A DNA stretch of 64,000 bases from a virus. Below, piece after piece: positions 1 to 64,000 of this stretch. The notes beneath the pieces were generated by a model. The model had not been told where the DNA came from and searched no databases. It saw only the letters and a list, made by a program, of their open reading frames with translations. The position numbers and the translations under genes were made by a program. Where the stretch lies: positions 2,293 through 66,292 of IMG/VR virus record IMGVR_UViG_3300029438_000229; one strand, 5' to 3'. Numbering within the stretch: the stretch's first letter is position 1; the number at the start of each line of letters is the position of its first letter.

Positions 1-933
1 TTTGATGAGGTTGGGATGCTTGCAAACAAATCGCTGAGTGTCTTCCGGCTTTGCGAAGGCGCTGATACGAGTCACGGAGATTCCTTTCCTGCGCAGTACA
101 TCCGCATCGCGAATAAGGTGGCTGGGACAATCCACTTCGAGATGCTCACCCATTTTCTTGTCGTCAATATAGTCCATGACGAGAGTGACGACTTTATAAG
201 GTTCGACAGCATCCATCATGCTTTTGCACACATTGGTGATGTCCTTAGGGTCGGCACTGTCGTACTCATAAAACGTAAGGAATAGTTCCGACATCCTATC
301 AATGGCAATCAGTCGGGCCATGTAATAAATTCTGGATGCCGTTCCGTTGCTTGCCGTAATGACAGAACTTGTCTCTTCAGCCCAATCCGATGGAGATGAC
401 AAATAGTGAATCACATCGTCATCGTTCAGAGGATACATAGTTCGAATCAGGTTGGAGAACTCATTGCATCGAGTTCCAAAAAGAAAGGCGGAGCAAGCAT
501 TGCGGACTGCTTTATCCACTGTATCCTTATCCTGAAACATTGCGGGGTCTGCCGGAATGTTCTTTCGGAACAGCGGAATACGGATACTGTCCAGTTTCTC
601 GAAGACATCCATATCGTCGATGAAATCGCTGCTTTGAAGCAACGCTTTTACGGGTTTGGAGGCCATGTAAATAGTTTTGCTATCCACAATGAAGCCGCCA
701 AATTCCCATTTTGCGAATCGTGAAAAGGATGGCTTCTTATTGTCCGACGAATCCCGGTTCTGAACCATAACATAGAGCGATTCAACTTGATGTTCTCTAA
801 CCAAAACCGGATGTTTGAAAAACGAGTAATAGCGGGAAAACACAATGTCACCGCTGCGTTTTGCTCCCTCAAAAAAGGTCATGGTCCAGTTTGAGAGAAA
901 ACGAATCAGTTCCTCAACAGTAAAAGTCAACAT
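1..933 (-). CDS. hypothetical protein, 3' end beyond window start
   Basis: ATG at 933 behind AAAGAGAGG. The frame stays open for 311 codons to position 1. It is absent from the ORF track only because no stop lies in the window. Confidence 0.6.
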   Translation of the reverse strand, partial: MLTFTVEELIRFLSNWTMTFFEGAKRSGDIVFSRYYSFFKHPVLVREHQVESLYVMVQNRDSSDNKKPSFSRFAKWEFGGFIVDSKTIYMASKPVKALLQSSDFIDDMDVFEKLDSIRIPLFRKNIPADPAMFQDKDTVDKAVRNACSAFLFGTRCNEFSNLIRTMYPLNDDDVIHYLSSPSDWAEETSSVITASNGTASRIYYMARLIAIDRMSELFLTFYEYDSADPKDITNVCKSMMDAVEPYKVVTLVMDYIDDKKMGEHLEVDCPSHLIRDADVLRRKGISVTRISAFAKPEDTQRFVCKHPNLIK

Positions 934-951
934 AGTTTATACTACCTCTCT

Positions 952-1257
952 TTAGATGGTCAGCACAGCAGAATCGAAGTTTTCCAAACAGTCGCAACTC
1001 AAGAACTGCCCTCCACAAATGGGGCACTTCTCAATGTCGCAGCCGTAGTGGTGGTAGTAGCCAATTTTGGCTCCACAATCTCCACAGCGGATATCTTTCT
1101 CTTCCGGAGTACCAACGAACTCTTCGTACCAGTCGCCGGGGTCGCCGACTTTGATGCGCTTGAAAGTTTCCTTGTGTGCGCCTTTAACGACTACGCGCTT
1201 ATACGAGCAGCCGTTAGCAGTCAGCATTTCGCGCCCACAACAGTTACATTTTGCCAT
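952..1257 (-). CDS. small Cys-rich (zinc-ribbon-like) protein
   Basis: 101 aa with CxxC-type pairs (CNCC, CGDC, CPIC, CDC). GGGGAG SD. Overlaps the end of the upstream gene by 14 nt. Confidence 0.6.
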   Translation of the reverse strand: MAKCNCCGREMLTANGCSYKRVVVKGAHKETFKRIKVGDPGDWYEEFVGTPEEKDIRCGDCGAKIGYYHHYGCDIEKCPICGGQFLSCDCLENFDSAVLTI

Positions 1258-2056
1258 TGTCCGTCTCCCCTTTCAGAAGCTCGCGTGCATGGTCGAGGAC
1301 TTCCTTTGCGACAGGCTTACCGCCTTCGTTCAGAGCGAGGAAGACTTCCAGAACCTCTGCACGGGTCGTATTCTGGTCAAGTTCAGCAACACCAATGGAA
1401 GCATCCATGAACCAGTTTTTATCCAGAACGGAAAGGTCGTTGTAAAATACGCCTTTGTACGGGAATCGGTTCTCGTAAAAAGCAAGCAGGGTCAACATAC
1501 GCTGCTTGCCATCGACGATTTCGTAGTAGTTGCCATCGTCGTTTGTGCGATTAAAGGGCAACTGCTTGAAGACGAAACGACCAATTTCGCGTCCTGCGAA
1601 GATGCTGTCCAGCAGTTTCTCTCTGTCCTCCTCATCCCAAACAGAACCGCGCTGATAATCGGGTTTGAAATCAACGCCGAACAGGTAATGGAAGCTGAGT
1701 AGAGAGTACATGCTACGATTTGAGTAGTGCAGACGGGATAGTGCAGAGTCACGCTTTGCGAAATGCGTGTCTTTGTCGTCATCCAACGGTCGAACACTCG
1801 TCCAAGCCCAGCAAGAATATTCGACATTGTTCTTGGTGGTGACGCGGATGAGATACATTGCGCCATCATCCATCACTTCTTCGACAACACAGTTAGGAAG
1901 ATGTCCAACCTGCACCCTGTCTCCCACAGCAAAATGGTATGTGGGTGTTCCAGAGTTCTTTGCTGCGTTACAGGCTTTCTCGTAAGAGTAGCTATCCTTT
2001 ACGCGTTCCTGCGGAGTTTTCTCCCGAGCAATTTCTTTAGTACGGCTTTTTGCCAT
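1244..2056 (-). CDS. DUF262 / ParB-like nuclease-domain protein
   Basis: 270 aa. DYQRGSVW...LLDSI...EIVDGKQR motif set typical of DUF262 (GmrSD N-domain type). GTGAGG SD. Confidence 0.7.
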   Translation of the reverse strand: MAKSRTKEIAREKTPQERVKDSYSYEKACNAAKNSGTPTYHFAVGDRVQVGHLPNCVVEEVMDDGAMYLIRVTTKNNVEYSCWAWTSVRPLDDDKDTHFAKRDSALSRLHYSNRSMYSLLSFHYLFGVDFKPDYQRGSVWDEEDREKLLDSIFAGREIGRFVFKQLPFNRTNDDGNYYEIVDGKQRMLTLLAFYENRFPYKGVFYNDLSVLDKNWFMDASIGVAELDQNTTRAEVLEVFLALNEGGKPVAKEVLDHARELLKGETDNGKM

Positions 2057-2106
2057 GGTAATGCCTCACTTTCTTTTTTGGCGGTCGTTGAGAAACGTCC
2101 CAACCG

Positions 2107-2607
2107 TCAGTTGTTTTCTTTTTCGTGCCTCTCGTCGTCGCGCAGAAGGTCGTTTGCCACTGCTACGGTATCACAGGTGTAGTAGCGTCCGCAGGTGTAT
2201 TCGCACTGAGTCAATGTGGCGGAGCAACCGTTGATGCAGCCCATGAAGACATCCTTATTGCCGTTCTCGTCGGTGAAAATGCCGCCGGTCGCGGTGATGC
2301 TCTCAACATAGGGCAAGCACGGCTCGTCCGTGTCCTCACTCAAGTTCCAGACAATCTCCCAAAAGCTGATGAAGGTGTCATTGTACAAGAAAGAGGGGCG
2401 GTTACCGCTGTCTTTCCGAACCAGTTCTTCAAGGGCATCCCAAGGAACTTCATCTGCAATGAAGATGCCAAATGCGCCACAGGAAAAAACGATTTTTCCA
2501 ATGTGGCCGCAGATACGGACATAGTCACCCACATGAAGCTCGTTGTCATTGGCATCGATGAAACCTGTGTCGAAGCCTTTCTGTGCCATTTCATTTGCGT
2601 TAGTCAT
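2107..2607 (-). CDS. hypothetical protein
   Basis: Track ORF 2107..2658 trimmed to ATG 2607 behind AAAAAGGAG. The longer form would translate the leader hairpin. Confidence 0.65.
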   Translation of the reverse strand: MTNANEMAQKGFDTGFIDANDNELHVGDYVRICGHIGKIVFSCGAFGIFIADEVPWDALEELVRKDSGNRPSFLYNDTFISFWEIVWNLSEDTDEPCLPYVESITATGGIFTDENGNKDVFMGCINGCSATLTQCEYTCGRYYTCDTVAVANDLLRDDERHEKENN

Positions 2608-2636
2608 TTTAATACACTCCTTTTTGAAATTGACGC

Positions 2637-2770
2637 AAAAAAGCGGACCTCCCAACATCGGGAAGTCCGCCTTAAAGCGAAATTGTGAATTGTACGAGCG
2701 CAGTCAGCGCCTTAGTAGAATGGTATCTATCGTACAATCTCAATTATATCCGACTCGCACGAAGATGCAA
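2637..2770 (-). promoter_or_regulatory. leader cassette copy 1 (promoter, structured leader, intrinsic terminator)
   Basis: Minus strand: TTGCAT(2770-2765)-16-TATAAT(2748-2743), then TTGTACGATAGATACC, TCGTACAATTCACAATTTCGC, hairpin 2670-2643 and a T-run. Confidence 0.7.
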
Positions 2771-2774
2771 ATGT

Positions 2775-2993
2775 TTAATTGCCCTCATGGAAAAATGTAT
2801 GCGTGAATTCCGGATGCCCAGCAAACACCTTCTCAACGACCTGAGGCAAGTCATGGATATCGTCCAGAATGAGCCGTCCTTGTCTATCGCGATACGGTGC
2901 CACTGCTGCGGTTTTCTCTGCAAAATAAGCGTTAAACGCCTCTTCGCTGTCAAATTCCGGCATTAACGCAATTTCCCGGCTGCGGTCCTTCAT
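2775..2993 (-). CDS. hypothetical protein
   Basis: 72 aa. ATG 2993 preferred over GTG 3002 (GAGG 11 nt upstream). Confidence 0.5.
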   Translation of the reverse strand: MKDRSREIALMPEFDSEEAFNAYFAEKTAAVAPYRDRQGRLILDDIHDLPQVVEKVFAGHPEFTHTFFHEGN

Positions 2994-3009
2994 AATTTGC
3001 ACCGCCTCG

Positions 3010-3447
3010 TCAAACGCCGAGAAGCTCGCGTTCTTCGGCAGTCAGTTTATCGAGAACCTTCTGCCTGCGCTTTTCGCGCGATTCCTGCTTGGTGCTGATG
3101 ATGAAGGTATCGGCGTGGTCGCCATTCCGCACAAAGACGGGACGGTCTTTCAGCATATTCCGCATCGCGTCCAAACGCTCTTCCTTTGTCATGTCATACA
3201 TGCCGGATGCGCCGTAAATGGAAATGTTGATTTCATCCTTTTTCGGGGTCTTATCATAGGCGGTGGGGTCTACGGCGGTGAAATAGAGGGTGTAATAGTA
3301 GCACCTGTCGGCGAGCGCCAACGCGATGGTATCGATATTTCCCTCAAAGACACCAAGGTCGGTGATGGAGCGACCCTCGCAGTCACCCTCCGTGGTGACA
3401 TGCCAGAATCCGTAGGCTTTGTCGTAAGGTTTGTTGAATTCAATCAT
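3010..3447 (-). CDS. hypothetical protein
   Basis: 145-aa ORF in the minus-strand array; no clear SD. Confidence 0.55.
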   Translation of the reverse strand: MIEFNKPYDKAYGFWHVTTEGDCEGRSITDLGVFEGNIDTIALALADRCYYYTLYFTAVDPTAYDKTPKKDEINISIYGASGMYDMTKEERLDAMRNMLKDRPVFVRNGDHADTFIISTKQESREKRRQKVLDKLTAEERELLGV

Positions 3448-3499
3448 TGTAAATCAGGGCAAGGAGACCCGCGACTTTAGGCGTGGGAGGAATTGCCCT

Positions 3500-4222
3500 T
3501 CACATCCTTTCTATTAGATAATTTGTTGCAGGTTCTAATAGCTGCAACTTTTTGAATGAAATACTGTTTGTAACGACAGTGCCATCAAGCTTTCTGAGAG
3601 CAAAGCTTCCTGATGCACGACGACCGGAAACGAAGCACTCTTGCCCCTTGTAGAGAACCTTATCCCAAAGACGATAGCCTTCGACAACATAAGGCATTTG
3701 GCTTCTTTTGCGAATGCTACCTTTTGAGAAGTTTGCTTTATGGGTTTGACGATTGTGATGCCTTATAGCTTTTGTGCGATAGCAAACACTGCATGGTTCA
3801 GCAAATGGATGCTTGCTGATACAACGGGCATCGTTTACATGGCTTTTCTTGATGTCATTTTTCTCTCGCAGATTCAACCGTAATGTGATTTCCTTCTTGC
3901 CCTTTTTCAACTTCTTTTGGAAGCAGTTTGCCATCCATATCGAAAGCTTCGACAAGACAAATTCCGTTTTTTTGCAAACTTGAAGCAAGTCTTTGAATGT
4001 TGCAATACAGCTTACACCGGGGATTGCTACAAACAAATCACCAGACAGATGACTTGCAACAGATGCTTTCAAACCACCTTCTGTAATAAAGATAGTCTTT
4101 TCATCTTTTAAAGGTCTGCTCCAAAACAGTGCTGTATTTTTAGCGGAAGAACCGTTAGGATATCCGGCAGATGTTGCCCAACGGTATCGTTGCTGTTTAA
4201 GCTCTGATGCTTCTTTCCATTT
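3500..4222 (-). pseudogene. chimeric open frame: Toprim-like N-part fused to IscB/RRXRR-family RuvC-III plus C-terminal part
   Basis: The frame is open for 241 codons but has no in-frame start (the SD plus ATG at 4220 is 1 nt out of frame). IFITEGGLKA...AIPGV is Toprim-like. It is followed by SHVNDARCI, NRQTHK and GYRLWDKV..CFVSGRRASGSFALRKLDG, an IscB-like tail. Confidence 0.55.
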
Positions 4223-4266
4223 TTACTCTCCTTGATTTTTGGCTGAAACAACTTGAAATCGCAGTT

Positions 4267-4881
4267 TTAGTTAATATCCCAAATATTCGGGTTATCGTAC
4301 TTGTTAAAGAACTGCATAAATTTGTCTTCCGGCATCTGAGCCTCAGCTTTGTCTAGCATATCGCAAATCTCGGTCTGGTTTGTATTCCCATTCAAGACCT
4401 TAACATAGGTAGCACTTCCGGGATTGGCTCCGATAAAATCAGCAATTGCTGTACGGTTGTGTTCGATGGAATTTTTTAGTTCCCACCAACGCCAAGAACG
4501 GATGCACTGAGTCAGCGACATTCCATCCACTGCTTCCCAGTAATCGCCGCTTTTTTCGACGGCACTGTACTCTTCAATAGGATTCATTCCACCATCTTGG
4601 AGTGCTTCATCAATCATTTCAAGAATCTGGAACGGATAGAGTTTTCCATCAACCTCAACTTCTGCATAATCTAGGTCTTCGTATACCTCAAAGAGAGTGG
4701 CTTCTTCGTCACTATCAAAGGAAAAATCATCATCCTCGACTAATTCCTTCACGAGCTGCGTTTTTCCACTGATGTCAAAGACTTCATGCGTCTGTTTGTT
4801 TACTTTGCAGGGCAAAGTGTGAATACCATCGGAAAAGTGATACTTAACCATTGCATTAACGATATTAGAATTATTAACCAT
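4267..4881 (-). CDS. hypothetical acidic protein
   Basis: 204 aa, AAGGAG SD, visibly AT-richer than the flanks. Confidence 0.6.
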   Translation of the reverse strand: MVNNSNIVNAMVKYHFSDGIHTLPCKVNKQTHEVFDISGKTQLVKELVEDDDFSFDSDEEATLFEVYEDLDYAEVEVDGKLYPFQILEMIDEALQDGGMNPIEEYSAVEKSGDYWEAVDGMSLTQCIRSWRWWELKNSIEHNRTAIADFIGANPGSATYVKVLNGNTNQTEICDMLDKAEAQMPEDKFMQFFNKYDNPNIWDIN

Positions 4882-4925
4882 TTTGTCTGTTCTCCTTAAT
4901 TTTTTATTTTTTTCACCATTGCGTT

Positions 4926-5261
4926 TTAATCAAAAGCGTGAAGAAGCAAATACTCCTTCTTTTTGACTGTGTTTGGATTCATATAATTGCGTGACATCAA
5001 AGGAGGAATTTCTCGTTCCTCTTGTATAACATCTCCAAACAAAGTCATTTGCCCCGCGATGGGAATATTTTTGTTAGCTTTGCTTCTTTTCTTTCGAAGC
5101 CAGATAATATCTGACCTCAGCATATTGAGGACAACGCCATCTGAAACGAAAGATGTTCCATTGCTCCCTTTCAGATATATAGTGTCCCATTTTTTGAAGC
5201 ACTTTTCGATTTCCTTTTGTAACTGATTAAAATCTGTCACATCTGAGTAATCTCTGCGCAT
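4926..5261 (-). CDS. hypothetical protein
   Basis: Track ORF trimmed to ATG 5261 (GAGGG SD). It starts 5 nt after the stop of the upstream fragment. Confidence 0.5.
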   Translation of the reverse strand: MRRDYSDVTDFNQLQKEIEKCFKKWDTIYLKGSNGTSFVSDGVVLNMLRSDIIWLRKKRSKANKNIPIAGQMTLFGDVIQEEREIPPLMSRNYMNPNTVKKKEYLLLHAFD

Positions 5262-5265
5262 TTTC

Positions 5266-5544
5266 TTACCCTCTGTATGGGATATTGATAATTTTGAACA
5301 CCGATTCTTCTTTTTTTGGCACAGGCGGAAGCGGAATCTGAATATCATCATCTTTTTCTACCTTCTTCGGAGTCATAATAGGAACCATAACATGAGCAGA
5401 CTTTGCAGGCTTTACATCGTCTACCCAGTGCGTGACACCGCCAATTTTGGATTGCGCATACAGATAGTCATCAATTCCTTTGTACTCAGGGTCCCAAGTC
5501 CACGGAATCATTTCAACTCCTTCTTCTTTGGCACTGTTGTACAT
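5266..5544 (-). pseudogene. Toprim-like C-terminal fragment
   Basis: 92-aa ORF. EEGVEMIPWTWDPEYKGIDDYL resembles the end of DUF3854-type Toprim domains. The same frame stays open about 30 codons further upstream without a start. Confidence 0.45.
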
Positions 5545-5587
5545 TTTGGCAATAGCATCTTTGACACTCTGCTTTACGACTCGATTT

Positions 5588-5917
5588 TCACCAGAAGGAG
5601 CATTTTTGTGATATAGCCATAAGCCCTTGGACAGGGATAGGCAGTTCCTCGCGTAATCGAGCCATTAAGGTTTTGCGCATAATGCCCATAAAAGCGGCAT
5701 CTCGCAGCGGCTTGCCGCGTTTCTCGCCATCAAGAGATACTTTTCCCTTGTGAAGCGCACCATGGCAAGTAGTACACAAAGTAATAAGATTACTTGGCGC
5801 ATTCCCGCCTACCTTACGGCTTTCGAGATGATGTACATGCAGCTTGACAGACTTCTTTGCGGTAGTATGTGCTCCGCAACACTGGCAGCTATAGTTGTCA
5901 CGCTTTAATACATGAGT
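5588..5917 (-). pseudogene. IscB/RRXRR-family HNH-domain fragment
   Basis: 110-codon open frame with no start codon. CQCCG...HVHHLESR...NLITLCTTCHGALHKG is an HNH motif. The N-terminal PLMP/RuvC-I/II part is missing, and the frame stops before RuvC-III. Confidence 0.55.
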
Positions 5918-6177
5918 TCAAAAGTTTCAGGCGAAACGGTGAAAAGGCTGTCTTTCTTGCCCTCCACCAGATATTCGTAGGGCTTGATGCGCAGTACAAT
6001 CATGCCAAAGCTGCGAATGATGATGTTGTCGCTGGCGTCGTTACGGACAATGTTATCTGCCTTCCAGCCAATACCGGGATTTTCGGCAATCAGCTTCTTG
6101 ATGCCCTCGAAGCTCTGCGCGTTTTCGGGGTCCCACTGGACCGCACGGATGCTGTTCCTTTTGTGATAATTAGCCAT
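5905..6177 (-). CDS. hypothetical protein
   Basis: Track ORF trimmed to ATG 6177 behind AAAAAGGAGAAATC. Confidence 0.6.
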   Translation of the reverse strand: MANYHKRNSIRAVQWDPENAQSFEGIKKLIAENPGIGWKADNIVRNDASDNIIIRSFGMIVLRIKPYEYLVEGKKDSLFTVSPETFELMY

Positions 6178-6199
6178 TGTGATTTCTCCTTTTTTGGTG

Positions 6200-7105
6200 T
6201 TATTTATTTTCGAAAAATGCAAGCATAGCCGTATTAACTGCCTGCGCATACCGCGTTTCAGGATGCCGTGCAGCAAAACTTTCTTTCGCAAAGAGATTGT
6301 TTGCGGAATGTACCGAATACCTTGTACCCTTCAATTTTAACTGCCAAGCCAGCTGGTTCGTGTCACGTTTATGAGCATCGGTAATGCTTGTGACGAGTAA
6401 ACACGGAGGCAGCATCTTGGCGTAAGTCTTAGGTGACAGGCACTCAGCGTAGCTGGTCTTCTTCCAATCCTTTTCGATGAGATAAGGCGCGATAGCGTTC
6501 ATCTTTCTGCTGGAAAGGTCAAGAATACCATTCTGCAAGCAGACAGCCTTGAACGTGAGTTTTGCTTCCTGCGGTACATCAAACGGAAGTTCATCTTCGA
6601 GATGCTGCATGGATACAGGGTTCCAGAGAAGAGCGTATACGAGGCAAGCCAGTGCAGCACCTGCACCGTCACCTACCAGATACATTCTGGACATATCTGC
6701 GCCATACCGTTCTGCACAGCGGTGGATGACAACGAACGCCTTCAAAAGGTCGCCGAGTTGCCCGAACAGATTCGTTTCGGGAACCGGGGTGTATTCCGGA
6801 ATAAAGGTCAGATAGCCATGCTCCGCACACCACGTTCCGAAATTCCGGTTCAGGGCACTGCGTCCTGCAACGAAATCGCCGCCGTAGATGTCGATGATGA
6901 CAGGGAATTTCTTGTCGTCTCCTTCTTTGTGCTTCGGAACATACGCAGAGATGGGCAGGCACTCATCACTTCTTTTCGTGATGATGTGATGTGTGACCTG
7001 CGTCTCGCTGCAAACTCCGATTGCGGTGGTATTGGGTTTCGGTTGCTTGCTTATGATTTTCTGCAAGGAGCGCTCCTTGCAAAGTGCGTAACGGTTGATA
7101 TTCAA
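6200..7105 (-). CDS. alpha/beta-hydrolase fold-3 (esterase/lipase-like) paralog with degenerate catalytic motifs
   Basis: 301 aa. TTG start behind GAGGAGG. The family layout is present, but HGGG reads YGGD, GDSAG reads GDGAG, and the C-terminal DHAF reads ESFA. Confidence 0.7.
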   Translation of the reverse strand: MNINRYALCKERSLQKIISKQPKPNTTAIGVCSETQVTHHIITKRSDECLPISAYVPKHKEGDDKKFPVIIDIYGGDFVAGRSALNRNFGTWCAEHGYLTFIPEYTPVPETNLFGQLGDLLKAFVVIHRCAERYGADMSRMYLVGDGAGAALACLVYALLWNPVSMQHLEDELPFDVPQEAKLTFKAVCLQNGILDLSSRKMNAIAPYLIEKDWKKTSYAECLSPKTYAKMLPPCLLVTSITDAHKRDTNQLAWQLKLKGTRYSVHSANNLFAKESFAARHPETRYAQAVNTAMLAFFENK

Positions 7106-7557
7106 ATTTCTTCCTCCTCGTTCTCGCCGCAGTCAAAAGGAGAGTCTTTCCAGTCCCTTTCAACGGTAACTCCGTAAGCCTTTTTGTACTGCTCCTCGAA
7201 TCTCTGCAGGACTGCATCGTACTGACTCTGCGTCATAACAATATCGAGTCCTAGGTCGTCATCGTCGTTAGAGTTGTCGTAGTGGTACAGCCGCATTTCA
7301 AATTGTCTGCCGAAAACATCCTTGTTCGGATACCAGCATGAATACAAAATTACATAGTCGTCAGCACTTCTTTTGCAGACATTGAGTCCAAACACTTTGT
7401 CGATGTCGAACTGTATGGGAATGAGAATGCTGATATAGTTGGCATCAAATGTCCGCATATCGTATTCGTAGATAACGAAGCGAAGGAACTCATCGAGGTC
7501 TTTGATGGTTACTTGACCCTGTTTCTTCACAGAGTCGATAATTTTTTTGTGTGCCAT
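7102..7557 (-). CDS. hypothetical protein
   Basis: 151 aa; AAGGAAAA SD; 4-nt overlap with the downstream gene. Confidence 0.6.
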   Translation of the reverse strand: MAHKKIIDSVKKQGQVTIKDLDEFLRFVIYEYDMRTFDANYISILIPIQFDIDKVFGLNVCKRSADDYVILYSCWYPNKDVFGRQFEMRLYHYDNSNDDDDLGLDIVMTQSQYDAVLQRFEEQYKKAYGVTVERDWKDSPFDCGENEEEEI

Positions 7558-7580
7558 GATTTTTCCTTATCTTATCGTGC

Positions 7581-8462
7581 TTAGCAGTAAAAGAACGCCA
7601 GCATCTCATCGTTTGCCATCTGCCCCCATGCCGTTTCCGGATGAAGTGCGGCAAAAGCGTGGTCGGCTTCTTTTACATTGCAGAATACGAATTGATGGTA
7701 CTGGTGGTTGGTTTTCAGCAGCTTCACATAACGTTTTGTCTGTCCTTTCAGGAAATCTCCTTTTCCGGAACAAAGAAAGCACGGCGGCAGCAGCTTGCAA
7801 TAGTATTCGGGACGAATATTGGAAGCGTACTTCTCTTTGCGCCATCCCTTCTGCATGTAGTTGTCCGCCAGCAATCCAACCTGACCTTTGTAAAGGTAGA
7901 ACATCCCACTCTGAAAACCCATGGCAGTCACGCGGAGAGCCTGAACCTTTTGCGGGATATACCTTTCAAGGCGGCGGATGACCGGCTGCATCTCGGCAGG
8001 ATGGTGTAGTGAAGCAACGGCCATAGAGGCCAAGAAAGCACCGGCACTGTCTGCGGTAACGAAGAGTTTTTCGATGTTGCCGCCGAACTCTGCCGCTTTC
8101 GCTTCAATGACTGCGAGCGCATCGAGAATATCCGAGATTTGTCCGAAGATATCCGTTTCGGGAACCAGACGGTAATCGGGGATAAAAACGATATAGCCTC
8201 TTCTTGCCAGTTGGATACCAAGATTCCTGTTCTGTTCTTTGCGGCCGGCAATCAAGCCCCCGCTATGAACATCCAGGATGATGGGTAGTGGTTCTTTGAC
8301 CTCTCCGACTGGTTTGTAGACATCCATAGAAAGTCCTAAACATTTTCGAACCGGGATGGTAACAATATCGACAAGGCCGCTGTTGTGCATATGCGGCTGG
8401 CTGCGAATGATTTGTTCGACATGGATGCGCTCCTTTACGGAAGCACGAGTAATGATATTCAA
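7581..8462 (-). CDS. alpha/beta-hydrolase fold-3 esterase/lipase-like protein
   Basis: TTG 8462 behind AAAGGAG, which aligns with the start of paralog 6200..7105. The HSGG, ADSAG (nucleophile elbow) and DHAF motifs are intact. Confidence 0.7.
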   Translation of the reverse strand: MNIITRASVKERIHVEQIIRSQPHMHNSGLVDIVTIPVRKCLGLSMDVYKPVGEVKEPLPIILDVHSGGLIAGRKEQNRNLGIQLARRGYIVFIPDYRLVPETDIFGQISDILDALAVIEAKAAEFGGNIEKLFVTADSAGAFLASMAVASLHHPAEMQPVIRRLERYIPQKVQALRVTAMGFQSGMFYLYKGQVGLLADNYMQKGWRKEKYASNIRPEYYCKLLPPCFLCSGKGDFLKGQTKRYVKLLKTNHQYHQFVFCNVKEADHAFAALHPETAWGQMANDEMLAFFYC

Positions 8463-8481
8463 AAAAATCAACTCCTTTAAC

Positions 8482-8518
8482 AAAAAACGCGGCTGCTGCT
8501 CTTCTTGAACAGCAGCCG
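8482..8518 (-). terminator. intrinsic terminator
   Basis: CGGCTGCTG..CAGCAGCCG stem plus TTTTTTG on the minus strand, directly before the SD of the esterase gene. Confidence 0.65.
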
Positions 8519-8530
8519 TATTTGGTGAAA

Positions 8531-8773
8531 TCAACGGAACTCGAATGTGTATTCGGTCCCGGTAACGGTTGAGACGAAAATGTTCACGCCAATCACGCCG
8601 AGGCGCTTTGTCGTGGCAGTCGTAAAAGAGCGAGCGTTCTCATTTGACCCCACGACAAACCGAAGAGGCTCGCCGTTTACGACATGCAAGGCACCCTTGC
8701 AGCCGATAAGAGACTTGACTCTTTCGTCGTTGCTATTGGTGGCGGTTAAAATACACCCTTCCCGAATTCGCAT
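8531..8773 (-). CDS. hypothetical protein
   Basis: 80 aa; AAGGAGG SD. Confidence 0.55.
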   Translation of the reverse strand: MRIREGCILTATNSNDERVKSLIGCKGALHVVNGEPLRFVVGSNENARSFTTATTKRLGVIGVNIFVSTVTGTEYTFEFR

Positions 8774-8800
8774 TTGTAAATTCCTCCTTAATCAGAAATC

Positions 8801-9097
8801 TCAAGCCGAAGCTTGCGGGTACTGGTCAAGAACATCGTTGAATCGGGAATCTAGGTGCCGGTCATTTTCGTCACGGGCGGGATAACTGAACGCGTTCTCG
8901 TCTGCAGCAGCATCCGTGAATCCGTCCATCATGGTCAGGATACCCTCCATCCAGGCAGCGGCTCTGCCAAACATACCGTTTTCCTGTTCCTTGTTGCGGT
9001 GTAGGTAATCGGTAAGGCTTTCAAGAGCCATCTTCTGCTGATAGAAGGTATCCCAGTTAATGTCTTTGATAGTGTCGAGGTAAGCGTTATCGTCCAT
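8801..9097 (-). CDS. hypothetical protein
   Basis: ATG 9097 lies 10 nt after AAGGAG. The track start 9106 is a TTG only 1 nt after the SD. Confidence 0.6.
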   Translation of the reverse strand: MDDNAYLDTIKDINWDTFYQQKMALESLTDYLHRNKEQENGMFGRAAAWMEGILTMMDGFTDAAADENAFSYPARDENDRHLDSRFNDVLDQYPQASA

Positions 9098-9163
9098 TTT
9101 GAACAAACTCCTTAAAAAATAAATTTACGATGCATACACCGAAAGGCTCCTGCAATCAAATTC

Positions 9164-9297
9164 CAAAACAAAAAGGCAGGCTCTCCATGTGACTGGAAAG
9201 TCTGCCTTAACGGTTCAGAACTGTGAATGTGTGAATTACCTTTCGGTTGGTATCCATCGTACATTTTTCATTGTATGCGGTTCGCACATTCGCGCAA
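9164..9297 (-). promoter_or_regulatory. leader cassette copy 2 (diverged)
   Basis: TTGCGC-16-TACAAT with GTGCGAAC in the spacer. ATGTACGATGGATACC. Hairpin 9206-9175 plus TTTTTGTTTT. Confidence 0.6.
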
Positions 9298-9323
9298 GGG
9301 CTTAAAGGTGAAATCTGAGAAAA

Positions 9324-10544
9324 TTATTGGACAGTGACAGAAGAATTTACAGCCTCAGACGATGAATCGGTGCTCTCACTCGCGGCTGCATCAGAATTCG
9401 CAGCGTTTTCATCATCAGATGCAGCACCGGACTCGGTTGCTGTATCAGATTCCGGAACAGCGGCAGCGTCCTCAGCAGGTGCGCCGGGCATAGTCGCATA
9501 CAGACCCGTCAGACGGACAGGCGCGTCACCGTAGCCAAGATACCCCCAGAAAGTATCAGTGCTGGCTTCATTGATGTACTCGGTGCCCTGCAATACCGGG
9601 AACTCATAGATATCGGTGATAGCCGTGCCCTTCACATCGGCACTGTCAAACTGGTCGCTGCAGGATGCCACAACGGTGCAGTCCTCGTAGTTCCAGACGA
9701 GGTAGAAGGACTTGGTACCGGTCTCTTTGTTGTACTCCGCGTCACGGAACTCATCAAAGGAAGTATACTGCGTGCCGGTCGGGCTGTTCTTCCAATAAAG
9801 GCCATTCGGGGTACCGAATACCGCATAGAGGGCGTTGAACTTCTCCTCGGGCGTGCCGTCAACAGGAAAATCCTTCAGAGCGGAAGGCTTCATCGTCGAA
9901 TAGAAAAGGCCATTCTCAAAGGCGTTCCCGATAGTCATGCCGTCAGAAGCAGCCGTGGTGCTGTCCATGACATTCGATACCGGACCACCATTGAAGCCAA
10001 TCTGGTAGTAGTTGGCGGATTCCCCATTCTCACCCTCGGTACAGACACAGAAATCCGAGATATCTTTTTCCAGACCTTCTCCGGTCACGGCATCCTCAAT
10101 ACTGTCGATGACCGTTTCCCCCGTTTCCAGAACGGACAATTTCAGGTATCCGGAAATCGGCATCTCGTTCAAATCCTTCACGGACACGCTCTTGATTTGT
10201 GTAGAGCTGCCGGATGCAGAGGAATAGAGTCCTGAAACGAATGCGCCATCCTCATAGGTCAGAGGATTTACACCCAAAGGCAACCCATCCGTCCATGTCA
10301 TATCGGGCTTATCCAGAGTTCCTACAGCGAACTCTGGAAGATTGTCAAGCAATGACCATGCATTGATGGGCTCTGGCGTAGGTGCAGGAGTCGGTGCCGG
10401 TGTGGCAGTGGGCTGTGCGGCGGCGATAGCCGCTGCCTCAGAAGCCGCTTTCCGGTTCTGAATCTCCTGAGATGCACAGCCGGTAAACATCACTGCGGAT
10501 GCCATCATGACAGCTGCGGCGAATAGAATTTTCTTGTGTTGCAT
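9324..10544 (-). CDS. secreted lipoprotein with low-complexity ends
   Basis: 406 aa. Signal peptide plus lipobox MFTGC, a PTPAPTP linker, and an acidic Ser/Ala-rich C-tail. Confidence 0.7.
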   Translation of the reverse strand: MQHKKILFAAAVMMASAVMFTGCASQEIQNRKAASEAAAIAAAQPTATPAPTPAPTPEPINAWSLLDNLPEFAVGTLDKPDMTWTDGLPLGVNPLTYEDGAFVSGLYSSASGSSTQIKSVSVKDLNEMPISGYLKLSVLETGETVIDSIEDAVTGEGLEKDISDFCVCTEGENGESANYYQIGFNGGPVSNVMDSTTAASDGMTIGNAFENGLFYSTMKPSALKDFPVDGTPEEKFNALYAVFGTPNGLYWKNSPTGTQYTSFDEFRDAEYNKETGTKSFYLVWNYEDCTVVASCSDQFDSADVKGTAITDIYEFPVLQGTEYINEASTDTFWGYLGYGDAPVRLTGLYATMPGAPAEDAAAVPESDTATESGAASDDENAANSDAAASESTDSSSEAVNSSVTVQ

Positions 10545-10564
10545 ACTGTTTTTGCACTGTCTTA

Positions 10565-10831
10565 TTATTTAGGCAGTGCTTTGCCTCCTTTTACATATCG
10601 TTTGTGCTGAATATGACCAATGACCGCAAGCCCCAAAAAGCCAACGGCAATGAGCATCGAACTGCCTCCGAGAAGAAACGCGCAATAACCGGCTACATCG
10701 CGCCACTGTGCGGCTTTTGCGAGCGTGCAGATGACGCAGGCAATAAAGCAAAGCCAGCCAAAGAGATAGCCAGCCATTCCGATGGTAGCTATCTTCCCTA
10801 ATACGGATTCTAAAATCTTCAAAGCAACCAC
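10565..10831 (-). CDS. small membrane protein
   Basis: 88 aa, hydrophobic helices. A GTG or TTG start follows AGGAAGG; the exact start is uncertain. Confidence 0.5.
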   Translation of the reverse strand: MVALKILESVLGKIATIGMAGYLFGWLCFIACVICTLAKAAQWRDVAGYCAFLLGGSSMLIAVGFLGLAVIGHIQHKRYVKGGKALPK

Positions 10832-10849
10832 ATCCTTCCTACGAGTTTA

Positions 10850-10877
10850 ATTTTATGCGATTCGCAAGTATTGGCAA
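10850..10877 (-). promoter_or_regulatory. phage-type promoter
   Basis: TTGCCA-ATAC-TTGCGAAT-CGCA-TAAAAT. Confidence 0.55.
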
Positions 10878-10946
10878 CAGGAAAATATCGTTATAAAAAG
10901 AAAAAGCTGCCCAACCGAAGTTGGACAGCGAAAATGCTATTGAATT

Positions 10947-11330
10947 TTACTGTTTTTTGTTTTGTTCTGCTCTTCTGCGCTCGCGTTCCTCGTACTCCTT
11001 CTTCTGATACTTCAAGCGTTCGTTCAGCAGAAAGGAGTTTTCATCGCGGGTCATGGTGAGTTTGGCTCTGTACACGATATAAATGACGATAAGTGCCAAA
11101 ATGCCGTAGGTGAAGATGAGACTCAGAAGATTGCCAACAACCGTTACGATAATAGGCGAAATGAGATGGAGAATACCAATGACGAGCAGGAACATGCCAC
11201 CAAAGACGATGACTCTTGCAGCGGTCTGAACGGCAGGCGGGTAGCCATCAAGAAAAGTGGATATAGTATCGTTGATTTTCGTGAAAATATCATTTCTCTT
11301 TTTGCCATTGCTATTATTATTTTCAGCCAT
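10947..11330 (-). CDS. membrane protein
   Basis: 127 aa; AAAAAGGAGGG SD; two central TM helices; basic charged C-tail. Confidence 0.6.
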   Translation of the reverse strand: MAENNNSNGKKRNDIFTKINDTISTFLDGYPPAVQTAARVIVFGGMFLLVIGILHLISPIIVTVVGNLLSLIFTYGILALIVIYIVYRAKLTMTRDENSFLLNERLKYQKKEYEERERRRAEQNKKQ

Positions 11331-11436
11331 ACCGGACCCTCCTTTTTATGCCCATTATAGCACGTATTTGAACAAAATGCTATACCTCGCATTATATTGT
11401 GGGAGAACAGGAAGCACTTTGTTTGTCAGATGACAA

Positions 11437-11468
11437 CAAAAAAAGCCGCCACCCCAAAGGGCAACGGC
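11437..11468 (-). terminator. intrinsic terminator after GHKL gene
   Basis: GCCGTTGCCC..GGGTGGCGGC stem plus TTTTTTTG. Confidence 0.7.
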
Positions 11469-11485
11469 TAAGTGTGTTGGTGTGA

Positions 11486-13051
11486 TTAGCGAGGCAGGTT
11501 CTTGTCTACCACGATTTCGAGGTTGTAGTGAGGCAGTTTCGCAACATCACCCTTCGCAACCTTGAGAGCCGCCTTCATCTTGTCATCAGGCATGGACTGG
11601 ATAAGGCTGTTCAGTTCCTCACAGGTGTGGCTGAGCATCGGACCGCGACTGGTGGTGAACATCGTAGCGGAAACCGGCTGGCAACCCTGAGAGACCATAC
11701 CGTCCCAATGCGTGCGCAGTTCAGCAACAGACTTCATGTTAGCAGCAGTGCTCATGAAATCATAGATGTTGCAGTGGTTCTCGTCGATGTATTCAAGGAC
11801 ATCGATGCGAGTGCGGTTCGCATATACAGGGAACTGGAGCTCGACCTTGTTGCCGGTGTTGTTCATGATACGCTCAGCAAACTGCTTGGCGTACTCCACG
11901 AGGGGGCAGGTCTTGTCTTCCACGACAGGAACAGCATCCTTCACAGCATCGAAGATGGCACGCCAGCCCTCATCGCTCAAATCGATGTTGGACTTGTTTG
12001 CGAGGGTGTTCAGGAACCCACGCGGCAGGTCAGAGATATCGATGGCGATGGTGCCGGTGAACAGGTTGAAGGAAGGATGACGAGCACGGTCCCAGATGGT
12101 ATCCAACTGTGCGGTAGCGATAACGCGGTCGCCGAGCTGGATATCCACACCTTGGGTGCTCATATTTCCCTGATAATAGTGCTTCAGGGCGTAACCACCG
12201 GTCACTGCACGAGTCTGAGTAGCGGCTGCGTTGAGCAGACCGACCTCAACGGAAACAGGGATATCGTGACCATTGTAGTTCACGCTCAGATGATGCGTCC
12301 CGGTCACAGCCTTGTAGCGCTGGAAGATAGGCTTGACGAAAACATCGCAAGTCTTGCCGTTCGCCATCTGATAGTCGGGAATCAGGATACGGGCGGGAGC
12401 GGCACCGGAATCATCGGGCTTGAGGTAGTTGCGATACTTGACGCCGAAATGCTCCGCAATGGAACGGCGCAGCACATTGAGGCTGGAAACCTTGCTCGGA
12501 GCGCAGCTACCATTCTGGGTCAGCATAGTGCTTGCGGTGCTCTTGTCCATCTCCACATAGATGATGGTGGAGGGAGCGCCGAGAGGCTTGTAAGCATCAC
12601 GCATGACGATGTCGGCAAGAGGGATATCCTGCTGTTCAACAATCTTCATCTTGGTGTCGAAGGGGCCGTCAACGAGGTGGTAGGAATCTTCTTCCGGCTT
12701 CTTGGTGGCGATGAACCACGGATACTTGTTCCGGGTAGCGACCAGCAGGAAGTTGTTGAGACCTACGCCGTGGATGCACAGAGGACCCTCATCGGTGTGA
12801 CGAGAGCCAAACTGCAGGCTTTCGCTCACCTCGTTGATGTCCATACCGTTGCCCCAGTCGGCAGTAACCATGCCGATTAGGTCCTTCTCGGAGCCTGGTA
12901 CGAACGCAACCAGAGCGTTTACAGGGCCGGTGCTGTTCGACAGGATGTTGTCCATGGGCTCGCAAGCGGCGCTGTGCATCGGGAGAAACTGGTTGGAAAC
13001 GGCATTGAAGTAGTTCTTGGTAATACCAACATTGAGAATATGTGCCTTCAT
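11486..13051 (-). CDS. GHKL-type (HATPase_c_3 / MORC-like) ATPase-domain protein
   Basis: Trimmed to ATG 13051. N-box-like EPMDN, G1 box DWGNGMD, G2-like HGVGLNNF. The C-terminal RIDVLEY...IYDF is only weakly PD-(D/E)xK-like. Confidence 0.55.
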   Translation of the reverse strand: MKAHILNVGITKNYFNAVSNQFLPMHSAACEPMDNILSNSTGPVNALVAFVPGSEKDLIGMVTADWGNGMDINEVSESLQFGSRHTDEGPLCIHGVGLNNFLLVATRNKYPWFIATKKPEEDSYHLVDGPFDTKMKIVEQQDIPLADIVMRDAYKPLGAPSTIIYVEMDKSTASTMLTQNGSCAPSKVSSLNVLRRSIAEHFGVKYRNYLKPDDSGAAPARILIPDYQMANGKTCDVFVKPIFQRYKAVTGTHHLSVNYNGHDIPVSVEVGLLNAAATQTRAVTGGYALKHYYQGNMSTQGVDIQLGDRVIATAQLDTIWDRARHPSFNLFTGTIAIDISDLPRGFLNTLANKSNIDLSDEGWRAIFDAVKDAVPVVEDKTCPLVEYAKQFAERIMNNTGNKVELQFPVYANRTRIDVLEYIDENHCNIYDFMSTAANMKSVAELRTHWDGMVSQGCQPVSATMFTTSRGPMLSHTCEELNSLIQSMPDDKMKAALKVAKGDVAKLPHYNLEIVVDKNLPR

Positions 13052-13134
13052 AGTATACCCCGTATCGTGGGGCCAACGTGCTGCTCTTGAAATCATCTCC
13101 ACAGCAGGTAGAGCCCCAAGATAGGGGGTTATTG

Positions 13135-13263
13135 TTATTTGTTTGTGTGTTTGTCTGTTATTACAGGAAGCAGACAAGCGTAAAAGATTGCTATCGCAAG
13201 TATCGCAATTACAATCACGATAATTACGGGGACTGGGATTTGTTCGATGAGCGCAAGTATCAC
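13135..13263 (-). CDS. possible 42-aa hydrophobic peptide
   Basis: GTG-initiated ORF VILALIEQIPVPVIIVIVIAILAIAIFYACLL...; no SD seen. Confidence 0.25.
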   Translation of the reverse strand: MILALIEQIPVPVIIVIVIAILAIAIFYACLLPVITDKHTNK

Positions 13264-13640
13264 GCGTTTTAACAGCAGCTAGAGAAGACGACGTAGCATC
13301 TTATGATTGCTGAAAAAAGCGCTTACTTGCTAAAACATCTTCTTGAAATATGTCATGATAATTCTCCTTTTTTGATTGATATTCGTTTTATGCTAACGCA
13401 CTTTATCGTTGTACCCACGGCTGGAACATGTATAAAAGATGCTCTAACGCGGCGTTCGCGGCTGGGATATGTATAAAGGATGCTTTGCTGTATTTGCAGC
13501 AAAACAACGATTTTCGCATTAACGCAGCGTGTACGTCCCGCTTTTTAGGCAGGAAATCTATTATAATCACCGTATCGTGGTGTACTACGATGCAGGAATG
13601 TTCCCGCATGACCAAAAACAGATAGTCCGCAAAAACCTCC

Positions 13641-13792
13641 AAAAGAAAAAGGACAGACACCCATGACGAGTGTCTGTCCTTTTCAAGAAAAGAGGATTGT
13701 GAATATGGCTATTGTTGCACTACCTATACAGGTAATGATACTGGTATCTTTGGTACGATTATTATTCTATGCCGTTCGCAAGCGCTGTCAAC
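13641..13792 (-). promoter_or_regulatory. leader cassette copy 3 (diverged)
   Basis: TTGACA-17-TAGAAT with TTGCGAAC. ATCGTACCAAAGATACC, ATTCACAAT. Hairpin 13680-13650 plus a T-run. Confidence 0.6.
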
Positions 13793-13848
13793 ACTAATTT
13801 CTGATTTTTCCAAGCAAAAAGCCAACTGTGTGTCAGATAGTTTTTCTG

Positions 13849-14763
13849 TTATTCGTTGATGTTTTTCTGGTTGTGGTGAAGGGCACCACGGACAAATTGG
13901 TTCCAGCGAGCATGGTACAGGACGAACCCGTCCTCGAACTCCACCGTGATGTTGTTGACACCATGATAAGCAATACAGGTGGCTTTGCTGCCATTTTTCA
14001 TCGTCATCGTAGTGCCAACAGATTTCACATAATCGTGCTCATCCTTGCGAGCTGCACTGATAGTACGCATCCGCATTTTGCAGTCGGGACAGCAGGTAGC
14101 ACCGGATGCAATAGCCCGCGTCATGGCGCGAACGCTTGTCACGAACTCTTTTTTGCAATCCGGGCATACGAAGATAGCTCTTCTTTCCGAACGAGCGGAA
14201 ATTTCGCTGGGAGTGTAATCGTTCTTGTCGCTCCACATAGGAACAACCTTAGGACACTGGGTAGCCAAATCATTGATACCAGAAACAACCTTGCGACCTG
14301 CGCAAACAGGGCAACCTGTGCTGCCATTTTGTACGGTATGAACTACATTGCAGATAGAAGCTTCAAACTCCTGCTTACAATCTGGGCATACGAACCACGC
14401 TTTCTTGTTATTGCCTGCAGATGCTTCGCTGGGGGTGTATGTGTTCTTTGCACTCCACATAGCGAAAATCTTAGGACACTTGGTAGCCAAATCATTGATG
14501 CCAGGGACGACCTTGATACCTGCACAAACAGGGCAACCGGTATTACCACGCATCAAGGACCTTGCGATATGGAAAGCACGGGCTTCAAACTCCTGCTTAC
14601 AATCGGGGCATACGAACCACGCTTTCTTGTTGCTGCCTACAGATACTTCGCTAGGGGTGTATGTGTTCTTGGAACTCCACATAGCGGAAATCTTAGGACA
14701 CTTGGTAGCCAAATCGTTGACGCCGGAAATGACATTCTTGGAATTGATAGTGTTAGTATTCAT
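13849..14763 (-). CDS. treble-clef zinc-ribbon repeat protein (DUF4379-like)
   Basis: 304 aa. Three repeats of about 85 aa: INDLATKCPK..MWS.KN...CPDCK.EF...GCPVCAG. GGAGAAAGAGAG SD. Confidence 0.7.
   Translation of the reverse strand: MNTNTINSKNVISGVNDLATKCPKISAMWSSKNTYTPSEVSVGSNKKAWFVCPDCKQEFEARAFHIARSLMRGNTGCPVCAGIKVVPGINDLATKCPKIFAMWSAKNTYTPSEASAGNNKKAWFVCPDCKQEFEASICNVVHTVQNGSTGCPVCAGRKVVSGINDLATQCPKVVPMWSDKNDYTPSEISARSERRAIFVCPDCKKEFVTSVRAMTRAIASGATCCPDCKMRMRTISAARKDEHDYVKSVGTTMTMKNGSKATCIAYHGVNNITVEFEDGFVLYHARWNQFVRGALHHNQKNINE
14013..14727 (-). repeat. three in-frame tandem repeats (~255-270 nt) inside the zinc-ribbon gene
   Basis: The repeated peptide blocks are visible in the product and in the mirrored antisense ORFs of the track. 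Confidence 0.7.
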
Positions 14764-14826
14764 GGTAAACTCTCTTTCTCCTCGTATTTTCGAGGCTTGT
14801 AATAAATAAAAATGAGCGACTTGTAG

Positions 14827-14982
14827 TCACAATGTCTTAAACTTATGGCAGCAACGCATCATGGTGCGGATACGAACCAAGTCAATCTCGATTGCCAATG
14901 CGTTGATGGCTTCGAGCAGTGCATAGACAGCCATTGCGGGAATCGCTACAAGTAAAATAATGATGGATTTAATGGCTTTCAT
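14827..14982 (-). CDS. small membrane protein (51 aa)
   Basis: GGAGAAAGAGAG SD 7 nt before the ATG. MKAIKSIIILLVAIPAMAVYALL is a TM helix. Below the ORF-track size cutoff. Confidence 0.5.
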   Translation of the reverse strand: MKAIKSIIILLVAIPAMAVYALLEAINALAIEIDLVRIRTMMRCCHKFKTL

Positions 14983-15021
14983 TTCAGACTCTCTTTCTCC
15001 GCATTTGCGCGGTCTTGCAAC

Positions 15022-15140
15022 AAAAAAAGACAGGTCACCCGGTTGGTGCCTGTCTGAATTTTGTCAGGTTGTAAATGGTTGGTCGTGGTTTGGTATCTAT
15101 TGTACAATACTCATTCTATACTGTTCGCAAACGCCGTCAA
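15022..15140 (-). promoter_or_regulatory. leader cassette copy 4 (diverged)
   Basis: TTGACG-16-TAGAAT with TTGCGAAC. TTGTACAATAGATACC. Hairpin 15055-15028 plus TTTTTTT. Confidence 0.6.
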
Positions 15141-15197
15141 GACAACATTTCAAAAGAAAAAGCCGCCCCACCCTGAGAGGTGGAACGGCTGATGAGA

Positions 15198-15443
15198 TTA
15201 GTGCTTGATGTAAAGCGAGGTGTCCCTGAACGGATTCAGGATACCAGGCTTATACTTGGTGCTGACATAATCAGCAATCTGAGTATCCGTCATACCGTTA
15301 AGCACATCGAGCCAGCATTCAGCGTTGATAGCCATGAGTCCGCCCATACCAAGTGCATTGTCGCAGCGTCTCATATCCTCTGCGAACGCCTCATGGTATG
15401 CGCAAGGCTCAGCAGCATGGATAAACCGATTGGTGTCGTACAT
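15198..15443 (-). CDS. hypothetical protein
   Basis: 81 aa; GAGGTGG SD; immediately downstream of ligA. Confidence 0.55.
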   Translation of the reverse strand: MYDTNRFIHAAEPCAYHEAFAEDMRRCDNALGMGGLMAINAECWLDVLNGMTDTQIADYVSTKYKPGILNPFRDTSLYIKH

Positions 15444-15452
15444 AGTGCCACC

Positions 15453-17522
<2,070 letters not shown>

Positions 17523-17555
17523 TCAGTTCCTTTCAGTGCAGCCGCCATAGTATCT

Positions 17556-17585
17556 ATCATACAATACATTTGGCGGCATTAGCAA
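17556..17585 (-). promoter_or_regulatory. candidate ligA promoter framed by a 7-bp inverted repeat
   Basis: TTGCTA-18-TATGAT. GCCGCCA (17541-17547) and TGGCGGC (17571-17577) bracket the -10. Contains TTGTATGATAGATAC, which resembles the leader box. Confidence 0.4.
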
Positions 17586-17638
17586 TATCGAACATCAGAA
17601 AAAGCAAGCCACAAAATGTGCTGAGACATGCTTTGCAT

Positions 17639-18028
17639 TTACTTTCTCTTCACCTTATCGTATTTCACGCCGAGAATCTCAGCGGCAGCGTTAAGGGTTT
17701 CGAGAGAAATATTGTTAAAGTCATTTTGTGCTGCCATATACAGCGCTTTTGTGCATCTGACGGCGTCACAAATATCGTAGATGGTATCCTTGTTTTCGAA
17801 AATCAGCAAATACTGCTCATAGCCGACTGTGGTATCTTCTCGATACTCGACACCGTTGGCATCGAACTCATATAAGCGGTTTGCGGTTCCGGAAGTCGGG
17901 ATGCATTCAAAACGGTTGGTATCAGAATCCGTGTGTGTGACCACCATTTTGCGAATCGTCTCGGGATAAGGAACCCCAAAGCGAAACTCGACCATCCAGA
18001 GATAATCGCCTGCCTTAACAGAAAGCAT
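17639..18028 (-). CDS. hypothetical protein
   Basis: 129 aa; AAAGGAAG SD. Confidence 0.6.
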   Translation of the reverse strand: MLSVKAGDYLWMVEFRFGVPYPETIRKMVVTHTDSDTNRFECIPTSGTANRLYEFDANGVEYREDTTVGYEQYLLIFENKDTIYDICDAVRCTKALYMAAQNDFNNISLETLNAAAEILGVKYDKVKRK

Positions 18029-18095
18029 TTCAAATCTTCCTTTCAGTGTTAATTTTTATTGTTTATTCGTACCCTTCAAAGCTTCGATGGCAATC

Positions 18096-18881
18096 TCAAA
18101 TTTTCAGTTCGAGCGCAACTTTTTCTTCTGCGCTCTTATCGTTCATCCCATCGACGAGAACGTAAATGTCTACGTTCCTTAAAACAAGTCCTTTCGCTTG
18201 CCAGTCGGTTTTTTTGCGAATCTTTTCTGGCAAAAGACGAAGTGCCTGCTTTTTGAGGTTGTCGATTTTTTCTTCTGTTGCGTACATCTCTTGGCTGAAG
18301 GTAAATTCTGCAGTTTGGTATGTTGTAGTCCATGCACGAACCTTTACCGTTACTGTGCTTTCCGAAACGTTGTAGTCTTTAAATGGGATTAAAGACTCAC
18401 TCAGTTCCCCAATTCTCGCATTGAAGAAATTGGTTATACGAGCGAGTTCCTTTTGGTAGATTACCTTTGCTTGTCGCACCTGTTCACGGTAGCATTTTAC
18501 GCAGTCTTCAACCGTGTAGAAGATGTTTACAGACTCACCCGTGTATCCCCGATAGCCTGTATTATCCATTGGAGCAATTACCTTGGACATAATATGACCG
18601 TTCTTTACAGGTCGGAAATAAATAGGAGAATAATAAATAATCTTATTCGTCTCCTTGGCATCCGTTACCACCACCGGAGTGGGCTCAATTCCACGAATTG
18701 GCTTTTTGGTCGGGTCTGCGTTTGCTCGATAGTCGCAAATCCAAACCATCTTTCCCGTAATGTTTTCCAGCCCTTCTGCGTAATCAAAATCCGCAAGAGA
18801 TTTCGTCTTTTGAGGTCCTAATGCACGGTTATTTCGCCAAAGGGTTACATTGTTATTTTGTAGATATTCTTCGAGTTCCAT
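18096..18881 (-). CDS. hypothetical protein
   Basis: 261 aa; AAAGGAAAAAGG SD; AT-richer segment. Confidence 0.6.
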   Translation of the reverse strand: MELEEYLQNNNVTLWRNNRALGPQKTKSLADFDYAEGLENITGKMVWICDYRANADPTKKPIRGIEPTPVVVTDAKETNKIIYYSPIYFRPVKNGHIMSKVIAPMDNTGYRGYTGESVNIFYTVEDCVKCYREQVRQAKVIYQKELARITNFFNARIGELSESLIPFKDYNVSESTVTVKVRAWTTTYQTAEFTFSQEMYATEEKIDNLKKQALRLLPEKIRKKTDWQAKGLVLRNVDIYVLVDGMNDKSAEEKVALELKI

Positions 18882-18885
18882 TTTT

Positions 18886-19290
18886 TCACCTTTTTCCTTT
18901 CAGAGCTTCGATAACCAATTCTTCGTAGTCCTCGATGGCGTAATAGATTTCAGAAAACCCATTTGCATGACCACGCTCATACGCCTTTTCCCAGACCATT
19001 TCTGCCGTCTCTTGACTGATAAGAACAGAGGAAGCGCTTTTTACATCCATCTGAATAAGGGCAAGAATGTCAACCATGACATCCGAAATAGCTTTGTTGC
19101 GGTCTGTCACAAGTTTGGTTACTTCATCGTTCCATTGCTGCTGAAGCTGCCGCACCTTCTTTTTATTCCAATCGAGGGAATGTGCGCTGCTGATGATATC
19201 ACCGGTTTTAGGACGCTTGGTTTTAGGGGTTATGCGCATATTCCAAGCAGCTTCCATGCGAATCTGAAGATTTTTCCAACTACTGTCCAT
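18886..19290 (-). CDS. hypothetical protein
   Basis: Track ORF trimmed to ATG 19290 behind GAAAGGAAA. The longer form overlaps the upstream gene. Confidence 0.6.
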   Translation of the reverse strand: MDSSWKNLQIRMEAAWNMRITPKTKRPKTGDIISSAHSLDWNKKKVRQLQQQWNDEVTKLVTDRNKAISDVMVDILALIQMDVKSASSVLISQETAEMVWEKAYERGHANGFSEIYYAIEDYEELVIEALKGKR

Positions 19291-19321
19291 GTTTCGTTTC
19301 CTTTCTATGTGTTTTTTTACA

Positions 19322-19624
19322 TCAGAATTTGAAGTCCTGACACACTTCGATGCTGTTTTTGTCATAGCCGACAGCGTACAGTTCATTGAGCAGCGGCGTA
19401 TACTCCTCGACCGTTGCAGGAACGCCTGTCTTCAGATACCCGTAAGACGCATTCACATGCTGCCCATTGTGGACATACGCATCGAAATACAGGTTTGGGT
19501 CCTTCAATTTGAGTCTTTTGCAAAACTCGAGGGTTCCCGGTATCTTGTCAAGAAACACACAGGTGAGTTCGGAACCGGCTTCTGGATTGAGTTCGTCGGT
19601 ACAGTTAAGAAAAGCTACTTTCAT
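19322..19624 (-). CDS. hypothetical protein
   Basis: Trimmed to ATG 19624 behind AAAAAGGAGAA. The longer form translates the leader hairpin. Confidence 0.6.
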   Translation of the reverse strand: MKVAFLNCTDELNPEAGSELTCVFLDKIPGTLEFCKRLKLKDPNLYFDAYVHNGQHVNASYGYLKTGVPATVEEYTPLLNELYAVGYDKNSIEVCQDFKF

Positions 19625-19646
19625 TTTCGTTCTCCTTTTTTGAGCG

Positions 19647-19780
19647 CAAAAAGGCGGGCCTCCCAAAATCGGGAAGTCCGCCTTAAAGCAAAATTGTGAA
19701 TTGTACGAACGCAGTTAGCGTCTTAGTAGATGGTATCTATCGTACAATTCTTATTTTATTCGGTTCGCATATCGCGTCAA
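19647..19780 (-). promoter_or_regulatory. leader cassette copy 5
   Basis: TTGACG-16-TAAAAT with ATGCGAAC. Full conserved leader. Hairpin 19682-19653 plus TTTTT. Confidence 0.7.
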
Positions 19781-19824
19781 CAATTATGTTCAAGGGGCTG
19801 AAATTATAGCGGAAAACGACCGTA

Positions 19825-19857
19825 TAAAAGCGGACCTCCCGCTTCGGAAAGTCCGCT
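19825..19857 (-). terminator. intrinsic terminator using the cassette-type hairpin
   Basis: AGCGGACTTTCCG..CGGGAGGTCCGCT plus TTTTAT, after the stop of gene 19878. Confidence 0.6.
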
Positions 19858-19877
19858 ATAGCCGCAATTATCTGATT

Positions 19878-20519
19878 TTACTGAGCCTGGTTATCGGTCG
19901 GCTGCTGCGGTGCAGCGGGCTGCTGAGGCTGAACCGGCGCGGCAGGCTGCTTGGGCTGTGCAGGAGCCTGATAGGTCATGTTGGGGTTCTGGGTCTGTTC
20001 CTGAGTCGGCTGCTGGTACTGAGGCTGAGCCTGAGCAGGATGCGCAGCCTTGTAGGTATCATACTTCTGCTTCATCTGGTCGTAAGAATAGCCATCCTGC
20101 GGGATACCGAAGTACCGGCACTGACCGAATGCCAGAATCATGTTGAAGATGGGGTTCAGGAAGAACAGGCCAATGGTGAAGCCAATCCCCTGCCCAAACG
20201 CGACACTCTGTTTGTACAGGGTTACGATGTTGATGATGACGCCAACGATGACCAGCAGCGTGCCGAGCAGCGGGATGCCGCCAAGTACAGTGCAGACGAT
20301 GGGGACAAAGAACAGCCAGCCGTTGCCCCAGAAGATTTTGTACCGGATGTAGCTGTTGTAAAACGGGACGATGGACGCCCATCCGGGTTGACCGGCCTTT
20401 TCGAAGATTTTCCAGCCAGCCACAATGTTGAGAACGAAGAATGCCAGGATGATGAGCCAAAATCCAGCAAAGATGCTGAGAAGTGCATTGAGGGCCGCCG
20501 CCTCTGAACCGTAAGACAT
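19878..20519 (-). CDS. DUF5684-like membrane protein with Q/P-rich tail
   Basis: 213 aa; AGGAGGAA SD. GWKIFEKAGQPGWASIVPFYN motif plus 4 TM helices. Confidence 0.65.
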   Translation of the reverse strand: MSYGSEAAALNALLSIFAGFWLIILAFFVLNIVAGWKIFEKAGQPGWASIVPFYNSYIRYKIFWGNGWLFFVPIVCTVLGGIPLLGTLLVIVGVIINIVTLYKQSVAFGQGIGFTIGLFFLNPIFNMILAFGQCRYFGIPQDGYSYDQMKQKYDTYKAAHPAQAQPQYQQPTQEQTQNPNMTYQAPAQPKQPAAPVQPQQPAAPQQPTDNQAQ

Positions 20520-20564
20520 AATGATTCCTCCTAAAAATACTTTATATTATAAAGCCAATCGGCC

Positions 20565-20906
20565 TTATTCCTTTTCCTGCACGGCTTTGCGTGCCGCTTT
20601 TTCTTTCGACAGTGCTGCGAGTTTCTTGCCGCTTTCGACCAGGATTGCTCGGCGTTCTTCAGAGATAAACATGGGAGGACGAATTTTTACCCACTTTTTC
20701 GGAAATTCCGCTTCTACGCAATCTTCTTTGTCGATGGTCAGCTTCACCTCATCGGGATGCTCTGTTGCAAGTTTTCGCAACTCGTTCATCCGCGAATAAT
20801 TTCGCGTATAGTACGAGCAGGTTTTCTCTGCATCGCAGAAATTGATGATGGTCTCGCGCTCGTAGGCACCATCGGCGCTTTGAGGCGTTTGGTTGATGGG
20901 ACGCAT
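20565..20906 (-). CDS. hypothetical protein
   Basis: Trimmed to ATG 20906 behind AAAGGAGATGAAAAA. Confidence 0.55.
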   Translation of the reverse strand: MRPINQTPQSADGAYERETIINFCDAEKTCSYYTRNYSRMNELRKLATEHPDEVKLTIDKEDCVEAEFPKKWVKIRPPMFISEERRAILVESGKKLAALSKEKAARKAVQEKE

Positions 20907-20920
20907 TTTTTCATCTCCTT

Positions 20921-21136
20921 TCAGTCGAACAACACTGCCTTCTTCGATGGTCCGTCCGGCGTGAGGCTGCACGCATAAGCCCAACGCGGAAGCATAATAC
21001 GACCGCGAACGCTAACAACGGTCATTTCCCGCGCCGTGGCTTGTTCGAATTCCGATGCGTCCAAAGCATTCCGGGTCAGCAGAATGGCGTCGTCCGGCAT
21101 ATCGTTGAGCATCATTTTCAGTTCTTTAACTGTCAT
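20921..21136 (-). CDS. hypothetical protein
   Basis: Trimmed to ATG 21136 behind AAAAGGAGACAATCT. Confidence 0.5.
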   Translation of the reverse strand: MTVKELKMMLNDMPDDAILLTRNALDASEFEQATAREMTVVSVRGRIMLPRWAYACSLTPDGPSKKAVLFD

Positions 21137-21422
21137 AGATTGTCTCCTTTTGCATGACCTCATCCAGCGCCTCTAGGAACAAGACAGATTCGGTGTTCTG
21201 CGTCCCAGCTGCAACGATACCGGAAATCTCGTTCGGCTCGATGAGGAAAACGCTGTCACCGTCAATGAATCCTTGCGGCCATGGCGCAGCATAATAGGCG
21301 TAGGGCACGATGTCGGTTGCATAACCGATAATTATATATTTCTGGTCGGCGTCCTGCCGAACCTTAACGATTGTCCCGAGTGAAAACGCGGATTTGAGTG
21401 TAGGCGTTGCTGTAACAGGCAT
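21126..21422 (-). CDS. hypothetical protein
   Basis: Only the distal 98 codons of track ORF 21126..21869 are kept. A promoter at 21466-21493 and a GGGAGGTG SD lie just upstream. A TTG six codons earlier is an alternative start. Confidence 0.5.
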   Translation of the reverse strand: MPVTATPTLKSAFSLGTIVKVRQDADQKYIIIGYATDIVPYAYYAAPWPQGFIDGDSVFLIEPNEISGIVAAGTQNTESVLFLEALDEVMQKETIYDS

Positions 21423-21465
21423 TTCTCTTTTAATTTTCAATGATGAAAACACCTCCCTAAACACC

Positions 21466-21493
21466 AGTCTATGCGGTTCGCAAGAATGTGCAA
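21466..21493 (-). promoter_or_regulatory. phage-type promoter
   Basis: TTGCAC-ATTC-TTGCGAAC-CGCA-TAGACT. Confidence 0.55.
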
Positions 21494-21570
21494 CGAAAAA
21501 AGGCACAAAAAAAGGAGCTGCCCGAAGGCAACTCCCTGTCATACATAAATTTGCTGTAGCAAAAGCGAAC

Positions 21571-22074
21571 TCAGCGATTCTGAGCGACCTCGACATTGAA
21601 GTCAAACAGTTCCTTGCTGGTCGAGCACCGGGAAGAAAACTCTCCGTCACGGTTCTGGATGACATCGGATGCCGGGACAGGCTTTCCGAAACCGTCGTCC
21701 ACAAACACAGGATGCTTGCTGTCATCATTGTCAGAACGGGGCGAGAAGCTTGCGGCTGCGAACCAGTCTTCCTCATCGCTGCCCTGCTCGTCATACAGAC
21801 GGCAGAACGGAGCGGGGATTTCGGGCGTCGGAAGCTGGAACATTGCTGCCTGCATTTCCTTGCCGCCATTCTTCACATTTACATCGATAAGGGGGCAAAT
21901 CGTATCGCCTGCGCACTCCCACTTGGTATAGGACTGAGCGGCAATTGCGGTATTGCCGTCAGATACCTCAATACCGAGCGAAAGAATGTCTGATTTGAGG
22001 CCGAGCTTTTCCTGAAGCATTTCCGGGGTGAGAGTCAGAAACTGACCGCCGACCGTGTTAATGATAAGGTTCAT
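21571..22074 (-). CDS. hypothetical protein
   Basis: 167 aa; AAAAGGAGAATG SD. Confidence 0.6.
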   Translation of the reverse strand: MNLIINTVGGQFLTLTPEMLQEKLGLKSDILSLGIEVSDGNTAIAAQSYTKWECAGDTICPLIDVNVKNGGKEMQAAMFQLPTPEIPAPFCRLYDEQGSDEEDWFAAASFSPRSDNDDSKHPVFVDDGFGKPVPASDVIQNRDGEFSSRCSTSKELFDFNVEVAQNR

Positions 22075-22097
22075 CGTTCACATTCTCCTTTTTAATT

Positions 22098-22646
22098 TTA
22101 GTAAATATAGTTCTCGCTTCGAAGCGCTGCCTGAACGGCGCGGATTTCCTTTTCGGTGAGTTGGTAGCTGCCAATCGGCGTGTTCGCGGAACCAAAGTAA
22201 GCGGAATCGAACACCATGCAGGCTTCTCCGTTCTCATTGAGCCGATAGAGGAATGCTTCCTTTGTCCGTGCATCAGTAGGATGGTCTACCAGCGATACGA
22301 GAGGAAGACCTGTTGTCGAGTTCTTAACCATCTGCCACTCGGATGCGTTCCGGTCACAGTACCCAGCAATGTAGATGTGCGGCTCGGAGATAAGGCGCAG
22401 GTCACGCTTCATCAATTCGAGCAGTGAATTGGCGGGCTTGCAACTGTAAGTATTGGTCAATTCGGCGTTTAGCTCGAAATTGAGCGAAACACAGAAAACA
22501 CGGTATCCGCGCTTATCCAAGTCATCGAGCATTGCGGTGCCAGCGCCCGAAGACAGGAACGAAACCATCTTGGTGTCCATGTTTTTAGGCAGGTAAAGCA
22601 CAGCTGTAATGAGGTATTTTTCCGAACGCACCAGATTCTTAAACAT
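22098..22646 (-). CDS. hypothetical protein
   Basis: ATG 22646 lies 10 nt after GGAGG and overlaps the upstream stop. Confidence 0.6.
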   Translation of the reverse strand: MFKNLVRSEKYLITAVLYLPKNMDTKMVSFLSSGAGTAMLDDLDKRGYRVFCVSLNFELNAELTNTYSCKPANSLLELMKRDLRLISEPHIYIAGYCDRNASEWQMVKNSTTGLPLVSLVDHPTDARTKEAFLYRLNENGEACMVFDSAYFGSANTPIGSYQLTEKEIRAVQAALRSENYIY

Positions 22647-22903
22647 CACGCATCATCCTCCGTCTTGGTAGTCATGCCATGGACTTTGTCGATGGCGGCG
22701 GCAATCGTGTTGTTCTCCAGTTCAGTCATCTGTGTGCAAAGGTAACCCCAGTCGATGGCATCGTGGACCTTGCGGACAAACGCATCGTAGGTGCCAGCAG
22801 TTTTCATCATTTCGATTTCCGATTCATAGCAGCCGGATTCCTCGAGCAGATGCTGGATGTCATCGATGGGGTTCATTTCGATAGTTGGTACAGTTTTGTT
22901 CAT
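22646..22903 (-). CDS. hypothetical protein
   Basis: 85 aa; AAAGGAG SD. Confidence 0.6.
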   Translation of the reverse strand: MNKTVPTIEMNPIDDIQHLLEESGCYESEIEMMKTAGTYDAFVRKVHDAIDWGYLCTQMTELENNTIAAAIDKVHGMTTKTEDDA

Positions 22904-22934
22904 GATACAAACTCCTTTAAGTGTTTTGGATGCG

Positions 22935-23072
22935 AAAAGAGCGGACCTCTCAGAATCGAGAAGTCCGCCCTTTAAGCGAAATTGTGAATGTACGAAAGGC
23001 AGAAAGCCTTTTTGATTTGGAATGGTATCTATCGTACAATACCCATTCTACTTAGTTCGCATATTTTGGCAA
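22935..23072 (-). promoter_or_regulatory. leader cassette copy 6
   Basis: TTGCCA-16-TAGAAT with ATGCGAAC. Full conserved leader. Hairpin 22969-22941. The U-tract is short (CTCTTTTC). Confidence 0.65.
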
Positions 23073-23182
23073 GTAAAAAATGTTGCTCATTCGAAGGCGA
23101 GTGGTGAAGAGTGTAATTTTAGATGTGGAGAACAGTCCACTCACTCCTTATTCTGTAATGTGTAATTGTAGCGTAGATTTCT

Positions 23183-23224
23183 AAAAAAAGCCGCCCACCA
23201 AATTATGTTGTGGGCGGTTTTTTT
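23183..23224. terminator. bidirectional intrinsic terminator
   Basis: GCCGCCCAC..GTGGGCGG stem flanked by an A7 run and a T7 run. Confidence 0.75.
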
Positions 23225-23228
23225 GTTG

Positions 23229-24251
23229 TTAGTTTTCGAAATCTGGATTCTTCCAGACCGTTTTCTTTCCGTAATGGATATCCGAAATGTACTTGAATGG
23301 AATCTTATCCTGGTTTTTAAGAAGAGCATCGTTTTCCTCTAAAAATTCCTCAATGCGTTCCTCTTCACTACGCGGAGCAATGTTCCATGTATCGAGATAT
23401 CCATCATACATGGCATCCATATTGAAAATACTGTCAACGGGGTACTTGACAGAGTCAATTTCTCCGTTGACGTCCAAGCCAAGGTGGACGTTCTTATAGT
23501 TCTTGATGCTGTCTGTCAAGGATTTGAATTTCCCTTCAGGAGTATCGGGATTGCTGTACTTTTTCACGTACTCTTCCGTCAACTCTTCCACCACAGCCAA
23601 TGTAATCCCGTATAGGCGTCCATGCTGCCCGGAATTTGCCTTTTTGATTTTCTCCATCGTCCGTTCAGCCCAGCCGGTGGGATTAGCAAGATAATCCACT
23701 ACCAGTTCATCGGCATTTGTGGATGTCAGGCCAAAGCAAGACCCTTTTCCAATCTCATCGACAATGCTGTCAATAGGGCTGCGATAATTCTTATACCCCT
23801 TTATTATGCGACAGAAAGCGTTCTGTCGTGCTATCTTGTCGTAATGACTGCCCTTGAGAATTTTCTTCTTGTCTTCTTCCGTCACATTCTCTCGGAACAT
23901 ATCGAACAGCTTCTGTGCCATTTCCTCTATGACAGAATCCGAGGTAAAAGAAGAACGGCAGAAAATCGTTTTGAAGTCACATGTTTCATTGACGGTTTTG
24001 GCATTATCGACAACGAGGCAAAGGAAGCGTATCTCCTGATTGAATGTTACGGGTTTCTTTTCCAAGGTTCCATAAAACCGCTGCCCGTACAAGGCATCTA
24101 CCTTGTGCTCGCCATTGGCGAGCGGCACACGAATGAAACGGTAGTAGCGCCCGGACGGTTTTCCGGTATCGGGAATTGTGTTGCCTTCGAACACGGATGC
24201 GCCGGATTTGATAGCCTGCTCAAAATCCTCACGAGTTAAATTGATAGTCAT
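23229..24251 (-). CDS. hypothetical protein (last gene of the radical-SAM operon)
   Basis: Trimmed to ATG 24251 behind GAAAGGAAGAAATT. 340 aa with no motif I recognise. Confidence 0.65.
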   Translation of the reverse strand: MTINLTREDFEQAIKSGASVFEGNTIPDTGKPSGRYYRFIRVPLANGEHKVDALYGQRFYGTLEKKPVTFNQEIRFLCLVVDNAKTVNETCDFKTIFCRSSFTSDSVIEEMAQKLFDMFRENVTEEDKKKILKGSHYDKIARQNAFCRIIKGYKNYRSPIDSIVDEIGKGSCFGLTSTNADELVVDYLANPTGWAERTMEKIKKANSGQHGRLYGITLAVVEELTEEYVKKYSNPDTPEGKFKSLTDSIKNYKNVHLGLDVNGEIDSVKYPVDSIFNMDAMYDGYLDTWNIAPRSEEERIEEFLEENDALLKNQDKIPFKYISDIHYGKKTVWKNPDFEN

Positions 24252-24289
24252 AATTTCTTCCTTTCTATTTTTGGGGTATTTATTATTTT

Positions 24290-25042
24290 TCAGCTGTTTT
24301 CTTCGATGCACAATTTGCTGCTACGAATGTTTTCCAACCATTTTTCATCCATAACATTGCCGATGCGATACTTTTTCTGGGATTCGTAGGACCAATCGCA
24401 GCCAACGACAACATCGCCGACAGTGTTCAAGTACAGTTCTCCCTCGTTGATGTTGATGCCGATTTTGTCGTTACCGGTATAATCAACCACGAGTTCCGGG
24501 GTACGAGGTTCTCTTTTCAAAGACCAGTCGTCGTTGAGGGTTTTTGCACGTCCCTCGTTGAGAAGATACTTTTCGTGAAAGTCTGTCACCATATCATCAC
24601 GGTTGTATTTTAAACCACTGAGGATACTTGCGCTTTCGTCAGAAATCTCTTCGTGGAAGTTATCGCTGCTGATACAAAGGCCGCACAAATATTCGTCCTT
24701 TTCATCGCAGTAATTCCACCATTCGAGACTTGCCAAAGCGAGGTCTTCCATCTTATCGACAGCTTTTCCGTTGGTCACCATATAAAAGCTTCCAACCGAA
24801 ATGTTTCGTTCTTTCACGGCTTTCAGGGTATAGCGGATGGCAGGTATGTTCAGAGAAATTTCGCCACCGGTAAAGACAATTGTACCGATGTATCTCCTAC
24901 CGGAAAAACTGTCGAGAAATGCGTTGATGTACTTCTCCTGAATATCTACATTCTCCGCATCACCGCGCAGGCAATGCGCACAGCACATATTGCAGCGCCG
25001 GGTGATTTCGATTACTACATTGTTGGCGTCAGAAATGTACAT
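24290..25042 (-). CDS. radical SAM domain protein
   Basis: 250 aa. CNMCCAHC is the CxxxCxxC cluster motif, 16 aa from the N-terminus. FTGGE motif. GAAAGGAGAAAAGG SD. Confidence 0.8.
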   Translation of the reverse strand: MYISDANNVVIEITRRCNMCCAHCLRGDAENVDIQEKYINAFLDSFSGRRYIGTIVFTGGEISLNIPAIRYTLKAVKERNISVGSFYMVTNGKAVDKMEDLALASLEWWNYCDEKDEYLCGLCISSDNFHEEISDESASILSGLKYNRDDMVTDFHEKYLLNEGRAKTLNDDWSLKREPRTPELVVDYTGNDKIGININEGELYLNTVGDVVVGCDWSYESQKKYRIGNVMDEKWLENIRSSKLCIEENS

Positions 25043-25069
25043 TTTACCTTTTCTCCTTTCCTCGGATTA

Positions 25070-25381
25070 TCAGTTCCCATCCACAAGACTCTCGTCGTGG
25101 TTGACAACAGCATCTATCTCCGGAGTTGCGACCTTCAAAAGACCATAACCCGCAAAGAACGAATCAGGAATGTCATACACATCGCCCCAGTCAAAGCAAC
25201 CGAAGTTGTCGTCAAGTGCCTTTTTGCCGTCTTCGGTTTTTAGGTAATCCCCGACGGCGCGGCGCACCTGTGTGAGAACATCAGATACCTGTTCATGGTC
25301 ATACTTGAATTGCAAAATGGTCGTTCCTGAGTTGTGCAGACCAAAATACTCTCTGACGGCGATAGTAAAAATCTTTTCCAT
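25070..25381 (-). CDS. hypothetical protein
   Basis: Trimmed to ATG 25381 behind AAAAAGGAGCG. Confidence 0.6.
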   Translation of the reverse strand: MEKIFTIAVREYFGLHNSGTTILQFKYDHEQVSDVLTQVRRAVGDYLKTEDGKKALDDNFGCFDWGDVYDIPDSFFAGYGLLKVATPEIDAVVNHDESLVDGN

Positions 25382-25410
25382 GTTATTACGCTCCTTTTTG
25401 TTATTGGACA

Positions 25411-25549
25411 CAAAAAAGGCGGGCTTCTCATCTGAGAAGTCCGCCCTTTAAGCGAAATTGTGAATTGTACGAAAGGCATAAAACCCTTTCGATATGGGAT
25501 GTTATCTATCGTACAATACCCATTCTATTCAGTTCGCACATTTTGGCAA
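25411..25549 (-). promoter_or_regulatory. leader cassette copy 7
   Basis: TTGCCA-16-TAGAAT with GTGCGAAC. Full conserved leader. Hairpin 25445-25418 plus TTTTTT. Confidence 0.7.
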
Positions 25550-25730
25550 GAAAAAATCACCACCTACTTGCATAGGCGGCGACTGATTTACTTGCTATCG
25601 TTTTAGTACCTTATTGGGGTTTTCCGTTTCCGAATCAGCCAAGGCGCGTTCCTGAACCCAGTTCGTCCAGAGCGGGACATTTCGTGTACTACTCAAATAG
25701 GCTTATATGGATTGGATGCTGATTGGATAT

Positions 25731-26879
25731 TTATGGCTTGCAGTATCCACAAGGCGTATATCCCTGTTTGATAAGTTCCTCTCTTGTGCCGGTGTACTTC
25801 TCTCTATTTGCATCGCTTATCTGAGATGCAGAGGAGCAATCAGGGCGGTGGAACTTGCGAGAGTTCGTGTTCAGGATGTATGTCTCGGAAATTGTGTCAG
25901 GCTGCTGTGGTTCTTCCACCTCGGTGCCAGAGACATCAACATCCTTGTGGTATTCCCCATACGAGAAGGTGACTTCCGTACCGTCAGAGGTGCAGTAAAT
26001 ATCACCGAGTTCGTCCGTTCTGAACACCTCAACTCCCGCGCTGGCCAGCTTTGCGAGGGTTTCGCTGTGCGGGTGTCCGTAGCTGTTGTCCTTGCCGCAG
26101 GATATGACCGCATAAGTAGGGCTCACAGCATCCAGAAATGCCTGAGAGGTGGAGGTACTGGACCCGTGATGCCCGACCTTTAAGACGGTGGATTCGATGT
26201 CTTGTTCGGATTCGAGTATCTTCTCTTCTGTTTCCTGTTCGGCATCACCGGTGAACAGGAAAGATGTATCTCCGTAGACAATGCGAATTACAATGGAAGT
26301 ATTGTTCGTGTCCTCAGGCACGGAATTGACGGCCACAACGGTGACGGTGGCTTCCCCTAGGGTGAATGTATCCCCAACTGCCGGGACGGTAATGCCACCG
26401 CCTCTCTCGTCCGCACGAGCCTTAAAGTTCCGGAATGCCTTGCTGTCATATTCTGTCACAGGACAGAATGTGACATCGGCTGTGTCAGCCTCGAAAGCAC
26501 CCGAAAGACCTCCGATGTGGTCTTCGTGGGCGTGTGTTCCTACGACATAGTCTAAGTGTCCCTCTGTCTCGCGCTGTAATACTGAGTATACAAGGTTCGA
26601 GTCATCGGCATTGCCGCCGTCAATGAGCATCGAGTGCCCATCGCAGGTGACGAGGGCGGAATCTGCCTGCCCGACATCGATAAAGTGGATGGTAAAGCTG
26701 CCGCCTTCCGATACGCCAGCCGTCTCCTGACCGCTTTGTGCGGTAGTTTCTGAGACGACCCCGGATACAGGAAGGCTTCCCGGAGATTCCGGTGTCTGAC
26801 CGCAGCCTGTGAATGTCAGTGTGAAGAACGCGGCAATTACCGCTGCAGTTCTCCGAAGAAATTCGTGTTTGGTTTGCAT
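25731..26879 (-). CDS. secreted MBL-fold metallo-hydrolase lipoprotein
   Basis: 382 aa. Lipobox LTFTGC, HAHEDHIGG (HxHxDH), and a Cys-rich C-tail RKFHRPDC...PCGYCKP. GAAAGGAGA SD. Confidence 0.8.
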   Translation of the reverse strand: MQTKHEFLRRTAAVIAAFFTLTFTGCGQTPESPGSLPVSGVVSETTAQSGQETAGVSEGGSFTIHFIDVGQADSALVTCDGHSMLIDGGNADDSNLVYSVLQRETEGHLDYVVGTHAHEDHIGGLSGAFEADTADVTFCPVTEYDSKAFRNFKARADERGGGITVPAVGDTFTLGEATVTVVAVNSVPEDTNNTSIVIRIVYGDTSFLFTGDAEQETEEKILESEQDIESTVLKVGHHGSSTSTSQAFLDAVSPTYAVISCGKDNSYGHPHSETLAKLASAGVEVFRTDELGDIYCTSDGTEVTFSYGEYHKDVDVSGTEVEEPQQPDTISETYILNTNSRKFHRPDCSSASQISDANREKYTGTREELIKQGYTPCGYCKP

Positions 26880-26899
26880 GGGTTTTGTCTCCTTTCAAA

Positions 26900-27018
26900 T
26901 AAAAAAAGCGGGCCCATCCCCCGAAAGGGATAAGTCCGCTAAAAACGAAATTGTGAATTGTAAGATATCTGGTATCTATCGTACAATTCTATTCTACCGG
27001 TATCGCAAGAACATGCAA
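26900..27018 (-). promoter_or_regulatory. leader cassette copy 8 (short variant)
   Basis: TTGCAT-16-TAGAAT with TTGCGATA. TTGTACGATAGATACC...CTTACAATTCACAATTTCG. Hairpin 26940-26907 plus TTTTTTT. Confidence 0.65.
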
Positions 27019-27021
27019 CAC

Positions 27022-27252
27022 TCAAACCGTATCCGAAACCTCATGACACAGCATCCTGTCCGCATAAATACAGCAGAGAACCAAGCCAAGGCTCGCAACG
27101 CAGCCGAACGCGACATGTTTCGGGGAAAGAAGGAGCCATTCGATGTCGTTCATTACTTTCACCCAAAACAAAACGCCCATCATAGCAATGATGAGCGGAA
27201 TAAAGACAGTTCCTGTGTAATGCAGGAATTTTCGGATTTTTCTTTTTTGCAT
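27022..27252 (-). CDS. small membrane protein
   Basis: Track ORF trimmed to ATG 27252, after the stop of the sortase gene. 76 aa with two TM helices; weak SD. Confidence 0.45.
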   Translation of the reverse strand: MQKRKIRKFLHYTGTVFIPLIIAMMGVLFWVKVMNDIEWLLLSPKHVAFGCVASLGLVLCCIYADRMLCHEVSDTV

Positions 27253-27271
27253 CCTAAAACTACATCTCCAA

Positions 27272-28036
27272 TCATGCTTGCAAAACAGCCTGAACCACAT
27301 ATCTCTGATTCGTTGGGCTGTAATACCCAAACGGATAGCAGGTATACATGATAAGTTTATCGATTCCGTCTGTGAAATTAACGAGGACAGTGCCGTCATC
27401 CGCAATCACGGTGCTCGCGTCCGAGGACACATAACCGGGCATTGCTAGGGTGACGGAATACACATATTCCCCGTAATCGGTGTCTACCACAAAGTCATCT
27501 CCTATGCTGACATATTGCAGCAGAGAAAACACGCTGTCGTTATGAGAGCAAAGCAGATGCCCTCCGGTCACACCGACTTGGTAAGAACCCGGATACTGAT
27601 ATACCCCGCCGCGTTGATTCAAAAGACTCTGGTCATCGCCCCAGATAAGAGAAGCGTTCAGGCCAATCGCGTCACAGGTAATCGTGCCGTAGGCTTGACC
27701 CCAGGCAGCAGGTACAACATCGCCCCAGACAGAGGTCGCTGCACTAACAGGTTCAGGCGTCGGTTCAGGAGTCGGACCCGGGGAGGGTTCGGGTTGCGGT
27801 GTAGGAGACGGTTCAAAAGGCGCAGCGGGTTCCGGGCCTGGTTCCGGTATGCCGGATAGGTCCGAGATTTGCTGTTCTTCTTCTGCTGTTTCTTGCGTCG
27901 CAGATTCAGAGGTATTGAGAGAGGATTCGGATTGTGCTGATTCGGCAGGCAGAGGTTCCGCTTGCCATGAACAGCCTGCAACACTGGTCAGCACAGCCAA
28001 TGTTGCAACGAGTATCAGTGCTTTGGTTCGCCGCAT
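27272..28036 (-). CDS. sortase-family transpeptidase with lipoprotein-type signal
   Basis: ATG 28036 behind GAAAGGA. LAVLTSVAGC signal. His motif GGHLLCSH, LIMYTCYPF (TLxTC-like Cys) and QRYVV Arg motif. Confidence 0.7.
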   Translation of the reverse strand: MRRTKALILVATLAVLTSVAGCSWQAEPLPAESAQSESSLNTSESATQETAEEEQQISDLSGIPEPGPEPAAPFEPSPTPQPEPSPGPTPEPTPEPVSAATSVWGDVVPAAWGQAYGTITCDAIGLNASLIWGDDQSLLNQRGGVYQYPGSYQVGVTGGHLLCSHNDSVFSLLQYVSIGDDFVVDTDYGEYVYSVTLAMPGYVSSDASTVIADDGTVLVNFTDGIDKLIMYTCYPFGYYSPTNQRYVVQAVLQA

Positions 28037-28065
28037 TTGAGTTTGTCCTTTCTTAAACAAAAAAA

Positions 28066-28108
28066 TATATAAAAAAGCTGCCCTCAGTTCTTGTCGAACC
28101 GGGGCAGC
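28066..28108 (-). terminator. intrinsic terminator embedding the stop of gene 28084
   Basis: GCTGCCCC..GGGCAGC stem plus TTTTTTATATATTTTTTTG. Confidence 0.6.
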
Positions 28109-28749
28109 CTTTTAGCAACGGACAGAATCAGCCATTTTTGTGTGCTTTCCGAAAGAATTTGTGGCTTACACTCCTTCACCTTTCGGATTCCGCATGTACT
28201 CATGCCGTCATAATAGAGCAGGACACCAATATCTTCTGGTATCTCTCCTTTGACCTTCTTATATAACTCAGTGGGCATCGCATAGTAGTTGCAATGCCCG
28301 ACGAAATTGTGCCCGTGTGCCGAGTGAAAATCGCTCACAGAAATCTTGATTTCCACACAAGTGATGACGGCATCGAGCGTATACAGATGATTCGTCTTGT
28401 GGAAGTGGCACCATTGCTCGGAACAGTGCTCCCTGCAAAAATCCGGCGATGAAATATTCTTGACGCAGGTTGCTGCTTTCGCCTTTTCCTGTATCACAGC
28501 AGGTGCAACATCCGTATCCGTTTCGATGAGCGAGGCCAGTTTGCAGGTCCCATATTTGGTTTCGGAGGTAAAGCATTCCTGAACCCTGACGAAATCGACC
28601 AATCCGGATTTGACAGACCCGCATTCTACCGGCACTTCTATGGCATCGAACCCTTGACGAAACGAATCCACCCGATACCCGCCGTAGCTGGAAGGATGCC
28701 ACGCATGAAGCGCGGCTTCAATATCGCGGGTCAGCTGAGTTTTCGCCAT
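28084..28749 (-). CDS. MmcB-like / PD-(D/E)xK-fold protein (tentative)
   Basis: 221 aa. The VEIKISVSDF...GHCNYYAMP pattern resembles the MmcB family; the motif match is weak. Confidence 0.45.
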   Translation of the reverse strand: MAKTQLTRDIEAALHAWHPSSYGGYRVDSFRQGFDAIEVPVECGSVKSGLVDFVRVQECFTSETKYGTCKLASLIETDTDVAPAVIQEKAKAATCVKNISSPDFCREHCSEQWCHFHKTNHLYTLDAVITCVEIKISVSDFHSAHGHNFVGHCNYYAMPTELYKKVKGEIPEDIGVLLYYDGMSTCGIRKVKECKPQILSESTQKWLILSVAKRLPRFDKN

Positions 28750-28755
28750 CAGGTA

Positions 28756-28875
28756 TCACCGGAAAATCTGCTGACCAATCTCTACCATCTTACGGCGTTT
28801 GCGGTGCAGCGAAACAAGCTGGTACACAGCGACGGCAAATGCCGCAGCGGAAAGTAATTTCAGAATCTTTTTCAT
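28756..28875 (-). CDS. small membrane protein (39 aa)
   Basis: GAAGGAGG SD 7 nt before the ATG. MKKILKLLSAAAFAVAVYQLV helix followed by a basic tail. Confidence 0.45.
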   Translation of the reverse strand: MKKILKLLSAAAFAVAVYQLVSLHRKRRKMVEIGQQIFR

Positions 28876-28914
28876 AGTGGTCCTCCTTCGTTATTTTTGC
28901 AGTTTTGTACTTTT

Positions 28915-29421
28915 CTATTGTTCGGCGGTATATTGCCGCAGCATAAGTTCCTGTACCGTCATGACCGTAAACCCTTCCTTTTCCGCCTCATTGAGGGCTT
29001 CGTAGTAGTCGTCTACATACAGAGCCTGCGCAGCATTCAGACCGGCAGCTTGGGTCAGAAGTTTCATGACGGAGGTCTTCCGTTCTGGGGTGGCAGTCCC
29101 GATGACATCGAGGAACTGTCCCGGATAGTGCATTTCAAGCCACTGCTTTTTATACGGTAGGGTCATACTGTCCTGCACACGGGTGATGCAGTATTTCGGG
29201 ACACCGTCGCAGCTCTCGAGGAAATGCTGGACAAGCGTATTGGCTTCCCCAATTTCGTCGAATACCCTATACCCGCCCCGGTTCTCAGCCTCATACCGCA
29301 GTAGCCGTGCCCTGTGTGCATCAGCAGTCGCGTCGAGTTTCTGTTCCCGATAATGGATGAGAAGGGTATCGTCGAAATCGAAGAACATCATACGAATTTT
29401 AGAGAAATTCACTAATATCAC
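28915..29421 (-). CDS. HAD-superfamily hydrolase
   Basis: FFDFDDTL is HAD motif I (DxDxT). The start is uncertain (GTG 29421, GTG 29412 or ATG 29391). Confidence 0.6.
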   Translation of the reverse strand: MILVNFSKIRMMFFDFDDTLLIHYREQKLDATADAHRARLLRYEAENRGGYRVFDEIGEANTLVQHFLESCDGVPKYCITRVQDSMTLPYKKQWLEMHYPGQFLDVIGTATPERKTSVMKLLTQAAGLNAAQALYVDDYYEALNEAEKEGFTVMTVQELMLRQYTAEQ

Positions 29422-29427
29422 CCTTCC

Positions 29428-29718
29428 TCAATTTCTCGCCGATGCAATTTCGTGTCGAACGACCTCGGCTTCGGTATAGAACTCATCGGTGTAGTCATTA
29501 TCGTTCGTCTCCTGATAGACCTTGTGCCGGTACGGCGCGGAGCCTTCCTGCTCGATGAAAATGCGCCAGCCGCCGGAGGAGAAGCAGACAAAGAGAATCG
29601 TGCCGTCATCTAAATAAAGCCGGACTCCGGCAACATCGAAACACCCGATTTCATCCTCGAAGTATCGAGAATTTTCGATACAAACGATATCATCGCTATA
29701 GCCGTAAATCTTGACCAT
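29428..29718 (-). CDS. hypothetical protein
   Basis: 96 aa; AAGGGGG SD. Confidence 0.55.
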   Translation of the reverse strand: MVKIYGYSDDIVCIENSRYFEDEIGCFDVAGVRLYLDDGTILFVCFSSGGWRIFIEQEGSAPYRHKVYQETNDNDYTDEFYTEAEVVRHEIASARN

Positions 29719-29734
29719 TCTTTTACCGCCCCCT

Positions 29735-30193
29735 TTACTCGATTACAAAATCCTTTGTAGCATCCTCTGCCTCACTGTACCGGCTCGCATTGTGCCGAGC
29801 AGCCTGCAAGAGAACATCACGCTCGGCATCGAGCGCCGCCTGCATTGAAGTCTGCTGTACCTGCTTGGCATGGGATGTGCGAGTGTTCTTGTACTGCGGA
29901 TACTCTGCGACGATTTTATCCATCAAAGCCCAGCGCTCTTTGTCGGAAAGTGCGTTCAGGTTGATGTTATCGCGGCGCAGCCGTTCAATCGCATAGTCTA
30001 AATACGCGAATTCATCCGCAGACGGGATAGCTTCTATATAGTCCCGCATCGTGGCGGGAGGGCCGTTGTAGGTCGCCATGGCTTCATTGTACAGCGTTTC
30101 TGCAACCTCTGACCCGTACCACTTATCCGGCTCATAGCCATGATTCCGGTACACTTCCGCTACCCATAAAGGGAACGCTTCGCTGTAGGTCAT
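29735..30193 (-). CDS. hypothetical protein
   Basis: Trimmed to ATG 30193 behind GAAGGAGGGACTAT. Confidence 0.6.
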   Translation of the reverse strand: MTYSEAFPLWVAEVYRNHGYEPDKWYGSEVAETLYNEAMATYNGPPATMRDYIEAIPSADEFAYLDYAIERLRRDNINLNALSDKERWALMDKIVAEYPQYKNTRTSHAKQVQQTSMQAALDAERDVLLQAARHNASRYSEAEDATKDFVIE

Positions 30194-30207
30194 ATAGTCC
30201 CTCCTTC

Positions 30208-32946
30208 TCAAAAATCCCCGAACGAGAGCTGACGGCTCTGTGAGACCGGGATATTGGTTTTTGGCTTTGACGAGTGCTTAACTTCCCCGTACTTGGTGAG
30301 ATTCCGGCATTTATATCCGTAGCCCTTCTGTGCGGCAGAAATCGACTTGTATCCGTATCCGCTTGCATCGTCCAGCACCTGGTCCTTGTCGTTCAGATTG
30401 ACGACAATATACCGCACATCGTTGGGCTTAGAGAGCCGGGACGAACGAATAACGGTATAGGGGATGCGCTTATCGAATTGAGGCTTTTCTTCTTCCGGGT
30501 CCGGTTCGGGCTTTGCGACCTTCTCCTCTTCCGGCATTTCAAGCTGGACATCGACCCCTGCCTTAACGAGGGATTCGAGCGTAGAGGCAAGGGTCTCGTA
30601 CCGCGTATTCTCCACGGTATTCGTATCCTGCTTCTTCCGCTCCTTCCAGACCTTCAACAGCTGACGTTCGCTGAAATTGATGATAAGACCACGGTCTTTG
30701 AGCATCTTACGAACAACATAGGTAGAAAGAGAAGCGTAGTTCGCATATTCGCCGATATGGTGCTTGATATCCACCTCGGTCTTGGACATAGCTGCTTCGA
30801 AATCCCTGTGATTGTCGAGCCAATCCTCAATAACGCTGAGCAGTTCCTTCTTGGACATGGATTCCTCTGCCAGCTGCTTGTTTTTCCGGACATAATCCTC
30901 ACAGGCAGCGAGAATCGAATCGTAGCCGTTCATGGCGCTGTTATCGATGATTTGACGGTTTGCAGCATCCACAATGATGTACTGCTCACCACGGCGGATG
31001 ATAGAGATACCTTCATCAGCCGTCTTCTTTTCTTCCTTGACATTGCCGCCGACATCGAATTCCGGCAGAGAATCATCGGTCATGATTTGCTCGATGATGG
31101 TATCGAGGTCCTGCGTATAGTCCTTGGAAATCGTATAGCTTTCTGCCTTGGCAAAGACCTGCTTCGTGATACAGGTGATTACCGCGTCCAGGAACTTGTC
31201 AGGGTCCGGAATCTCGATTTCATACATCATGTTATCGCGGATATTCCAGACAACACCCTGCTTTAACCCGGTTGCCAGCATATAGCAGGCACATTGCAGG
31301 AAATGCTTGTGCGCGAGCGAAGACACGAATTTCAGCAAATAGACCTTGTTGTCCTTCACGACATCCGCCATGCCGCTGATAACAAGTTTCTTCTTCGCCT
31401 TGGTATCTACCACGGCAGTCAACTCACAGCGTTCCTGTACGGACTCGTCGGGAGTGAACACCATAGACAAGCGCTTGTTCAGGTCGGTTTCCTGCGCTCT
31501 CGTAATAAAGGGCAACTCAACCTGCTTCACATACCGGTCCTGACTCGTCATCAGCATCGTCAGGAACAGGACCTTCTCCTCCACGGATTTCCAGCTGGAA
31601 GGCAGCGCCACCTTCTTGTCGTTATGCAGGTACATGTAGAAGGCAATCGCACTGTCGATATCGTAATAATCGAAGAAGTTCGCCTGCTGGTAGATGCCGA
31701 TGCAGGGAGCCAAATCAATCATCGCATCCGAATGCTTGATTTCGATTTCATGTACATCCTTATGGAAGACCGGCGTCGTATTGATAAGCTGGTAGCAGTG
31801 CTCCACATCCTCATCGAACTTGAAATCGAACATCTCAGAGATATCGAACTTTGTATTGAACTCCTGATTTATCTTGACGGGAGTCATCAGAGTCTTATCG
31901 CTGACCAGCCCAAATCTGTCCTCTTTTTTCGGAGGCTCTACAAAGATGACCTCATCCTTACCGCGACTCGCCGCAACGCAGAAAAGGTTTCTCAGAATCT
32001 CATACCGCGCCATAGGCTGAAATACACGAGAGCACCAGTAGGATTCCGTGAAATCAAAGACAACACAGATGGGGCGCTCCATGCCTTTACTGCCGTCAAA
32101 GGTCGTAAAGATACCAACGTCTGCACCGGGTGCTACATGCTTTTCGCCATCAGGTTCCTTGATGCTGGCATATACATGGTTCTTGTCATAGAGGTTGCCG
32201 GGTCTTGCTTCAAGTTCATTCAGAACCTTTACCATAGACCCCGTTCTGGCACCGAGACACAGGACATCCTTCGGGTTCTTGGTATCCAGATAGTCTATCA
32301 CCTGCTCACGGGACATGGTCGATACCTTACAGTTCTTGTTCACGCCGTTGATATCCTTGCCCCAGATGTTTCCGAGCCGCTGTGCGAGGTCATGGGACAG
32401 GCGGAAACATTGCGTGAAATTGACCTGTGTGTGCTTGCCTAAGAACTTATGGATGAACGACCAGATATCCAGCGAGGTCTGGTCATAGATTTTCTGCTTC
32501 ATGTCCCCAACCGCGATGATTTGAAGGCCTGGGTTCGATTCCTTGATGTATTCGAGCATCTTCGAGATTTCCTCGTTGATGTCCTGATACTCGTCGATGA
32601 TAAGCACATCAAAGTGCCCGACAGGAACGCGCTTCCTCAAGACCATCCCAATCTGCTCGCCCTGTCCGACATTCTTGATGCCGCGCCGGTACAGGATTTT
32701 CGAGGCAAATCCATGATAGTTCTGGACCGTGACATTATCGTTTAGAATCTTTTCCTGCGCATCGAGTTTCAAAAGCCGGTTATAGGTCAGGTACAGAATC
32801 TCCTTAGAGGAATCAAACTCGTTGCACAAAACATTGATGGTGGACGTCTTACCGCTTCCGATACAGGCATCGCACAACACGTTTTTCCCGTCAAGCGCCA
32901 GCCGTACAAGGTCCTGCTGTTCGCTGGACAAGTCATTGAGCGTCAT
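30208..32946 (-). CDS. UvrD/PcrA-like SF1 helicase with RecB/Cas4-like nuclease segment
   Basis: Trimmed to ATG 32946 (GGAGGG SD). Walker A GSGKTST, IIDEYQD motif II, and a central ADVV...LLKF...QCACY nuclease-like pattern. The C-terminal 300 aa are unknown, with two short internal repeats. Confidence 0.8.
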   Translation of the reverse strand: MTLNDLSSEQQDLVRLALDGKNVLCDACIGSGKTSTINVLCNEFDSSKEILYLTYNRLLKLDAQEKILNDNVTVQNYHGFASKILYRRGIKNVGQGEQIGMVLRKRVPVGHFDVLIIDEYQDINEEISKMLEYIKESNPGLQIIAVGDMKQKIYDQTSLDIWSFIHKFLGKHTQVNFTQCFRLSHDLAQRLGNIWGKDINGVNKNCKVSTMSREQVIDYLDTKNPKDVLCLGARTGSMVKVLNELEARPGNLYDKNHVYASIKEPDGEKHVAPGADVGIFTTFDGSKGMERPICVVFDFTESYWCSRVFQPMARYEILRNLFCVAASRGKDEVIFVEPPKKEDRFGLVSDKTLMTPVKINQEFNTKFDISEMFDFKFDEDVEHCYQLINTTPVFHKDVHEIEIKHSDAMIDLAPCIGIYQQANFFDYYDIDSAIAFYMYLHNDKKVALPSSWKSVEEKVLFLTMLMTSQDRYVKQVELPFITRAQETDLNKRLSMVFTPDESVQERCELTAVVDTKAKKKLVISGMADVVKDNKVYLLKFVSSLAHKHFLQCACYMLATGLKQGVVWNIRDNMMYEIEIPDPDKFLDAVITCITKQVFAKAESYTISKDYTQDLDTIIEQIMTDDSLPEFDVGGNVKEEKKTADEGISIIRRGEQYIIVDAANRQIIDNSAMNGYDSILAACEDYVRKNKQLAEESMSKKELLSVIEDWLDNHRDFEAAMSKTEVDIKHHIGEYANYASLSTYVVRKMLKDRGLIINFSERQLLKVWKERKKQDTNTVENTRYETLASTLESLVKAGVDVQLEMPEEEKVAKPEPDPEEEKPQFDKRIPYTVIRSSRLSKPNDVRYIVVNLNDKDQVLDDASGYGYKSISAAQKGYGYKCRNLTKYGEVKHSSKPKTNIPVSQSRQLSFGDF

Positions 32947-32977
32947 TGTAATCCCTCCGAATAGTAGATTGGCAGGC

Positions 32978-33069
32978 AACAAAAAGACCCTGACAGCTAT
33001 CACAACAGCCATCAGGGTACATTTTTTAGTCTATAATTTAGATTGTATGCAGTTCGCACAAATGTGCAA
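32978..33069 (-). promoter_or_regulatory. promoter plus 5'-proximal hairpin/U-tract upstream of helicase gene
   Basis: TTGCAC(33069-33064)-16-TACAAT(33047-33042) with GTGCGAAC. Hairpin ACCCTGA..TCAGGGT 33018-32987, then CTTTTTGTTG, SD and ATG 32946. Confidence 0.6.
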
Positions 33070-33164
33070 GGGGCTGTTGATAAAAATCGCTGTTTGTATA
33101 TTTTATTTTATGTGCTAACCGCTAGCAGAAAGGGGATTAGAGGAGCATGGGTGATGTAGTGTCC

Positions 33165-33593
33165 CTATACCAACTCGATAGATTCCGCCTCGATACGATG
33201 CCATTTATCGGTGCTTGCATCGTATTCCAGCACATCTTTTCCGACCATTTCCCCGTTTTCGATATACTCTAAAATGTGTCGGACCCGCATTTGCGGATTA
33301 TCGTTCCTCGCGTGCCACAACGCGATATCCTTGTTGTCGATGACGAACGCATGTTTATAGCTGACAAAGGGGCTACCGAGAGGCTGCGTTTGTCTACTTG
33401 CCTCGTAGTATGATTTCACATAGCCATCACGGGAAGTGTTGCGAATAGCGCGGGCACCTTCCTTGTCGCCTTGCTCGTCCAAGGTTTGTGCAATTTCGTC
33501 CACACACCGACAAAAATGCGTGGGGTCTTGACTGTATTTGGCAAAAATCAGTTTTCTGATTAACCGCATTGTGTCTTGCTGCGTCACAAGCAT
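33165..33593 (-). CDS. hypothetical protein
   Basis: Trimmed to ATG 33593 behind GAAGGGAG. Confidence 0.55.
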   Translation of the reverse strand: MLVTQQDTMRLIRKLIFAKYSQDPTHFCRCVDEIAQTLDEQGDKEGARAIRNTSRDGYVKSYYEASRQTQPLGSPFVSYKHAFVIDNKDIALWHARNDNPQMRVRHILEYIENGEMVGKDVLEYDASTDKWHRIEAESIELV

Positions 33594-33600
33594 GCTCCCT

Positions 33601-33936
33601 TCACTTTTCTGTCGAAACCAAAAAGATTTTCTTAGAGAAAGTTCCCTTCTCTGCTGCTTTCTGGCTCCGTACCTGTTCAATTTCTCGTTTGGAAACAGCG
33701 CAAGTCTTGCCCATAGCGTACATGACCTCCATCACATCTGCCATTTCTTCCGCGCAGTCAAGAGCACTCCGCTCCTTGGCAGTGTAGGCTTCCAGCAATT
33801 CGGCGACCTCTTCCTGCAGTTTGTTCATCAGAGCGTCCTCGTACTCTTTGTCAGACAGCGTGCGCGTAACACAGGTCTCCCCGTTCTTCTCAATGATAGC
33901 CGGGATATTATCTCGGACAAGTTTCTGGTACATCAT
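33601..33936 (-). CDS. MazG/PRA-PH-like nucleotide pyrophosphohydrolase
   Basis: Trimmed to ATG 33936 behind GGAAGGAG. KLVRDNIP...EEVAEL...EEMADVMEV all-alpha pattern. Confidence 0.65.
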   Translation of the reverse strand: MMYQKLVRDNIPAIIEKNGETCVTRTLSDKEYEDALMNKLQEEVAELLEAYTAKERSALDCAEEMADVMEVMYAMGKTCAVSKREIEQVRSQKAAEKGTFSKKIFLVSTEK

Positions 33937-33940
33937 GGCT

Positions 33941-34357
33941 TTATGCTCCTTCCAATTTACAGTGCCGCAGCGGTATGCGCAGCTCACGACAGGTGTTTTC
34001 GATTTCTCGTTCGTTTTCGGCTCCATCAAACACTACACATCCTTTTTGCTGCTGTTTGGCGAGGTATGTGGACAAATCATCGTTTGTGACGGGAATGAAA
34101 GAGTATCCCCGCTCGCTGGCGTACATAGCCGCCAAAGCAGCCATCTTCTTACCAGATTCTGCTGCAATGACGACCTTTTCCCGTTTTGCCAGCATCTTAT
34201 CGATGCACTCTGACATTTGCTTGCGGGACTTCGTCATCGATAACGGCGTTCCCGCAACTCCGCAAAAGAACCAATCCTTTTCGCAGATTTTGTCCTCACA
34301 CTCTTGGCATTTTAGGTAGACGACATTGCCGTTTGTATACGGACAATAATTCCCCAT
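33941..34357 (-). CDS. hypothetical protein with N-terminal CxxC pairs
   Basis: ATG 34357 preferred over the track TTG 34363. Confidence 0.55.
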   Translation of the reverse strand: MGNYCPYTNGNVVYLKCQECEDKICEKDWFFCGVAGTPLSMTKSRKQMSECIDKMLAKREKVVIAAESGKKMAALAAMYASERGYSFIPVTNDDLSTYLAKQQQKGCVVFDGAENEREIENTCRELRIPLRHCKLEGA

Positions 34358-34359
34358 GC

Positions 34360-34578
34360 TCAAACCTTTTTGAAATATTTCTCGACAAACTCATCCGGCA
34401 GTGTAATGTGCATCTTATCTGGTCCGGTGAATTCCTTGAAACTCTGCTCGCCGCCGCACCATTCCAAGCGCCAGATGGTCCCGCGCTTTACCCGATATGG
34501 AATTTTCTTGCCATCTGGACCAATAGCATCAAGCCATACATCGAACGGCTTGACGCATTTATAGTTTGTATTGTACAT
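34360..34578 (-). CDS. hypothetical protein
   Basis: 72 aa; GTGAGGGG SD. Confidence 0.5.
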   Translation of the reverse strand: MYNTNYKCVKPFDVWLDAIGPDGKKIPYRVKRGTIWRLEWCGGEQSFKEFTGPDKMHITLPDEFVEKYFKKV

Positions 34579-34587
34579 ACTGACCCC

Positions 34588-35052
34588 TCACTTTTTGGGC
34601 AGTACCCAAATCTCAACGTTCACATTCCAAGCGTTGGCAGCTTCCTCGATAAGGTTCAGCACTGTCACCCAGTTTCCGCCTGCCAACCCGCAGCCGAGAC
34701 CGTAAGGAACGCGGAAAGTTGCGTCAGGGTGTTCTTTCATTGCTCTGAAAAGAGCCGTTCCCAGCGCCGCGTAGTTCGTCTGACGCTTATCTCTGCCGAA
34801 ACTCAATTGCCCGAACAGGTTAGCAACATACAGCTGCGGGGCGACCTGAACCACCTGAAAGTCACCGAGTTTCTTTGGACTGCAAACTTTCACATATTCG
34901 TCGAACACGACGGGCCACTTATCCCGAATCTGTCTGGCAAGACCCGCACCCATTGCGGCACGACAGTTCACCTGATGGCAGATGATAGTATTCTCGTTAC
35001 GAGTCGGCGGTGTTAAGATATTGCCCTCAATAAGGTTGACACTCATAGTCAT
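34588..35052 (-). CDS. macro-domain (ADP-ribose binding/hydrolase) protein
   Basis: 154 aa. EGNIL...ICHQVNC..AMGAGLA...YGLGCGLAGGNW signature. ATGA overlap with the upstream gene. Confidence 0.75.
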   Translation of the reverse strand: MTMSVNLIEGNILTPPTRNENTIICHQVNCRAAMGAGLARQIRDKWPVVFDEYVKVCSPKKLGDFQVVQVAPQLYVANLFGQLSFGRDKRQTNYAALGTALFRAMKEHPDATFRVPYGLGCGLAGGNWVTVLNLIEEAANAWNVNVEIWVLPKK

Positions 35053-35669
35053 TCACCAATGTCTAAGATTTCGTATTTTCTCGCTGCAAACCCCAGCAGC
35101 TCATTGTAAATGCGAGTCGCGATTTCAAAAAACTCGGTATCGCAGATTTCTTTTCTGCGCAGGAAACGGTTGTCCTTCTGCATTTCCGCAGCGGTATTTG
35201 TTACGATAGCCCAGATGCAGCTGTTAATGACAACGGGTGGCACAATGTCGTCTGCCCAATTCTCAACCGCATATTCGCTGACCGCATATTGCGTGTCATA
35301 CACCCCATCGTTAAGTTTCGCGCTATAAAACTTTGCCTGTCTCTCGCCCATGATGGAGTTTGTGATGCTCCGGGCAGTCTGGATATCTTTGCCCTCCACA
35401 TTGCAGATTTCAGGACCAAAGAAGCCTTTCGTCTTGTTGCTGAGAAGGACAAGCTGCATTGCCAATGCCGTAGCGCACTTGGAGAATTTCTTGGCATAAG
35501 TATCCGGTATCTCAACAGGAATATATTCAGCCGCAGGACCCTGCAGATAGTATTTCTGTGTATTTTTTTTGTCGTGCGAACTCTCGAACAAAATCGAGGG
35601 CAACGCAACCATAATTGCTTCATTTACATTTGCTTTAACAGTTCGTAAAACTGCGATATTTGCCAGCAT
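35049..35669 (-). CDS. hypothetical protein
   Basis: 206 aa; GAGGAGGG SD. Confidence 0.6.
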   Translation of the reverse strand: MLANIAVLRTVKANVNEAIMVALPSILFESSHDKKNTQKYYLQGPAAEYIPVEIPDTYAKKFSKCATALAMQLVLLSNKTKGFFGPEICNVEGKDIQTARSITNSIMGERQAKFYSAKLNDGVYDTQYAVSEYAVENWADDIVPPVVINSCIWAIVTNTAAEMQKDNRFLRRKEICDTEFFEIATRIYNELLGFAARKYEILDIGE

Positions 35670-35689
35670 TCTTTTACCCTCCTCGCTTT

Positions 35690-36106
35690 TTACTGAGCCT
35701 GATATTTTGCGATAATTCGCCTTGCTTCCCTTTTCGGTACGCCGAACAGAGATACAGCAATTCGACTCAGTTTGTCTTTCTGTGTAGTGTCTGTCAGGAC
35801 CACAATGCGATGCATATCATGGATATCAGTAGCGACAACCACCTGAGCAAACCCGATTTTATCTTCAACGAACAGTCGCTTTAATTCTTTTGCAAACTCT
35901 TCCTTGCTCAGTTTAAGCATATAATCACTGTTGATGAACATGTCGAGTGGGAAAATATGCTCGTTATCGAACTCCTTCGGATGCGCATTTGCAAGGTCGA
36001 GTTCCGGGCGGAACATGGTTTTATCATGCACCAAGCCATAAATAATACCGGCTGCTTCGCCACTTTTGCAATCAATTACAAATTGCCCTCGCTGTGCATC
36101 AGCCAT
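35690..36106 (-). CDS. hypothetical protein
   Basis: Trimmed to ATG 36106 behind GGAGGGGACAACTT. Confidence 0.55.
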   Translation of the reverse strand: MADAQRGQFVIDCKSGEAAGIIYGLVHDKTMFRPELDLANAHPKEFDNEHIFPLDMFINSDYMLKLSKEEFAKELKRLFVEDKIGFAQVVVATDIHDMHRIVVLTDTTQKDKLSRIAVSLFGVPKREARRIIAKYQAQ

Positions 36107-36542
36107 AAGTTGTCCCCTCCGCAAGTTTTTCGTATATATTCTGTGTGCGTGTGTTGTTTTCGTCTTTGTGCATGAGCACGACATTTGCCATGCTTGTATA
36201 ATAGCTGGCATCACTGTTACCTTCTACGGTAAATTTTATGTTCTGCCCGTTATCGACTACCTCGTAGCTGATGAGTTTACCCGTGACCCACTGATTATTG
36301 TACCGGAAGTATATGTAGTTGTATTCCGTGGCGGCTGTCTCGGGCGTCATGTTTATATCCGAACCAGCCGTCTCAGTAGTCTCTGGGGTTGCCATATGAA
36401 TGATTTGCGCAGGCAAGTCCTTGATGCCGTCCATGGTCTTGTCTGCCACCTCACTGCATCCCTCGAACGCTACAGAAATGGTTGCGACAGCAAGAAGGAA
36501 GAGCGTTTTGTGGATGAACGAGAGAAATCGCTTCATAGACAT
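36099..36542 (-). CDS. lipoprotein
   Basis: 147 aa; signal plus lipobox AFEGC. ATG 36536 is an alternative start. Confidence 0.65.
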   Translation of the reverse strand: MSMKRFLSFIHKTLFLLAVATISVAFEGCSEVADKTMDGIKDLPAQIIHMATPETTETAGSDINMTPETAATEYNYIYFRYNNQWVTGKLISYEVVDNGQNIKFTVEGNSDASYYTSMANVVLMHKDENNTRTQNIYEKLAEGTTYG

Positions 36543-36595
36543 GCCCCTGAAATATCTTCGATGATACGGAATGTTTTGCTTGTTTTGATACTTGC

Positions 36596-36624
36596 ATTAT
36601 ACCATGAAGTTGTATTGAATACAA
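36596..36624 (-). promoter_or_regulatory. sigma-A-type promoter for lipoprotein gene 36542
   Basis: TTGTAT-17-TATAAT preceded by TGG. Confidence 0.5.
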
Positions 36625-36683
36625 CGATGAACGCTATATGTTCACGGATTAGATACATTTTTAGCAAAGCAAAAAACGCCCGC

Positions 36684-36834
36684 AAAAAGAAAAGACCCGC
36701 CTGTTAGCCGCAGGCAGGTCTTTCTTCGCAGTGAGCGTTTAAGGTCGGCTCAGGACCCTATTCGTCTCTACCGAAGCAACGTCATCAACGCTGTTCAGTA
36801 TGTTTTATTGTATGCCAGTCGCACGGGTCGTCAA
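36684..36834 (-). promoter_or_regulatory. promoter followed by terminator-like hairpin, upstream of a second promoter
   Basis: TTGACG(36834-36829)-16-TACAAT(36812-36807) with GTGCGACT. Hairpin GACCTGCCTG..CAGGCGGGTC 36720-36694 plus TTTTCTTTTTG. Confidence 0.55.
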
Positions 36835-36856
36835 CTATGTTTTGCAGCGACACAGC

Positions 36857-36895
36857 AAAAAAGGAGTCTCACCCGCTGATGCAGGCAAGACTCCT
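36857..36895 (-). terminator. intrinsic terminator
   Basis: AGGAGTCT..AGACTCCT stem plus TTTTTTG. Confidence 0.65.
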
Positions 36896-36907
36896 AATTG
36901 GCTCAGC

Positions 36908-37228
36908 TTAATCTTCGAGGTCGAAGCTATACCCTTTCTTGTCCATTGTCACGAAGCCATTGCGGGTCTGACATATGCTGTCACCGAAATAAGCTTCGAG
37001 GGTCATGCCGGTGTCCTCGCCATCCAGCCACTGCGGGCGCATATAGGCCGCAAGGTCATACAATACGCCGACTGCGTAGGCAATCAGTTCATCGCTGTTC
37101 ATCGCTTCGTTGACCGCATCGTCATCGGCCTCGACAGGGATACCGATGGAGGCGGTAATGGTGTCCGGTGTGTTGTCGTCTAAGTGACGAGTAGCGGTGA
37201 GCTCAAATTTTAGGATGTTAGTTTCCAT
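36908..37228 (-). CDS. hypothetical acidic protein
   Basis: Track ORF trimmed to ATG 37228 behind AAAGGAGAACATATT. The promoter at 37272-37299 lies inside the longer form. Confidence 0.55.
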   Translation of the reverse strand: METNILKFELTATRHLDDNTPDTITASIGIPVEADDDAVNEAMNSDELIAYAVGVLYDLAAYMRPQWLDGEDTGMTLEAYFGDSICQTRNGFVTMDKKGYSFDLED

Positions 37229-37271
37229 AATATGTTCTCCTTTGTATTGATGTGTGCTTGCTACACTTTCA

Positions 37272-37299
37272 ATTCTAGGCCGTTCGCATAGCTGGTCAA
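37272..37299 (-). promoter_or_regulatory. phage-type promoter
   Basis: TTGACC-AGCT-ATGCGAAC-GGCC-TAGAAT. Confidence 0.55.
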
Positions 37300-37357
37300 C
37301 TGCCCAATCATCCTGAAATCCGACTAGGTCGGATTTTCCGAAAATTTCTTTTGGAAA

Positions 37358-37396
37358 CAAAAAAATAGCCCGCACAGAACTGAATCTGTACGGGCT
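37358..37396 (-). terminator. intrinsic terminator after PH-domain gene
   Basis: AGCCCGTACAG..CTGTGCGGGCT stem plus ATTTTTTTG. Confidence 0.7.
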
Positions 37397-37400
37397 GGTA

Positions 37401-37865
37401 TTAGTCATGAGGATGTTCGTGGCAGGGTTCAGGCGGCATACCATGCGGGTCAGGCTCAGGGAAGCGGCCATGGTCCCCGATGATTTCCGAAGTACGGATA
37501 CCGTTCGCTTTCCGACATGCCTCGATGGTCTTAGAAAGCACTTCCTTGACATCACGCGGATTCTTGATGCGGCGGATGTCGATTTCCGGTGTCATAGCAT
37601 CCGTAGAGCAGAGATGGATGCTGCCGACACGGCAAAGGCGCTCATAAAAGTTCTGCTTGAACGCGATGTCCCGGACGCGGTACAGCTGAATCTCATCCTC
37701 GCGCAGGTTAAAGCAGCCACGCTGGATGATGAGTTTGGTCTCGGTCAGGGTGTACTTTGTAAATGACAGTGGCAGAGAAAAGATGGTGTGGCGTTTGCGG
37801 TCGGTCCAGAGAATCTTCTCCTTGTCCAAGTCGATGCCGAACTCGCCGTTTTTGAGGGTGGACAT
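37401..37865 (-). CDS. bacterial PH-domain (bPH_2/YdbT-like) protein
   Basis: 154 aa; GAAAGGAG SD; His/Pro-rich tail. Confidence 0.6.
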   Translation of the reverse strand: MSTLKNGEFGIDLDKEKILWTDRKRHTIFSLPLSFTKYTLTETKLIIQRGCFNLREDEIQLYRVRDIAFKQNFYERLCRVGSIHLCSTDAMTPEIDIRRIKNPRDVKEVLSKTIEACRKANGIRTSEIIGDHGRFPEPDPHGMPPEPCHEHPHD

Positions 37866-37945
37866 GGTATGGCTCCTTTCGTTATGGGATTTGTTTGGGT
37901 TGTTGGTATTTATTAGTTGGTACTGAGATGATTTGAATTATTAAC

Positions 37946-37974
37946 ATTATACCATTTGTTTTTGCAATTTTCAA
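37946..37974 (-). promoter_or_regulatory. sigma-A-type promoter for PH-domain gene
   Basis: TTGAAA-17-TATAAT; no TGCGAA block. Confidence 0.5.
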
Positions 37975-38024
37975 TTGTACAAGAGATGGCACAAGGAATT
38001 TTCGTTTGTTCTTATGTTTTTTAT

Positions 38025-38762
38025 TTACATGTTATCTTTATTATCAAAATAATCTGTCACCTTTTTCAAGCTCTCTATACTGGCTACGGTAGAATAAATT
38101 TTGTATCCATAAGTTTTGTAATCTTGTGGAGCCGGATAGTCAAGCTGTATAAAATTTCCAACTCCTTCGAAAATTGCATAGCAAATAATAGGAATCCCAA
38201 TTTCAATCAGCATGTGTTTGTTATCAATTATCTTTCCAGATGCGTTTGAAATCGTCAGTTTGAAATCGTATCCACTTGTTGTATTTTCATGCAAAATTTT
38301 ATTTCTTAGATAGTAACATTTTTCCCCAGTAAATCCGTTGTCTGCGAGTGCTTTTCCATCCGGACCACCATTCTCTATTACATATTCATCAAACCATTTT
38401 TCATATCGATTTCTTACCTCAGTTTTGCCAAAATGGGCATATGCGATTGCTCCACATGTATCGGGCAACGTAAGTGCCAGCTGTAATGCTGCCCCATAAA
38501 GACCGAATTCCAAGCATAGATGTGCTTCCTTTGCTTTGGCGGCAATCGTATAATAAGTGTACCCATCCGGGCAGTCCAAGCCTGTAATACGCTCTTGACT
38601 TTTCAGTTCATTATAAAACGCATATTCGTTTGGTGCGAAGGGTCCATTTTTGTTTTCGCAGTACATTTCATGATTAACTCTTTGTAACTTTTCGTAGTAT
38701 TCCGTACATATCACGAAGATTCCATCTTTTGTCAATCCCATCCTTTTATCTTTCCCGTCCAT
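38025..38762 (-). CDS. hypothetical protein with HEPN/Abi_2-like Rx4H motif (tentative)
   Basis: 245 aa, AT-rich, with its own promoter. YYLRNKILHEN contains R-x4-H. Confidence 0.6.
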   Translation of the reverse strand: MDGKDKRMGLTKDGIFVICTEYYEKLQRVNHEMYCENKNGPFAPNEYAFYNELKSQERITGLDCPDGYTYYTIAAKAKEAHLCLEFGLYGAALQLALTLPDTCGAIAYAHFGKTEVRNRYEKWFDEYVIENGGPDGKALADNGFTGEKCYYLRNKILHENTTSGYDFKLTISNASGKIIDNKHMLIEIGIPIICYAIFEGVGNFIQLDYPAPQDYKTYGYKIYSTVASIESLKKVTDYFDNKDNM

Positions 38763-38789
38763 CTTAGAACCCCCTATCTATATTAAACC

Positions 38790-38886
38790 AAAAACCTCCC
38801 ACCGCAGTCAGCATGCTACTGATTACGATGGGAGGCTCAAACCTTTTGTGATAGTCTTATTATACCACGCTTCGTGAATTACTCAA
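38790..38886 (-). promoter_or_regulatory. promoter plus hairpin/U-tract upstream of HEPN-like gene
   Basis: TTGAGT-16-TATAAT (38886-38859). Stem CCTCCCA..TGGGAGG 38835-38795, then TTTTTGG before ATG 38762. Confidence 0.5.
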
Positions 38887-39089
38887 GACCAATCTCAATA
38901 ATTCAGTCAATATCCAAGTTGTCAAATTCTTTGTGAGGACGAAGATGCTCTGGACGGATGTATTGGGGTTGGTTCAGGACATCTGTCTCGGCGTTGAGTG
39001 CTGATAAGGACTGCTATAGTTTTTGGGGTGATGGTGGTTACGATGTCATGGTGAGCGCTTGTTACGGTTTTGTTCGTTACTGTGGCATA

Positions 39090-39209
39090 TCAATCGTCGT
39101 CATCATCATTCTTATCATAGCCACTGCACTCTTCACGATGTTCGCAAAAATCGCAACAGCAATCATCTGTAAACTCACCGGTTTCCCAGCATAAGTCGGT
39201 AGGATACAT
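39090..39209 (-). CDS. 39-aa Cys-rich acidic micro-protein
   Basis: AAAGGAGG SD 8 nt before the ATG. MYPTDLCWETGEFTDDCCCDFCEHREECSGYDKNDDDDD. Confidence 0.45.
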   Translation of the reverse strand: MYPTDLCWETGEFTDDCCCDFCEHREECSGYDKNDDDDD

Positions 39210-39464
39210 TACAAGACCTCCTTTCACATATCTCTAATTTTTCTCTTCTGATTTGCTCACAAGTTTTTTCGCGACAGATATTCTTCCAATTTTAGATAAT
39301 CCATAGTTATTATACACCATTTCTGTCCTTTTCAAAATGGTTTAGTATATTCTTAGCTTTCTCCTTCACCTTCCTCATATATTCTTCCATATACACCCAG
39401 TCAGGCTGACCGGTCTTGTCTATGGGAAGCATAATTCTTGCAACATAAAAACAACATCGGTATG

Positions 39465-40601
39465 TCAATTATCCGACTTCACCGCATTGCACTTTTTGCA
39501 CAGCATCTGCAGGTTGTTGTCGGTGGTATGCCCGCCCTTGCTCCAAGGAATGATGTGGTCGCCTTCCATATCCTTAAAGGCGTACTCGGTGTTGATGCCA
39601 TTTGCAACGCACAAGGGACACTTGTGACCTTGCCGCTCATAGGCGCGGAGTTTCTGCGACTCAGTGAATGCGCGAAGGGACAGGTGCTTCTCATCGCGCC
39701 AAGTACGGTCAGAGAGGATAAACGGGATGATGCCTGCCTTCTTGGTTACGTCATCATCCAGCACGAGTTTCTTGATGTCAGCTTCCAGAGCGTTGCTGTT
39801 GTACTGCTTTGCATGATACTTGTTGTAGAGCAGTCCCCATGCCTGTGCATCCGTAATTCCCTTCCGTTTCGTCGGGAACAACATCTTCGCCCAGTTGATG
39901 ACAGACTGGAAGTAAAGCCAGAGGTCATTGGCATCCTCGTCATGCTGGTGAACCGCCATGTACATCTGCCCGGATTCCAGACCGTCACGGTCAGCAATCC
40001 ATGCCAGTGCTTTTTCCAGCAACTCCTGCCGAATCGGGTTGCCTTTCAGGTATCCGTCCGCCATCTTCGCAGCAACGCAGTTGCGTTTCGAAAAGTAGTT
40101 TTTGGCATCAGCCAGCCACGGTCCTGTGTATGTAGCGTTCAGAAGCTCCTGCGGAGTCAGAACTTCGCCAGCAATGTTAATGCGCTTGAACCATTCCAAT
40201 TTCTCGGCTTCAGTGCCTTCGCAGACATAGACCGTCAGCTCATAGTCCAGAATTGCCTGCTTTTCCTCGTTGGTCAAGTTTTGGAAGAACTTGTCGTTGC
40301 CATTGATTTTGATAGGAAAATCCTTGTTAATGTACTGGGCAATAGAGACGGTACGCTGCTGCCCATCAAGAACCTCGTATGTGTCAGCCCCGGTCTTAGA
40401 CCAGTACATGACATTCAGCGGAAATCCGTTCATTACGGAATCGATGACGGCTGCACGCTGCTTCTCCCCGTAAATAAACTCACGCTGGAAGGATGGGCGA
40501 ATCGTAAGACGGTCATTGTAGCCAAAGACACCGCCATCGCCATTATCCTTGTAGTTTTCGACAAGGTCAGATACCTTGATTTTCGTTTCTGTGATTTTCA
40601 T
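39465..40601 (-). CDS. DUF262 (ParB-like) plus HNH nuclease fusion
   Basis: 378 aa. SFQREFIY...VIDSV...LDGQQRT, and a C-terminal CPLC...GDHIIPWSKGG...NLQMLCKKCN. ATGA overlap with the upstream gene. Confidence 0.8.
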   Translation of the reverse strand: MKITETKIKVSDLVENYKDNGDGGVFGYNDRLTIRPSFQREFIYGEKQRAAVIDSVMNGFPLNVMYWSKTGADTYEVLDGQQRTVSIAQYINKDFPIKINGNDKFFQNLTNEEKQAILDYELTVYVCEGTEAEKLEWFKRINIAGEVLTPQELLNATYTGPWLADAKNYFSKRNCVAAKMADGYLKGNPIRQELLEKALAWIADRDGLESGQMYMAVHQHDEDANDLWLYFQSVINWAKMLFPTKRKGITDAQAWGLLYNKYHAKQYNSNALEADIKKLVLDDDVTKKAGIIPFILSDRTWRDEKHLSLRAFTESQKLRAYERQGHKCPLCVANGINTEYAFKDMEGDHIIPWSKGGHTTDNNLQMLCKKCNAVKSDN

Positions 40602-41356
40602 AGTTGTTTACGACCTTTCTTCTTTTGAGGCGTACACTCTTTTTTAATCTGCTTACGGAGCTTAGCCTCTTGTTGCTCTCGTAATTTCCGTAATGCATCT
40701 GACGGTGCAGCTGTATCCGGTTTTACATCGCCGCCATCCTGATACCACCCGGCAGAATCATGCATTATATCGACGATATATGTTTGACACTCCCCGCCGA
40801 TACTTTGTTCTGCGTGATATTGGAATACATCGATGTTCTCAAGAAGGCACCCACGAGTTAATGAAATAGCGTTAGCGAGCGAAAGATTCTTATAGTCGAT
40901 TCCGGAATTCATTATGGCGTGTGCAACATCAGTAATACCGTTATATGAGGCTCCATAAGAGCCAATTTCTGTTGATAAAACAATAGATGATTTGGCAGTG
41001 TCGATAGTGTAAGTACAAGCCATTCTCCCAAATTCTAAATACCCACTAATCTTAAATATTGTGCAGCCGTTACCATTGACGCGGAAGTATTCATTCAATA
41101 TTTTTAACGGCAAATCATCAATGGTGGCTTGCTTCCCATATTTTTTACGTATATCATATAAGAATTGCATTACGGTCAGGTTTTCTCTTACTTTTGCATC
41201 GCCACAATGGCTTACAACGATACGATTTGGAAAAGGTACTATTTTTTCGGCAGTGTCATCGTATTGAACATGCCCTTTACCATCCCTGCGAGTAGTGCGC
41301 GTATCAGCGCAGACAACAATGCCTTCAGGAACAATAGTATGTATAATCAGTGACAT
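40598..41356 (-). CDS. proteasome-beta/HslV-type Ntn-hydrolase-like protein
   Basis: ATG 41356 (GAGG SD, 1 nt after the MTase stop). MSLIIH-TIVPEGIVVCADTRTT...AEKIVPF...SHCGDAKV matches the Thr-protease core pattern. Basic Lys-rich tail. Confidence 0.6.
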   Translation of the reverse strand: MSLIIHTIVPEGIVVCADTRTTRRDGKGHVQYDDTAEKIVPFPNRIVVSHCGDAKVRENLTVMQFLYDIRKKYGKQATIDDLPLKILNEYFRVNGNGCTIFKISGYLEFGRMACTYTIDTAKSSIVLSTEIGSYGASYNGITDVAHAIMNSGIDYKNLSLANAISLTRGCLLENIDVFQYHAEQSIGGECQTYIVDIMHDSAGWYQDGGDVKPDTAAPSDALRKLREQQEAKLRKQIKKECTPQKKKGRKQL

Positions 41357-41357
41357 A

Positions 41358-42401
41358 TCACGCCTCGGCTTTCTTTTGAATGAAAATCCGCTGATAAACC
41401 GAATGTAAGTATTTTCCGTGCTTACTAACACTGTAATCGCATTTACCTTTACCCGGAATTTTTGGGGACATTTTATCTCTCAATGCGCCGGACCCAGAAG
41501 GCGAAACTCCGTCAGTCTTCAAAAATGTGTATTCGCCGTCAGGATAATACACTTCAATTCGGCAAGGCGTATCATCGAACATGGAACCACCAACAATCTC
41601 AAACTCATCCGGGTTATACTTATCCAGAAATGTGATAGGTACGCCCATAACACCCTTGTAATCCACCGGGATATCCGCAACCCTGTCTACATTGATGGCA
41701 TCGTAGTTATCGTAGTGGGGGTAGCGCTCCTCCGCATCCGGCAAAGGATTCCCGTCATCGTCATAGTACCGCTGCCAGAGAATCAGCTTTTCGTGGCGCT
41801 TCTGGATATCGAGGTTGGTATACCACAATTTATTCCCGAATTTTTTGATTGTCCCGTCAGGTTGTACGAATTCTTTTACAGAAGAATATCCAAGCCAGAC
41901 TTCATTGTTCTTTAGCATCGGGAAAATTTCTTTGTAAGTAATCCAGTTGAGGTCTCCGATGATAACAAATTGCTTGCCATGCTCGCGTAAACACTGGACA
42001 TAAGCCCTTGCAAGGGAAAAGGGCGGATTCGTTACCACAATATCGCTCTCATCCAGCAAGTCGAGACATTCCTTGTTTCGGAAATCGCCGTTACCTTCCA
42101 GCGGGGTCTTAACTCCGACTTCCACATTGTTGTCGTCCCCACCCTCGTATTCCATCTTGTAGGTGGGCTCGGTGCGGTCGTAGTGTGTGGAAATCAGCTT
42201 CTTTAAGCCGAGCTCAGCGAAGTTCAGGTGGAAATACCGCCAGAAAGCAGACCAAGTGGGGTCGTCACAGTTACAGAATACAACCTTGCCCGCAAAATGC
42301 TTTTTGTAGTGCCGCAGTTCCTCCGCGACATCCTCGATTCTGGTATAGAACTCGTCGTTCTTAGCGTCTTTCGCTTTATGCAAATTATCGTTCTTTGCCA
42401 T
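41358..42401 (-). CDS. EcoRI-family N6-adenine DNA methyltransferase
   Basis: ATG 42401 behind GGAGGATACGGAG. KNDEFYT...FCNCDDP..SAFWRYF..NF..LGLKKL N-terminus and VTNPPF motif IV. Confidence 0.8.
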   Translation of the reverse strand: MAKNDNLHKAKDAKNDEFYTRIEDVAEELRHYKKHFAGKVVFCNCDDPTWSAFWRYFHLNFAELGLKKLISTHYDRTEPTYKMEYEGGDDNNVEVGVKTPLEGNGDFRNKECLDLLDESDIVVTNPPFSLARAYVQCLREHGKQFVIIGDLNWITYKEIFPMLKNNEVWLGYSSVKEFVQPDGTIKKFGNKLWYTNLDIQKRHEKLILWQRYYDDDGNPLPDAEERYPHYDNYDAINVDRVADIPVDYKGVMGVPITFLDKYNPDEFEIVGGSMFDDTPCRIEVYYPDGEYTFLKTDGVSPSGSGALRDKMSPKIPGKGKCDYSVSKHGKYLHSVYQRIFIQKKAEA

Positions 42402-42412
42402 CTCCGTATCCT

Positions 42413-42448
42413 CCAAAAACAAAACCCCCGATGCCGTAACATCGGAGG
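42413..42448 (-). terminator. terminator-like hairpin directly before the MTase / Ntn / DUF262-HNH operon
   Basis: CTCCGATG..CATCGGGG stem plus GTTTTGTTTTTGG, followed by the SD of gene 42401. Confidence 0.55.
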
Positions 42449-42460
42449 CGTAAAAATCAA

Positions 42461-43774
42461 TTATTTATCGTTAAGAATCGCCAGCAACTCATCGAGGCTG
42501 GTCACATACTGGTATTTTCTCGCCATCTCACCAGGCACTGGAATCAACTCGCTCATGTAATAAAGAACCTGCACTCCGTTGCTGGTGCATTCGTTATACT
42601 TGTCGGTATCCCGCTGCTTTCGTGCCTCGAAATCCCCGTCATCGCTGCCGTAGGGGTAAAAGTGCTGCACACCCTGACACTCGATGGCGATGTTCTTGCC
42701 TGGCAGGAAGAAATCCAGACGCTTCTTCCCCATCCACGGAAACATCTTTTCCCGCTGATACTCGATACCGTTGCATTTGAGCATCATGAGCACATCGTTT
42801 TCGAGGTAGGACTTCTCGCGCAGGAAATCTTCCGTATTTCGGTAGATTACCGGCTTGGCAGTCTGACTGATAGCTTTGTTGGGGTTCAGTTTCTTGTAAT
42901 GCACGGTCGTCGGTCGGACATAGACGACCTTGCCGCTTTGCAGATGCCGGAAATGTCCGCAACGCTCAGATTGGAGCACGCAGAACCCGGCAAACGCCCG
43001 TTTCCCAGCACCGTCATTCACATAGACGACGATGCCCTTTTTGAGGTCCACGATAGTCTGCTTGGAGGTATTCAGGCATTCTCTGACATCCTTGACCGTT
43101 TCCTGCTCCCCGTTCGCGTGTACGATGCGCTGCTCGACCTTCCGACTCAAACGCCGCCGTTTCCAAAGGCATATCGTGTGCAGCCAGATTTGCAGTATCA
43201 GCGCCGCTGAGCTTGGAGCCGTCACGGTGTTCCGTTCATGTAGGGAATCGCGCTCGGTTCGCAGCCACCGTTCCAGCATGTTGCCAGACTCGTTCAGAAC
43301 GGAAAGGTAGCCGTATACCCCATTCCGGGTGTTCACTGCCATCATCAGCCCGTCCACGCCGAATTCCTTCTCTGCCCTTTTCAGCTCGACAAATACCGCC
43401 ATTTCCCGCATCCGCCAGTTGTCGGTAGGCATGACCATAGCACAGGTATTCTCGCCCTCAAAGCCTACGAGAATCGGGCATAGGAAAGTTGTGTCAGCCC
43501 TTCTGTGGACAATGATATATAATGACGCACCGTAGGTATCATCTACCTTGATAGCGTACTCATCGTAGGGCTCAAGCCCATACTCGCCGCGATTCAATCG
43601 AAAGTCACCGATGACCGATTCGTTGTCGGTCGTGAGTTTCGCAATGGTAGGCAGCTGCAGGATACGAGTAAGACCCTTGACGACCTTATAGCATTCTGCG
43701 CTCTTCCCTTGCATTTGGTACTTGTCATGCGTCAAGTAGAATTCGCGTTGCCATTCGGCGCTATTATTATTCAT
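42461..43774 (-). CDS. protein with C-terminal DUF559/Vsr-like endonuclease fold
   Basis: 437 aa. RLDFFLPGKNIAIECQGVQH...D..K pattern in the last 90 aa; the N-part is unknown. Confidence 0.6.
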   Translation of the reverse strand: MNNNSAEWQREFYLTHDKYQMQGKSAECYKVVKGLTRILQLPTIAKLTTDNESVIGDFRLNRGEYGLEPYDEYAIKVDDTYGASLYIIVHRRADTTFLCPILVGFEGENTCAMVMPTDNWRMREMAVFVELKRAEKEFGVDGLMMAVNTRNGVYGYLSVLNESGNMLERWLRTERDSLHERNTVTAPSSAALILQIWLHTICLWKRRRLSRKVEQRIVHANGEQETVKDVRECLNTSKQTIVDLKKGIVVYVNDGAGKRAFAGFCVLQSERCGHFRHLQSGKVVYVRPTTVHYKKLNPNKAISQTAKPVIYRNTEDFLREKSYLENDVLMMLKCNGIEYQREKMFPWMGKKRLDFFLPGKNIAIECQGVQHFYPYGSDDGDFEARKQRDTDKYNECTSNGVQVLYYMSELIPVPGEMARKYQYVTSLDELLAILNDK

Positions 43775-43797
43775 GTAAAATCCTCGCTCCCGGCTAC

Positions 43798-44910
43798 TTA
43801 GTGCCGAGAATCTGTAGGTATGTTATTTTCTGAATCAAGTGCTTTTAGCATCTGTTCAGCTAATGCCACCGAAAGCAGCGGCGGGACCGCGTTGCCGATT
43901 TCTAAGCGTTTCAGGCAATCCGAGCCGTAGAACTGATAGCTGTCAGGAAAACTCTGCAACCGTGCTCCTTCACGTATCGTAAGTGCCCTCGAATCTCTCG
44001 GATGGATGCATCTTGATGAGGACGGACAGGCAAAGTTCCGTGTGATGGTAGTGGCGGGTTTCTCCCACCAGAGTTTCGCGTAGGTGTTCTTGAACCCGCT
44101 CTTTGGTCTGAGTTCTTCCGGCAAATCATCTTTGCCTTGCCCATCTTTGAGCGCCGCCATGATTCTGCGAAGATGGGCGCTGTTGTTCGGGGCTTTATGC
44201 TCCGTGAGCGTAGCGGATTCACTCTGCCGGACCCATTGAAGGAATGTATTGCCGGGAGGAGCGGCATACACGGTGCTTTCCTCCCCGCACGAGAGCGCAG
44301 GCAGGTCTTTAAGTGCATCTTGCAGCGTCACATACGGTAGTAGTCCTTCTCCGTGGGTAGGTTCCGGGTATTGAAAGTCATTCTCGCCCAAGAACCCAAC
44401 CAGAATGACCCGTTCCCGCAGCTGCGGTACACCGTAGTCTACGGCATTGAGGATTTTGTATTGGAGGCTGTACCCAATATCCTCGAATTCTTTGCGGACA
44501 TGCTCAAACAGGGCTCCTTTATCCATGCTCAGAATGCCTTTGACATTCTCGAACAAGAAGGCTCTCGGATGCAGGATACAGAGAACGCGCTTGTATTCCA
44601 TGAAAAGATTTGCCCGCGCATCCATTTGGCGTTTACCAAGCGTGGAGTACGACTGACACGGCGGACCACCGACCACGACATCCACTGTACGGTTTCCTAT
44701 CGCTTGACGGAGGATATCTTCAGACAGGTCTTTGATGTCGCCCTGCAGCATATTGACCGAAGGGTGGTTTAGGGTATATGCTTTCGCAATATCCTTTTGC
44801 ATCTCGTTCGCCAAGATGATTTCAAAGCGGTCGTTTCTTGAAAACCCGTAACTCAATCCGCCTACACCTGCGAACAGGTCAACGACGGTGTATTTTCTTG
44901 TCTCTGGCAT
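43798..44910 (-). CDS. DNA (cytosine-5)-methyltransferase
   Basis: Trimmed to ATG 44910. DLFAGVGG (I), GGPPCQSYS (IV), FENVKG (VI), QLRERV (VIII), GNAVPP (X). Confidence 0.9.
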   Translation of the reverse strand: MPETRKYTVVDLFAGVGGLSYGFSRNDRFEIILANEMQKDIAKAYTLNHPSVNMLQGDIKDLSEDILRQAIGNRTVDVVVGGPPCQSYSTLGKRQMDARANLFMEYKRVLCILHPRAFLFENVKGILSMDKGALFEHVRKEFEDIGYSLQYKILNAVDYGVPQLRERVILVGFLGENDFQYPEPTHGEGLLPYVTLQDALKDLPALSCGEESTVYAAPPGNTFLQWVRQSESATLTEHKAPNNSAHLRRIMAALKDGQGKDDLPEELRPKSGFKNTYAKLWWEKPATTITRNFACPSSSRCIHPRDSRALTIREGARLQSFPDSYQFYGSDCLKRLEIGNAVPPLLSVALAEQMLKALDSENNIPTDSRH

Positions 44911-44921
44911 GATGACTCCAA

Positions 44922-44953
44922 TAAAAAATCCGGCACGAATCACTCATGCCGGA
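44922..44953 (-). terminator. weak terminator-like hairpin between the two C5-MTase genes
   Basis: TCCGGCA..TGCCGGA stem (7 bp, 11-nt loop) plus TTTTTTAT. Confidence 0.35.
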
Positions 44954-45921
44954 CAATGACTTTCTTGCTCTTCAATTTTGCTCAAGATACGGTACAGTTC
45001 CGTTCCCACGACTCTTGCAAGTTCGCAAGGCACTGCATTACCGATTTGCTTATACTTGCTCGTCAGATTCCCGCAAAAAACCATATCTTTCGGGAATGTC
45101 TGGATAGCAGCTGCTTCTTTATAGGACAAGCGCCTTGTACTGCCTTTCTCCCCGAACTGCCAATGGTCTTTGCCGACCTTCACCATGTCTGGTGACCCGG
45201 GCCAGAGAGGCACTTGCTTTGCCATAGCGGGAATTGTGAACGATACGCTGTCCCATCCGCGTTTCCGGTTCCGGGACATGTAGCGCGAGGAGTAGGCTTC
45301 TTTGCAAATTTCATCTTCTGCCGCCGGTGCTAAACTCTCTAACGCCTGTCGGATACTGATACGGTCAGGAAAAGGTGTAGGAACCTTGAACTTTACGCCA
45401 TACCTCTCAGCAAGGTCTTTTCGGATGCCCACAAGGAGGATTCGCTGTCTATCTTCCGGGACATGATAGTCCGCAGCATTGACAAGGTTGATAGACACTA
45501 CATATCCCTTGCTCTCGAAATCCGCGATGATAGCGTCCTTGATTTTCCCGCCACCAAGCGTCAGCAAGCCTTTGACGTTCTCGGCGAGGAACAACTTTGG
45601 CTGCTTCTTTTCGACCAGCTTGACGCAATGCCGGTAGAGCACATTCCGGCTATCGTCGATTTTCCTTGGTCCCGACAGGCTGAAACCCTGGCACGGGAAT
45701 CCAAAGGAAGCAATATCGCAATCTGGGATGGTATCGTAGTCCACTTTGCCGATGTCGCCTTCTACCACCGTGGCATTGCTCCACAGCCTATGTGTCTCAC
45801 AGGCATCATGGTTGAAGTCGTTCGCCCATACCGGGCGAAACCCGGCTTGCTCTAAGCCGATATCGAGTCCCCCTGCACCGGAAAACAGAGAGACATGCGT
45901 GTATACTTTGTTCTTATTCAT
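44944..45921 (-). CDS. DNA (cytosine-5)-methyltransferase
   Basis: Trimmed to ATG 45921. LFSGAGG, FGFPCQGFS, AENVKG, DRQRIL, GNAVPC. Confidence 0.9.
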   Translation of the reverse strand: MNKNKVYTHVSLFSGAGGLDIGLEQAGFRPVWANDFNHDACETHRLWSNATVVEGDIGKVDYDTIPDCDIASFGFPCQGFSLSGPRKIDDSRNVLYRHCVKLVEKKQPKLFLAENVKGLLTLGGGKIKDAIIADFESKGYVVSINLVNAADYHVPEDRQRILLVGIRKDLAERYGVKFKVPTPFPDRISIRQALESLAPAAEDEICKEAYSSRYMSRNRKRGWDSVSFTIPAMAKQVPLWPGSPDMVKVGKDHWQFGEKGSTRRLSYKEAAAIQTFPKDMVFCGNLTSKYKQIGNAVPCELARVVGTELYRILSKIEEQESHCPA

Positions 45922-45963
45922 TTTGGCCCTATAAAAAATGAGCGATAAATGCGCGGAATGCAC

Positions 45964-46003
45964 AAAAAACACACGCGCTCATTTATCGAATGCACGCGTG
46001 TGT
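45964..46003 (-). terminator. intrinsic terminator
   Basis: ACACACGCG..CGCGTGTGT stem plus TTTTTTG. Confidence 0.6.
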
Positions 46004-46051
46004 TTAAGATGCTTTTTGTTGGTCTTTGTGCGAAAACAAATAGCGGTATCT

Positions 46052-46909
46052 TCAACGGCTTTGCGCCGCATCGGCGATTCGCTCTTTTGCAACATCAAAA
46101 AAATCGGCATCCTTTTCGATGCCGATAAAGTTTCTATTCGTATTCATTGCCGCCACGCCGGTCGAGCCGCTGCCCATGCAGAAATCGAGGACCGTATCGC
46201 CCTCGTTTGTGTAGCTTTTTATAAGCCACTCACACAACGCCACGGGTTTCTGTGTGCCGTGCGCTGCGCATTTCTGCTTATCTGTGGCAAAGGTCAAAAC
46301 GCTCGTAGGAAATCTCTCAGTGCTGTCGTAGCTTTTTGCCTTGTATTTGCCGTAATCCTCAGTCATCTTGGAGTTCCGCTTATGCTCCGCCGTTGAGACT
46401 TTTCTTGGATGCCCTGAGGTCTTCTGTGGGTTGTAGGTTGGCAGCTTCTTGTAAAAGACCAGGATGTCTTCATGCGCCCTTAGCGGCATCCGGTTCGCGT
46501 TGAGGAATCCTACCGGAGATGTCTTCTGCCAGATGAGGTTGTATCGCCACGGAATGGTCTTGCCATCCATCAGGGTCTTGGTGTACGCTCCCGCCGAAAA
46601 TAGAATCACTGCGCCGTTCTCTGTCAGGATTCTATCCAGCTGCTTCCAAATCCCCTGCTGTTTATTTTCAGTCCAGATAGACATAGCATCAGCATAGGAA
46701 ATCCCCGCCTTGTAGCAGGAAAGAAGAAACTCTGTCAGGCTTAGTCGCTTCCCGTCCTTCATGATGAAATCCTCAAACGGCAATACCGTATCCCAAGCCT
46801 GATGTGTGATACCGTAGGGCGGGTCCGCTAAGACAAGGTTCACGGAATGTGCCGGAATTTCGTTCAGTTTCTCGCAGCAGTCTCCCTGCATCAGCGTAAC
46901 GGTGCTCAT
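46052..46909 (-). CDS. beta-class N4/N6 DNA methyltransferase
   Basis: 285 aa. LADPPYG (motif IV) comes before the C-terminal FCMGSGSTG (motif I). Confidence 0.85.
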   Translation of the reverse strand: MSTVTLMQGDCCEKLNEIPAHSVNLVLADPPYGITHQAWDTVLPFEDFIMKDGKRLSLTEFLLSCYKAGISYADAMSIWTENKQQGIWKQLDRILTENGAVILFSAGAYTKTLMDGKTIPWRYNLIWQKTSPVGFLNANRMPLRAHEDILVFYKKLPTYNPQKTSGHPRKVSTAEHKRNSKMTEDYGKYKAKSYDSTERFPTSVLTFATDKQKCAAHGTQKPVALCEWLIKSYTNEGDTVLDFCMGSGSTGVAAMNTNRNFIGIEKDADFFDVAKERIADAAQSR

Positions 46910-47394
46910 GCTTTACCTCGGAACAGTTCCTTCAAGGCATCCAGCTGGTCAGCCTGAACCCTGCCGTCTCGGATGATGGTGAAGAATCCGCCATCATCGA
47001 GCAAAGCCCGGTCCTGCTGCCCGTACATCGTCACGATGCCCATGTGCCGGCCTTTGAGGTAGTTCAGCATATCCTTTTCCGGGAACTCTTCCCGGAACCG
47101 CCACGAACAGATACTGAACGGAGCGTACTTATTGATGAAATCCTCGCTGTCACTGTGAAATGCCTCGTCCCGATTCTGGTATCTGTGATGCCGTGCCGTA
47201 GTCGCAAGGATATCTACCCCGTGGACTGTGGGTGCATCGGTATCGACCAGAGGCCCGAACACGACCAATTCCTGTACCTGAAACACAAAAGGTCTTTCCG
47301 CCTCGCTCTTATTGATGAGAATCGCTCGCTCAATCGCTTCCAAGCATCGCTTCTGTGCGAGCGCTCGTGAATATTGCCGCTTCTTTTCCGCCAT
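46906..47394 (-). CDS. hypothetical protein
   Basis: 162 aa; ATGA-coupled to the downstream methyltransferase. Confidence 0.55.
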   Translation of the reverse strand: MAEKKRQYSRALAQKRCLEAIERAILINKSEAERPFVFQVQELVVFGPLVDTDAPTVHGVDILATTARHHRYQNRDEAFHSDSEDFINKYAPFSICSWRFREEFPEKDMLNYLKGRHMGIVTMYGQQDRALLDDGGFFTIIRDGRVQADQLDALKELFRGKA

Positions 47395-47406
47395 GATTTC
47401 CTCCGC

Positions 47407-47449
47407 AAAACAAAAAAGCCCCGCGCAGACATTTCATCCACGCGGGGCT
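47407..47449 (-). terminator. intrinsic terminator between micro-ORF and gene 47394
   Basis: AGCCCCGCG..CGCGGGGCT stem plus TTTTTTGTTTTG. Confidence 0.7.
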
Positions 47450-47467
47450 AGAACAAACTATGAGTTT

Positions 47468-47590
47468 TTAGAAAACTGCTGCCGTCTGCAAAACGACCGG
47501 CACCACCGTACCGAGCACCAGAGTCAAGGTCATCATGACTGCCATGACAAGAGAAGCAGCCTTCTGGGCTTTCTTTCGATTCCGCATCAT
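47468..47590 (-). CDS. small membrane protein (40 aa)
   Basis: AAAGAGG SD. MMRNRKKAQKAASLVMAVMMTLTLVLGTVVPVVL. Confidence 0.45.
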   Translation of the reverse strand: MMRNRKKAQKAASLVMAVMMTLTLVLGTVVPVVLQTAAVF

Positions 47591-47604
47591 TGTACCTCTT
47601 TTCG

Positions 47605-47694
47605 AGAAAAATCAAGCCGCAGAGAACAAATCCCTGCGGCTTATACTAAATCACTTTATATTCTCCATTGTATCCAATTCGCACGAATGTGCAA
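47605..47694 (-). promoter_or_regulatory. promoter plus 5'-proximal hairpin/U-tract upstream of micro-ORF 47590
   Basis: TTGCAC(47694-47689)-16-TACAAT(47672-47667) with GTGCGAAT. Hairpin AAGCCGCAG..CTGCGGCTT 47642-47614 plus GATTTTTC. Confidence 0.6.
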
Positions 47695-47910
47695 CTGCCA
47701 AGCGACGAACACGAAAATTTTCAGTCACCGGGCTTGCCGCCTTCCTTTCTGCAGCCCGTTAGCAACCTACCGAGCGGCAGTAGCTAAATTCCCGGCGCGA
47801 CGCCTATCCCAAACTGCTTCGTCCAGAACGGAAACAAGGCGAACCCCTTCCTGTGCCATTCGCCCTTGTATCCTTATGTACTTTTTTGTATCTTTTTGTT
47901 GTTTTTCCTA

Positions 47911-47939
47911 TTGCAATTCCACCAGCGTTCCCGTATAAT
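47911..47939 (+). promoter_or_regulatory. promoter of the single plus-strand gene
   Basis: TTGCAA-17-TATAAT, 56 nt before ATG 47995. Confidence 0.6.
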
Positions 47940-47943
47940 AGTT

Positions 47944-47976
47944 ACAGAATGATACACAAAGCTACAAAATGATACA
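47944..47976 (+). repeat. two 13-bp direct repeats between -10 and SD (operator-like)
   Basis: ACAGAATGATACA (47944-47956) and ACAAAATGATACA (47964-47976). Confidence 0.6.
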
Positions 47977-47994
47977 TGCGAAAGGAGTCGCTAT

Positions 47995-49872
47995 ATGTTC
48001 TCTGTCAAGCTGAACGCCCCTGTCCTGCTTCGCAAGCAGCTGCCGGTGATTGCCAAGGCATTGCATGTTGATGAGAAGGTCCTTGACGATTTTCTATCCG
48101 TTTCGGCTTTCTATGGCGTTAAAGATGGCAAAGGAACAATTGTCCCTATAAAGAAAACGGATACCGTTGTCCATATCGATTATAAGGCATATGATAGCTA
48201 CTATTTTGTTGTCGAAGCTATCCTGCAATACGCTAAAGACATCGATGCCTCTGTTACTCTACCTGTCATCACTGAAATCGAACTCGGTACAGATGTTTTC
48301 AAAAAGATGGCTCCTGACCAGCTTTCAGATATTGTATATCTGGCAAAACTGCTCCGCGACAGCAACGGCCGCATTCCAAGGCTAAAAGAGTTGAATGCGC
48401 CGTACATTCTTGTTGCCAGCGAGTGCGCACACCTGTGCAAAAAGGTGGAGTGCCTTGAAGACAACGCACACATGCCGTCCCCCTCCAAAGACTTAGACGG
48501 ACATGTATATGCTTCCTTGCATGATATCGGTTATTCGATTCTTGACGGCTGGCTGAACAAGGATGACAGTTCCGAGTATAATGATAAGGAGAATGCGGGA
48601 TATGACCCCGATAAGCTGGCGGCGCTCGTCAAGAAAGCCATCGGTACGCGGACACAGGAGCAGTTTTCCCAGACATCGCATCTCGGCCGCGTATATGTGA
48701 ACCGTCTTGCGAACGGCAAAACACAGTCTCAGCCTACCGAGGTTACCTTGAAGAAAATCGCCAAGGCAACGGATGCCGTGACAGAAAACGAGCTTCGTCA
48801 GGCATGCGGTTATGAGCCGCTTCCGGGTGAGGATGTCGTGGAGTCTAAGAAACGCATCGAAACCGTGGACGACTACACATGGATTCACGAGAACGTCAAT
48901 TATTTCCTTGAATTCTTGAAAGCGCAGATTCCGATGGCGTTGCCGCTGTATAATCTCGTCATCCTCGAGAATCAGTACATGAGCATCCACAAGGACGGCT
49001 ATGACCTTTTCGGTATTCATCGCTGCTCGGCTCCCGTCGAGTATTCTGAGGACGGTATTGTTGCGAATGTCATTTACCCCGTTACTTTCGATTTGACAAA
49101 TTTTCAGCGTGGCATCCGCCTTTCTGTGGCCGTCGGGCTCTTGGGTCATTACAGCAAAAACAATGAGCTGTACATTACCGACTACATCACCGATGTCGAT
49201 GCACTGTACAAGTATGCACCCTTCTTGCGCAAGGCTATCGACAAAGTAGGAGAGAATTTCAGGGAAAGCGGTGTAGATATTCAAGACTTCCCTGTTTTTT
49301 ACTATACTATAAACCTGAAGAAGGCATTTACAGCAAAGCATGTCTTTGCGAAAATGGAGAAGTTCCTGACCAGTCTTGTGAAAGTTCGTGTGGATGCACT
49401 CGGATTCTATGCTGACAACCTGAGCGACGAGACCTTCATCAAGTTCCTTAAAAACCATAAGAAGGTCATGACGAACGAGTACGCCGACAACGAAATCAAG
49501 GATTTCTACGAGAATGTTGTTGTACGGCATGGCGACATCGAGGACTTCTTTGCGGAGAACTCGGACTATAACAGTAAAGCCGCTATCGTCGCCTATGTCA
49601 TCCAGAATGAGGCTTCGGACGATACCCCCCGCCGTCTGGTAGACGGATTCACCTTTGACGATGACGACAAGGAAGATAGACCCTGTGTTGCCGCCTCGAA
49701 GCGGAAAATCGAAGCATGGCAGAAAGAGCATCCCGGTAATGGCTTTAACCTGAAAGTGTTCTCTGACACTCTGAAAAAGTATGCCGATGAGTTGGGCTTA
49801 GAGTTCGGTGACGTATACTACTATCTGGTTGTCGAGGATGACAAGGCTGACGAGATGGGCGTTCGCGTCTAA
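47995..49872 (+). CDS. large HTH-containing protein (only plus-strand gene)
   Basis: 625 aa; GAAAGGAG SD. Central XRE-like segment IGTRTQEQFSQTSHLGRVYVNRLANGK. Has its own TTGCAA-17-TATAAT promoter. Confidence 0.7.
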   Translation: MFSVKLNAPVLLRKQLPVIAKALHVDEKVLDDFLSVSAFYGVKDGKGTIVPIKKTDTVVHIDYKAYDSYYFVVEAILQYAKDIDASVTLPVITEIELGTDVFKKMAPDQLSDIVYLAKLLRDSNGRIPRLKELNAPYILVASECAHLCKKVECLEDNAHMPSPSKDLDGHVYASLHDIGYSILDGWLNKDDSSEYNDKENAGYDPDKLAALVKKAIGTRTQEQFSQTSHLGRVYVNRLANGKTQSQPTEVTLKKIAKATDAVTENELRQACGYEPLPGEDVVESKKRIETVDDYTWIHENVNYFLEFLKAQIPMALPLYNLVILENQYMSIHKDGYDLFGIHRCSAPVEYSEDGIVANVIYPVTFDLTNFQRGIRLSVAVGLLGHYSKNNELYITDYITDVDALYKYAPFLRKAIDKVGENFRESGVDIQDFPVFYYTINLKKAFTAKHVFAKMEKFLTSLVKVRVDALGFYADNLSDETFIKFLKNHKKVMTNEYADNEIKDFYENVVVRHGDIEDFFAENSDYNSKAAIVAYVIQNEASDDTPRRLVDGFTFDDDDKEDRPCVAASKRKIEAWQKEHPGNGFNLKVFSDTLKKYADELGLEFGDVYYYLVVEDDKADEMGVRV

Positions 49873-49911
49873 TACTTAACCTATAGCCTCTGACTATCCC
49901 AGACAAAAAAT

Positions 49912-49952
49912 AATGCTGCTACCCGTTAGCTGGGCGGCAGCATTTTTGTTTT
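49912..49952. terminator. bidirectional terminator at the convergence point
   Basis: ATGCTGC..GCAGCAT stem with TTTTTGTTTT on the plus strand and an A-run upstream. Confidence 0.65.
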
Positions 49953-50113
49953 CCGTTCTGAACATGCATTATCCCGCACTGGCATCCGCACCGGGGGCCT
50001 TTCTGCTGGGGTTCCGGTGAGTACCCTGCTTGCTGGCGGCAGGCGGCAAGTAGTGCCGGTGCTCTGTGGGCCCTGCGAAAATTCGGGCAAAAAGAAAACG
50101 AGAACTGCGCCAT
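49919..50113 (-). CDS. possible 64-aa Cys/Arg-rich peptide, or non-coding RNA
   Basis: GAGGA SD 8 nt upstream. The ORF fills a short GC-rich unit between promoter 50158-50186 and terminator 49912-49952. Confidence 0.35.
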   Translation of the reverse strand: MAQFSFSFCPNFRRAHRAPALLAACRQQAGYSPEPQQKGPRCGCQCGIMHVQNGKQKCCRPANG

Positions 50114-50157
50114 TAGCGGAGTCCTCGCAAAAGATAATTCTTTTTGATTACAGGGTT

Positions 50158-50186
50158 AGTATACCTCGAGCCGCACGGATGTGCAA
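50158..50186 (-). promoter_or_regulatory. phage-type promoter overlapping the 3' end of the Myb-repeat gene
   Basis: TTGCAC-17-TATACT with GTGCGGCT in the spacer. Confidence 0.5.
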
Positions 50187-50190
50187 GAGG

Positions 50191-50943
50191 TCATTTGCGA
50201 TTCTTTTGGGCAGGTTTCTGGCATCCTAAGCGCATCGCCTTGCAGTAAATAGCAGTGCCTGTTCGGTTCAGGGTTTTCTGCAGGGATTCGCTCGCACCTT
50301 CCACGGGAAAGCGTTCCCGGAGCACCTTTTCCTCATCAGCCGTCCAGGTCGAGCGTTTCTGGCACACAAGGCCCATGATGCTCGTATGGTTCAAGACAGA
50401 AGCGCGGCTGCGGTTGAGGTCTTTCAAAAGAGCCTCGCTTGCACCTTCCCAAGGATATCTCTCAATGAGAATATCCTCCTCTTCCTCGGTCCACCGGTGT
50501 TTATTTTCGCATCGGAGCCCCAATACGTTAGCCTTGATACCGATAAGATAGGCACTGCGCTGAAACAGTTGCACCAGTTCCTGGCTTGCTCCCTCTTTCG
50601 GGTATCGTTCAGCCAGAATCTTCAACTCCTCCTCGGTCCAATAATGCCGAGTGCCTTTTATGCCGAGCAGACGAGCCTTTCTGTTAATGGTCGCGGCGCT
50701 TCTGCAGAGCAGTTTCTGGAGGTCTTTGCTGGCACCCTCGTTCGGATACCGCTCTCTCAGAATCTCGATGTCCTCGTCAGTGAATCTCTTTCGTTTCACA
50801 TTGCGAAGCCCAACTTGCTGGGCCTTGAAACGAATCGCTTGCTTTGTGCGACCTAAAGTCTTTACGAGCGAATCACTTGCGCCCTCCTTCGGATACCGCT
50901 GATTTAAAATCGTTAATTCTTCTGCTGTCCATGGTTTTTCCAT
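50191..50943 (-). CDS. five-repeat SANT/Myb-like DNA-binding protein
   Basis: 250 aa made of five tandem repeats of about 47 aa: WTxEE..IL.ERYP.EGAS...L.RS...I..KA..LGL. Confidence 0.7.
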   Translation of the reverse strand: MEKPWTAEELTILNQRYPKEGASDSLVKTLGRTKQAIRFKAQQVGLRNVKRKRFTDEDIEILRERYPNEGASKDLQKLLCRSAATINRKARLLGIKGTRHYWTEEELKILAERYPKEGASQELVQLFQRSAYLIGIKANVLGLRCENKHRWTEEEEDILIERYPWEGASEALLKDLNRSRASVLNHTSIMGLVCQKRSTWTADEEKVLRERFPVEGASESLQKTLNRTGTAIYCKAMRLGCQKPAQKNRK

Positions 50944-50972
50944 GATTTTACACCTCTTTCGTTCGTTGGCAA

Positions 50973-51104
50973 CAAAAAAAGAGCAGACGCACCACTGGGG
51001 TGAATCTGCTCTTCTTCGTCAGAATGTGAATTGTACGGAAGTCGTTTATTATGCTGCTATCTATCGTACAATTATAAGTGTATGCTATTCGCACAGCCTG
51101 GCAA
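50973..51104 (-). promoter_or_regulatory. leader cassette copy 9
   Basis: TTGCCA-16-TACACT with GTGCGAAT. AATTGTACGATAGATAGC...CCGTACAATTCACA. Hairpin 51012-50980 plus TTTTTTT. Confidence 0.65.
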
Positions 51105-51134
51105 GAGGAAACTGTGCTCAGAACGAAAATGGCG
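51097..51134. repeat. 38-bp direct repeat, copy 1
   Basis: CCTGGCAAGAGGAAACTGTGCTCAGAACGAAAATGGCG. Overlaps the -35 of cassette copy 9. Confidence 0.6.
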
Positions 51135-51413
51135 CTGGCTGCGCTGCATCATTTAGTTGTCGTATATCGGTATGCCGATATAGTGCGGGCGTGCCCATTT
51201 TTTTGAGCGTGGCGAAGAAAACTCTCAGTATTGTGTACGAGTTGCAACTCCTACCAGTTTTGTGTCCTTGCACATTTTCCCAACGAGTTTTTGCTGAAAT
51301 CCGCACTTTTTCCAGCGAGTTTTCGGTTGTATTCCATGTTTTTCTGTGGATGAGCCTATTGAGAGAAATTTTCTGCACCACTTTTTTAAAAAATCGCATG
51401 TCGTTGACACAAC

Positions 51414-51451
51414 CCAGGCAAGGGCAAACTGTGTTCAGAACGAAAATAGCG
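51414..51451. repeat. 38-bp direct repeat, copy 2
   Basis: CCAGGCAAGGGCAAACTGTGTTCAGAACGAAAATAGCG, 317 bp from copy 1. Confidence 0.6.
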
Positions 51452-51616
51452 AGACCCACGCTTTGTGCGCATCTTGTGTATGGATTGCAACAAGCCGATG
51501 CAACCCCAATAATAGCAAGCTCCGGGAGCAATACAGCCCCCGGAGCTTATTTGATGTCACCTTTTAAAAAAGATTATTTAGATTGTGCGGCAGACACCTT
51601 GAACAAAACCAGCCTG

Positions 51617-51678
51617 TCGGAACAATGCATCGGAACAATGTCGATTTGGTTTTGATATTGTTCCGCATATCGTTCCGA
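51617..51678. repeat. iteron-like cluster: two direct plus two inverted CGGAACAAT-type sites
   Basis: CGGAACAATG at 51618 and 51631. ATTGTTCCG at 51657 and CGTTCCG at 51671, around a T-rich centre. Confidence 0.55.
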
Positions 51679-51694
51679 GCCTATCCCCCACAAA

Positions 51695-51733
51695 CAAAAA
51701 AGCCCTGCACACACCAAAGCAGCATGTGCAGGG
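51695..51733 (-). terminator. intrinsic terminator
   Basis: CCCTGCACA..TGTGCAGGG stem plus CTTTTTTGTTTG. Confidence 0.7.
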
Positions 51734-51741
51734 TCATTCTT

Positions 51742-52374
51742 TTATCCGAGAGGCCTCTCCAACACTTCAAGGATGTAGGTGAAGAAATAGAACGCGAGGT
51801 TTCCGATTTTATCGGAGTCGTGCTCGACATTTGCCATGATACGGCTCAAAGACCCGTTTTTCAGGGACTTCATGGCAGCATAGACGAGCAGATAGATGTT
51901 TACATAGGTCATCTGCTCCTTGGGCTTGTAGCCCTCGAACGCTTTCAGCTGGCACTCTCTGGAAATCTTCTGAGCCAGCGAATACCAGCTGCGCAGATAA
52001 AACTGTCCTCCCTCTTGGTTCATCTCCTGCTGTACTCGGACCTGATATTTCGGATAGTTGTTGTTGACGACCTCGGCGAACTCCGTATCCTTGAACTTAT
52101 TCTGGTGATAATACAGCCACAGAGTCGAGTTTGCCAAGTCCATGCATGCTGCAGCCAGAAGCTGCGCCTTGTCATCTTCCAGCGGCACAGTATGCGTCAC
52201 AGACTCCTCTAAAGGCTTGCCGTTGAACAAGTCTACATGCTTATAGGAATCCTTGTCAGCCTTAACTGTTGTATCGATGAATTCCTTAAAATCCTCGACC
52301 AGTGCCACATACGCCTGATACTGAATATCTTCAGTAGAATCCTGAGTATCTTCAACGAAATTTTGCTCGTTCAT
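51742..52374 (-). CDS. hypothetical protein
   Basis: 210 aa; GAAAGGAAAG SD. Confidence 0.6.
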   Translation of the reverse strand: MNEQNFVEDTQDSTEDIQYQAYVALVEDFKEFIDTTVKADKDSYKHVDLFNGKPLEESVTHTVPLEDDKAQLLAAACMDLANSTLWLYYHQNKFKDTEFAEVVNNNYPKYQVRVQQEMNQEGGQFYLRSWYSLAQKISRECQLKAFEGYKPKEQMTYVNIYLLVYAAMKSLKNGSLSRIMANVEHDSDKIGNLAFYFFTYILEVLERPLG

Positions 52375-52436
52375 AGTCTTTCCTTTCTCTGTTCGGCAGT
52401 CGTTTTCAGCGGTAATATCGCTTGCCTGTATACTTC

Positions 52437-52464
52437 ATAGTACGCAATTCGCACGAATGGGCAA
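52437..52464 (-). promoter_or_regulatory. phage-type promoter
   Basis: TTGCCC-ATTC-GTGCGAAT-TGCG-TACTAT. Confidence 0.55.
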
Positions 52465-52477
52465 CAATTTTTGCGAA

Positions 52478-52509
52478 ATAAAAAGGCAGGCTCCGGAAAG
52501 AACCTGCCT
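52478..52509 (-). terminator. intrinsic terminator after PLD/SF3 gene
   Basis: AGGCAGG..CCTGCCT stem plus TTTTTATTT. Confidence 0.65.
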
Positions 52510-52515
52510 ATCGCA

Positions 52516-54681
52516 TTAAAGATTAAAGATGCCCAGCCAGCGCCGAAACTTGATGCCGAACAATTCCTGTGCCTGCTCGTAGTTCATGATAAGCTGGTTG
52601 CCGCCAGAAATCTCTGCTTCGAGGGAGTTCGGCAGCTCGTCTGCAATGTATTTCAGTTCGTACCAGGGTCCATCCTGCGGGTAGGTATAAATGAGCCGGT
52701 TCTGCTTCTTATCCACCCGGAACTTGCTCGGGTCTGCCTGCCATGCCAGTTCGATTTTCTCAATCGCAGCACGGCCAATGCTCTCATCACCCATGTAGTC
52801 GTTGTAATACAGGATGCGCACATAGTCCGGCAAATCGATTCCGCAAGCCTCGAAGATATCTGCAATGACACTGGACGAAGCGTGGAAGATATCCGGGAAG
52901 TATTCCTTGCCATTCGCATTTTCACGCATTTCCGTCGTCATCTCATCGATGCTAACAAGCATTCGGCGGACATACTCCCCATAGAACGCGGTAGTCAGCT
53001 CCGACATACTCTCATTCACACGCTTCGAGTTCTTGGCACCGCGCTCGTTGTCGATTTTAGCACCGATTCGACAGATGATAGCGCGTTTCGAGAGGTCTTT
53101 CGTCAACGAAGTGATTTTATTGGATGTGATAGATACAGCAGGATAGTTCACGAGCCTATCAGAGATTCCCCATTCATCGTTCTTGATTACCCGTTCTGAA
53201 TGGTTCTGGAACTGGGTCTTGGCGAGGTCGTCGATGTTCAGCGGCAGTCCCTCACATACTCGTTTGAGGCCATCGATTCTTGTGGCTGTAAAATCCTCCG
53301 TTGTGTTCATCTTGACGGTCTCGCCGCACATGAGTTTGACAAGAAATTTTATAAAGGTCGTCTTGCCGCCGTTTGAGTCGCCGTATATAACGCCATACAT
53401 CGGGAACAGTTTGGTGTCGTAATTGTTCCTTGATGCAAAATACCGTAGATACGCCATGAACGGAGTAGCCAGATACCAGGTCATGTACTTAAAGTAGTCT
53501 TTCTTAGCCTGCTCGACATCGCCGTAAAAGTAGTCCATGCCTGAGAAGAACTTCTGGATGCTCTTGATGTTCTTTGCCACCTCGCTGAGATTCGGATTGA
53601 GGTCGATATTCTCGTCGTTGAAGGTCATGGTCCCTGCATCATAGTCGATATGCAGTTTCGGAAGCTGCTTAACAGCCTCAGCTGCTACACGCCGAACCTC
53701 GGTATATCGTTTCGTAAAAACACGCATCGGTTCCGCTGCCACCACAATACGATTCGCCTGTACCGGCATCTTAGGCATAATCGGCTTGACGAGCTCCTGC
53801 ATCTTCTTGACATCGGCGACTATTTCGTATTCTACCTCGTCCTCAGGTTGCGCCTGTTCCAAAAAGATAAGCTTCTGCTTTTCAATGGATTGGAAGACGG
53901 GCACTTCTTTGATGTTCTCTTTCAGATAATCTTCCTGATTCATGGTGTTCACGACTGCCTTATACGAAACGTTGTCGGAGCAGGTCTCCTTGAAGGTCTC
54001 GAACAGAGCCTTATAATGCGAAAATGCCGCCTCGTCATCGAAGCAAACGATATTCTCTCGCTGGATGCCGCAAAACGCCGATGCCGACATATTCGCACTG
54101 CCAGTGATGACTCGGACCCGCTTACGGTCAGCGCTCTCCAAGATGAAGATTTTCTCGTGCGATTTCGTGTCCCGCGATACATACAGTTGTAAGGACCCGT
54201 CATCGAGGCGGTTCGCAAGGATTCCTGCCGACTTAGACTTAGCGAGCTGCTGCACGCTGTCGATTTGCACCGACATGATGGCAGCGATGTCGGTGGCGAT
54301 GATTTTCTCGCATCCGAACACGACTTCCGCATACGAGAACTTGTTGATGACCTTATTCACGAACTCGATTCCGGACGAAAAAGTGATAGCATAGAGTCTG
54401 TCGAACCCGTCAAACAACTCTTCCCAATTCGTTTCGACCGTATCGGCATATATCGCCTTCACAACACTCAGCGCCTGCGTGGAGATGCTCGCCTTTGCCT
54501 TCGTGGTATTGTTCGCCACGAGTTTGAATGGTTTATCCGTCTGCCCTTCACTGTCCCCTGTATCTTCACCGGGGTCCAAGAGTTCTTCCGGGCCTTCTTC
54601 GGTATATTCGGGGCTTTCCGATGCCATCATGTCCATGAGCGACATCTGATTTTCCAAGTCGTTTGCTTTCCTTCGTGCCAT
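52516..54681 (-). CDS. PLD-family nuclease-like domain fused to SF3-type (D5/P4-like) helicase
   Basis: 721 aa. SHEKIF...ITGSANMSASAF is the HxK...GSxN PLD motif. Walker A GDSNGGKTT, Walker B LNIDDL, motif C ITSN. Confidence 0.7.
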   Translation of the reverse strand: MARRKANDLENQMSLMDMMASESPEYTEEGPEELLDPGEDTGDSEGQTDKPFKLVANNTTKAKASISTQALSVVKAIYADTVETNWEELFDGFDRLYAITFSSGIEFVNKVINKFSYAEVVFGCEKIIATDIAAIMSVQIDSVQQLAKSKSAGILANRLDDGSLQLYVSRDTKSHEKIFILESADRKRVRVITGSANMSASAFCGIQRENIVCFDDEAAFSHYKALFETFKETCSDNVSYKAVVNTMNQEDYLKENIKEVPVFQSIEKQKLIFLEQAQPEDEVEYEIVADVKKMQELVKPIMPKMPVQANRIVVAAEPMRVFTKRYTEVRRVAAEAVKQLPKLHIDYDAGTMTFNDENIDLNPNLSEVAKNIKSIQKFFSGMDYFYGDVEQAKKDYFKYMTWYLATPFMAYLRYFASRNNYDTKLFPMYGVIYGDSNGGKTTFIKFLVKLMCGETVKMNTTEDFTATRIDGLKRVCEGLPLNIDDLAKTQFQNHSERVIKNDEWGISDRLVNYPAVSITSNKITSLTKDLSKRAIICRIGAKIDNERGAKNSKRVNESMSELTTAFYGEYVRRMLVSIDEMTTEMRENANGKEYFPDIFHASSSVIADIFEACGIDLPDYVRILYYNDYMGDESIGRAAIEKIELAWQADPSKFRVDKKQNRLIYTYPQDGPWYELKYIADELPNSLEAEISGGNQLIMNYEQAQELFGIKFRRWLGIFNL

Positions 54682-55022
54682 TTTGTGTCTATCCTTCCTA
54701 AACAGATTTGGGTCATTTCTTTTGGTCGGGTATATAAGCGAGCAGTTACGTTTTTAGCAACTAATCATTCATGTTTTTTTGCTTTTTCGGTTAAATCTGA
54801 TTTTAGGTATTCCTAGTTTCATTCTACCACTTTAGCTGTCCCATTGTTCGGACTTCAAACTACTCGGTGCAAGTTTTATCCGCCTCAGCCGGATTTTATT
54901 CGTCTTTTCTTGTATCCTCTTCGCGTTTCGTTTAATTTCGTGTTGTTCCGTGAATACCAAAAACAGCAGCCATATTTATTGCAAATACATCCTTGCATCG
55001 CTCTTTTTGTTCTCCAATTCCC

Positions 55023-55050
55023 ATTGTATGCAATTCGCACGGCTGTGCAA
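55023..55050 (-). promoter_or_regulatory. phage-type promoter far upstream of the PLD/SF3 helicase gene
   Basis: TTGCAC-AGCC-GTGCGAAT-TGCA-TACAAT. The leader is about 330 nt. Confidence 0.55.
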
Positions 55051-55056
55051 CTGCCC

Positions 55057-55106
55057 GTAGAATATCAAATTGCCGGAAATCATACCGCAGAATATCAAAC
55101 TGCTGG
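55057..55106 (-). repeat. two 20-bp direct repeats just upstream of the -35
   Basis: Plus strand: GTAGAATATCAAATTGCCGG (55057-55076) and GCAGAATATCAAACTGCTGG (55087-55106), 30 bp apart. Confidence 0.6.
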
Positions 55107-55144
55107 TAAAATCAGCTTGCTATTCCCTCAGATTTCTGTATTTA

Positions 55145-55181
55145 CAAAATATAAAGCCGTCCACCAGAAAAGGTGAACGGC
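55145..55181 (-). terminator. intrinsic terminator
   Basis: GCCGTTCACC..GGTGGACGGC stem plus TTTATATTTTG. Confidence 0.7.
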
Positions 55182-55198
55182 ATGTATTTTGTAGGGGG

Positions 55199-55408
55199 TT
55201 ATGCTTGAACTGCTTCTGCTTTCTTTCCGTTGTACAAGGCGGCGACCATATCGACCGCCTCATCCATCGAGCGACACTGGTAGCTGATGACAGTGCCGTT
55301 TCCGACCAACATGTTCCCGCTACGCCAGAATGCCTTGGAGTCTGTTGTGTAAATGATGCTGCTTTCCACGCGCAGTTCTACGCCGCTGTTCGTCATGACC
55401 GTTTCCAT
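55199..55408 (-). CDS. small protein, paralog family member 3
   Basis: 69 aa; GGGAGG SD. Shares SGV.L....D...W..G......Y...EA...V..LY.G with the two upstream genes. Confidence 0.55.
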   Translation of the reverse strand: METVMTNSGVELRVESSIIYTTDSKAFWRSGNMLVGNGTVISYQCRSMDEAVDMVAALYNGKKAEAVQA

Positions 55409-55419
55409 AGTGTACCTCC

Positions 55420-55611
55420 CTAAAACCTTCTACCGCCGTACAGCCCCACGACCGTACCCAGCGCTTCGTCTTTCGATTGGCAGTTGTAGCTGATGATTTT
55501 GCCGCTGCAGGTCAGCATCCTGCCGCAGAGGTTGTAGGTCTTGCCGTCCGATGCAATCAGGAGATTACCGCAGCAATTCACCGTCACGCCTGATTTCGTA
55601 TACACTACCAT
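55420..55611 (-). CDS. small protein, paralog family member 2
   Basis: Track ORF trimmed to ATG 55611 (63 aa). Confidence 0.5.
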   Translation of the reverse strand: MVVYTKSGVTVNCCGNLLIASDGKTYNLCGRMLTCSGKIISYNCQSKDEALGTVVGLYGGRRF

Positions 55612-55850
55612 GCTCTTACCGCCTTTATTGGTTTTGTTTGTCTTGCGCTGTTTCCCTTTAGCCCGCCGTACTTTGCCAAGACGAGGCACAGGGCGTCTCG
55701 AATAGTCTCGGCATGCCCATAGACATGCCCATCGTCACCAATGACTTTTGCCCCTTGCAGCCAGTAGGATGTATCGTCCGAGGCAAAGACCGTGTTGCCA
55801 TTGAGGACCAGCGTTACGCCTGATGCAGTTTCGATTTTTGCTATGCTCAT
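55605..55850 (-). CDS. small protein, paralog family member 1
   Basis: 81 aa; ATGA-coupled to the upstream micro-ORF. Confidence 0.55.
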   Translation of the reverse strand: MSIAKIETASGVTLVLNGNTVFASDDTSYWLQGAKVIGDDGHVYGHAETIRDALCLVLAKYGGLKGNSARQTKPIKAVRAW

Positions 55851-55984
55851 ATTCGTTCTGCCGCTTTCCTGTGCCGTTCTTCGATTTTGTACTGTTTGTC
55901 AGTAGTATTATTATTAACTGCGCGAGCATGTTCAATAGATTCAATGCAGGCTTTTTCTGCATCTTCTCGTGAATAAAGTGGCAT
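55847..55984 (-). CDS. hypothetical 45-aa protein
   Basis: GAAAGGAGG SD 7 nt before the ATG. Below the track cutoff. Confidence 0.5.
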   Translation of the reverse strand: MPLYSREDAEKACIESIEHARAVNNNTTDKQYKIEERHRKAAERI

Positions 55985-56012
55985 AGCTGTTTCCTCCTTT
56001 CAATTTGTTCTC

Positions 56013-56357
56013 TTATCTTCCGTGCGCTGCATACCAAGCATAGAAACCATCGTATTGTTCACATCCCGGTCTGCCTTCGCTTAGGCTTGACGGAGCCTGC
56101 AGATGGCTGTGTCGTCCCGCGTTTAAGCCGTTACCGTAGGCTTTTTTCACTGCTTCTTTGCGTTTTTCAGAAAATTCTCGCTCTTCTCGTTCGTTTTCTT
56201 GGAATGCTTCTGCAAACGCCTTGTACAAGTCGTAGGTCTCTTTGTCGGGGTTAAACGGTGCGGTTCTGTAGTATTCTGTTACGAACCACTTCTTACCGTC
56301 GATGCTAGTCAGATAAAATCTGGTATTTGGAATCGGAATACTTCCCATCATAGTCAT
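56013..56357 (-). CDS. hypothetical protein
   Basis: 114 aa; ATGA overlap with the upstream frame. Confidence 0.6.
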   Translation of the reverse strand: MTMMGSIPIPNTRFYLTSIDGKKWFVTEYYRTAPFNPDKETYDLYKAFAEAFQENEREEREFSEKRKEAVKKAYGNGLNAGRHSHLQAPSSLSEGRPGCEQYDGFYAWYAAHGR

Positions 56358-56722
56358 TCACACATCAGCCATTCGTTTAATTCATGGAGAATTTCATCCG
56401 CATCTCGAAAACCACCTGACCCGTGATATTGGTTCTGTTCCCGCTCATCCTCCAACGTTTTTACCGTGGCGAGCAGCTTATCTTCTCTGCCTTTCGCTTC
56501 GCCTCTGGCAAAAGCTGCTTTTTCAGCTTCGCCAATGCGCTGGTATCTGCTCTTTCGTTCCTTTTCGATATAAAGCAGGCCATTGGCTACTGCATCAAGG
56601 AACGCTTACATCTCAGGTTCCGGGATAGGTTCTTGGCTTTCTCTGCTTTTGGATATACAGCAAAAGCCCTCATCGTCGTAATGGATGAAATAGGGAGAGT
56701 TCGGGACCTGTTGTACTCGCAT
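56354..56722 (-). pseudogene. 122-codon frame interrupted by an in-frame TAA (56606-56608)
   Basis: GGAAGGAGGAAG SD plus ATG 56722. After 38 codons there is a TAA, then 83 more in-frame codons with no usable start. The frame ends in an ATGA coupling to the next gene. Confidence 0.5.
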
Positions 56723-56841
56723 AGGGCACTTCCTCCTTCCGTCTCAAAGACAATTTGCCGGGACTGTTTCCCGTTGCCCGCTGCTCGCCGCGTGGAGGCT
56801 GTCTTTTGGAACAGCTGCGCGGACAAAACCGCGCTTTTGAG

Positions 56842-58536
56842 TTACATCTCTGCATTGAACAGATTGCGGAGCTTATAGGTAATATCCTCGCTGTTACCGA
56901 CGATAGCTGCCGCCTCGTTGATGGAAGCGAGCTCCGAAAGACTATCCGCTGCGTAGTTGTAGCTGATGGTGTAAATGGGGATATCCATACCGGCAATGAT
57001 GTTCTTCGTATCGGAGAAGTCATATCCGGTATTGTTGTCACCGTCCGTGAGCACAAAGATGATGGGCGTGCAATTCCCACCCAGTTCCTGAGATTTCTGG
57101 TAGATGCGGTCCATTGCCACACAAAGACCGTTGTACATCGCTGTGCTGCCGTTTGCATCGAGGGAGTTCACAGCACCCTTGTACAGGGTTTTCTGGGTCA
57201 GGGAGAACTGGTCGATGGGCAGGTATTCCCTGACATCCGAATCAAAGCCAATAATGCCAATATAGTTGTCGTCATTGATATACTGGATGGTGTTTATCAT
57301 CGCGGTTTTCAGGGCATTCAGGGGTTCGCCGCGCATCGAGCCTGAAGTATCGACAACGAACTCCGCCACGATAGGAATACCGGAATCTTTCTCTTCTTTC
57401 CAGACACTTTGAGCCTGTGCGATGGTGTTGCCGTCATATACCTTGCCAGTATAAGCATAGTCATCGAGGCCATTGAACCCGTCCTTCGTTGCCTCGGCCT
57501 GGTTCTGAGCGCAGAAGGAAACGAAGGCAGCAATAACTTCCTTCTTCTCCGCAGAGACATTCCCGATGGAATACAGAGGATTATCGTGCCGGACACCGAA
57601 CGGGATGAACTCGTAGTTGCGCTGTAATGTCGGGTCATTCTGGTAGGACTGATACTCCATCACGACACCGTCCACGATGCCCTTGTCTGCCGACTGGACC
57701 ATCTGCTGGGTCGTGAAGGATACGAGCGGCACGTTCGCCTGAAATTTCTGGAAATTCTCAACAGCAGCCGTATCGACAATCGTGTCGCTGCCGCTGCTTG
57801 CAAGGGCCGCAAGAAGGAAGTTGAGACCCGTTGCACTCGTATAAGGGTTCGAGTATCCCATCATGAGTTTGCCATCGATGGTTGCGTTCAGAACGGAAGA
57901 AACAGACGCTTCACCGTATTCAGAGCGGAGCATATCCCCTGTCTTCTTCGATACGAGAATACCCGCCACATTGCCGGCCAGACGGTCAGCCTCAACGGTC
58001 AACTCTACGCCCTCGTTCTTCACCAGTTCGCCAAAGAGCGTGTTTGAAGGTGTATAGCACTCAGGCTGATACTTTCCCGTCGAGATGTACTCAGCTGCCG
58101 TACCGGACGGAACGGAGCGCAGAGAGACGCTCATAGTCTTGTCTCCGGAAGTCTTATTGTGCTGGGCGTTGAACTTCTTTGCCATGCTGGTCAGGAAAGA
58201 ATCAGAACCGGATTCTGCTGCTTTCTCGCCGGAAGAGAAGATTTCAATGTTGACATCACCGTTCCCCTCTACCACAAACGGGTAGGAGGAGTCGATATCC
58301 GGCAACTCATCTTTTGCATCCAGAAATTCGGACACATCGAGCTGCTGCGGATTGACGGATACTTCCTGTACCCCGATGCGTTTCATTTTTCCGCTCAAAT
58401 CCGCATACGCCTGTTCTGTCGTCATGGTATTGGTGCTGATATTCGAGTCCCGCATCACCGTCTGGGAGAACACCGCCAATACTACGCCGACGACCGCCAA
58501 GGTCGCCACTATCGGGAACACACCTTTTCTTGCCAT
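56842..58536 (-). CDS. membrane-anchored vWA-domain protein with binding-protein-like middle domain
   Basis: ATG 58536 lies 9 nt after GGAGG. N-terminal TM helix. MIDAS DTSGSM in the C-terminal vWA domain. Confidence 0.8.
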   Translation of the reverse strand: MARKGVFPIVATLAVVGVVLAVFSQTVMRDSNISTNTMTTEQAYADLSGKMKRIGVQEVSVNPQQLDVSEFLDAKDELPDIDSSYPFVVEGNGDVNIEIFSSGEKAAESGSDSFLTSMAKKFNAQHNKTSGDKTMSVSLRSVPSGTAAEYISTGKYQPECYTPSNTLFGELVKNEGVELTVEADRLAGNVAGILVSKKTGDMLRSEYGEASVSSVLNATIDGKLMMGYSNPYTSATGLNFLLAALASSGSDTIVDTAAVENFQKFQANVPLVSFTTQQMVQSADKGIVDGVVMEYQSYQNDPTLQRNYEFIPFGVRHDNPLYSIGNVSAEKKEVIAAFVSFCAQNQAEATKDGFNGLDDYAYTGKVYDGNTIAQAQSVWKEEKDSGIPIVAEFVVDTSGSMRGEPLNALKTAMINTIQYINDDNYIGIIGFDSDVREYLPIDQFSLTQKTLYKGAVNSLDANGSTAMYNGLCVAMDRIYQKSQELGGNCTPIIFVLTDGDNNTGYDFSDTKNIIAGMDIPIYTISYNYAADSLSELASINEAAAIVGNSEDITYKLRNLFNAEM

Positions 58537-58538
58537 GG

Positions 58539-59339
58539 TCAATTACCTCCATTCAAAGTGTCATATCGTTTCAAAGCCTCTCGGCTGATTTCCTCGTCCT
58601 GTTCAAGGTCTTGATTCGTCTTAGTGATGACATCATCGAGTCTTGACATTGCCAGGACCACATCGGTATCCCACGGATTCTGTGCTGAGCGCTGATTGAG
58701 TGCATAGGCAAGAGAATCTAAGCGCAGGATAAGACGCTCATTATCATGGACCACATTGTTTATCGTCTTGATGATACCGGCGTATATCTCCTGCTTCTTT
58801 TTAGCGGTATCGGTATCTCCGAACGAGATAATGCCTTGTTGGAAAGCTTTGTATTCTGTCTCATCGAACATCGATGCCGAGCGGATAGCGTCATCCAGCC
58901 GGTCATAGAATATTCGTTCTGCCGATGCCAACAGCGTTAGGCACTTCGCCTGCTCTCCAGAAGTCTTGCTGTCCTGTGTCATGCTGTATGCTACCGCCAT
59001 CTTCTGCCCGAACCGCATGACCTGATACAGCATCTGGTCGGCATTGTCTGAGAACACGGCTTTCGTTTTTACGGTCGCGTTAATTTTCTCCGCATAGACT
59101 TCTTCTCGGTTTTCTGGCTTATCTTGCGCAGGCTTTTCCGATTCCCGCCGCTTCTCCCTGTATCTGAATACAAAGTACCCGCACAGGAGCAAAAACAGCA
59201 CTGGTGCCGCGTATTTTGCCAGAAGCACAAAGAACAGCGGTGCGCCGTGCATATACTCAATCGCATAGTAGGTATGGATATACGCCTCGACCATATACAC
59301 GGCAGCTGCTGCTATGATAAGTACGCATATACAAAACAT
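58539..59339 (-). CDS. membrane protein, XpaC/TelA-like helical domain (tentative)
   Basis: 266 aa. Two N-terminal TM helices and a helical C-part. GTGAGGGG SD. Confidence 0.55.
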   Translation of the reverse strand: MFCICVLIIAAAAVYMVEAYIHTYYAIEYMHGAPLFFVLLAKYAAPVLFLLLCGYFVFRYREKRRESEKPAQDKPENREEVYAEKINATVKTKAVFSDNADQMLYQVMRFGQKMAVAYSMTQDSKTSGEQAKCLTLLASAERIFYDRLDDAIRSASMFDETEYKAFQQGIISFGDTDTAKKKQEIYAGIIKTINNVVHDNERLILRLDSLAYALNQRSAQNPWDTDVVLAMSRLDDVITKTNQDLEQDEEISREALKRYDTLNGGN

Positions 59340-59348
59340 CTCTGCCCC

Positions 59349-60230
59349 TCACCCTTTCTTCCGCAGACAATCCTCACATACGGTTCGGAAACAGTCTGCG
59401 GATGGTCTCTCGTGTTTCGGAAGCGGCTTTACCGCCTGTATATGAAGTTTCGCGCCTTGTTCCGGAGTCCTGCCGCAGACAACACACCGAAACCTGTCAC
59501 GCTGCAAGACTTCGTACTTGATTTGCGAGGATGCCTGCCTCCGCTCGTTTTCCCGCTGCTGACGTTCCCGTTCGTGTGCCTTAGCGAGTCTTACGAATTC
59601 CTTAGCTTCTGCCATCGAATAGGTCTTAGACTCCTCCATCGGTCGGCCCTTATGCGTGACATACTGCTTCACCGCAATAAAAGTCGTCTCTATCACGGGA
59701 GTGCCGAACACCGCTGCATTGACCAGCTTCTTCTCATAGTGCTTATACAGCCAGAAAGGGATTCTTCTTCCGCAATCATCGTCCTTCTCGGTCCAGTTGG
59801 GGATGCTTTTGAGCTCTTCCTTATATGCCGCAAACTGAATCACATTCGACTGCGCCCATCCGAAAACCTCTTCAAACTGGGGAATCTTTTTCCGAACAGT
59901 GCTCATGAACAGCTTATCGAGGGAAGCCCCCTTGAACTCTTCAAGGGATTCGAGCGGGTATTCGAGACGAATTTCTTCGTCCACATCATAGAACTCATAT
60001 CCCTGATTGATTTCCTCAACGCCCGCCAGAATCTCGCTGGTATTGCGCACATCTTTTTTGGCGGCAGAGACGACGAGAAGCCATATACCGGCCAAAACAG
60101 CCAATGCGACAACAATTACCACGGCAATCGTCACCGGCGACATTACTGCTATCTGGTCCTCTACCCAAAACGAAAACTCTTCCGGCATATCAATCAGCCA
60201 GTCTATGAAATGCATCGGTTTACCGTACAT
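59349..60230 (-). CDS. membrane protein with degenerate HNH-like zinc module
   Basis: 293 aa; GGAGGAA SD. TM helix VMSPVTIAVVIVVALAVLAGIWLLVV. C-terminal RCVVCG...LHIQAV...CEDC. Confidence 0.6.
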   Translation of the reverse strand: MYGKPMHFIDWLIDMPEEFSFWVEDQIAVMSPVTIAVVIVVALAVLAGIWLLVVSAAKKDVRNTSEILAGVEEINQGYEFYDVDEEIRLEYPLESLEEFKGASLDKLFMSTVRKKIPQFEEVFGWAQSNVIQFAAYKEELKSIPNWTEKDDDCGRRIPFWLYKHYEKKLVNAAVFGTPVIETTFIAVKQYVTHKGRPMEESKTYSMAEAKEFVRLAKAHERERQQRENERRQASSQIKYEVLQRDRFRCVVCGRTPEQGAKLHIQAVKPLPKHERPSADCFRTVCEDCLRKKG

Positions 60231-60323
60231 CTATGATTCCTCCATAATTCCAGACGGCGTCTGGAAAATCTCTTTCTTACAATTTCTGTGCGGACAATAC
60301 CGCTATGACTGCCCTTGATTTTC

Positions 60324-60351
60324 ATTATCTTCAATTCGCACAAATCGGCAA
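60324..60351 (-). promoter_or_regulatory. phage-type promoter of the membrane-HNH / XpaC-like / vWA operon
   Basis: TTGCCG-ATTT-GTGCGAAT-TGAA-GATAAT. Confidence 0.55.
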
Positions 60352-60362
60352 CTTTTTCGCGC

Positions 60363-60400
60363 AAAAACAAAAAAAGCAGCCATCCGTGATGGATGACTGC
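60363..60400 (-). terminator. intrinsic terminator
   Basis: GCAGTCATCC..GGATGGCTGC stem plus TTTTTTTGTTTTTG. Confidence 0.7.
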
Positions 60401-60576
60401 AAAAAATATCGGTGAATTTCGGAAAAATGTTGCAAACGGCCTTGCAAACCCCCAGAAAAATGTCGCAGCGCTTAGAAATGTGCCTGGTCAATGTTGTTTT
60501 TCGTTAGAGTACGGAGATGACAGAAGAACGCTCGTGTCGAGCACATAATATTTTTCTGAGATTCGCACCTATCGTT

Positions 60577-60771
60577 TCAGGTGTTTTCTCGGATGGCATC
60601 GAGGATGTCCTTCTTTGTGCCGCGCACCGAACAGCCATTATCCTCAAAGGCCGCAAACAGCGTTTGCACGAATTTCTCGTTCTCATCTTTCGAGATATCT
60701 GGCATCCAGAAAGAGTAGTCATCATCGCCGTATTTGAAGACGATGCCTTCAATTTTCGGGTTCTTGCTCAT
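60577..60771 (-). CDS. hypothetical protein
   Basis: Trimmed to ATG 60771 behind AAAAAAGGGGGACACT. Confidence 0.55.
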   Translation of the reverse strand: MSKNPKIEGIVFKYGDDDYSFWMPDISKDENEKFVQTLFAAFEDNGCSVRGTKKDILDAIRENT

Positions 60772-60800
60772 AGTGTCCCCCTTTTTTCCGTTCTGAGCAT

Positions 60801-61217
60801 TCATTTAGCACATAGGCTCGCAGCCAGCACCCCAACAGCGATAATACCGGTCACGAACAGAAGCATACAGGCGAACATTACGCCGAAAGAAAGCGTGAGG
60901 TATGAGATTTGTTCGACCATGCTCAGCAGATGAATTTTGTCCGTTAATTTGTCAATTTCATCTACATCCGCCAACTGCTTTTGACGCTCTCCCTCCATGA
61001 CCAATGCCTCATAAGCACCGCCAAAACTGAATTCATCGTCCGACAGCGGCTTTCTCCTGGTCTGCATCATGCGGTTTATCAGTTTTTCTTCGAGTTCTGC
61101 TTCCTTTGCGCATTTTTCCGCGTCTTTCTCATCCAGCATCTTGCCCGACACCTTGTAGCAAATGAACGATGCAATGCAAAGCAGCGCTGCAATGACAAGC
61201 GAAAAAGTGAAAATCAT
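60801..61217 (-). CDS. membrane protein
   Basis: 138 aa with TM helices at both ends. ATGA overlap with the upstream gene. Confidence 0.6.
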   Translation of the reverse strand: MIFTFSLVIAALLCIASFICYKVSGKMLDEKDAEKCAKEAELEEKLINRMMQTRRKPLSDDEFSFGGAYEALVMEGERQKQLADVDEIDKLTDKIHLLSMVEQISYLTLSFGVMFACMLLFVTGIIAVGVLAASLCAK

Positions 61218-61522
61218 GATTCTACCTCAAGAGGAAGCTGCTCAAACGGCAGCGTCAAGTAGTCGTACAGGGATTCGGCGGTAGGCATGTCGTAGCGCAT
61301 CCGGCGACCATCTTCGAGGTCGAACCAGATGCATTTGCGGACATCCTCATACAGCCACCAGTCAATGGTGTCTGCCTTGTCGTCCAGTTCTTCTTTGAGG
61401 ATGCGGAGCAATGCAGCAAGATACAGATTGTCAGCATAGAACACTACTGCCGAGTCGCAGATTTTGCCGAGCGCATGGTCAAATTCCGAAATTTTCCGGT
61501 CTTGCTCGTCAACTACCCCCAC
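61214..61522 (-). CDS. hypothetical protein, 5' end possibly displaced by the tnpB element
   Basis: There is no ATG. GTG 61522 is the first plausible start. The track extension to 61645 runs through the structured RNA region downstream of tnpB. Confidence 0.4.
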   Translation of the reverse strand: MGVVDEQDRKISEFDHALGKICDSAVVFYADNLYLAALLRILKEELDDKADTIDWWLYEDVRKCIWFDLEDGRRMRYDMPTAESLYDYLTLPFEQLPLEVES

Positions 61523-61524
61523 CT

Positions 61525-61750
61525 GAAGGAGGGGGCTTGTAGTCCCGCAGGACTCCAATTTTTTTCCCACTCGACGGACTGTTAGGCACGGTTGCTGTCC
61601 GTGCGACCGAGTACAATGGGCGTTCACCGCTGTTGCAGGCGGCATAGCTGTGGTGAGAATTGGATTATGCGGGATACAGTCCCAATAACCCTACATTGCG
61701 AATGTTTATGGCAGCGTTGTGGTCACGGTTATGTGTCGTGCCGCAGGCGC
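61525..61750 (-). ncRNA. putative TnpB guide-RNA (omega/reRNA) scaffold
   Basis: The expected position is the 3' end of tnpB plus about 140 nt downstream. The region has dense nested hairpins: GCACGG..CCGTGC, CGGAC..GTCCG, GTCC-CGCA-GGAC, CCCCC..GGGGG. Confidence 0.35.
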
Positions 61751-62810
61751 TGCATGTCCAAACGCGGTCAGCAAGCGTGAGGTCGTCTTTTATGAAACCA
61801 CAAACGCTGCAGGTTTTGCTGGACGGATACCACTTATCGATTTTGGCAAAGGTCTTTCCTTGCGATGTGAGTTTATACTCAAGCATCGTGCGGAACATAC
61901 CGAAGCCATTATCGTTTGTGGATTTACCAAGCTTCAGGGAACCAGCCAAACCGCGCAGGTTGATGTCTTCCACAAATACAGCATCATACTGCTTGGCTAT
62001 CGCAGCACTTACCGTATGGCAGAAGTTCTTGCGCTGATTGGCTATATGTTCATGCAAAAGCTGAATTTTATGCAGTTGTTCGTTATAATTTTTAGAGCCC
62101 GCTTCCATACGAGACAGCTTGCGCTGCTCTTTTGCAAGTTTCTCTTCACTCTGACGATAGAATTGCGGATAGTTGGCCACTTTGCCGTTGCTGTCAACAT
62201 AAAAGTCATGGGAAGAATAATCTAAGCCAAGAGATTTCTCTTTGGTGGGAACAATAGGCTGGATATCCTTCTCGAATTCATACAGCAGTGAAACGAAATA
62301 CTTGCCGCTGCGGGTACAGCTGACGGTAGCGCCTTTTAGTACCCAGTCGGCATCCGGTTGACGGTGTACTTTAACTTTTACATTGCCTACCTTTGGCAGA
62401 TGAACAAGATTGCCGACAACATAAACGGTATTCTTGATTTTGCCGTCTTTGCTTTGCGTTTTTTTGTTGTTTGTTGTGTACGACATTTCGTTCCTGTGTT
62501 TGCTTTTCAATCTTGGGACACCAACGGCTTTTGGACTCTCCAGATGCCGCTTGTTTGCATCTTTCAAATCAAGCTGTGTGTTTGCAAGAGCAAGGCTATC
62601 CACCTCTTTCAGAAACGGAAACTCCTTTTTGTATTTGGCAGGCGTAGGAACAAAAAAAGTTCCCGCTTCGTCCAGAAACTGCTGTGCATCTATAAGCATA
62701 TGGTTCCAGATAAAACGTACGCAGCCAAAGGTTTTGGCAAACAGAACCTGCTGTTCTGATGTTGGATACGCACGATATTTTATTGCTCTATTTAGTTTTT
62801 GCACAGGCAC
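61665..62810 (-). CDS. tnpB: TnpB (IS200/IS605-family RuvC-like RNA-guided nuclease)
   Basis: RAIKYRAYPTSEQ...FGCVRFIWN N-terminus. C-terminal CSVCG...CSACG zinc finger plus NRDHNAAINI. GTG 62810 (8 nt after GAAGGTGG) is preferred over the track GTG 62822. Confidence 0.85.
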   Translation of the reverse strand: MPVQKLNRAIKYRAYPTSEQQVLFAKTFGCVRFIWNHMLIDAQQFLDEAGTFFVPTPAKYKKEFPFLKEVDSLALANTQLDLKDANKRHLESPKAVGVPRLKSKHRNEMSYTTNNKKTQSKDGKIKNTVYVVGNLVHLPKVGNVKVKVHRQPDADWVLKGATVSCTRSGKYFVSLLYEFEKDIQPIVPTKEKSLGLDYSSHDFYVDSNGKVANYPQFYRQSEEKLAKEQRKLSRMEAGSKNYNEQLHKIQLLHEHIANQRKNFCHTVSAAIAKQYDAVFVEDINLRGLAGSLKLGKSTNDNGFGMFRTMLEYKLTSQGKTFAKIDKWYPSSKTCSVCGFIKDDLTLADRVWTCSACGTTHNRDHNAAINIRNVGLLGLYPA

Positions 62811-62834
62811 TGCTGTCACCACCTTCTATTATTT

Positions 62835-62862
62835 AGTGTACTCAGTTCGCACATTATATCTA
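62835..62862 (-). promoter_or_regulatory. phage-type promoter directly upstream of tnpB
   Basis: TAGATA-TAAT-GTGCGAAC-TGAG-TACACT. The 14 nt AATGTGCGAACTGA are identical to cassette copy 7. Confidence 0.45.
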
Positions 62863-62871
62863 CTTAAAAGT

Positions 62872-62915
62872 GTAGCAATTCATCCCCCACATAAATGAGG
62901 GAGAATTCTTGCTAC
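62872..62915 (-). terminator. imperfect hairpin after gene 62922 (terminator or IS end structure)
   Basis: GTAGCAA..TTGCTAC outer stem, TCCC/GGGA inner stem, weak U-tract. Confidence 0.35.
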
Positions 62916-62921
62916 ATTTTC

Positions 62922-63509
62922 TTAAATATGGAAAACAGTCCACTCGCGGTTTGGATAATCGTCGCAGAAGCTTGCGAAGGCGAGCGGCGCACCGTTGTCT
63001 TGACTGTCCTTGTTAGAGTGTACGAAGACATTGTAGTCTTCCATGTCCTCAACGTCATCAGCCGTGGCATCTTCGTCAAAGACATCATTGACGCTTTCCG
63101 CAATCAACTCTTTCATTTCCTCAAACGCCTCATCGAAACTGTCGTAGAAGCCCGTAAGCTCGATGCTTTCGTATTCCTCGTAAGAAAGAAGAAAGAAGGG
63201 CTTGTCGGTTGTGACTTCGTAAACGACCCACTCGACACTCTCTTGGTCATCCCCATTCCAGTAGTCATATGTGCTATACGCTCTGGGTTCGCTACTGTCA
63301 GCGTGGCGGTTCTCATCGAAGGTGAAAGAAAAGCCGTAGTGGTCTTCGTTTTCGTGCGTGATATCAGTTCCGGTAAGACCTGCATGATAGTTCTTGTTGA
63401 TGCGCTGTGCCATACTGTCTTTTACTGCGGCGACCGCCTCTTCCAGCGTGTCCTTCTTGCAGATGAGGTTCGTGCAATCATAGTGTTCGCTCTTAATCAC
63501 GATAAACAT
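62922..63509 (-). CDS. hypothetical acidic protein
   Basis: 195 aa; AAAAAGGAGACC SD. Confidence 0.6.
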   Translation of the reverse strand: MFIVIKSEHYDCTNLICKKDTLEEAVAAVKDSMAQRINKNYHAGLTGTDITHENEDHYGFSFTFDENRHADSSEPRAYSTYDYWNGDDQESVEWVVYEVTTDKPFFLLSYEEYESIELTGFYDSFDEAFEEMKELIAESVNDVFDEDATADDVEDMEDYNVFVHSNKDSQDNGAPLAFASFCDDYPNREWTVFHI

Positions 63510-63562
63510 TTTGTGGTCTCCTTTTTGTTATATGATAGTGGCGTGTCGTATAATGCGTGGCA

Positions 63563-63838
63563 TTATACGACCTCGTTGATGGCGTACAAAACCGAGACAG
63601 TCAGCCAATTCGGCGCATAATCCTGACACTCATATATAGCTGCCTCAGTGGTGTCGATATAATACGAGCTGGGAATCGCTTCCTCGTCGCTTCGGTCGAG
63701 GTGGCGCTTTTTGAGCTCTTCCTGATAGTCCGACTGCACAGCGGCATGAGCCGTTTCGATGGACGGGTACTGGTTCGGAAAGATTTTGAGAAACATCTCC
63801 CCTCTTTTGTTGGTAAAAGATTTTGCGAGAATAAACAT
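63563..63838 (-). CDS. hypothetical protein
   Basis: 91 aa; GAAAAGGAG SD. Confidence 0.55.
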   Translation of the reverse strand: MFILAKSFTNKRGEMFLKIFPNQYPSIETAHAAVQSDYQEELKKRHLDRSDEEAIPSSYYIDTTEAAIYECQDYAPNWLTVSVLYAINEVV

Positions 63839-63859
63839 ACGAAACTCCTTTTCTGACGC

Positions 63860-64000
63860 AAAAAAAGGGCGGACCTCCTGTGATTAGGAAGTCCGCCCTT
63901 AAAGCGAAACTATGAATTGTTGTACGAAAGATATTTTTCTTTCCGTGTGAATGTTATCTATCGTACATCTTTCATTCTATGCAACTCGCACAACTTGGCA
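63860..64000 (-). promoter_or_regulatory. leader cassette copy 10 (-35 cut by window end)
   Basis: (T)TGCCA-16-TAGAAT with GTGCGAGT. ATGTACGATAGATAAC...TCGTACAACAATTCATAGTTTCGC. Hairpin 63898-63867 plus TTTTTTT. Confidence 0.65.

What the first reader, a model, noticed from the sequence alone, without database searches (positions are those of the whole stretch)
2637..64000. Ten-copy cassette (promoter, structured leader, intrinsic terminator) placed in front of minus-strand operons: candidate antitermination/attenuation regulon or multicopy small-RNA family
Copies lie at 2637-2770, 9164-9297, 13641-13792, 15022-15140, 19647-19780, 22935-23072, 25411-25549, 26900-27018, 50973-51104 and 63860-64000.

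Read on the minus strand, each copy has this order:
- -35 TTGMCR, a 16-nt spacer, and -10 TAGAAT/TAnAAT.
- About 5 nt later, a near-invariant TTGTACGATAGATACC.
- A short variable hairpin.
- TCGTACAATTCACAATTTCGCTTTAAGG.
- A GC-rich hairpin followed by 5-7 T. Six copies share GGCGGACTTCYC-loop-GRGAAGYCCGCC.
- Only then the SD and start codon.

TTGTACGA and TCGTACAA are complementary. The predicted RNA 5' end is therefore closed into a stem around the variable hairpin. That hairpin changes sequence between copies but keeps its pairing (AAAGGC/GCCTTT, GGCGC/GCGCT, ACGC/GCGT, GAAAGA/TCTTTC). This points to selection at the RNA level.

An intrinsic terminator about 95-115 nt after the start of so many operons only makes sense if it is conditionally overridden. 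The initially transcribed TACGAT/TAGATA is -10-like. The overall logic is a conserved block inside the promoter, a -10-like element just after +1, and a terminator about 100 nt downstream. That is the logic of lambdoid Q-dependent late promoters, which are single-copy. Here the arrangement is distributed genome-wide.

Alternatives:
- A family of roughly 100-nt terminated sRNAs.
- 5' mRNA stabilisers.
- Recombination cassettes of the T4-type PeSL kind. In those the stem-loop precedes the promoter, which is the opposite order.

The same hairpin family also serves as an ordinary 3' terminator at 19825-19857.
Basis: partly seen in the sequence, partly recalled or inferred. Interest (0 to 1): 0.88.

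Follow-up and report, generated by a model that had tools for sequence, protein, structure and literature searches.

The report
Repeated promoter-leader-terminator cassette, gut phage
Ten near-identical control units, each a strong promoter followed by a roughly 100-base folded leader RNA that ends in a transcription stop signal, sit directly in front of gene groups in an uncultured human-gut phage; the same unit recurs hundreds of times in related phage contigs, matches no catalogued RNA family, and probably acts both as an on/off checkpoint for early genes and as a splice point for gene swapping.

Summary
A covariance model scanned without filters finds exactly ten copies, all on the minus strand, at the stated coordinates.

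Each copy has this order:
- a sigma-A-type promoter, TTGnnn-N8-TGCGA-N6-TAnAAT;
- an invariant start, (TT)GTACGATAGATAcCA;
- a covarying hairpin;
- UCGUACAAUUCACAAU;
- a strong intrinsic terminator;
- a ribosome-binding site and start codon about 29 nt later.

The family is absent from Rfam, from deposited phages and from plasmids. It is abundant in uncultured human-gut contigs of up to 370 kb.

New findings:
- The TGCGA spacer block marks a wider promoter class. Eight more such promoters in the window lack the leader.
- The terminator family also occurs alone.
- An outer helix spans the U-run, so read-through RNA appears to be under selection.
- 96% of copies directly precede a co-oriented gene.
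- Identical cassettes join unrelated flanks, which indicates T4 PeSL-like modular shuffling.

Best reading (confidence 0.5): a portable promoter-proximal termination checkpoint whose read-through is conditional, with the conserved 5' module as the recognition site. The antitermination step is inferred; no factor was found. Rivals are a constitutive attenuator or stabiliser and a small-RNA family. I class it as a new variant of known kinds.

The parts
2637..2770 (-). Cassette 1. Promoter 2743-2770, leader 2637-2737, terminator hairpin 2643-2670 plus T6. Start codon of the next gene at 2607.
9170..9297 (-). Cassette 2. Promoter 9270-9297, leader 9170-9264, terminator 9175-9206 plus T5. The closing stem is poorly paired. 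The gene starts 63 nt after the U-run.
13646..13791 (-). Cassette 3, divergent. The motif is TCGTACCAAAGATACC. Terminator 13651-13679. No clear gene with a ribosome-binding site directly behind it.
15022..15140 (-). Cassette 4, short form without the inner hairpin. Terminator 15030-15053 plus T7. It is preceded by a separate terminator at 15161-15190.
19648..19780 (-). Cassette 5, the reference copy. Coordinates: -35 at 19775-19780; TGCGAAC at 19763-19769; -10 at 19753-19758; motif at 19732-19747; closing stem P1 at 19740-19745 with 19703-19708; P2 hairpin at 19727-19739; P3 hairpin at 19709-19721; linker at 19683-19702; terminator at 19653-19682; U-run at 19648-19652; ATG at 19624.
22935..23072 (-). 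Cassette 6. Terminator 22939-22970 plus T4. ATG at 22903.
25412..25549 (-). Cassette 7. Terminator 25418-25445 plus T6. ATG at 25381. A separate upstream terminator ends at about 25556.
26901..27018 (-). Cassette 8, minimal form. The closing stem encloses only one small hairpin. Terminator 26908-26939 plus T7. ATG at 26879.
50974..51104 (-). Cassette 9. Terminator 50981-51011 plus T7. ATG at 50943.
63860..64000 (-). Cassette 10. The -35 is cut by the window end. Terminator 63867-63898 plus T7. ATG at 63838.
19825..19857 (-). Lone terminator of the same GCGGACT hairpin family, placed after the stop codon of the upstream gene and about 50 nt before cassette 5.
10850..10877 (-). Promoter of the same TGCGA class without the leader. 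It is one of eight; the others are 21466-21493, 33042-33069, 36807-36834, 37272-37299, 47667-47694, 52437-52464 and 55023-55050.
17541..17577 (-). Degenerate copy of the motif (TTGTATGATAGATACT) in the loop of a GCCGCCA/TGGCGGC hairpin in front of the NAD-dependent ligase gene. It has no TGCGA promoter and no terminator.

Best explanation
The cassette is a portable transcription-control unit. It heads the short operons of the variable accessory or early gene region of an uncultured human-gut phage, probably with a Clostridia host and a genome above 200 kb.

**Proposed mechanism**
1. Host RNA polymerase starts at a near-consensus sigma-A-type promoter.
2. The first 50-60 transcribed bases fold into a 5'-terminal domain. 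A closing stem GUACGA/UCGUAC encloses an optional hairpin that displays AUACCA and a covarying hairpin.
3. A conserved single-stranded AAUUCACAAU follows.
4. A strong intrinsic terminator then stops most polymerases after 86-113 nt.
5. The gene that begins about 29 nt further on is expressed only by read-through.
6. I propose that read-through is conditional. The invariant 5' module would be the recognition site for an antitermination activity.
   - Most likely it is read at the RNA level, like a nut or put site.
   - Less likely it works as a sigma-dependent pause and loading site of the Q or AlpA kind.
7. About ten operons per 64 kb would therefore switch together.

**Second role**
The roughly 135-bp conserved unit also serves as a homology patch at which genes are exchanged, as in T4-type PeSLs.

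**What is shown and what is inferred**
- Shown: the anatomy, the RNA structure, the tight coupling to a downstream gene, and the recombination junctions.
- Inferred: promoter activity, termination, and above all conditional read-through and its factor.
For: **Copies and anatomy**
- Ten copies, all on the coding strand.
- 229 model hits in 758 kb of related loci.
- 251 of 291 near-matches to the motif carry both promoter and terminator.

**Promoter**
- Promoter pattern TTG-N8-TGCGA-N6-TAnnnT: 17 matches in the window against 0.10 expected, all on the minus strand.

**RNA structure**
- On the 4-bp inner hairpin, 3-4 pairs change on both sides. On the 12-bp terminator, 7-8 pairs do. 92-97% of cells are paired, against 34-48% when partners are slid, and 0 of 500 shuffles reach the observed value.
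- The inner hairpin is at least 4 bp in 115 of 133 copies, against 35% of shuffles, with 42 distinct stems.
- Closing stem: G-C to G.U to A-U in one lineage.
- A conserved U.G wobble and an A.C mismatch in the terminator make it strand-specific, so it acts as RNA.
- Single copies fold as a 5' domain plus terminator, with z-scores of -2.9 to -9.2.

**Read-through matters**
- 174 of 181 distinct contexts have a gene with a ribosome-binding site starting a median of 29 nt after the U-run. There is no room for another promoter.
- A helix whose 3' strand lies beyond the U-run (CGC/GCG, CUGCA/UGCAG, CUGUA/UACAG) is better within cassettes than between them: -4.42 against -3.34 +/- 0.13 kcal/mol.

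**The terminator is not merely the previous operon's terminator**
- 67 of 184 contexts already have a separate terminator abutting the -35.
- Leaderless promoters of the same class use the ordinary terminator-then-promoter order.

**Shuffling**
- 21 of 76 upstream-flank clusters join more than one unrelated downstream flank, and 27 of 68 the reverse.

**Precedents**
- Q and AlpA promoters (PMC9371919).
- Cis-acting RNA antiterminators in Gram-positive mobile elements (PMC8191782, PMC11658703).
- Predominant short 5'-UTR transcripts in phage transcriptomes (PMC10914365).
- PeSLs (PMC2839356).
Against: - No transcription data exist for these phages, so starts, stops and read-through are all predictions.
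- No antiterminator was found. Pfam shows no Q, AlpA, NusG-like or sigma-like protein among 86 window ORFs.
- Genes behind leaderless promoters have no Pfam match, and of the ten most conserved neighbouring gene families only one does, a GmrSD_N domain.
- The leader has no alternative fold that competes with the terminator.
- The closing stem is almost invariant on both strands, so most of its support is conservation rather than covariation.
- Three of the ten window copies lack its 3' strand yet keep the motif.
- The TGCGA block and the terminator family each occur outside the cassette, so only the 5' module is specific to it.
- A constitutive cis-acting antiterminator would make the terminator pointless.
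- A leaky terminator behind a very strong promoter could give adequate expression without any factor.
Confidence: 0.5

Rival explanations
1. **Constitutive attenuator plus 5'-UTR module.** No trans factor is involved. The terminator is simply leaky, so a very strong promoter gives moderate expression. The 5'-terminal stem protects the RNA from 5'-end-dependent nucleases. The single-stranded AAUUCACAAU between two stable domains is a processing site, which leaves the mRNA with the terminator hairpin and outer helix as its protective 5' end.
For: - The closing stem starts within 1-3 nt of the predicted start.
- The conserved A.C mismatch (47 of 108 copies) and U.G wobble (92 of 108) weaken the middle of the terminator stem.
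- The outer helix across the U-run can form only in read-through RNA.
- No regulator was found.
- Phage transcriptomes show many 5'-UTR terminators that give both short and long forms (PMC10914365).
Against: - It does not explain why strong promoters and strong terminators (-16 to -26 kcal/mol, T5-T7) are both kept, when the same genome uses the ordinary terminator-then-promoter layout elsewhere.
- It does not explain the near-invariance of 15 consecutive bases across contigs that differ widely elsewhere in the cassette.
Confidence: 0.2
2. **Multicopy small-RNA family.** The ~100-nt terminated RNA is itself the product. It could be a decoy or sponge for a host RNA-binding protein, nuclease or defence sensor, or a base-pairing regulator. 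Tens of copies behind strong promoters would give a very high dose early in infection. Expression of the downstream genes would be a by-product.
For: - The anatomy is that of a classical small RNA: a 5' stem-loop domain, an A/U-rich single-stranded stretch, and a terminator with a U tail.
- About a third of copies are bracketed by terminators on both sides.
- Promoter and terminator are both strongly conserved.
- Abundant short 5'-UTR-derived RNAs exist in phiKZ and other phages (PMC10914365).
Against: - 96% of copies sit at a fixed short distance in front of a co-oriented gene that has no other promoter.
- A helix that needs sequence beyond the U-run is maintained.
- No site complementary to the conserved single-stranded blocks occurs on the sense strand of the window. 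Host targets could not be tested.
Confidence: 0.15
3. **Q- or AlpA-type antitermination in the strict sense.** A phage DNA-binding protein sits on the TGCGA block between -35 and -10. It loads onto polymerase paused by sigma at the -10-like TACGAT in the first transcribed bases, and then blocks terminator hairpin formation. This is a sub-case of the best explanation, listed separately because it was the first reader's proposal.
For: - All three DNA landmarks are present at the right relative positions (PMC9371919).
- In front of the ligase gene, a generic scan reads the variant TATGAT of the same motif as a -10 element.
- The motif stays invariant even in copies that lack the stem partner.
Against: - TGCGA is shared by eight promoters that have neither the motif nor, in six cases, any leader terminator.
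- The conserved RNA structure, and AAUUCACAAU at about +50 to +60, have no role in this mechanism.
- No Q, AlpA or other candidate protein family was found in the window.
- Known systems control one or two promoters.
Confidence: 0.12
4. **Recombination linker or selfish repeat only.** The conservation reflects spread and gene conversion of a repeat that carries a promoter and a terminator. The leader has no function of its own.
For: - Identical cassettes join unrelated flanks.
- Truncated cassettes have breakpoints in the inner hairpin loop or just after GATAG.
- PeSLs provide a precedent (PMC2839356).
Against: - Gene conversion would homogenise the hairpins. Instead they vary with compensating changes next to invariant blocks.
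- Orientation and distance to the next gene are fixed.
- There are no terminal inverted repeats or target duplications as in a MITE.
Confidence: 0.03

Closest known systems
PeSL (promoter-early stem-loop) cassettes of T4-type phages (PMC2839356, PMC4122927)
   Same: - Both are composite, conserved units of about 100 bp.
- Both combine a strong host-type early promoter with a stem-loop terminator.
[quoted passage not shown]
- Both are concentrated in variable regions full of small genes of unknown function.
- Both act as junctions where unrelated genes are exchanged.
   Different: - In PeSLs the stem-loop lies upstream of, inside, or just before the start of the promoter. It terminates incoming transcription.
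- Here the terminator lies 60-100 nt downstream of the start, behind a conserved structured leader, so it also stops the cassette's own transcripts.
- The sequences are unrelated.
- The host group differs.
- Mini-circles were not testable here.
Q-dependent late promoters of lambdoid phages, and the AlpA-dependent alpB promoter (PMC9388147, PMC9371919)
   Same: - A conserved element between -35 and -10.
- A -10-like hexamer (TACGAT; lambda has AACGAT, from my own knowledge) in the first transcribed bases.
- An intrinsic terminator downstream that must be bypassed for gene expression.
   Different: - The known systems are single-copy or two-copy. Here there are ten in 64 kb.
- The spacer element also occurs at promoters without the other two landmarks.
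- The RNA structure is under selection.
- No Q or AlpA homologue was found.
- Pausing was not tested.
RNA-dependent antitermination sites: lambda N/nut, HK022 put, conAn2 of pLS20-type plasmids, canT of Tn916 (PMC8191782, PMC11658703)
   Same: - A structured RNA element lies between a promoter and the terminators it overrides.
- The pairing of a hairpin with a conserved single-stranded stretch recalls boxB plus boxA.
- conAn2 alone works on terminators placed immediately downstream.
- The setting is a Gram-positive mobile element.
   Different: - There is no sequence or model similarity to any of them (Rfam).
- conAn2 is 260-600 nt long and single-copy, at the head of one long operon.
- Here the element is about 60 nt long and repeated at every short operon, each with its own terminator.
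- Activity is untested.
5'-UTR premature termination and 5'-UTR-derived non-coding RNA candidates in virulent Pseudomonas phages, e.g. phiKZ T102 (PMC10914365)
   Same: - A terminator immediately downstream of a phage promoter.
- Two outcomes: a predominant short RNA under 250 nt, or a long mRNA.
- Many instances per genome; phiKZ has 17 candidates.
   Different: - Those cases were found experimentally, and that paper does not describe them as one conserved sequence family.
- Here a single family is conserved across hundreds of copies and many genomes, but no expression data exist.

Membership tests
PeSL-type mobile regulatory cassette | A host sigma-70/sigma-A-type early promoter inside a conserved intergenic unit | tested here: met
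   TTGnnn-16-TAnAAT in all copies. The pattern gives 17 matches against 0.10 expected. Promoter activity itself was not measured.
PeSL-type mobile regulatory cassette | A stem-loop terminator within the unit, positioned upstream of or within the promoter, or just before the start site | tested here: not met
   The conserved terminator lies 60-100 nt downstream of the predicted start. Only 67 of 184 contexts also have a stem-loop abutting the -35.
PeSL-type mobile regulatory cassette | Located in variable regions between small non-essential genes, and marking insertion, deletion or replacement junctions | tested here: met
   21 of 76 upstream-flank clusters join more than one downstream cluster, and 27 of 68 the reverse. 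The neighbouring genes are mostly genes of unknown function and methylases.
PeSL-type mobile regulatory cassette | Formation of mini-circles by recombination between cassettes | not testable with these tools
   This needs inverse PCR or long reads from infected cells.
Q/AlpA-type promoter-proximal antitermination | A factor-binding element between -35 and -10 that is specific to the regulated promoter | tested here: inconclusive
   The TGCGA block is at the right place. However, it is shared with eight promoters that lack the leader.
Q/AlpA-type promoter-proximal antitermination | A -10-like element in the first transcribed bases that causes a sigma-dependent pause | tested here: inconclusive
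   TACGAT at about +3 to +8 is near-invariant. Its variant TATGAT is scored as a -10 in front of the ligase gene. Pausing cannot be tested in silico.
Q/AlpA-type promoter-proximal antitermination | An intrinsic terminator downstream of the promoter and upstream of the regulated genes | tested here: met
   Hairpins of -16 to -26 kcal/mol followed by T4-T7, ending at +86 to +113. The gene starts 21-63 nt later.
Q/AlpA-type promoter-proximal antitermination | A Q- or AlpA-family protein encoded by the element | tested here: not met
   No such Pfam family among 86 window ORFs. Only 64 kb of a genome probably above 200 kb was examined.
Cis-acting RNA antiterminator (put, EAR, conAn2, canT) or nut site | A conserved RNA secondary structure between the promoter and the terminator | tested here: met
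   The closing stem is 99.7% paired. The inner hairpin covaries. An optional hairpin displays AUACCA in 69% of copies, against 34% of shuffles.
Cis-acting RNA antiterminator (put, EAR, conAn2, canT) or nut site | Sequence or model similarity to a described element | tested here: not met
   No Rfam match at gathering score, and nothing better than E = 0.6 in a sensitive scan.
Cis-acting RNA antiterminator (put, EAR, conAn2, canT) or nut site | Demonstrated read-through of terminators that depends on the element | not testable with these tools
   This needs reporter assays or in vitro transcription.
Trans-acting small RNA | An independent transcription unit, not tied to a downstream gene | tested here: not met
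   174 of 181 contexts have a co-oriented gene starting a median of 29 nt after the U-run.
Trans-acting small RNA | Complementary target sites | tested here: inconclusive
   There are none on the sense strand of the window for the conserved single-stranded blocks. Host genomes were not searchable for this.
MITE or other non-autonomous transposon | Terminal inverted repeats with target-site duplication, inserted in either orientation | tested here: not met
   All copies are co-oriented with the genes. The inverted repeat is internal and its spacing varies from 13 to 45 nt. No flanking duplications were seen.

The most novel reading that the evidence does not exclude
The invariant 5' module is the loading site of a dedicated antitermination system, either RNA-based or an RNA-protein pair. 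It operates at tens of operon heads at once. That would make it a distributed nut/put-like regulon that switches the whole accessory and anti-defence gene set of abundant human-gut jumbo phages. Until the switch, the same units would flood the cell with a ~100-nt leader RNA. No known antitermination system is organised this way; the described ones act from one or two sites per genome.
Probability: 0.3. Interest if true: 0.8.

Novelty: new variant of a known kind. Interest (0 to 1): 0.6.

Why it matters
- These contigs come from many independent human-gut assemblies, some above 230 kb. The phages have no cultured relative and almost no annotated early genes.
- The cassette gives a ready sequence handle on their transcription programme. 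It marks operon starts, predicts a co-regulated early gene set rich in DNA methylases and small acidic proteins (likely anti-defence functions), and marks the junctions where such genes are swapped.
- If read-through proves conditional, this would be the first antitermination system spread over tens of sites. It would also be a compact (~135 bp) promoter-plus-checkpoint part for engineering Gram-positive gut bacteria.
- If it is only a leaky attenuator, it is still a new, well-supported structured RNA family that deserves a database entry.

Tried and rejected
**Database and literature searches that found nothing**
- Rfam, at gathering score on the whole window and in a sensitive scan of one copy: no family.
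- BLAST of a 20-kb stretch and of one cassette against deposited phages, and of the cassette against plasmids: no match.
- Literature search for the motif sequence: no paper.
- General searches for repeated phage leaders or gut jumbo-phage regulatory motifs: nothing specific.

**Search for a regulator**
- Pfam on 86 window ORFs gave methylases, GmrSD_N, hydrolases, sortase, radical SAM, HNH, VWA and HTH_3. No Q, AlpA, NusG-like or sigma-like family appeared.
- Ten further window proteins, nine of them ORFs near or downstream of leaderless TGCGA promoters, plus the 721-aa ORF 52516-54681: the nine have no Pfam match and the tenth has only PLD-like nuclease domains.
- Of the ten most conserved gene families near cassettes in related loci, nine have no Pfam match and one is GmrSD_N.
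- A small protein with an arginine-rich motif turned up in related loci but not in the window. It was not pursued.

**Mechanistic ideas tested and dropped**
- Riboswitch-like alternative fold: the minimum-energy and centroid structures always keep the terminator, with no competing pairing.
- Leader peptide: reading frames are broken by insertions and deletions in the variable region.
- Base-pairing seed: no complementary sites on sense transcripts of the window.

**Attempts to get transcript ends or a host**
- Contigs carrying the downstream protein, and a metagenome scan for the motif, returned only genomic assemblies.
- Host from genome collections: only one multi-hit record, labelled Clostridiales by its submitters, which may itself be a binned phage.

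**Method note**
- RNAalifold on a plain MAFFT alignment recovered only the terminator, because insertions and deletions misalign the 5' domain. A hand-set structure and a covariance-model alignment were used instead.

Full report
**1. The observation**

The 16-mer TTGTACGATAGATACC occurs 12 times at up to 3 mismatches, against 0.26 expected. I read all sites on the minus strand. I then built a covariance model from 54 diverse related copies (alignment A2; model R1) and scanned the window with all filters off.

The remaining weak hits are opposite-strand overlaps of the palindromic parts, or lone terminators.

Every copy has the described order. Leaders run 86-113 nt from the first T of the motif to the end of the U-run. 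Terminator hairpins fold at -16 to -26 kcal/mol and are followed by four to seven T.

Single-sequence folding gives a 5' domain plus terminator, with z-scores of -2.9 to -9.2. Seven of ten copies form the closing stem.

- The long 28-mer is conserved in only three copies.
- Three copies lack a good 3' partner for the closing stem.
- The 3' terminator arm is mostly GGGAGG rather than GRGAAG.

**2. Distribution elsewhere**

- The exact 16-mer is present in more than 117 stretches of IMG/VR contigs of 25-268 kb.
- It is present in more than 120 stretches of metagenome contigs. Many are labelled human gut, and several are 230-370 kb long.
- In 596 Gb of prokaryotic genomes, only one record has many copies: a 224-kb contig of a bin labelled Clostridiales.
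- The model finds 229 copies in 758 kb of these loci, often every 1-2 kb.
- Of 291 near-matches to the motif, 251 have both the promoter and a run of at least five T. Most of the rest are chance hits in unrelated sequence or copies with four T.
- There are 151 distinct cassette sequences.
- Nothing similar exists in Rfam, in 50,697 deposited phage genomes, or in 72,556 plasmids. The motif appears in no paper in the library.
- The window holds an NAD-dependent ligase, a UvrD-like helicase, four or more DNA methylases, two GmrSD_N proteins, hydrolases, a sortase, HNH and PLD nucleases, an IS605-type transposase and many small acidic proteins of unknown function. Essentially all genes are on one strand.
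- I read this as the early or accessory region of a large uncultured phage whose host uses sigma-A-type promoters and strong AGGAG ribosome-binding sites.

**3. Anatomy in detail**

*Promoter.* TTGcc at -33 and TAnAAT at -11 (numbered from the first T of the motif), separated by a 16-nt spacer that contains TGCGAa at a fixed position. With 5 nt between the -10 and the motif, the start should fall on T2 or G3. The first two T vary without compensation, which fits a start at about G3.

*5' domain.* The closing stem GUACGA/UCGUAC is paired in 99.7% of cells but hardly varies. One lineage shows the path G-C, G.U, A-U (TTGTACGA..TCGTATCA in L040 and L045; TTATACGA..TCGTATCA in L225).

Inside the stem, UAGAU often pairs with a following AUCUA, or a shorter version of it, so that AUACCA sits in a loop. 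This happens in 69% of copies against 34% of shuffles.

Next to the 3' strand lies a 4-6 bp hairpin with 42 distinct stem sequences. It is present in 115 of 133 copies, against 35% of shuffles. Three to four of its pairs change on both sides.

*Linker and terminator.* AAUUCACAAU follows and is almost invariant. The terminator covaries at 7-8 of 12 pairs. It keeps a U.G wobble in 92 of 108 copies, and an A that is mismatched with C in 47 of 108. These features show that it works as RNA of this strand, with a deliberately imperfect stem.

*Outer helix.* A short outer helix brackets the terminator and its U-run: CGC with GCG, CUGCA with UGCAG, CUGUA with UACAG. Within-cassette duplex energy is -4.42 kcal/mol, against -3.34 +/- 0.13 for shuffled partners. 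Relatedness inflates this statistic, but the compensating variants are visible by eye. Because the 3' strand lies beyond the U-run, this helix can exist only in read-through RNA.

**4. Three separable modules**

- The promoter pattern TTG-N8-TGCGA-N6-TAnnnT occurs 17 times in the window, against 0.10 expected, always on the minus strand.
- Eight of these promoters have no motif (10877, 21493, 33069, 36834, 37299, 47694, 52464, 55050).
- Six of the eight lead to genes without a detectable leader terminator; several lie directly upstream of a start codon. Two (33069, before the helicase, and 47694) have unrelated leader hairpins with U-runs.
- The GCGGACT hairpin also ends an ordinary gene at 19825-19857.
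- In IMG/VR, 75 of 104 distinct promoters matching GTGCGAAC-N4-TAGAAT are followed by the motif. Several others carry variants or different leaders.
- Only the 5' module is therefore specific to the cassette, and it is never found without both promoter and terminator, except in truncated copies.

**5. Relation to genes**

- In 174 of 181 distinct downstream contexts, an ORF of at least 40 codons with a ribosome-binding site starts a median of 29 nt after the U-run (interquartile range 24-34). These genes have no room for a promoter of their own, so they depend on read-through.
- A separate terminator abuts the -35 in 67 of 184 upstream contexts. In the rest, the upstream gene runs straight into the cassette, so the leader terminator also ends the preceding operon.

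**6. Gene shuffling**

I clustered the 120 nt upstream of the cassette and the 120 nt downstream of the ribosome-binding-site region. 21 of 76 upstream clusters are joined to more than one unrelated downstream cluster, and 27 of 68 the reverse. Identity ends at the promoter or just after the terminator. Truncated cassettes have breakpoints inside the inner hairpin loop (L024) or after GATAG (L269). This is the behaviour described for PeSLs in T4-type phages (PMC2839356, PMC4122927).

**7. How it most likely works**

- Shown: the anatomy, RNA-level selection on both the terminated part and the read-through form, obligatory coupling to a downstream gene, and recombination at the unit.
- Inferred from established knowledge of sigma-A promoters and intrinsic terminators: polymerase starts at the motif, and most transcripts stop after about 100 nt.

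A promoter placed in front of a strong, conserved terminator makes sense only under one of two conditions: the short RNA is wanted, or termination can be overridden. This holds all the more because the same genome elsewhere uses the ordinary terminator-then-promoter order.

The fixed position before genes and the helix across the U-run favour the second condition. I therefore commit to a promoter-proximal checkpoint with conditional read-through (confidence 0.5).

Within that reading I favour recognition of the RNA module, like nut or put sites or the conAn2 and canT elements of Gram-positive mobile elements (PMC8191782, PMC11658703), at about 0.3. This accounts for all the conserved transcribed features and leaves TGCGA as a general promoter mark.

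The Q/AlpA-type reading (PMC9371919) fits the three DNA landmarks. It does not explain the RNA structure or the leaderless TGCGA promoters, so I give it about 0.12.

A fully constitutive cis-acting antiterminator is unlikely, because it would make the terminator useless.

**8. Rivals**

- A factor-free leaky attenuator combined with a 5' stabiliser and a processing site (0.2).
- A multicopy small-RNA family (0.15).
- A mere recombination repeat (0.03).

Experimental work on Pseudomonas phages shows that terminators just after promoters, giving mostly short RNAs plus some full-length mRNA, are common. There are 42 such cases, and more than 90% of transcripts stop at phiKZ T102 (PMC10914365). 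The phenomenon itself is therefore not new. What is new is a single conserved, structured, mobile family.

**9. What could not be done**

No expression data were reachable; the contig look-ups returned only genomic assemblies. No regulator was identified. Only 64 kb of a genome probably above 200 kb was available.

**10. Verdict**

This is a real and highly non-random multi-copy regulatory RNA and promoter cassette. I class it as a new variant that combines known kinds: a PeSL-like mobile promoter-terminator unit and a promoter-proximal termination checkpoint. Interest 0.6.

Noticed in passing
window 56746-56815 (-): A full-length match to the Rfam HDV-like ribozyme family of Faecalibacterium prausnitzii (RF02682): 57.2 bits against a threshold of 44, E 6.5e-8. 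It starts 26 nt after the stop codon of a 564-aa ORF of unknown function (56842-58536).
   Followed up: partly
window 10850-10877, 21466-21493, 33042-33069, 36807-36834, 37272-37299, 47667-47694, 52437-52464, 55023-55050 (all -): Eight promoters of the same TGCGA-spacer class that lack the conserved leader. They tend to have TTGCAC at -35 and TACAAT at -10, so they may be a second temporal class.
   Followed up: partly
window 32985-33041 and 47611-47666 (-): Two of the leaderless-class promoters, before the helicase gene and before a small ORF, are followed by unrelated hairpins with U-runs. Promoter-proximal terminators are therefore a wider habit of this genome.
   Followed up: no
window 17541-17577 (-): A degenerate copy of the motif (TTGTATGATAGATACT) sits in the loop of a 7-bp GC hairpin directly before the NAD-dependent ligase start. 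A generic scan reads its TATGAT as the -10 of a TTGCTA-18-TATGAT promoter.
   Followed up: partly
L024 4178-4236 (+), with the ORF at 4462-4833; also L269: Natural truncated cassettes. In L024 the leader breaks inside the inner hairpin loop and continues into AT-rich foreign sequence with a 123-aa ORF. In L269 it breaks right after GATAG.
   Followed up: partly
window 61665-62822 (-): An IS605/TnpB-type transposase gene (PHROG 506, E 3e-105) lies in the operon headed by the cassette at 63968.
   Followed up: no
upstream of many cassettes, e.g. window 25556-25590 and 15161-15190 (-); L003 and L024 upstream flanks: A second conserved terminator family (GCCGCTCATCTTCGGATGAGCGGC followed by T6) directly abuts the -35 in about a third of contexts. 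Its T-run may double as an upstream promoter element.
   Followed up: partly
window: first genes after cassettes, e.g. 63563-63838, 62922-63509, 22646-22903, 25070-25381, 2107-2607, 8801-9097: The genes directly behind cassettes are mostly small, very acidic proteins (pI 4.1-4.9) with no family match, as expected for early host-takeover or DNA-mimic proteins. Two neighbouring ORFs (25731-26879, 27272-28036) start with lipoprotein-type signal peptides.
   Followed up: no
related loci, e.g. L049 (oriented 1892-2167), L072 (4689-4973), L092 (9944-10219): A conserved 91-94-aa protein with an arginine-rich stretch GRRRR[ML][FY]SK occurs in 23 related loci but not in the window. It is a possible RNA-binding candidate.
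   Followed up: no
window 38025-46909 (-): A dense cluster of DNA-modification and nuclease genes: an EcoRI-type adenine methylase, two C5 cytosine methylases, an N6/N4 methylase, GmrSD_N proteins and an HNH endonuclease. This suggests an anti-restriction island.
   Followed up: no

Follow-up and report, generated by a model that had tools for sequence, protein, structure and literature searches.

The stretch of DNA analysed here, referred to as the window, comprises 64,000 nt of the 66,292-bp record IMGVR_UViG_3300029438_000229. The pattern TTG-N8-TGCGAA-N5-TANNNT had 14 exact matches in the window, all of them on the minus strand, and none in 100 shuffles. When the sixth base and the -10 were relaxed, the whole record yielded 23 raw matches, one of which was counted twice via a terminal repeat, leaving 22 unique block sites. 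All 22 are intergenic, lie on the minus strand upstream of minus-strand genes, and contain a 16-nt spacer. A repeated cassette accounts for ten of the block promoters listed here in window coordinates.

2743..2770, minus strand, block promoter of the cassette type, TTGCAT-cttc-GTGCGAGT-cgga-TATAAT
9270..9297, minus strand, block promoter of the cassette type, TTGCGC-gaat-GTGCGAAC-cgca-TACAAT
10850..10877, minus strand, block promoter, TTGCCA-atac-TTGCGAAT-cgca-TAAAAT, holding the perfect 11-bp palindrome TGCGAATCGCA
13764..13791, minus strand, block promoter of the cassette type, pattern match
15113..15140, minus strand, block promoter of the cassette type, pattern match
19753..19780, minus strand, block promoter of the cassette type, pattern match
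21466..21493, minus strand, block promoter, TTGCAC-attc-TTGCGAAC-cgca-TAGACT
23045..23072, minus strand, block promoter of the cassette type, pattern match
25522..25549, minus strand, block promoter of the cassette type, pattern match
26991..27018, minus strand, block promoter of the cassette type with the variant TTGCGATA, relaxed pattern match
33042..33069, minus strand, block promoter of the gene for a 912-aa UvrD-like helicase, pattern match
36807..36834, minus strand, block promoter with the variant GTGCGACT, relaxed pattern match
37272..37299, minus strand, block promoter, TTGACC-agct-ATGCGAAC-ggcc-TAGAAT
47667..47694, minus strand, block promoter diverging from the HTH gene on the plus strand, pattern match
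50158..50186, minus strand, degenerate block variant, TTGCAC-atcc-GTGCGGCT-cgagg-TATACT
51077..51104, minus strand, block promoter of the cassette type before the gene for a Myb/SANT-like five-repeat protein, pattern match
52437..52464, minus strand, block promoter, pattern match
55023..55050, minus strand, block promoter of the gene for a 721-aa PLD-family nuclease, pattern match
60324..60351, minus strand, block promoter with GATAAT as -10, a sub-variant found four times on the relative G005:C1
62835..62862, minus strand, block and -10 with a poor -35 (TAGATA), 5' of a TnpB gene, relaxed pattern match
63974..64000, minus strand, block promoter of the cassette type with GTGCGAGT, truncated by the contig end and identical to a copy at the opposite end of the record (138-bp terminal repeat)

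The initial annotation had described the block as an invariant NTGCGAAY in 21 promoters, separated by 4 nt from each hexamer. The layout was confirmed in its core, with a 16-nt spacer at the 22 unique sites, and the block occurs at its fixed place far beyond chance. However, only 16 of the 21 promoters fit the 8-mer, and the strict core is the 5-nt TGCGA. The listed site at 50158 is block-like but off by one base, with a degenerate TGCGG and a 17-nt spacer. The hexamers themselves are, as proposed, those of ordinary sigma-A-type promoters, with an invariant TTG and a conserved TAnAAT.

The register of the block was analysed by a scan of the window and all fetched relatives that used only TTG..TAnnAT as anchors. 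TGCGA was present in 380 of the 733 unique sites with a 16-nt spacer, and in 378 of these 380 it was located at spacer position 5. In the same scan, it was essentially missing from spacers of 15, 17, and 18 nt, and shifted registers were not found at all. The extended consensus reads S-TTGCmn-nnnY-KTGCGAAYYGCA-TAnAAT-nRAAAtTGTA. Information is also present in the 3' half of the spacer, and a weaker YYGCA follows the block, such that both together form an imperfect 11-bp palindrome, TGCGA-A-TCGCA, that abuts the -10. In the right arm, the mirror base was the commonest or second commonest at all five positions (G 82, C 62, A 62, T 46, and C 36 of 101 sites). The hexamer TGCGAA as such occurs 72 times in the window, compared with 54 expected occurrences, and the promoters make up the surplus.

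A sigma factor of an alternative or ECF type, which would use GCGAAC as its -35, had also been suggested. GCGAAC is similar to the ECF motif GGAAC, and TGTA is found 16-17 nt 3' of it at most sites. However, among 101 sites it ends with C in 43 and with T in 46, hence AAC is not conserved, and TTG and TAnAAT are essentially invariant although an ECF sigma factor would not need them. In addition, the downstream motif is TGTA rather than CGT and is located at the expected sigma-A start position. Sigma70 r2, r4, and r4_2 did not score above threshold in the record and four large relatives, whereas they were detected in the control genomes. The ECF reading is thus largely refuted, and its remaining probability is close to negligible.

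Promoters lacking the block had been proposed to form a separate temporal class. A second class does exist, characterized by the extended -10 TGGTATAAT, which is present at all four block-less promoters listed first here, whereas TGn occurs in 0 of 101 diverse block promoters; the word "temporal" could not be retained.

11354..11362, minus strand, candidate class II promoter (TGnTATAAT) without block
36596..36604, minus strand, class II promoter with extended -10, without block
37946..37954, minus strand, class II promoter with extended -10, without block
38859..38867, minus strand, class II promoter with extended -10, without block
47911..49872, plus strand, gene for a 625-aa HTH protein (HTH_3, residues 220-267), the sole large plus-strand gene

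The promoter of the 625-aa HTH gene also lacks the block (TTGCAA..TATAAT, 17-nt spacer), and two direct repeats, TACAnAATGATACA, precede its RBS. The protein is probably a regulator that controls its own gene through a separate operator, rather than the reader of the block.

The record had been treated as phage DNA. However, the element family encodes VirB4, VirD4, an M23 hydrolase, and Rep_3; therefore, the record is a piece of a gut Clostridiales conjugative megaplasmid matching the "Hodor" plasmids, and a phage identity is rejected. As the element is a conjugative megaplasmid, the terms "infection time course", "Q-binding elements", and "temporal class" are inapplicable as worded. The Hodor plasmids, which are the element family of the present record itself, are conjugative megaplasmids of the human gut of up to 389 kb with Rep_3, VirB4/VirD4, sortases, and TnpB, and their records sit mostly in viral databases (PMC12934698). 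The Hodor paper deals with gene content and the carriage of prophages; it nowhere uses the word "promoter" and does not describe the promoter code (PMC12934698).

The distribution of the block follows the plasmid. In a 3.2-Mb host MAG, 37 of 39 block matches fall on its two plasmid contigs, as do 16 of 20 matches of the extended site TGCGAAYYGCA, and the host chromosome shows no enrichment. Block promoters number 42-67 in each of the large relatives and share one strand in 223 of 226 cases, and a reversed-pattern control yielded none in them. This promoter type covers nearly all transcription units, and on G005:C1 it also heads the unit immediately 5' of the T4SS operon. In more distant plasmid lineages, this place in the spacer is taken by other conserved blocks, namely CTAACAAAAGTAA and the palindromic GCTAATTAGC. 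In a lineage with 45% VirB4 identity, AACAAAAGTA occurs 6 times in 30 kb, compared with 0.08 expected, and all copies are on the coding strand, each within a promoter spacer and in a single register. In a lineage with 42% VirB4 identity, GCTAATTAGC occurs 4 times in 22.5 kb, always at promoters. In two cases it occupies the 3' half of a 16-17-nt spacer; the remaining copies are directly 3' of a -10, which is a classical repressor layout. Operator copies outside the spacer were not found in the present lineage, in contrast to the 42% lineage. The block is thus confined to the plasmid family, and other lineages swap in other conserved blocks at the same position.

This distribution bears on two further explanations. 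The host RNA polymerase holoenzyme itself (sigma region 3, or the beta-prime zipper or zinc-binding domain) could read the block as an intrinsic strength element. The invariance of the block across sub-lineages with proteins of 30-90% identity would suit a very conserved reader, the block faces the same side of the helix as the contacts to -35 and -10, and no plasmid regulator was found. However, the host chromosome does not use the block (2 weak matches off the plasmid contigs in 3.2 Mb), block-promoter counts in 400 other genomes of the same order were at background only, and the 10-13-nt blocks of related lineages are so different that one polymerase would hardly read all of them. To our knowledge, it is without precedent that six spacer bases, at -23 to -18, are read in a base-specific manner, and we regard this explanation as improbable. 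Alternatively, the block could be a target of methylation or another DNA modification that switches promoters after transfer. The element has at least four orphan methyltransferases (methyltransferase genes in the window: N6_N4, two C5, and one EcoRI-like), the sole CpG of the promoter core is in the block, and incoming transferred DNA would be unmodified. Nevertheless, the site is asymmetric and fits no recognition sequence that can be inferred from these enzymes, TGCGAA (72 versus 54 expected, surplus at promoters) is neither depleted nor odd outside promoters, and blocks of other lineages, e.g. CTAACAAAAGTAA, lack a CpG, which leaves this option with a very slim chance.

The rigid register could result from descent and a fixed spacer length alone, and a functionless block might have been inherited from one ancestral cassette, copied to other places through duplication or gene conversion. 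Ten promoters are indeed part of the repeated cassette. However, the adjoining spacer columns are randomised (only 0.06-0.35 bits) whereas the block is not, and gene conversion would be expected to homogenise the flanks as well. Orthologous promoter pairs showed 33% identity upstream and 47-56% in the flanking spacer, yet an exact block promoter was kept in 64-78% of diverged orthologues, compared with 11% of random windows. For example, orthologues of the helicase promoter at 33042 (helicases 65-72% identical) retain the block while flanking spacer bases differ. Exact unique cores outnumbered single-mismatch variants 222 to 23, and T and C were invariant. The per-column conservation contradicts inheritance alone, which appears exceedingly improbable. 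The block is thus under purifying selection and not passively inherited, as it persists at orthologous promoters although the spacer around it is randomised.

The reader of the block was sought among the encoded proteins. Genes for a sigma factor or a phage-type RNA polymerase were not found in the element records searched, nor was a sigma-like, MotA-like, or other candidate factor; RHH_1 gave no match. Sixty window proteins have no DNA-binding Pfam domain. As universal readers, three proteins were discarded: the Myb-like five-repeat protein is missing from the relatives G001-G004, a 73-aa XRE protein is missing from G005:C1, and the 625-aa HTH protein comes with a lineage-specific set of repeats of its own. 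Among the candidates, a DNA-binding type and high conservation are combined only in the Bro-N/KilA-C backbone protein, and no evidence connects it to the block.

The proposal that a DNA-binding factor acts between the -35 and -10 is still the best reading. We tentatively favour the view that the block serves as a lineage-specific binding site of a regulator encoded by the plasmid, most probably a repressor, that would govern nearly all transcription units. We infer all three elements of this view from the sequence, i.e. the binding of a protein to the block, its plasmid origin, and repression. TTG, TGC, and TA are spaced at 11-bp intervals, and therefore the block should share the face of the sigma contacts, and a protein bound there would compete with polymerase. 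Because the hexamers are near-consensus (invariant TTG, TAnAAT), the promoters should fire without an activator. Weaknesses of the regulator reading are the short invariant core of 5 nt, the weak right half-site, and the confinement of operator copies to the spacer in the present lineage.

Alternatively, a plasmid-encoded activator or RNA polymerase accessory factor could read the block together with host sigma-A, which would create "private" promoters. Without such a factor, the promoters would be weak, as the 16-nt spacer is one base below the optimum, the second half of the -35 is poor (the match is limited to TTGc..), and a TG extension is missing. The fixed register to both hexamers (378 of 380 sites), the different codes of other lineages at the same position, and the span of the promoter type over nearly all units, including the one just 5' of the T4SS operon of G005:C1, would all fit. 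The mutual exclusivity of the block and the extended -10 (0 of 101, with TGGTATAAT at block-less promoters) suggests that the block stands in for TG, but the absence of TGn is perhaps a by-product of the G20/C21 preference. Furthermore, no candidate factor was found, co-binding would be harder on the polymerase-facing side, and the palindrome of the 42% lineage is also found 3' of the -10, which fits repression. We consider an activator unlikely.

For the favoured repressor, TGCGA(A) and the weaker YYGCA would form a putative protein-binding site within the spacer of the standard sigma-A-type promoter of the plasmid, and the reader would be a plasmid-encoded regulator conserved in this lineage. 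Bound on the RNA polymerase-facing side of the spacer, it could exert near-global control of the megaplasmid transcription units. The most likely sign would be repression, such that genes are switched on upon entry into a regulator-free recipient and then off, and the specificity would differ by lineage, resembling phage immunity. The lineage-specific boxes suggest that every plasmid lineage governs its complete gene set via its own factor.

Plasmid-wide promoter-embedded operators have been established for conjugative plasmids. In p576 (Reg576/EGeRS2) and pLS20 (EGeRS1), a shared regulatory sequence is located 5' of each anti-restriction/establishment operon; in p576, it combines a strong sigma-A promoter with operators of a plasmid RHH repressor, resulting in transient post-transfer expression, and the 4-5 Reg576 operator sites, TTATCCCnnTTATCCC, are located either 5' of the -35 or 3' of the TSS (PMC6294495, PMC8708921). 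The present element is likewise a Firmicute conjugative plasmid with a shared regulatory sequence before its operons, but its block is within the spacer, is unrelated in sequence, and occurs at dozens of sites, and an RHH gene was not found here. In RK2/RP4, KorA (and TrbA/KorB) read a short operator at many of the plasmid's own promoters, overlapping the -10 in the case of KorA, and this plasmid-wide repression is lifted upon entry into a new host. Both conjugative plasmids thus place one short site at many of their own promoters; however, KorA is a known repressor whose operator, a clean 12-bp palindrome, is found at about seven promoters, whereas the present box is asymmetric, 5-6 nt long with a weak mirror half, and occurs at 20-67 promoters in a fixed register of a 16-nt spacer. 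In the enterobacterial phage-plasmid P1, the single repressor C1 reads asymmetric operators that are scattered across the entire replicon and in many cases overlap promoters, as is the case here; yet the 17-bp C1 operators vary in placement, whereas the box of this Clostridiales conjugative megaplasmid occupies one exact spacer position. A site between the -35 and -10 is also found at Pant of P22, where bound Arc competes with polymerase, but Arc has just one 21-bp operator there, serving one promoter pair, and not a replicon-wide code. The middle promoters of T4 similarly form a whole class marked by an additional conserved box, which keeps a constant distance to the sigma-70 -10 and is read by the phage-encoded factor MotA. 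In contrast, the MotA box, centred at -30, takes the place of the -35 and requires AsiA, whereas the TTG of the -35 is kept here and the box is located at about -23 to -18.

The block promoter was represented in the window by 14 exact matches to TTG-N8-TGCGAA-N5-TANNNT, all on the minus strand, and by no match in 100 dinucleotide-preserving shuffles. TGCGAA by itself was mildly over-represented (72 observed versus 54 expected), because the promoters supply surplus copies. When TGCGA plus a -10-like hexamer served as the anchor, 23 matches were retrieved from the 66,292-bp record, again exclusively on the minus strand; these represent 22 unique sites, since the contig ends duplicate each other. 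TTG was located exactly 8 nt 5' of the block in 21 of the 22 sites, with an anchor comprising the block and the -10 only. According to a simple gene call, every block site is intergenic, and the gene that follows is on the minus strand. The 101 promoters of a diverse subset had a TTGACA-like -35 hexamer, with C (70/101) or A (23/101) as the fourth base, and their -10 was TAnAAT, which resembles TATAAT and follows a 16-nt spacer. A conserved tGTA was present about 7 nt past the -10, where a sigma-A transcription start is expected. With these -35 and -10 elements the block promoters are of the sigma-A/sigma-70 type, and their start site is a prediction.

The initial annotation had described an invariant NTGCGAAY in 21 promoters. 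The fixed block is real, but only 16 of the 21 sites fit the octamer; TGCGA alone is invariant, and roughly three in four sites have A as the sixth block base. Ten of the eleven coordinates given for promoters outside the cassettes were exact, and one, 50158, was off by one base. The following variants were observed:

50158, window: degenerate variant GTGCGGCT with a 17-nt spacer
60324, window, and 151890, 153452, 183118 and 188127, plasmid contig of the host MAG (G005:C1): sub-variant with GATAAT as the -10, replacing TAnAAT
62835-62862, window, minus strand: block and -10 with a poor -35 (TAGATA), directly upstream of the TnpB (OrfB_IS605/Cas12f-like) gene at 61665-62822, minus strand

In addition, a leader-like TTGTATGATAGATAC is found at about 17520-17545 (minus strand) upstream of the NAD-ligase gene, with no recognisable block promoter before the leader, and may be a decayed cassette.

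The rigidity of the arrangement was quantified in a pool of the window and all fetched relatives, using only TTG...TAnnAT as the anchor. TGCGA was present in 380 of 733 unique sites with a 16-nt spacer, and in 378 of these 380 it started at position 5 of the spacer. Sites with spacers of 15, 17 and 18 nt numbered 220, 259 and 219, respectively, which is the background level, and almost none of them contained TGCGA. Shifted registers of the block gave no match in the same pool. Among unique 28-mers there were 222 exact cores and 23 with one mismatch, T and C being invariant. In the 101 promoters, the other spacer columns contained 0.06-0.35 bits and are therefore randomised. The columns 3' of the block were informative (Y, Y, G 82%, C 62%, A 62%), resulting in the extended consensus S-TTGCmn-nnnY-KTGCGAAYYGCA-TAnAAT-nRAAAtTGTA. 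TGCGA-A-TCGCA is an imperfect 11-bp palindrome abutting the -10, with an invariant left arm and a right arm of 0.3-1.0 bit per position; promoter 10850 carries the perfect version.

Conservation was also followed at orthologous promoters with downstream proteins less than 90% identical, at which identity was 33% upstream and 47-56% in the flanking spacer. An exact block promoter was kept within 500 nt in 17/25, 16/25 and 7/9 diverged orthologues, compared with 11% of random windows, these counts not being conditioned on the presence of the partner promoter. Passive inheritance or gene conversion is therefore insufficient as an explanation, which argues against the block being a non-functional relic, a reading that we regard as scarcely credible.

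The initial annotation had placed the DNA in a phage context. No megablast match to phages was obtained, and a type IV secretion system (T4SS) and Rep_3 were found in the relatives instead; a phage identity was therefore rejected. More than 115 IMG/VR stretches, from contigs as long as 389 kb, contained the promoter-plus-leader signature; the only GTDB genomes with it were two gut MAGs named 'Clostridiales bacterium'. A 224-kb MAG contig encodes VirB4, VirD4, an M23 hydrolase and Rep_3. The T4SS genes of G005:C1 are:

79967-82675: TraG P-loop/AAA_10
85816-87978: T4SS-DNA_transf

VirB4 was 84% identical in the large relatives G001 and G003, and Rep_3 (PF01051) was matched with E values of about 1e-28 in G001, G003 and G005:C1; there was no PF01051 match in the window, itself a fragment. 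A topoisomerase, a zeta toxin, a Bro-N/KilA-C protein and a primase-polymerase-like protein with C-terminal HTHs are common to the large relatives. The latter, a protein of 673-799 aa, was seen in the fetched stretches L178-L183 and in G005:C1 (185830-188229); its N-terminus is primase-polymerase-like (hhhDhD and GRGAA.W, identified by eye), it has two C-terminal HTH motifs, its identity between sub-lineages is 41%, and it is present in addition to Rep_3. The window encodes a GmrSD/HNH nuclease, a PLD nuclease, an NAD ligase and a UvrD-like helicase, and, among its other products, a VWA protein, a sortase, TnpB, a macro-domain protein and several small, very acidic proteins. Such proteins, with pI values of 4.1-4.6 and in some cases zinc ribbons, are encoded at 36908-37228 and 36099-36449 (minus strand) of the window and at 34810-35016 and 12284-12517 of the large relative G004. 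They are highly conserved across lineages and may be DNA-mimic or anti-restriction proteins.

The relatives are 171-389 kb long with a GC content of 47-48.5%, and the MAG and the contigs appear to be from the human gut. The 'Hodor' conjugative megaplasmids of a 2026 preprint measure 211-389 kb, are from the human gut, have a GC content of about 45-47%, encode Rep_3, ParAB, VirB4/VirD4, sortases and TnpB, are filed mostly in viral databases, and are related to reads in 9,349 metagenomic samples (PMC12934698). The element family shares with them Rep_3, the VirB4/VirD4 T4SS, gut origin, size, sortase, TnpB and GC content. By gene content, size, origin and GC, the element is probably of the Hodor type. 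The word 'promoter' is absent from the preprint (PMC12934698), and nothing relevant to a TGCGAA spacer element was found in the literature searched. The 138-bp terminal repeat (63863-64000 of the window and the other contig end) belongs to the set of ten repeated promoter-leader cassettes. The Rep_3, primase-polymerase-like and T4SS genes of the relatives are absent from the present record. The complete circular virus with direct terminal repeats, as which the record is filed, was therefore rejected; the record is probably a fragment of a megaplasmid, whose assembly closed on the repeat.

Next, the distribution of the promoter between plasmid and host was analyzed. In the 3.2-Mb host MAG, assigned as host by MAG binning, 37 of 39 matches were on two plasmid contigs and on one strand; the other two were weak, and the reversed-pattern control gave 0 matches. 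In 400 other genomes of the same order, 0-6 matches per strand were found, which is similar to the control. These two censuses rule out a host trait. A host regulon with an extended site was likewise rejected, because TGCGAAYYGCA showed no chromosomal enrichment, 16 of its 20 copies in the MAG being on plasmid contigs. In the four large relatives, 226 sites were counted (42-67 per relative), 223 of them on one strand, and the sites were distributed over most of the length in the records inspected. In G005:C1, one block promoter is located just upstream of the T4SS operon and none inside. Therefore, the block promoter is the standard promoter of the plasmid family; all TGCGAA relatives examined form one VirB4 group of 84-87% identity. 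As a separate observation, the chromosomal promoter-like TTGCCAAGTGGTGCGACGCAGATATAAT is nearly unchanged in at least seven species-level genomes of the host's order (for example G391:C30:15611-15638, G074:C27:9871-9898 and G403:C13:15001-15028) and happens to contain GTGCGA in that register.

A VirB4 homology search revealed tiers at 99, 87, 84, 75, 65, 61, 49, 45 and 42% identity. The T4SS neighbourhood is devoid of block promoters even in close relatives, and the codes are seen in DNA further out; in the 49% and 65% tiers, too few promoters are visible for judging the code. The 45% tier has six copies of AACAAAAGTA within 30 kb versus 0.08 expected, always on the coding strand and always within the spacer of a promoter; the house promoter has one register, TTGnnn-n-(T/A)(C/A)TAACAAAAGTAA-n-TAnnAT, with a 16-nt spacer (L247 and L243, from one human-gut contig). 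One house promoter of this lineage has TAGACA as the -35. The 42% tier (L244) contains the perfect palindrome GCTAATTAGC four times in 22.5 kb, while its 8-bp core is expected 0.5 times. The copies of GCTAATTAGC(G), at positions 1276, 1310, 16287 and 21261, are all at promoters: two occupy the spacer (16-17 nt) in its 3' half, beside the -10, and two are just downstream of a -10. GCTAATTAGC is likely a repressor operator of this lineage.

The spacer codes are hence TGCGAA, CTAACAAAAGTAA and GCTAATTAGC, depending on the lineage. Across the family the promoters share one architecture, of the sigma-A type with a 16-nt spacer whose 3' part holds a conserved block, and the sequence of that block differs from lineage to lineage. 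All three blocks would scarcely be legible to a single host polymerase, a difficulty that suggests plasmid-encoded readers diverging between lineages. A direct reading of the block by the host polymerase fits less well for the same reason, and we consider it quite improbable.

The reader was searched for among the encoded proteins. Sigma factor domains (PF04542, PF04545 and PF08281; regions 2, 4 and 4_2) gave no match over the cut-off in the present record and its four large relatives, and were detected in control genomes. An ECF or alternative sigma factor, one of the explanations offered initially, thus finds no sigma gene in these five records; moreover, the AAC it would require is not invariant, the last base being C in 43/101 and T in 46/101 promoters, and we give this reading almost no weight. 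There was no match to a T7-type RNA polymerase, for which the positive control was uninformative, none to RHH_1 (PF01402) that would indicate an RHH repressor, and no DNA-binding Pfam domain in 60 small or unassigned proteins of the window. No cognate element-encoded repressor was found among the RHH and HTH candidates checked. The features of the window relevant to individual candidates, with two from the relatives, are:

50191-50943, minus strand: Myb/SANT-like protein with five repeats, directly behind a block promoter
47995-49872, plus strand: 625-aa HTH_3 protein, the only large plus-strand gene, with orthologues at 41% identity
47940-47994, plus strand: direct-repeat region of the HTH gene; its counterparts are at 174237-174290 in G002 and at about 147350-147427 in G004

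The Myb/SANT-like protein was excluded as a universal reader, as it is absent from G001-G004. It has 250 aa with five tandem repeats of about 49 aa (WT.EE..IL.ERYP.EGAS..L...L.RS...I..KA..LG), matches phrog_323 ('transcriptional regulator, D5-like'), and is fast-evolving, being 87-91% identical where the helicase is 99% identical. A 73-aa XRE protein is excluded in the same way: G001-G004 encode it within a module that is almost the same in all four, and G005:C1 lacks it. No similarity between this protein and the small HTH protein of the 45% lineage was detected. The orthologues of the plus-strand HTH gene have, between promoter and RBS, pairs of direct repeats that are different in each case (TACAnAATGATACA, AACTTTAGACA and AAGTTACAAA). 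These look like operators co-varying with the HTH protein, and the 625-aa protein probably reads its own repeats, for which reason it was rejected as the block reader. In the window a TGCGAA precedes its RBS, but the orthologues have not kept it, and the G002 orthologue is itself behind a plus-strand block promoter. The 252-aa Bro-N/KilA-C backbone protein is unusually well conserved (89-98%) and of a DNA-binding type; no link to the block was found.

Known Firmicute boxes were compared with the block and rejected. The Spo0A 0A box, TGNCGAA, is apart from the block by one inserted base; of the LexA site, with the half-site CGAAC, the second half is missing; and the Rex, CRP/FNR and sigma-E/K -10 motifs do not match the invariant positions. 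A single-strand hairpin promoter of the Frpo type was discarded, given that there are no inverted copies, all sites are on one strand, and the upstream regions are unrelated.

Our tentative reading, to which we assign somewhat less than even probability, is that a global regulator encoded by the plasmid uses the block as its putative operator; this regulator would most likely repress, the sign and the reader being what we infer. It is favoured because the hexamers are near-consensus, because the block faces the polymerase side (TTG, TGC and TA recur every 11 bp), because the site is partly dyad-symmetric, and because the 42% lineage has a classical operator layout. It is further favoured by precedent, as RK2 and R388 are established examples of plasmid-wide repression that ends upon transfer; such repression is also lifted on transfer in p576 (PMC6294495). 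Under repression of this kind, the codes of the different lineages would act in the manner of immunity specificities.

Foremost among the alternatives is a positive specificity factor, which would make the promoters private to the plasmid. It fits the suboptimal spacer and the mutual exclusion of block and extended -10. The block-less promoters at 36596, 37946 and 38859, initially proposed as a separate class, indeed all carry an extended -10 TGGTATAAT, as does the block-less site 11354 of the same second class, and a TGn extension is present in 0/101 block promoters. We regard a positive factor as unlikely, albeit worth serious attention. A methylation switch at the block fits less well and is very improbable; the orphan methyltransferases of the window are an N6_N4, two C5 and one EcoRI-like enzyme. 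A broader and rather doubtful proposal is orthogonal transcription, in which an unrecognised factor per lineage, together with the host sigma-A polymerase, would read a 6-13-nt code in the 16-nt spacer, so that 40-70 promoters would be private to their plasmid, would be insulated from the host, and would not cross-react with those of co-resident lineages.

These megaplasmids are widespread in human gut metagenomes and carry large anti-restriction and surface gene loads. One fixed box in nearly every promoter offers a direct handle on master regulation: the regulon can be defined by sequence alone, one trans-acting factor is predicted, and the box lends itself to mutation or exchange in a reporter. 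The different boxes that occupy this position in other lineages suggest immunity-like or orthogonal control among co-resident plasmids and would supply orthogonal promoter-factor pairs of natural origin for use in Firmicutes. In addition, many copies of TTG-N8-TGCGA-N6-TANNNT on one strand are a marker for plasmid fragments filed as 'complete viruses'.

In comparison with known plasmid regulons, the EGeRS/Reg operators TTATCCCnnTTATCCC of pLS20 and p576 flank the promoter and are outside the spacer (PMC6294495, PMC8708921), and none of these heptamers was seen in the block-promoter alignments. EGeRS1/EGeRS2 of the pLS20 family are thus functional analogues only, unrelated in sequence to the block. 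The likeness to a regulon of the KorA/Reg576/C1 type lies in the occurrence of the same site at many promoters, 22 in the record and 42-67 in each large relative.

Follow-up and report, generated by a model that had tools for sequence, protein, structure and literature searches.

A gene for a predicted proteasome-beta-like Ntn hydrolase lies between the genes for an EcoRI-family adenine methyltransferase (MTase) and a DUF262-HNH nuclease, and comparison with related loci suggests that in large mobile elements of human-gut Firmicutes this MTase-nuclease junction has turned into a hypervariable cargo slot. The Ntn gene would be one of many interchangeable single-gene cassettes in this slot, and we consider it probable that it is swappable embedded cargo encoding a stand-alone immune-type effector. 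Such a protein would act in conflict, in the manner of an abortive-infection effector, probably as a protease that cuts phage or host proteins. The gene would share an operon, and with it expression, with the flanking module, which would not need the protein mechanistically.

The features of the locus within the window, a 64,000-nucleotide stretch of an IMG/VR virus record, are listed in Table 1. The MTase TGA and the Ntn ATG are one nucleotide apart, and the Ntn TGA overlaps the nuclease ATG as ATGA. A hairpin with a folding energy of -20.6 kcal/mol (z = -3.0) comes directly after the stop codon that closes the upstream 437-aa ORF, 22 nt ahead of the MTase ATG; no promoter-like site was found between hairpin and MTase. 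GC content over positions 40600-41400, the Ntn gene, is 0.37-0.42, compared with 0.47-0.53 in its neighbours. An earlier note on this DNA had described the tight packing, a terminator-like hairpin in place of a promoter and an AT-richer middle gene, and the ORF coordinates, folding energy and GC values agree with it on each point. By itself the spacing of the three genes is not unusual, given that the window from ~28 kb to 47 kb is a single, dense, co-directional gene array.

Table 1. Coordinates of features at the MTase-nuclease locus (window positions).
Feature	Position	Strand	Details
EcoRI-family adenine MTase	42401..41358	minus	347 aa; GGAGG ahead of ATG
Proteasome-beta-like Ntn hydrolase, predicted (middle ORF)	41356..40598	minus	252 aa
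Predicted active site of Ntn protein	Ser2 41353..41351; Asp18 41305..41303; Lys38 41245..41243; Gly52 41203..41201	minus	residue conservation
DUF262(DGQQR)+HNH nuclease	40601..39465	minus	378 aa
Terminator-like hairpin	42424..42449	minus	11-bp stem, 4-nt loop, T-run
Short ORF, possible restriction-modification specificity-subunit C-terminal remnant	39310..39468	minus	40-52 aa; second variable slot, downstream of nuclease
Low-GC 245-aa ORF	38025..38762	minus	second variable slot, nuclease to bPH_2 gene; PHROG 18591 4e-11
Conserved 437-aa ORF, C-terminal nuclease-like domain	42461..43774	minus	upstream of MTase; PHROG 559 1.7e-18, PHROG 9084 2.4e-15 (residues 275-404)
Two tandem C5-cytosine DNA methyltransferases	43798-44943 and 44944-45972	minus	PF00145 7.8e-71 and 4.4e-67

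The surrounding array contains four DNA methyltransferases (N6_N4, two Dcm and the EcoRI-type enzyme). The 437-aa ORF, which is 91-95% identical across related loci, belongs to this DNA-modification gene array of the element. Downstream of the nuclease lies a second variable slot holding different genes in different loci. Here the 245-aa ORF gave zero Pfam or PADLOC matches, and its position is occupied by other genes elsewhere. The short ORF next to the nuclease is present solely in the near-identical loci L029-L031, and its one link to specificity subunits is a weak match to the end of the PADLOC 'Type II specificity subunit' model (Specificity_II, E=0.0016). The gene remnant reported earlier is therefore upheld as a short ORF with a Specificity_II C-terminal match but not as a proven remnant; a specificity-subunit origin is plausible.

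Profile searches bore out the earlier assignments of both outer genes. The MTase matched PF13651 (6e-104; 348 bits, cut-off 26.4) and the PADLOC model MTase_II (3e-101), and carries the catalytic (D/N)PP(F/Y) motif as NPPF at residues 125-128. The nuclease matched PF03235 (1e-20) and PF01844 (6e-12), with PF14279 also matched at its C-terminus, and aligned over its full length with the PADLOC REase_II model PDLC03418 (1.9e-131). Its motifs are DGQQR (residues 79-83), CPLC (at 328), DH (at 348) and CKKC (at 368), and its dN/dS is 0.03-0.04. Its layout, a ParB/Srx-like DUF262 domain with the DGQQR NTPase signature at the N-terminus and a His-Me-finger nuclease domain at the C-terminus, is shared with the GmrSD/BrxU/SspE Type IV enzymes (PMC4619093, in which the DGQQR motif was defined). 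Unlike GmrSD, however, the nuclease ends in a classical zinc-ribbon HNH (PF01844) and not in DUF1524 (GmrD), for which there was no Pfam match at E<=0.01; it is also short (378 aa), lacks the long linker and is always paired with an MTase. This invariable pairing with an adenine MTase suggests that the nuclease may target unmodified DNA or depend on the MTase, rather than restrict modified DNA.

In its PF13651/MTase_II and full-length REase_II matches the pair resembles Type II restriction-modification systems with EcoRI-family (gamma-class) MTases, as it does in being an adjacent, overlapping pair in three phyla. In plasmids of Ligilactobacillus and Macrococcoides (Bacillota), Aeromonas (Pseudomonadota) and Gordonia (Actinomycetota), the two genes either overlap or are separated by 1-4 nt; one pair, on a 7.5-kb plasmid, has an upstream regulator. 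In the related loci L027 and L028 the MTase-nuclease gap holds only short ORFs of at most 76 aa. MTase and DUF262-HNH nuclease thus appear to form a widespread, conserved, restriction-modification-like module of two genes, usually with no gene between them; the nuclease family comprises at least 7987 clusters and the close Ntn family 51. In contrast to Type II systems, the nuclease stays constant (92-98% identical) across loci while the MTase, alike over its first ~270 residues, switches its C-terminal ~70-80 residues among at least nine types. This is unexpected for a cognate sequence-specific pair and may argue against independent matched specificity.

The content of the gap was surveyed in 31 IMG/VR loci whose nuclease is at least 92% identical. 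The Ntn gene was present in two of them, unrelated genes in the others, and the slot holds at least 13 unrelated alternative genes. Among these are a TIR gene (PF13676, 7e-21; PADLOC PDC-S66, 9e-42), a CAP12/Pycsar-type TIR gene (PF10137, 1.6e-22; PDC-S35, 9e-24), HEPN, DUF4145 and DUF4238 genes, a weak AbiV-like match, membrane proteins and unknowns. Most of the identifiable alternatives thus have immune-effector domains. Slot cargo need not be immune-related, since an Enterococcus plasmid carries the linezolid-resistance gene optrA between the MTase and nuclease genes.

All cassettes share one orientation, and their ends lie no more than 30 nt from the nuclease ATG, with an ATGA overlap in many cases; each provides the ribosome-binding site of the downstream nuclease. 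Homology between loci starts at this ribosome-binding site and ATG, a sharp right-hand boundary at which the nuclease gene is the highly conserved anchor. The C-terminal type of the MTase is independent of the cargo type. In one locus (L003) the Ntn allele has a dN of 0.32 and a saturated dS, whereas the flanking nuclease has a dS of 0.31, indicating that the allele has been replaced. The slot therefore exchanges its cargo by recombination. Hotspots of P2/P4 and ICE elements have conserved flanks around low-GC, fast-exchanged accessory genes rich in immune functions. The slot is likewise low in GC (0.26-0.41), fast-exchanged and bracketed by conserved flanking genes; it differs from these hotspots in being one gene wide, in lying inside an operon between paired genes and in taking the nuclease ribosome-binding site from the cassette.

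The earlier note had viewed the three genes as a translationally coupled triad in which the hydrolase could be a regulator or activator of the nuclease, or else an effector in its own right. The idea of a dedicated trio has to be given up, as the MTase-nuclease pair is complete alone and its gap accommodates many other genes. A conserved two-gene module, usually gapless, with a hypervariable slot of interchangeable occupants also makes a regulator or activator of the nuclease unlikely; of the two options, the sequence comparisons favour an effector in its own right.

The AF2 model of the middle protein (pLDDT 92.2, pTM 0.88) gave 398 Foldseek matches in the PDB at E<=1e-3 (best E 6e-10; TM 0.62/0.77), the best 50 of which are all 20S proteasome beta subunits or Anbu. 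In BFVD the top match, annotated as proteasome beta subunit, comes from a gut siphovirus (TM 0.70/0.80). A profile of the broad Ntn family (A2) matched PDB proteasome beta at E=5e-9; the close-family profile was marginal (E=0.16), the PHROG 'HslV family' reached only E=0.13, and the window protein alone had no Pfam match. One family member (P0041) scores 26.3 with PF00227, above the gathering threshold of 22.4, and its N-terminus weakly matches the Connectase family (PF09894, E=0.067). Model and profiles agree with the proteasome/HslV-type fold proposed earlier, and the protein is predicted to be a proteasome-beta-like Ntn hydrolase with a four-layer alpha-beta-beta-alpha fold.

In an alignment of 111 sequences, 107 have Ser and 4 have Thr at position 2, and Asp18, Lys38 and Gly52 are each conserved in 109. 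These residues agree with the catalytic set of proteasome homologs, Thr1/Ser1-Asp17-Lys33-Gly47 (PMC8665760); counterparts of proteasome Ser129, Asp166 and Ser169 show no evident conservation. Profile position 4 aligns with residue 3 of mature yeast beta1, making Ser2 the equivalent of Thr1, and an MS start is found in 121 of the 145 best family representatives (MT in 5). The predicted nucleophile is thus Ser2, which methionine aminopeptidase would expose as residue 1, with no propeptide. On this point we depart from the earlier note, which had placed the nucleophile at Thr7 behind an 'MSLIIH' propeptide: Thr7 is variable even inside the close family, whereas every aligned sequence has Ser or Thr at position 2. 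A serine nucleophile is near-universal in the family, and CodW of Bacillus subtilis is a known N-terminal-serine precedent. The protein ends in a long helix (residues 221-241) and a Lys-rich tail; Anbu and 20S beta subunits also have a C-terminal helix. With a dN/dS of 0.11-0.15 the gene is under purifying selection, and its product is probably an active N-terminal-serine hydrolase.

A neighbourhood survey, as the earlier note had suggested, placed the MTase-Ntn-nuclease arrangement outside the window genome as well, at 49-94% Ntn identity; the proposal had been staked on the Ntn assignment, which holds in profile and structure searches, and on this co-occurrence. Ntn homologs also occur without the MTase or nuclease of the module (L006-L009, L023 and L066-L068). 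In L069 the homolog occupies the slot downstream of the nuclease, and in L069-L072 it sits beside DUF262-HNH modules of only 39-44% identity in non-syntenic contexts (in L070-L072, MTase 52%, nuclease 39% and a different neighbourhood), which could reflect a functional tie instead of chance embedding. Two DUF7487 MTase-like paralogs flank one homolog, and Eco57I-like MTase, ResIII helicase and GIY-YIG genes are neighbours of another. Conjugation-type genes (T4SS coupling, TraC/TraG-like) are present in one related locus, and relatives also occur in phage-like contexts; a search of 50,697 deposited phage genomes and 72,556 plasmids gave no Ntn homolog. Unlike HslV with HslU, the Ntn gene had no HslU-type AAA+ unfoldase beside it in any locus examined.

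Among prokaryotic proteasome homologs, 22 new subfamilies, including the Firmicute clusters FC1-FC5, have been described, with no informative genomic context reported (Fuchs, Alva & Lupas 2021, PMC8665760). The Ntn family shares with these and with HslV, Anbu, BPH and Connectase the proteasome-beta fold, the catalytic set and the absence of a propeptide, and like the homologs of Fuchs et al. it is both Firmicutes and phage-associated in distribution. What sets it apart from them is its recurrent genomic context.

The earlier note knew of no restriction-modification or defence architecture with a protease homolog between such genes. For the arrangement itself there is precedent: unrelated genes, often defence genes, are known to be nested within modification-based systems (Payne et al. 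2024, bioRxiv 10.1101/2024.01.29.577857). The Ntn protein has no match among PADLOC models. As in such guilt-by-embedding cases, of which PrrC in the EcoprrI hsdMSR genes is the classic one, an unrelated gene in the same orientation is nested within a modification/restriction-type module, and two alternative occupants match PADLOC candidates from that approach (PDC-S35 and PDC-S66). The hosts there are Hma, BREX, DISARM and Type I restriction-modification systems, whereas here the host is an EcoRI-family MTase and DUF262-HNH pair on a mobile element, with very quick turnover and a sharp boundary at the nuclease ribosome-binding site. A further difference is the occupant, a predicted proteasome-like hydrolase absent from PADLOC. 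Embedding alone is weak evidence for an immune role.

Alternatively, the locus could be an integrated three-part system in which an exchangeable effector or 'backup', encoded in the slot, is functionally coupled to the MTase and nuclease; the protease would be switched on when either is attacked, or when the NTPase domain of the nuclease senses foreign DNA. Uniform cassette orientation and cassette ends close to, or overlapping, the nuclease ATG fit such coupling, as do the Ntn homologs beside the deeply divergent modules of L069-L072. The TIR, HEPN, protease and membrane-protein occupants are similar to the exchangeable effectors found in modular immune systems, and PrrC offers a precedent as an anticodon nuclease that is silenced by the EcoprrI complex and freed upon phage inhibition of restriction (10.1101/2024.01.29.577857). 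However, the module is complete without an intervening gene in plasmids from three phyla and with nothing but short ORFs in the gap in L027 and L028, Ntn homologs exist without it, an antibiotic-resistance gene is able to fill the slot, and the nuclease already has an effector domain of its own (HNH), leading us to regard a three-part system as unlikely.

Arrays of methyltransferases are typical of self-protective or anti-restriction regions in conjugative elements and phages. The Ntn protein might be counter-defence cargo of an anti-restriction island of orphan methyltransferases. It would help the element to become established in a new host, for instance through degradation of immune or SOS proteins of that host. 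The four-methyltransferase array on a large mobile element, the conjugation-type genes of a related locus, and the phage-like contexts and siphovirus match all point this way, but the alternative occupants (TIR/PDC-S66, CAP12-TIR/PDC-S35, HEPN, DUF4145 and AbiV-like) belong to defence-effector rather than anti-defence classes and the deposited phage genomes and plasmids searched hold no homolog; we think counter-defence quite unlikely. Connectase, itself a proteasome homolog, is a ligase, and the cargo might have nothing to do with conflict, being a specific protein-processing or ligating enzyme, or a general peptidase, that landed in a recombination-permissive site. While acceptance of optrA by the slot, the weak Connectase match of P0041 and the uninformative contexts of the homologs in PMC8665760 are consistent with this, it seems improbable given that Ntn homologs lie in or beside DNA-modification/restriction-type genes across independent contexts (the DUF7487 paralogs; the Eco57I-like MTase, ResIII and GIY-YIG genes) and that the slot co-occupants are mostly of immune type.

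Within the preferred reading of swappable, immune-type cargo, we tentatively raise a more specific possibility: the Ser1 proteasome-like protein may be a new prokaryotic immune effector, either protease or transpeptidase, that works as a single-gene abortive-infection or defence module. By analogy with PrrC, the flanking pair might keep it silent until a phage or plasmid puts the pair out of action.

Bacteria and phages encode many proteasome homologs of unknown function, and this locus offers a contextual hint for one Firmicutes family, whose gene is found repeatedly inside DNA-modification/restriction-type modules, in a one-gene slot common to TIR, HEPN and Abi-like genes. It also documents a sharply bounded, fast-turnover cargo slot in a module that is very abundant on human-gut mobile elements (at least 7987 nuclease clusters), and the enterococcal slot with optrA gives it relevance to the spread of accessory and resistance genes. 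If the Ntn protein is an immune effector, this would be the first biological role for an orphan bacterial proteasome-homolog family, and the proteasome fold would join the enzyme folds common to bacterial and eukaryotic immunity.

The methyltransferase, Ntn and nuclease genes lie within a single dense array in which all genes between 28 and 47 kb of the window are co-directional, so their tight packing is unremarkable in itself. The earlier note described this arrangement accurately, from the one-nucleotide gap and ATGA overlap to the hairpin ahead of the genes (folding energy -20.6 kcal/mol, z = -3.0) and the AT-richer middle gene (GC about 0.37-0.42 versus 0.47-0.53 in its neighbours). The downstream ORF that it called a gene remnant does match the C-terminal end of a PADLOC specificity-subunit model, but weakly (E=0.0016).

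Features of the locus and its surroundings in the window
Feature	Position	Strand	Remarks
EcoRI-family adenine methyltransferase	42401..41358	minus	347 aa; GGAGG before ATG
Middle ORF (Ntn)	41356..40598	minus	252 aa; starts one nucleotide past methyltransferase TGA
DUF262-HNH nuclease	40601..39465	minus	378 aa; ATG overlaps middle ORF TGA as ATGA
Hairpin with T-run	42449..42424		11-bp stem; after stop of upstream 437-aa ORF, 22 nt ahead of methyltransferase start
Downstream remnant ORF	39468..39310
Conserved 437-aa ORF	42461-43774	minus	directly downstream of two tandem Dcm-type C5 methyltransferases
Second variable slot	37866-39464		downstream of nuclease
Low-GC 245-aa ORF	38025-38762		in second slot
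bPH_2 gene	37401-37865		bounds second slot
TnpB/IS605 OrfB-type protein	61665-62822
721-aa PLD/NgoFVII-like nuclease	52516-54681
NAD-dependent DNA ligase	15453-17516
934-aa UvrD-like helicase	30208-33012

The 437-aa ORF has a nuclease-like C-terminal domain (residues 275-404) matching PHROG 'HNH/homing endonuclease' families. Together with the adjoining cytosine methylases it may work in Vsr-like mismatch repair. The second variable slot holds an S-subunit-like remnant together with the 245-aa ORF in the window; related loci carry there a 294-aa or a 218-aa ORF, a TM, HNH and DUF4238 set, or an Ntn homolog (locus L069). The TnpB-type, PLD/NgoFVII-like, ligase and helicase genes fit a large mobile element, and a related locus (L001) contains genes for T4SS coupling and TraC/TraG-like proteins. 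No annotated relative of the element emerged when 12 kb was compared by megablast with PLSDB plasmids and INPHARED phages.

It took a predicted structure and a profile of the wider family to settle the fold of the middle protein, as single-sequence searches gave nothing usable. The protein alone matched nothing in Pfam, NCBIfam or PADLOC, reached the PHROG 'HslV family' only at E=0.13 and retrieved noise from the PDB by phmmer, while hhalign of the close family against an approximate E. coli HslV sequence was non-significant. An AlphaFold model built from an alignment of 32 close homologs scored a pLDDT of 92.2 and a pTM of 0.88, and its best 50 PDB matches were all 20S proteasome beta subunits or Anbu (lowest E 6e-10, TM 0.62/0.77). 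Among viral proteins, the closest structural match (TM 0.70/0.80) came from a gut siphovirus and carries a proteasome beta subunit annotation. When 1.84 billion representatives were searched with a profile, 534 relatives emerged at E<=1e-3; one family member passed the Pfam Proteasome gathering score, and a profile made from 77 of the relatives reached proteasome beta chains in the PDB (E=5e-9). The proteasome-like Ntn assignment first made from sequence thus holds. C-terminal to the core come a long helix spanning residues 221-241 and a tail rich in Lys (13 basic versus 4 acidic residues). A dN/dS of 0.11-0.15 shows purifying selection on the gene. By tblastn the protein was absent from PLSDB plasmids and INPHARED phages, and a GTDB genome scan gave two distant matches only, one of them the Bathyarchaeota relative described below.

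Alignment of the broad profile with PDB proteasome beta subunits paired Ser2 with Thr1 of mature yeast beta1, GIV..A.DSR.T with GIVVAVDSRAT, a conserved Lys with Lys33 and a CG(D) motif with Gly47. The 145 best relatives mostly begin directly with M-S (121) or M-T (5), with no extension; the remaining starts mostly appear to be mis-started or belong to fragments. A 111-sequence alignment has Ser (107 sequences) or Thr (four) at position 2, and Asp18, Lys38 and Gly52 each in 109. These residues correspond to the Thr1/Ser1-Asp17-Lys33-Gly47 catalytic set of the whole proteasome-homolog family, whose newly described members lack propeptides (Fuchs et al., PMC8665760). The 'ADTR' and 'CGD' motifs had been recognised correctly in the earlier note, but its proposed nucleophile, Thr7 behind a six-residue MSLIIH propeptide, is ruled out: Thr7 varies within the close family, relatives start M-S or M-T, and it is Ser2 that aligns to Thr1. 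A 237-aa archaeal relative (25% identity; Bathyarchaeota MAG contig CAWIYM010000003.1, locus L010, 8001-8714) starts M-T and so has a predicted Thr nucleophile at the Ser2-equivalent position; with this relative, the Ntn family reaches beyond Firmicutes.

For the flanking genes, both initial calls stood. The methyltransferase matches Pfam EcoRI_methylase (6e-104) and PADLOC MTase_II, with its NPPF motif at residues 125-128. The nuclease combines an N-terminal DUF262/GmrSD_N domain, bearing the DGQQR NTPase signature (residues 79-83; motif defined in PMC4619093), with a C-terminal zinc-ribbon HNH (CPLC...DH...N...CKKC), and is covered end to end by the PADLOC 'Type II REase' model (1.9e-131). 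Its family is very large and strongly conserved, with at least 7987 clusters (90% identity) at E<=1e-20 and a dN/dS of 0.03-0.04. In PLSDB plasmids, EcoRI-family methyltransferase and DUF262 genes overlap or lie 1-4 nt apart, with adjoining pairs in Ligilactobacillus agilis, Macrococcoides canis, Aeromonas caviae and Gordonia (three phyla); the 7.5-kb plasmid of L. agilis encodes only a regulator, the methyltransferase, the DUF262 gene and rep. The methyltransferase and nuclease are therefore a genuine conserved two-gene RM-like module. Within it, the first ~270 residues of the methyltransferase are common to the loci compared, while the C-terminal 60-100 residues fall into at least nine unrelated types (window 41358-41600 and its equivalents in L001-L062). 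This switching beside a constant nuclease may represent target-recognition swapping. It suggests, too, that the nuclease differs from Type II enzymes with a sequence specificity of their own: the methyltransferase may supply the specificity, or the nuclease may act in another way.

The space between these two genes proved to be a cargo slot. The exact Ntn protein occurs on many human-gut contigs in unchanged context, and the three-gene order recurs with Ntn alleles of 49-94% identity and in an unrelated neighbourhood (loci L070-L072; methyltransferase 52% and nuclease 39% identical to those of the window). Although the three genes thus co-occur outside this genome, the middle position is not reserved for the Ntn gene: among 31 IMG/VR loci whose nuclease shares 92% identity or more with that of the window, only two have the Ntn gene there, and the others hold unrelated ORFs in the same orientation. 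These include a TIR protein (PF13676 7e-21; PADLOC PDC-S66 9e-42), a CAP12/Pycsar-type TIR protein (PF10137 1.6e-22; PDC-S35), DUF4145 proteins, a HEPN protein and a membrane-HEPN fusion, a DUF4238 protein, a weakly AbiV-like protein and several membrane or unknown proteins. The slot is low in GC (0.26-0.41), and its ORFs stop no more than about 30 nt from the nuclease ATG. One locus (L020) has tandem Ntn and DUF4145 cassettes, and the slots of L032 and L038 contain a truncated methyltransferase and a truncated cassette, respectively. Several slots seemed empty under a first ORF filter, but six-frame inspection showed that most hold ORFs starting within the methyltransferase end; only L027 and L028 have no ORF >76 aa. 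The 220-aa slot gene of L026 was considered as a divergent Ntn and ruled out (hhalign probability 0.2%).

Similarity between loci with different cargo begins exactly at the nuclease Shine-Dalgarno and ATG, and no conserved att/attC-like site was seen at the cassette boundary in the loci compared. The methyltransferase C-terminus and the cargo are not swapped as a single unit, as they assort independently (Ntn occurs with three C-terminal types, TIR with two). The Ntn allele of L003 (dN 0.32, dS saturated) adjoins a nuclease with a dS of 0.31, indicating that the allele was replaced and did not diverge in place. Ntn homologs are found in other settings as well: in L069, downstream of a DUF262-HNH gene; in L066-L068 (4237-8455; P0044, 47% identity by tblastn), flanked by a pair of DUF7487 paralogs (581 and 582 aa), where the C-terminal region of the one scanned (582 aa, L066 4237-5985) matches DNA methyltransferase and MADS 'mad2' models; and in phage-like neighbourhoods with GIY-YIG nucleases, with an Eco57I-like methyltransferase and ResIII helicase, or with a giant RNA-polymerase-like gene. 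Taken together, the slot turnover, independent assortment, allele replacement and homologs elsewhere show that the Ntn gene is an independently mobile cassette, and the 'triad' a two-gene module with an embedded cargo gene.

Other loci show further variations. Between the methyltransferase and Ntn genes, L070-L072 carry an additional 86-aa ORF that matches no family (about 5750-6010 in L070), and a divergently transcribed HTH_3 gene upstream of the methyltransferase recalls the controller proteins of RM systems. Twelve Enterococcus plasmids match the nuclease. On Enterococcus dispar plasmid pK205-4b-C (NZ_CP116586.1, locus 572-2539), the position occupied by Ntn in the window is taken by optrA, a gene for oxazolidinone/phenicol resistance, with an EcoRI-family methyltransferase gene on one side and a DUF262 nuclease gene on the other; the site therefore accepts cargo of any kind.

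The embedding of unrelated same-orientation genes in modification-based systems was used as a discovery principle by Payne et al., who validated seven embedded candidates and proposed 145 more, the classic case being PrrC inside EcoprrI (bioRxiv 10.1101/2024.01.29.577857). Two of the alternative slot occupants match their PDC models; the Ntn family matched no PADLOC model. On this reasoning, a conflict effector acting by itself, probably as a protease, is the most plausible role for the Ser1 proteasome-like hydrolase; its gene would share a transcript with the module, which would not depend on it. Both the presence of optrA in the slot of another element and the missing PADLOC match temper this reading. 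Since the Ntn gene is repeatedly found next to DUF262-HNH genes that have diverged, it may, with lower probability, be functionally coupled to the flanking module in a PrrC-like way. A counter-defence role on behalf of the mobile element, towards which the four methyltransferases in the array around the gene and the conjugation genes of a related locus would point, is a further, less likely reading.

Both the proteasome-homolog superfamily, which contains several Firmicutes-specific clusters of unknown function reported without informative genomic context (Fuchs et al., PMC8665760), and embedded defence candidates are already known. No paper tying proteasome-like proteins to defence islands turned up in a literature search. 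The novelty lies in the combination: an N-terminal-serine proteasome-family hydrolase recurring in a one-gene, fast-exchanging slot of an RM-like module on abundant gut mobile elements. A confirmed defence role, if true, would raise the interest of this finding considerably.
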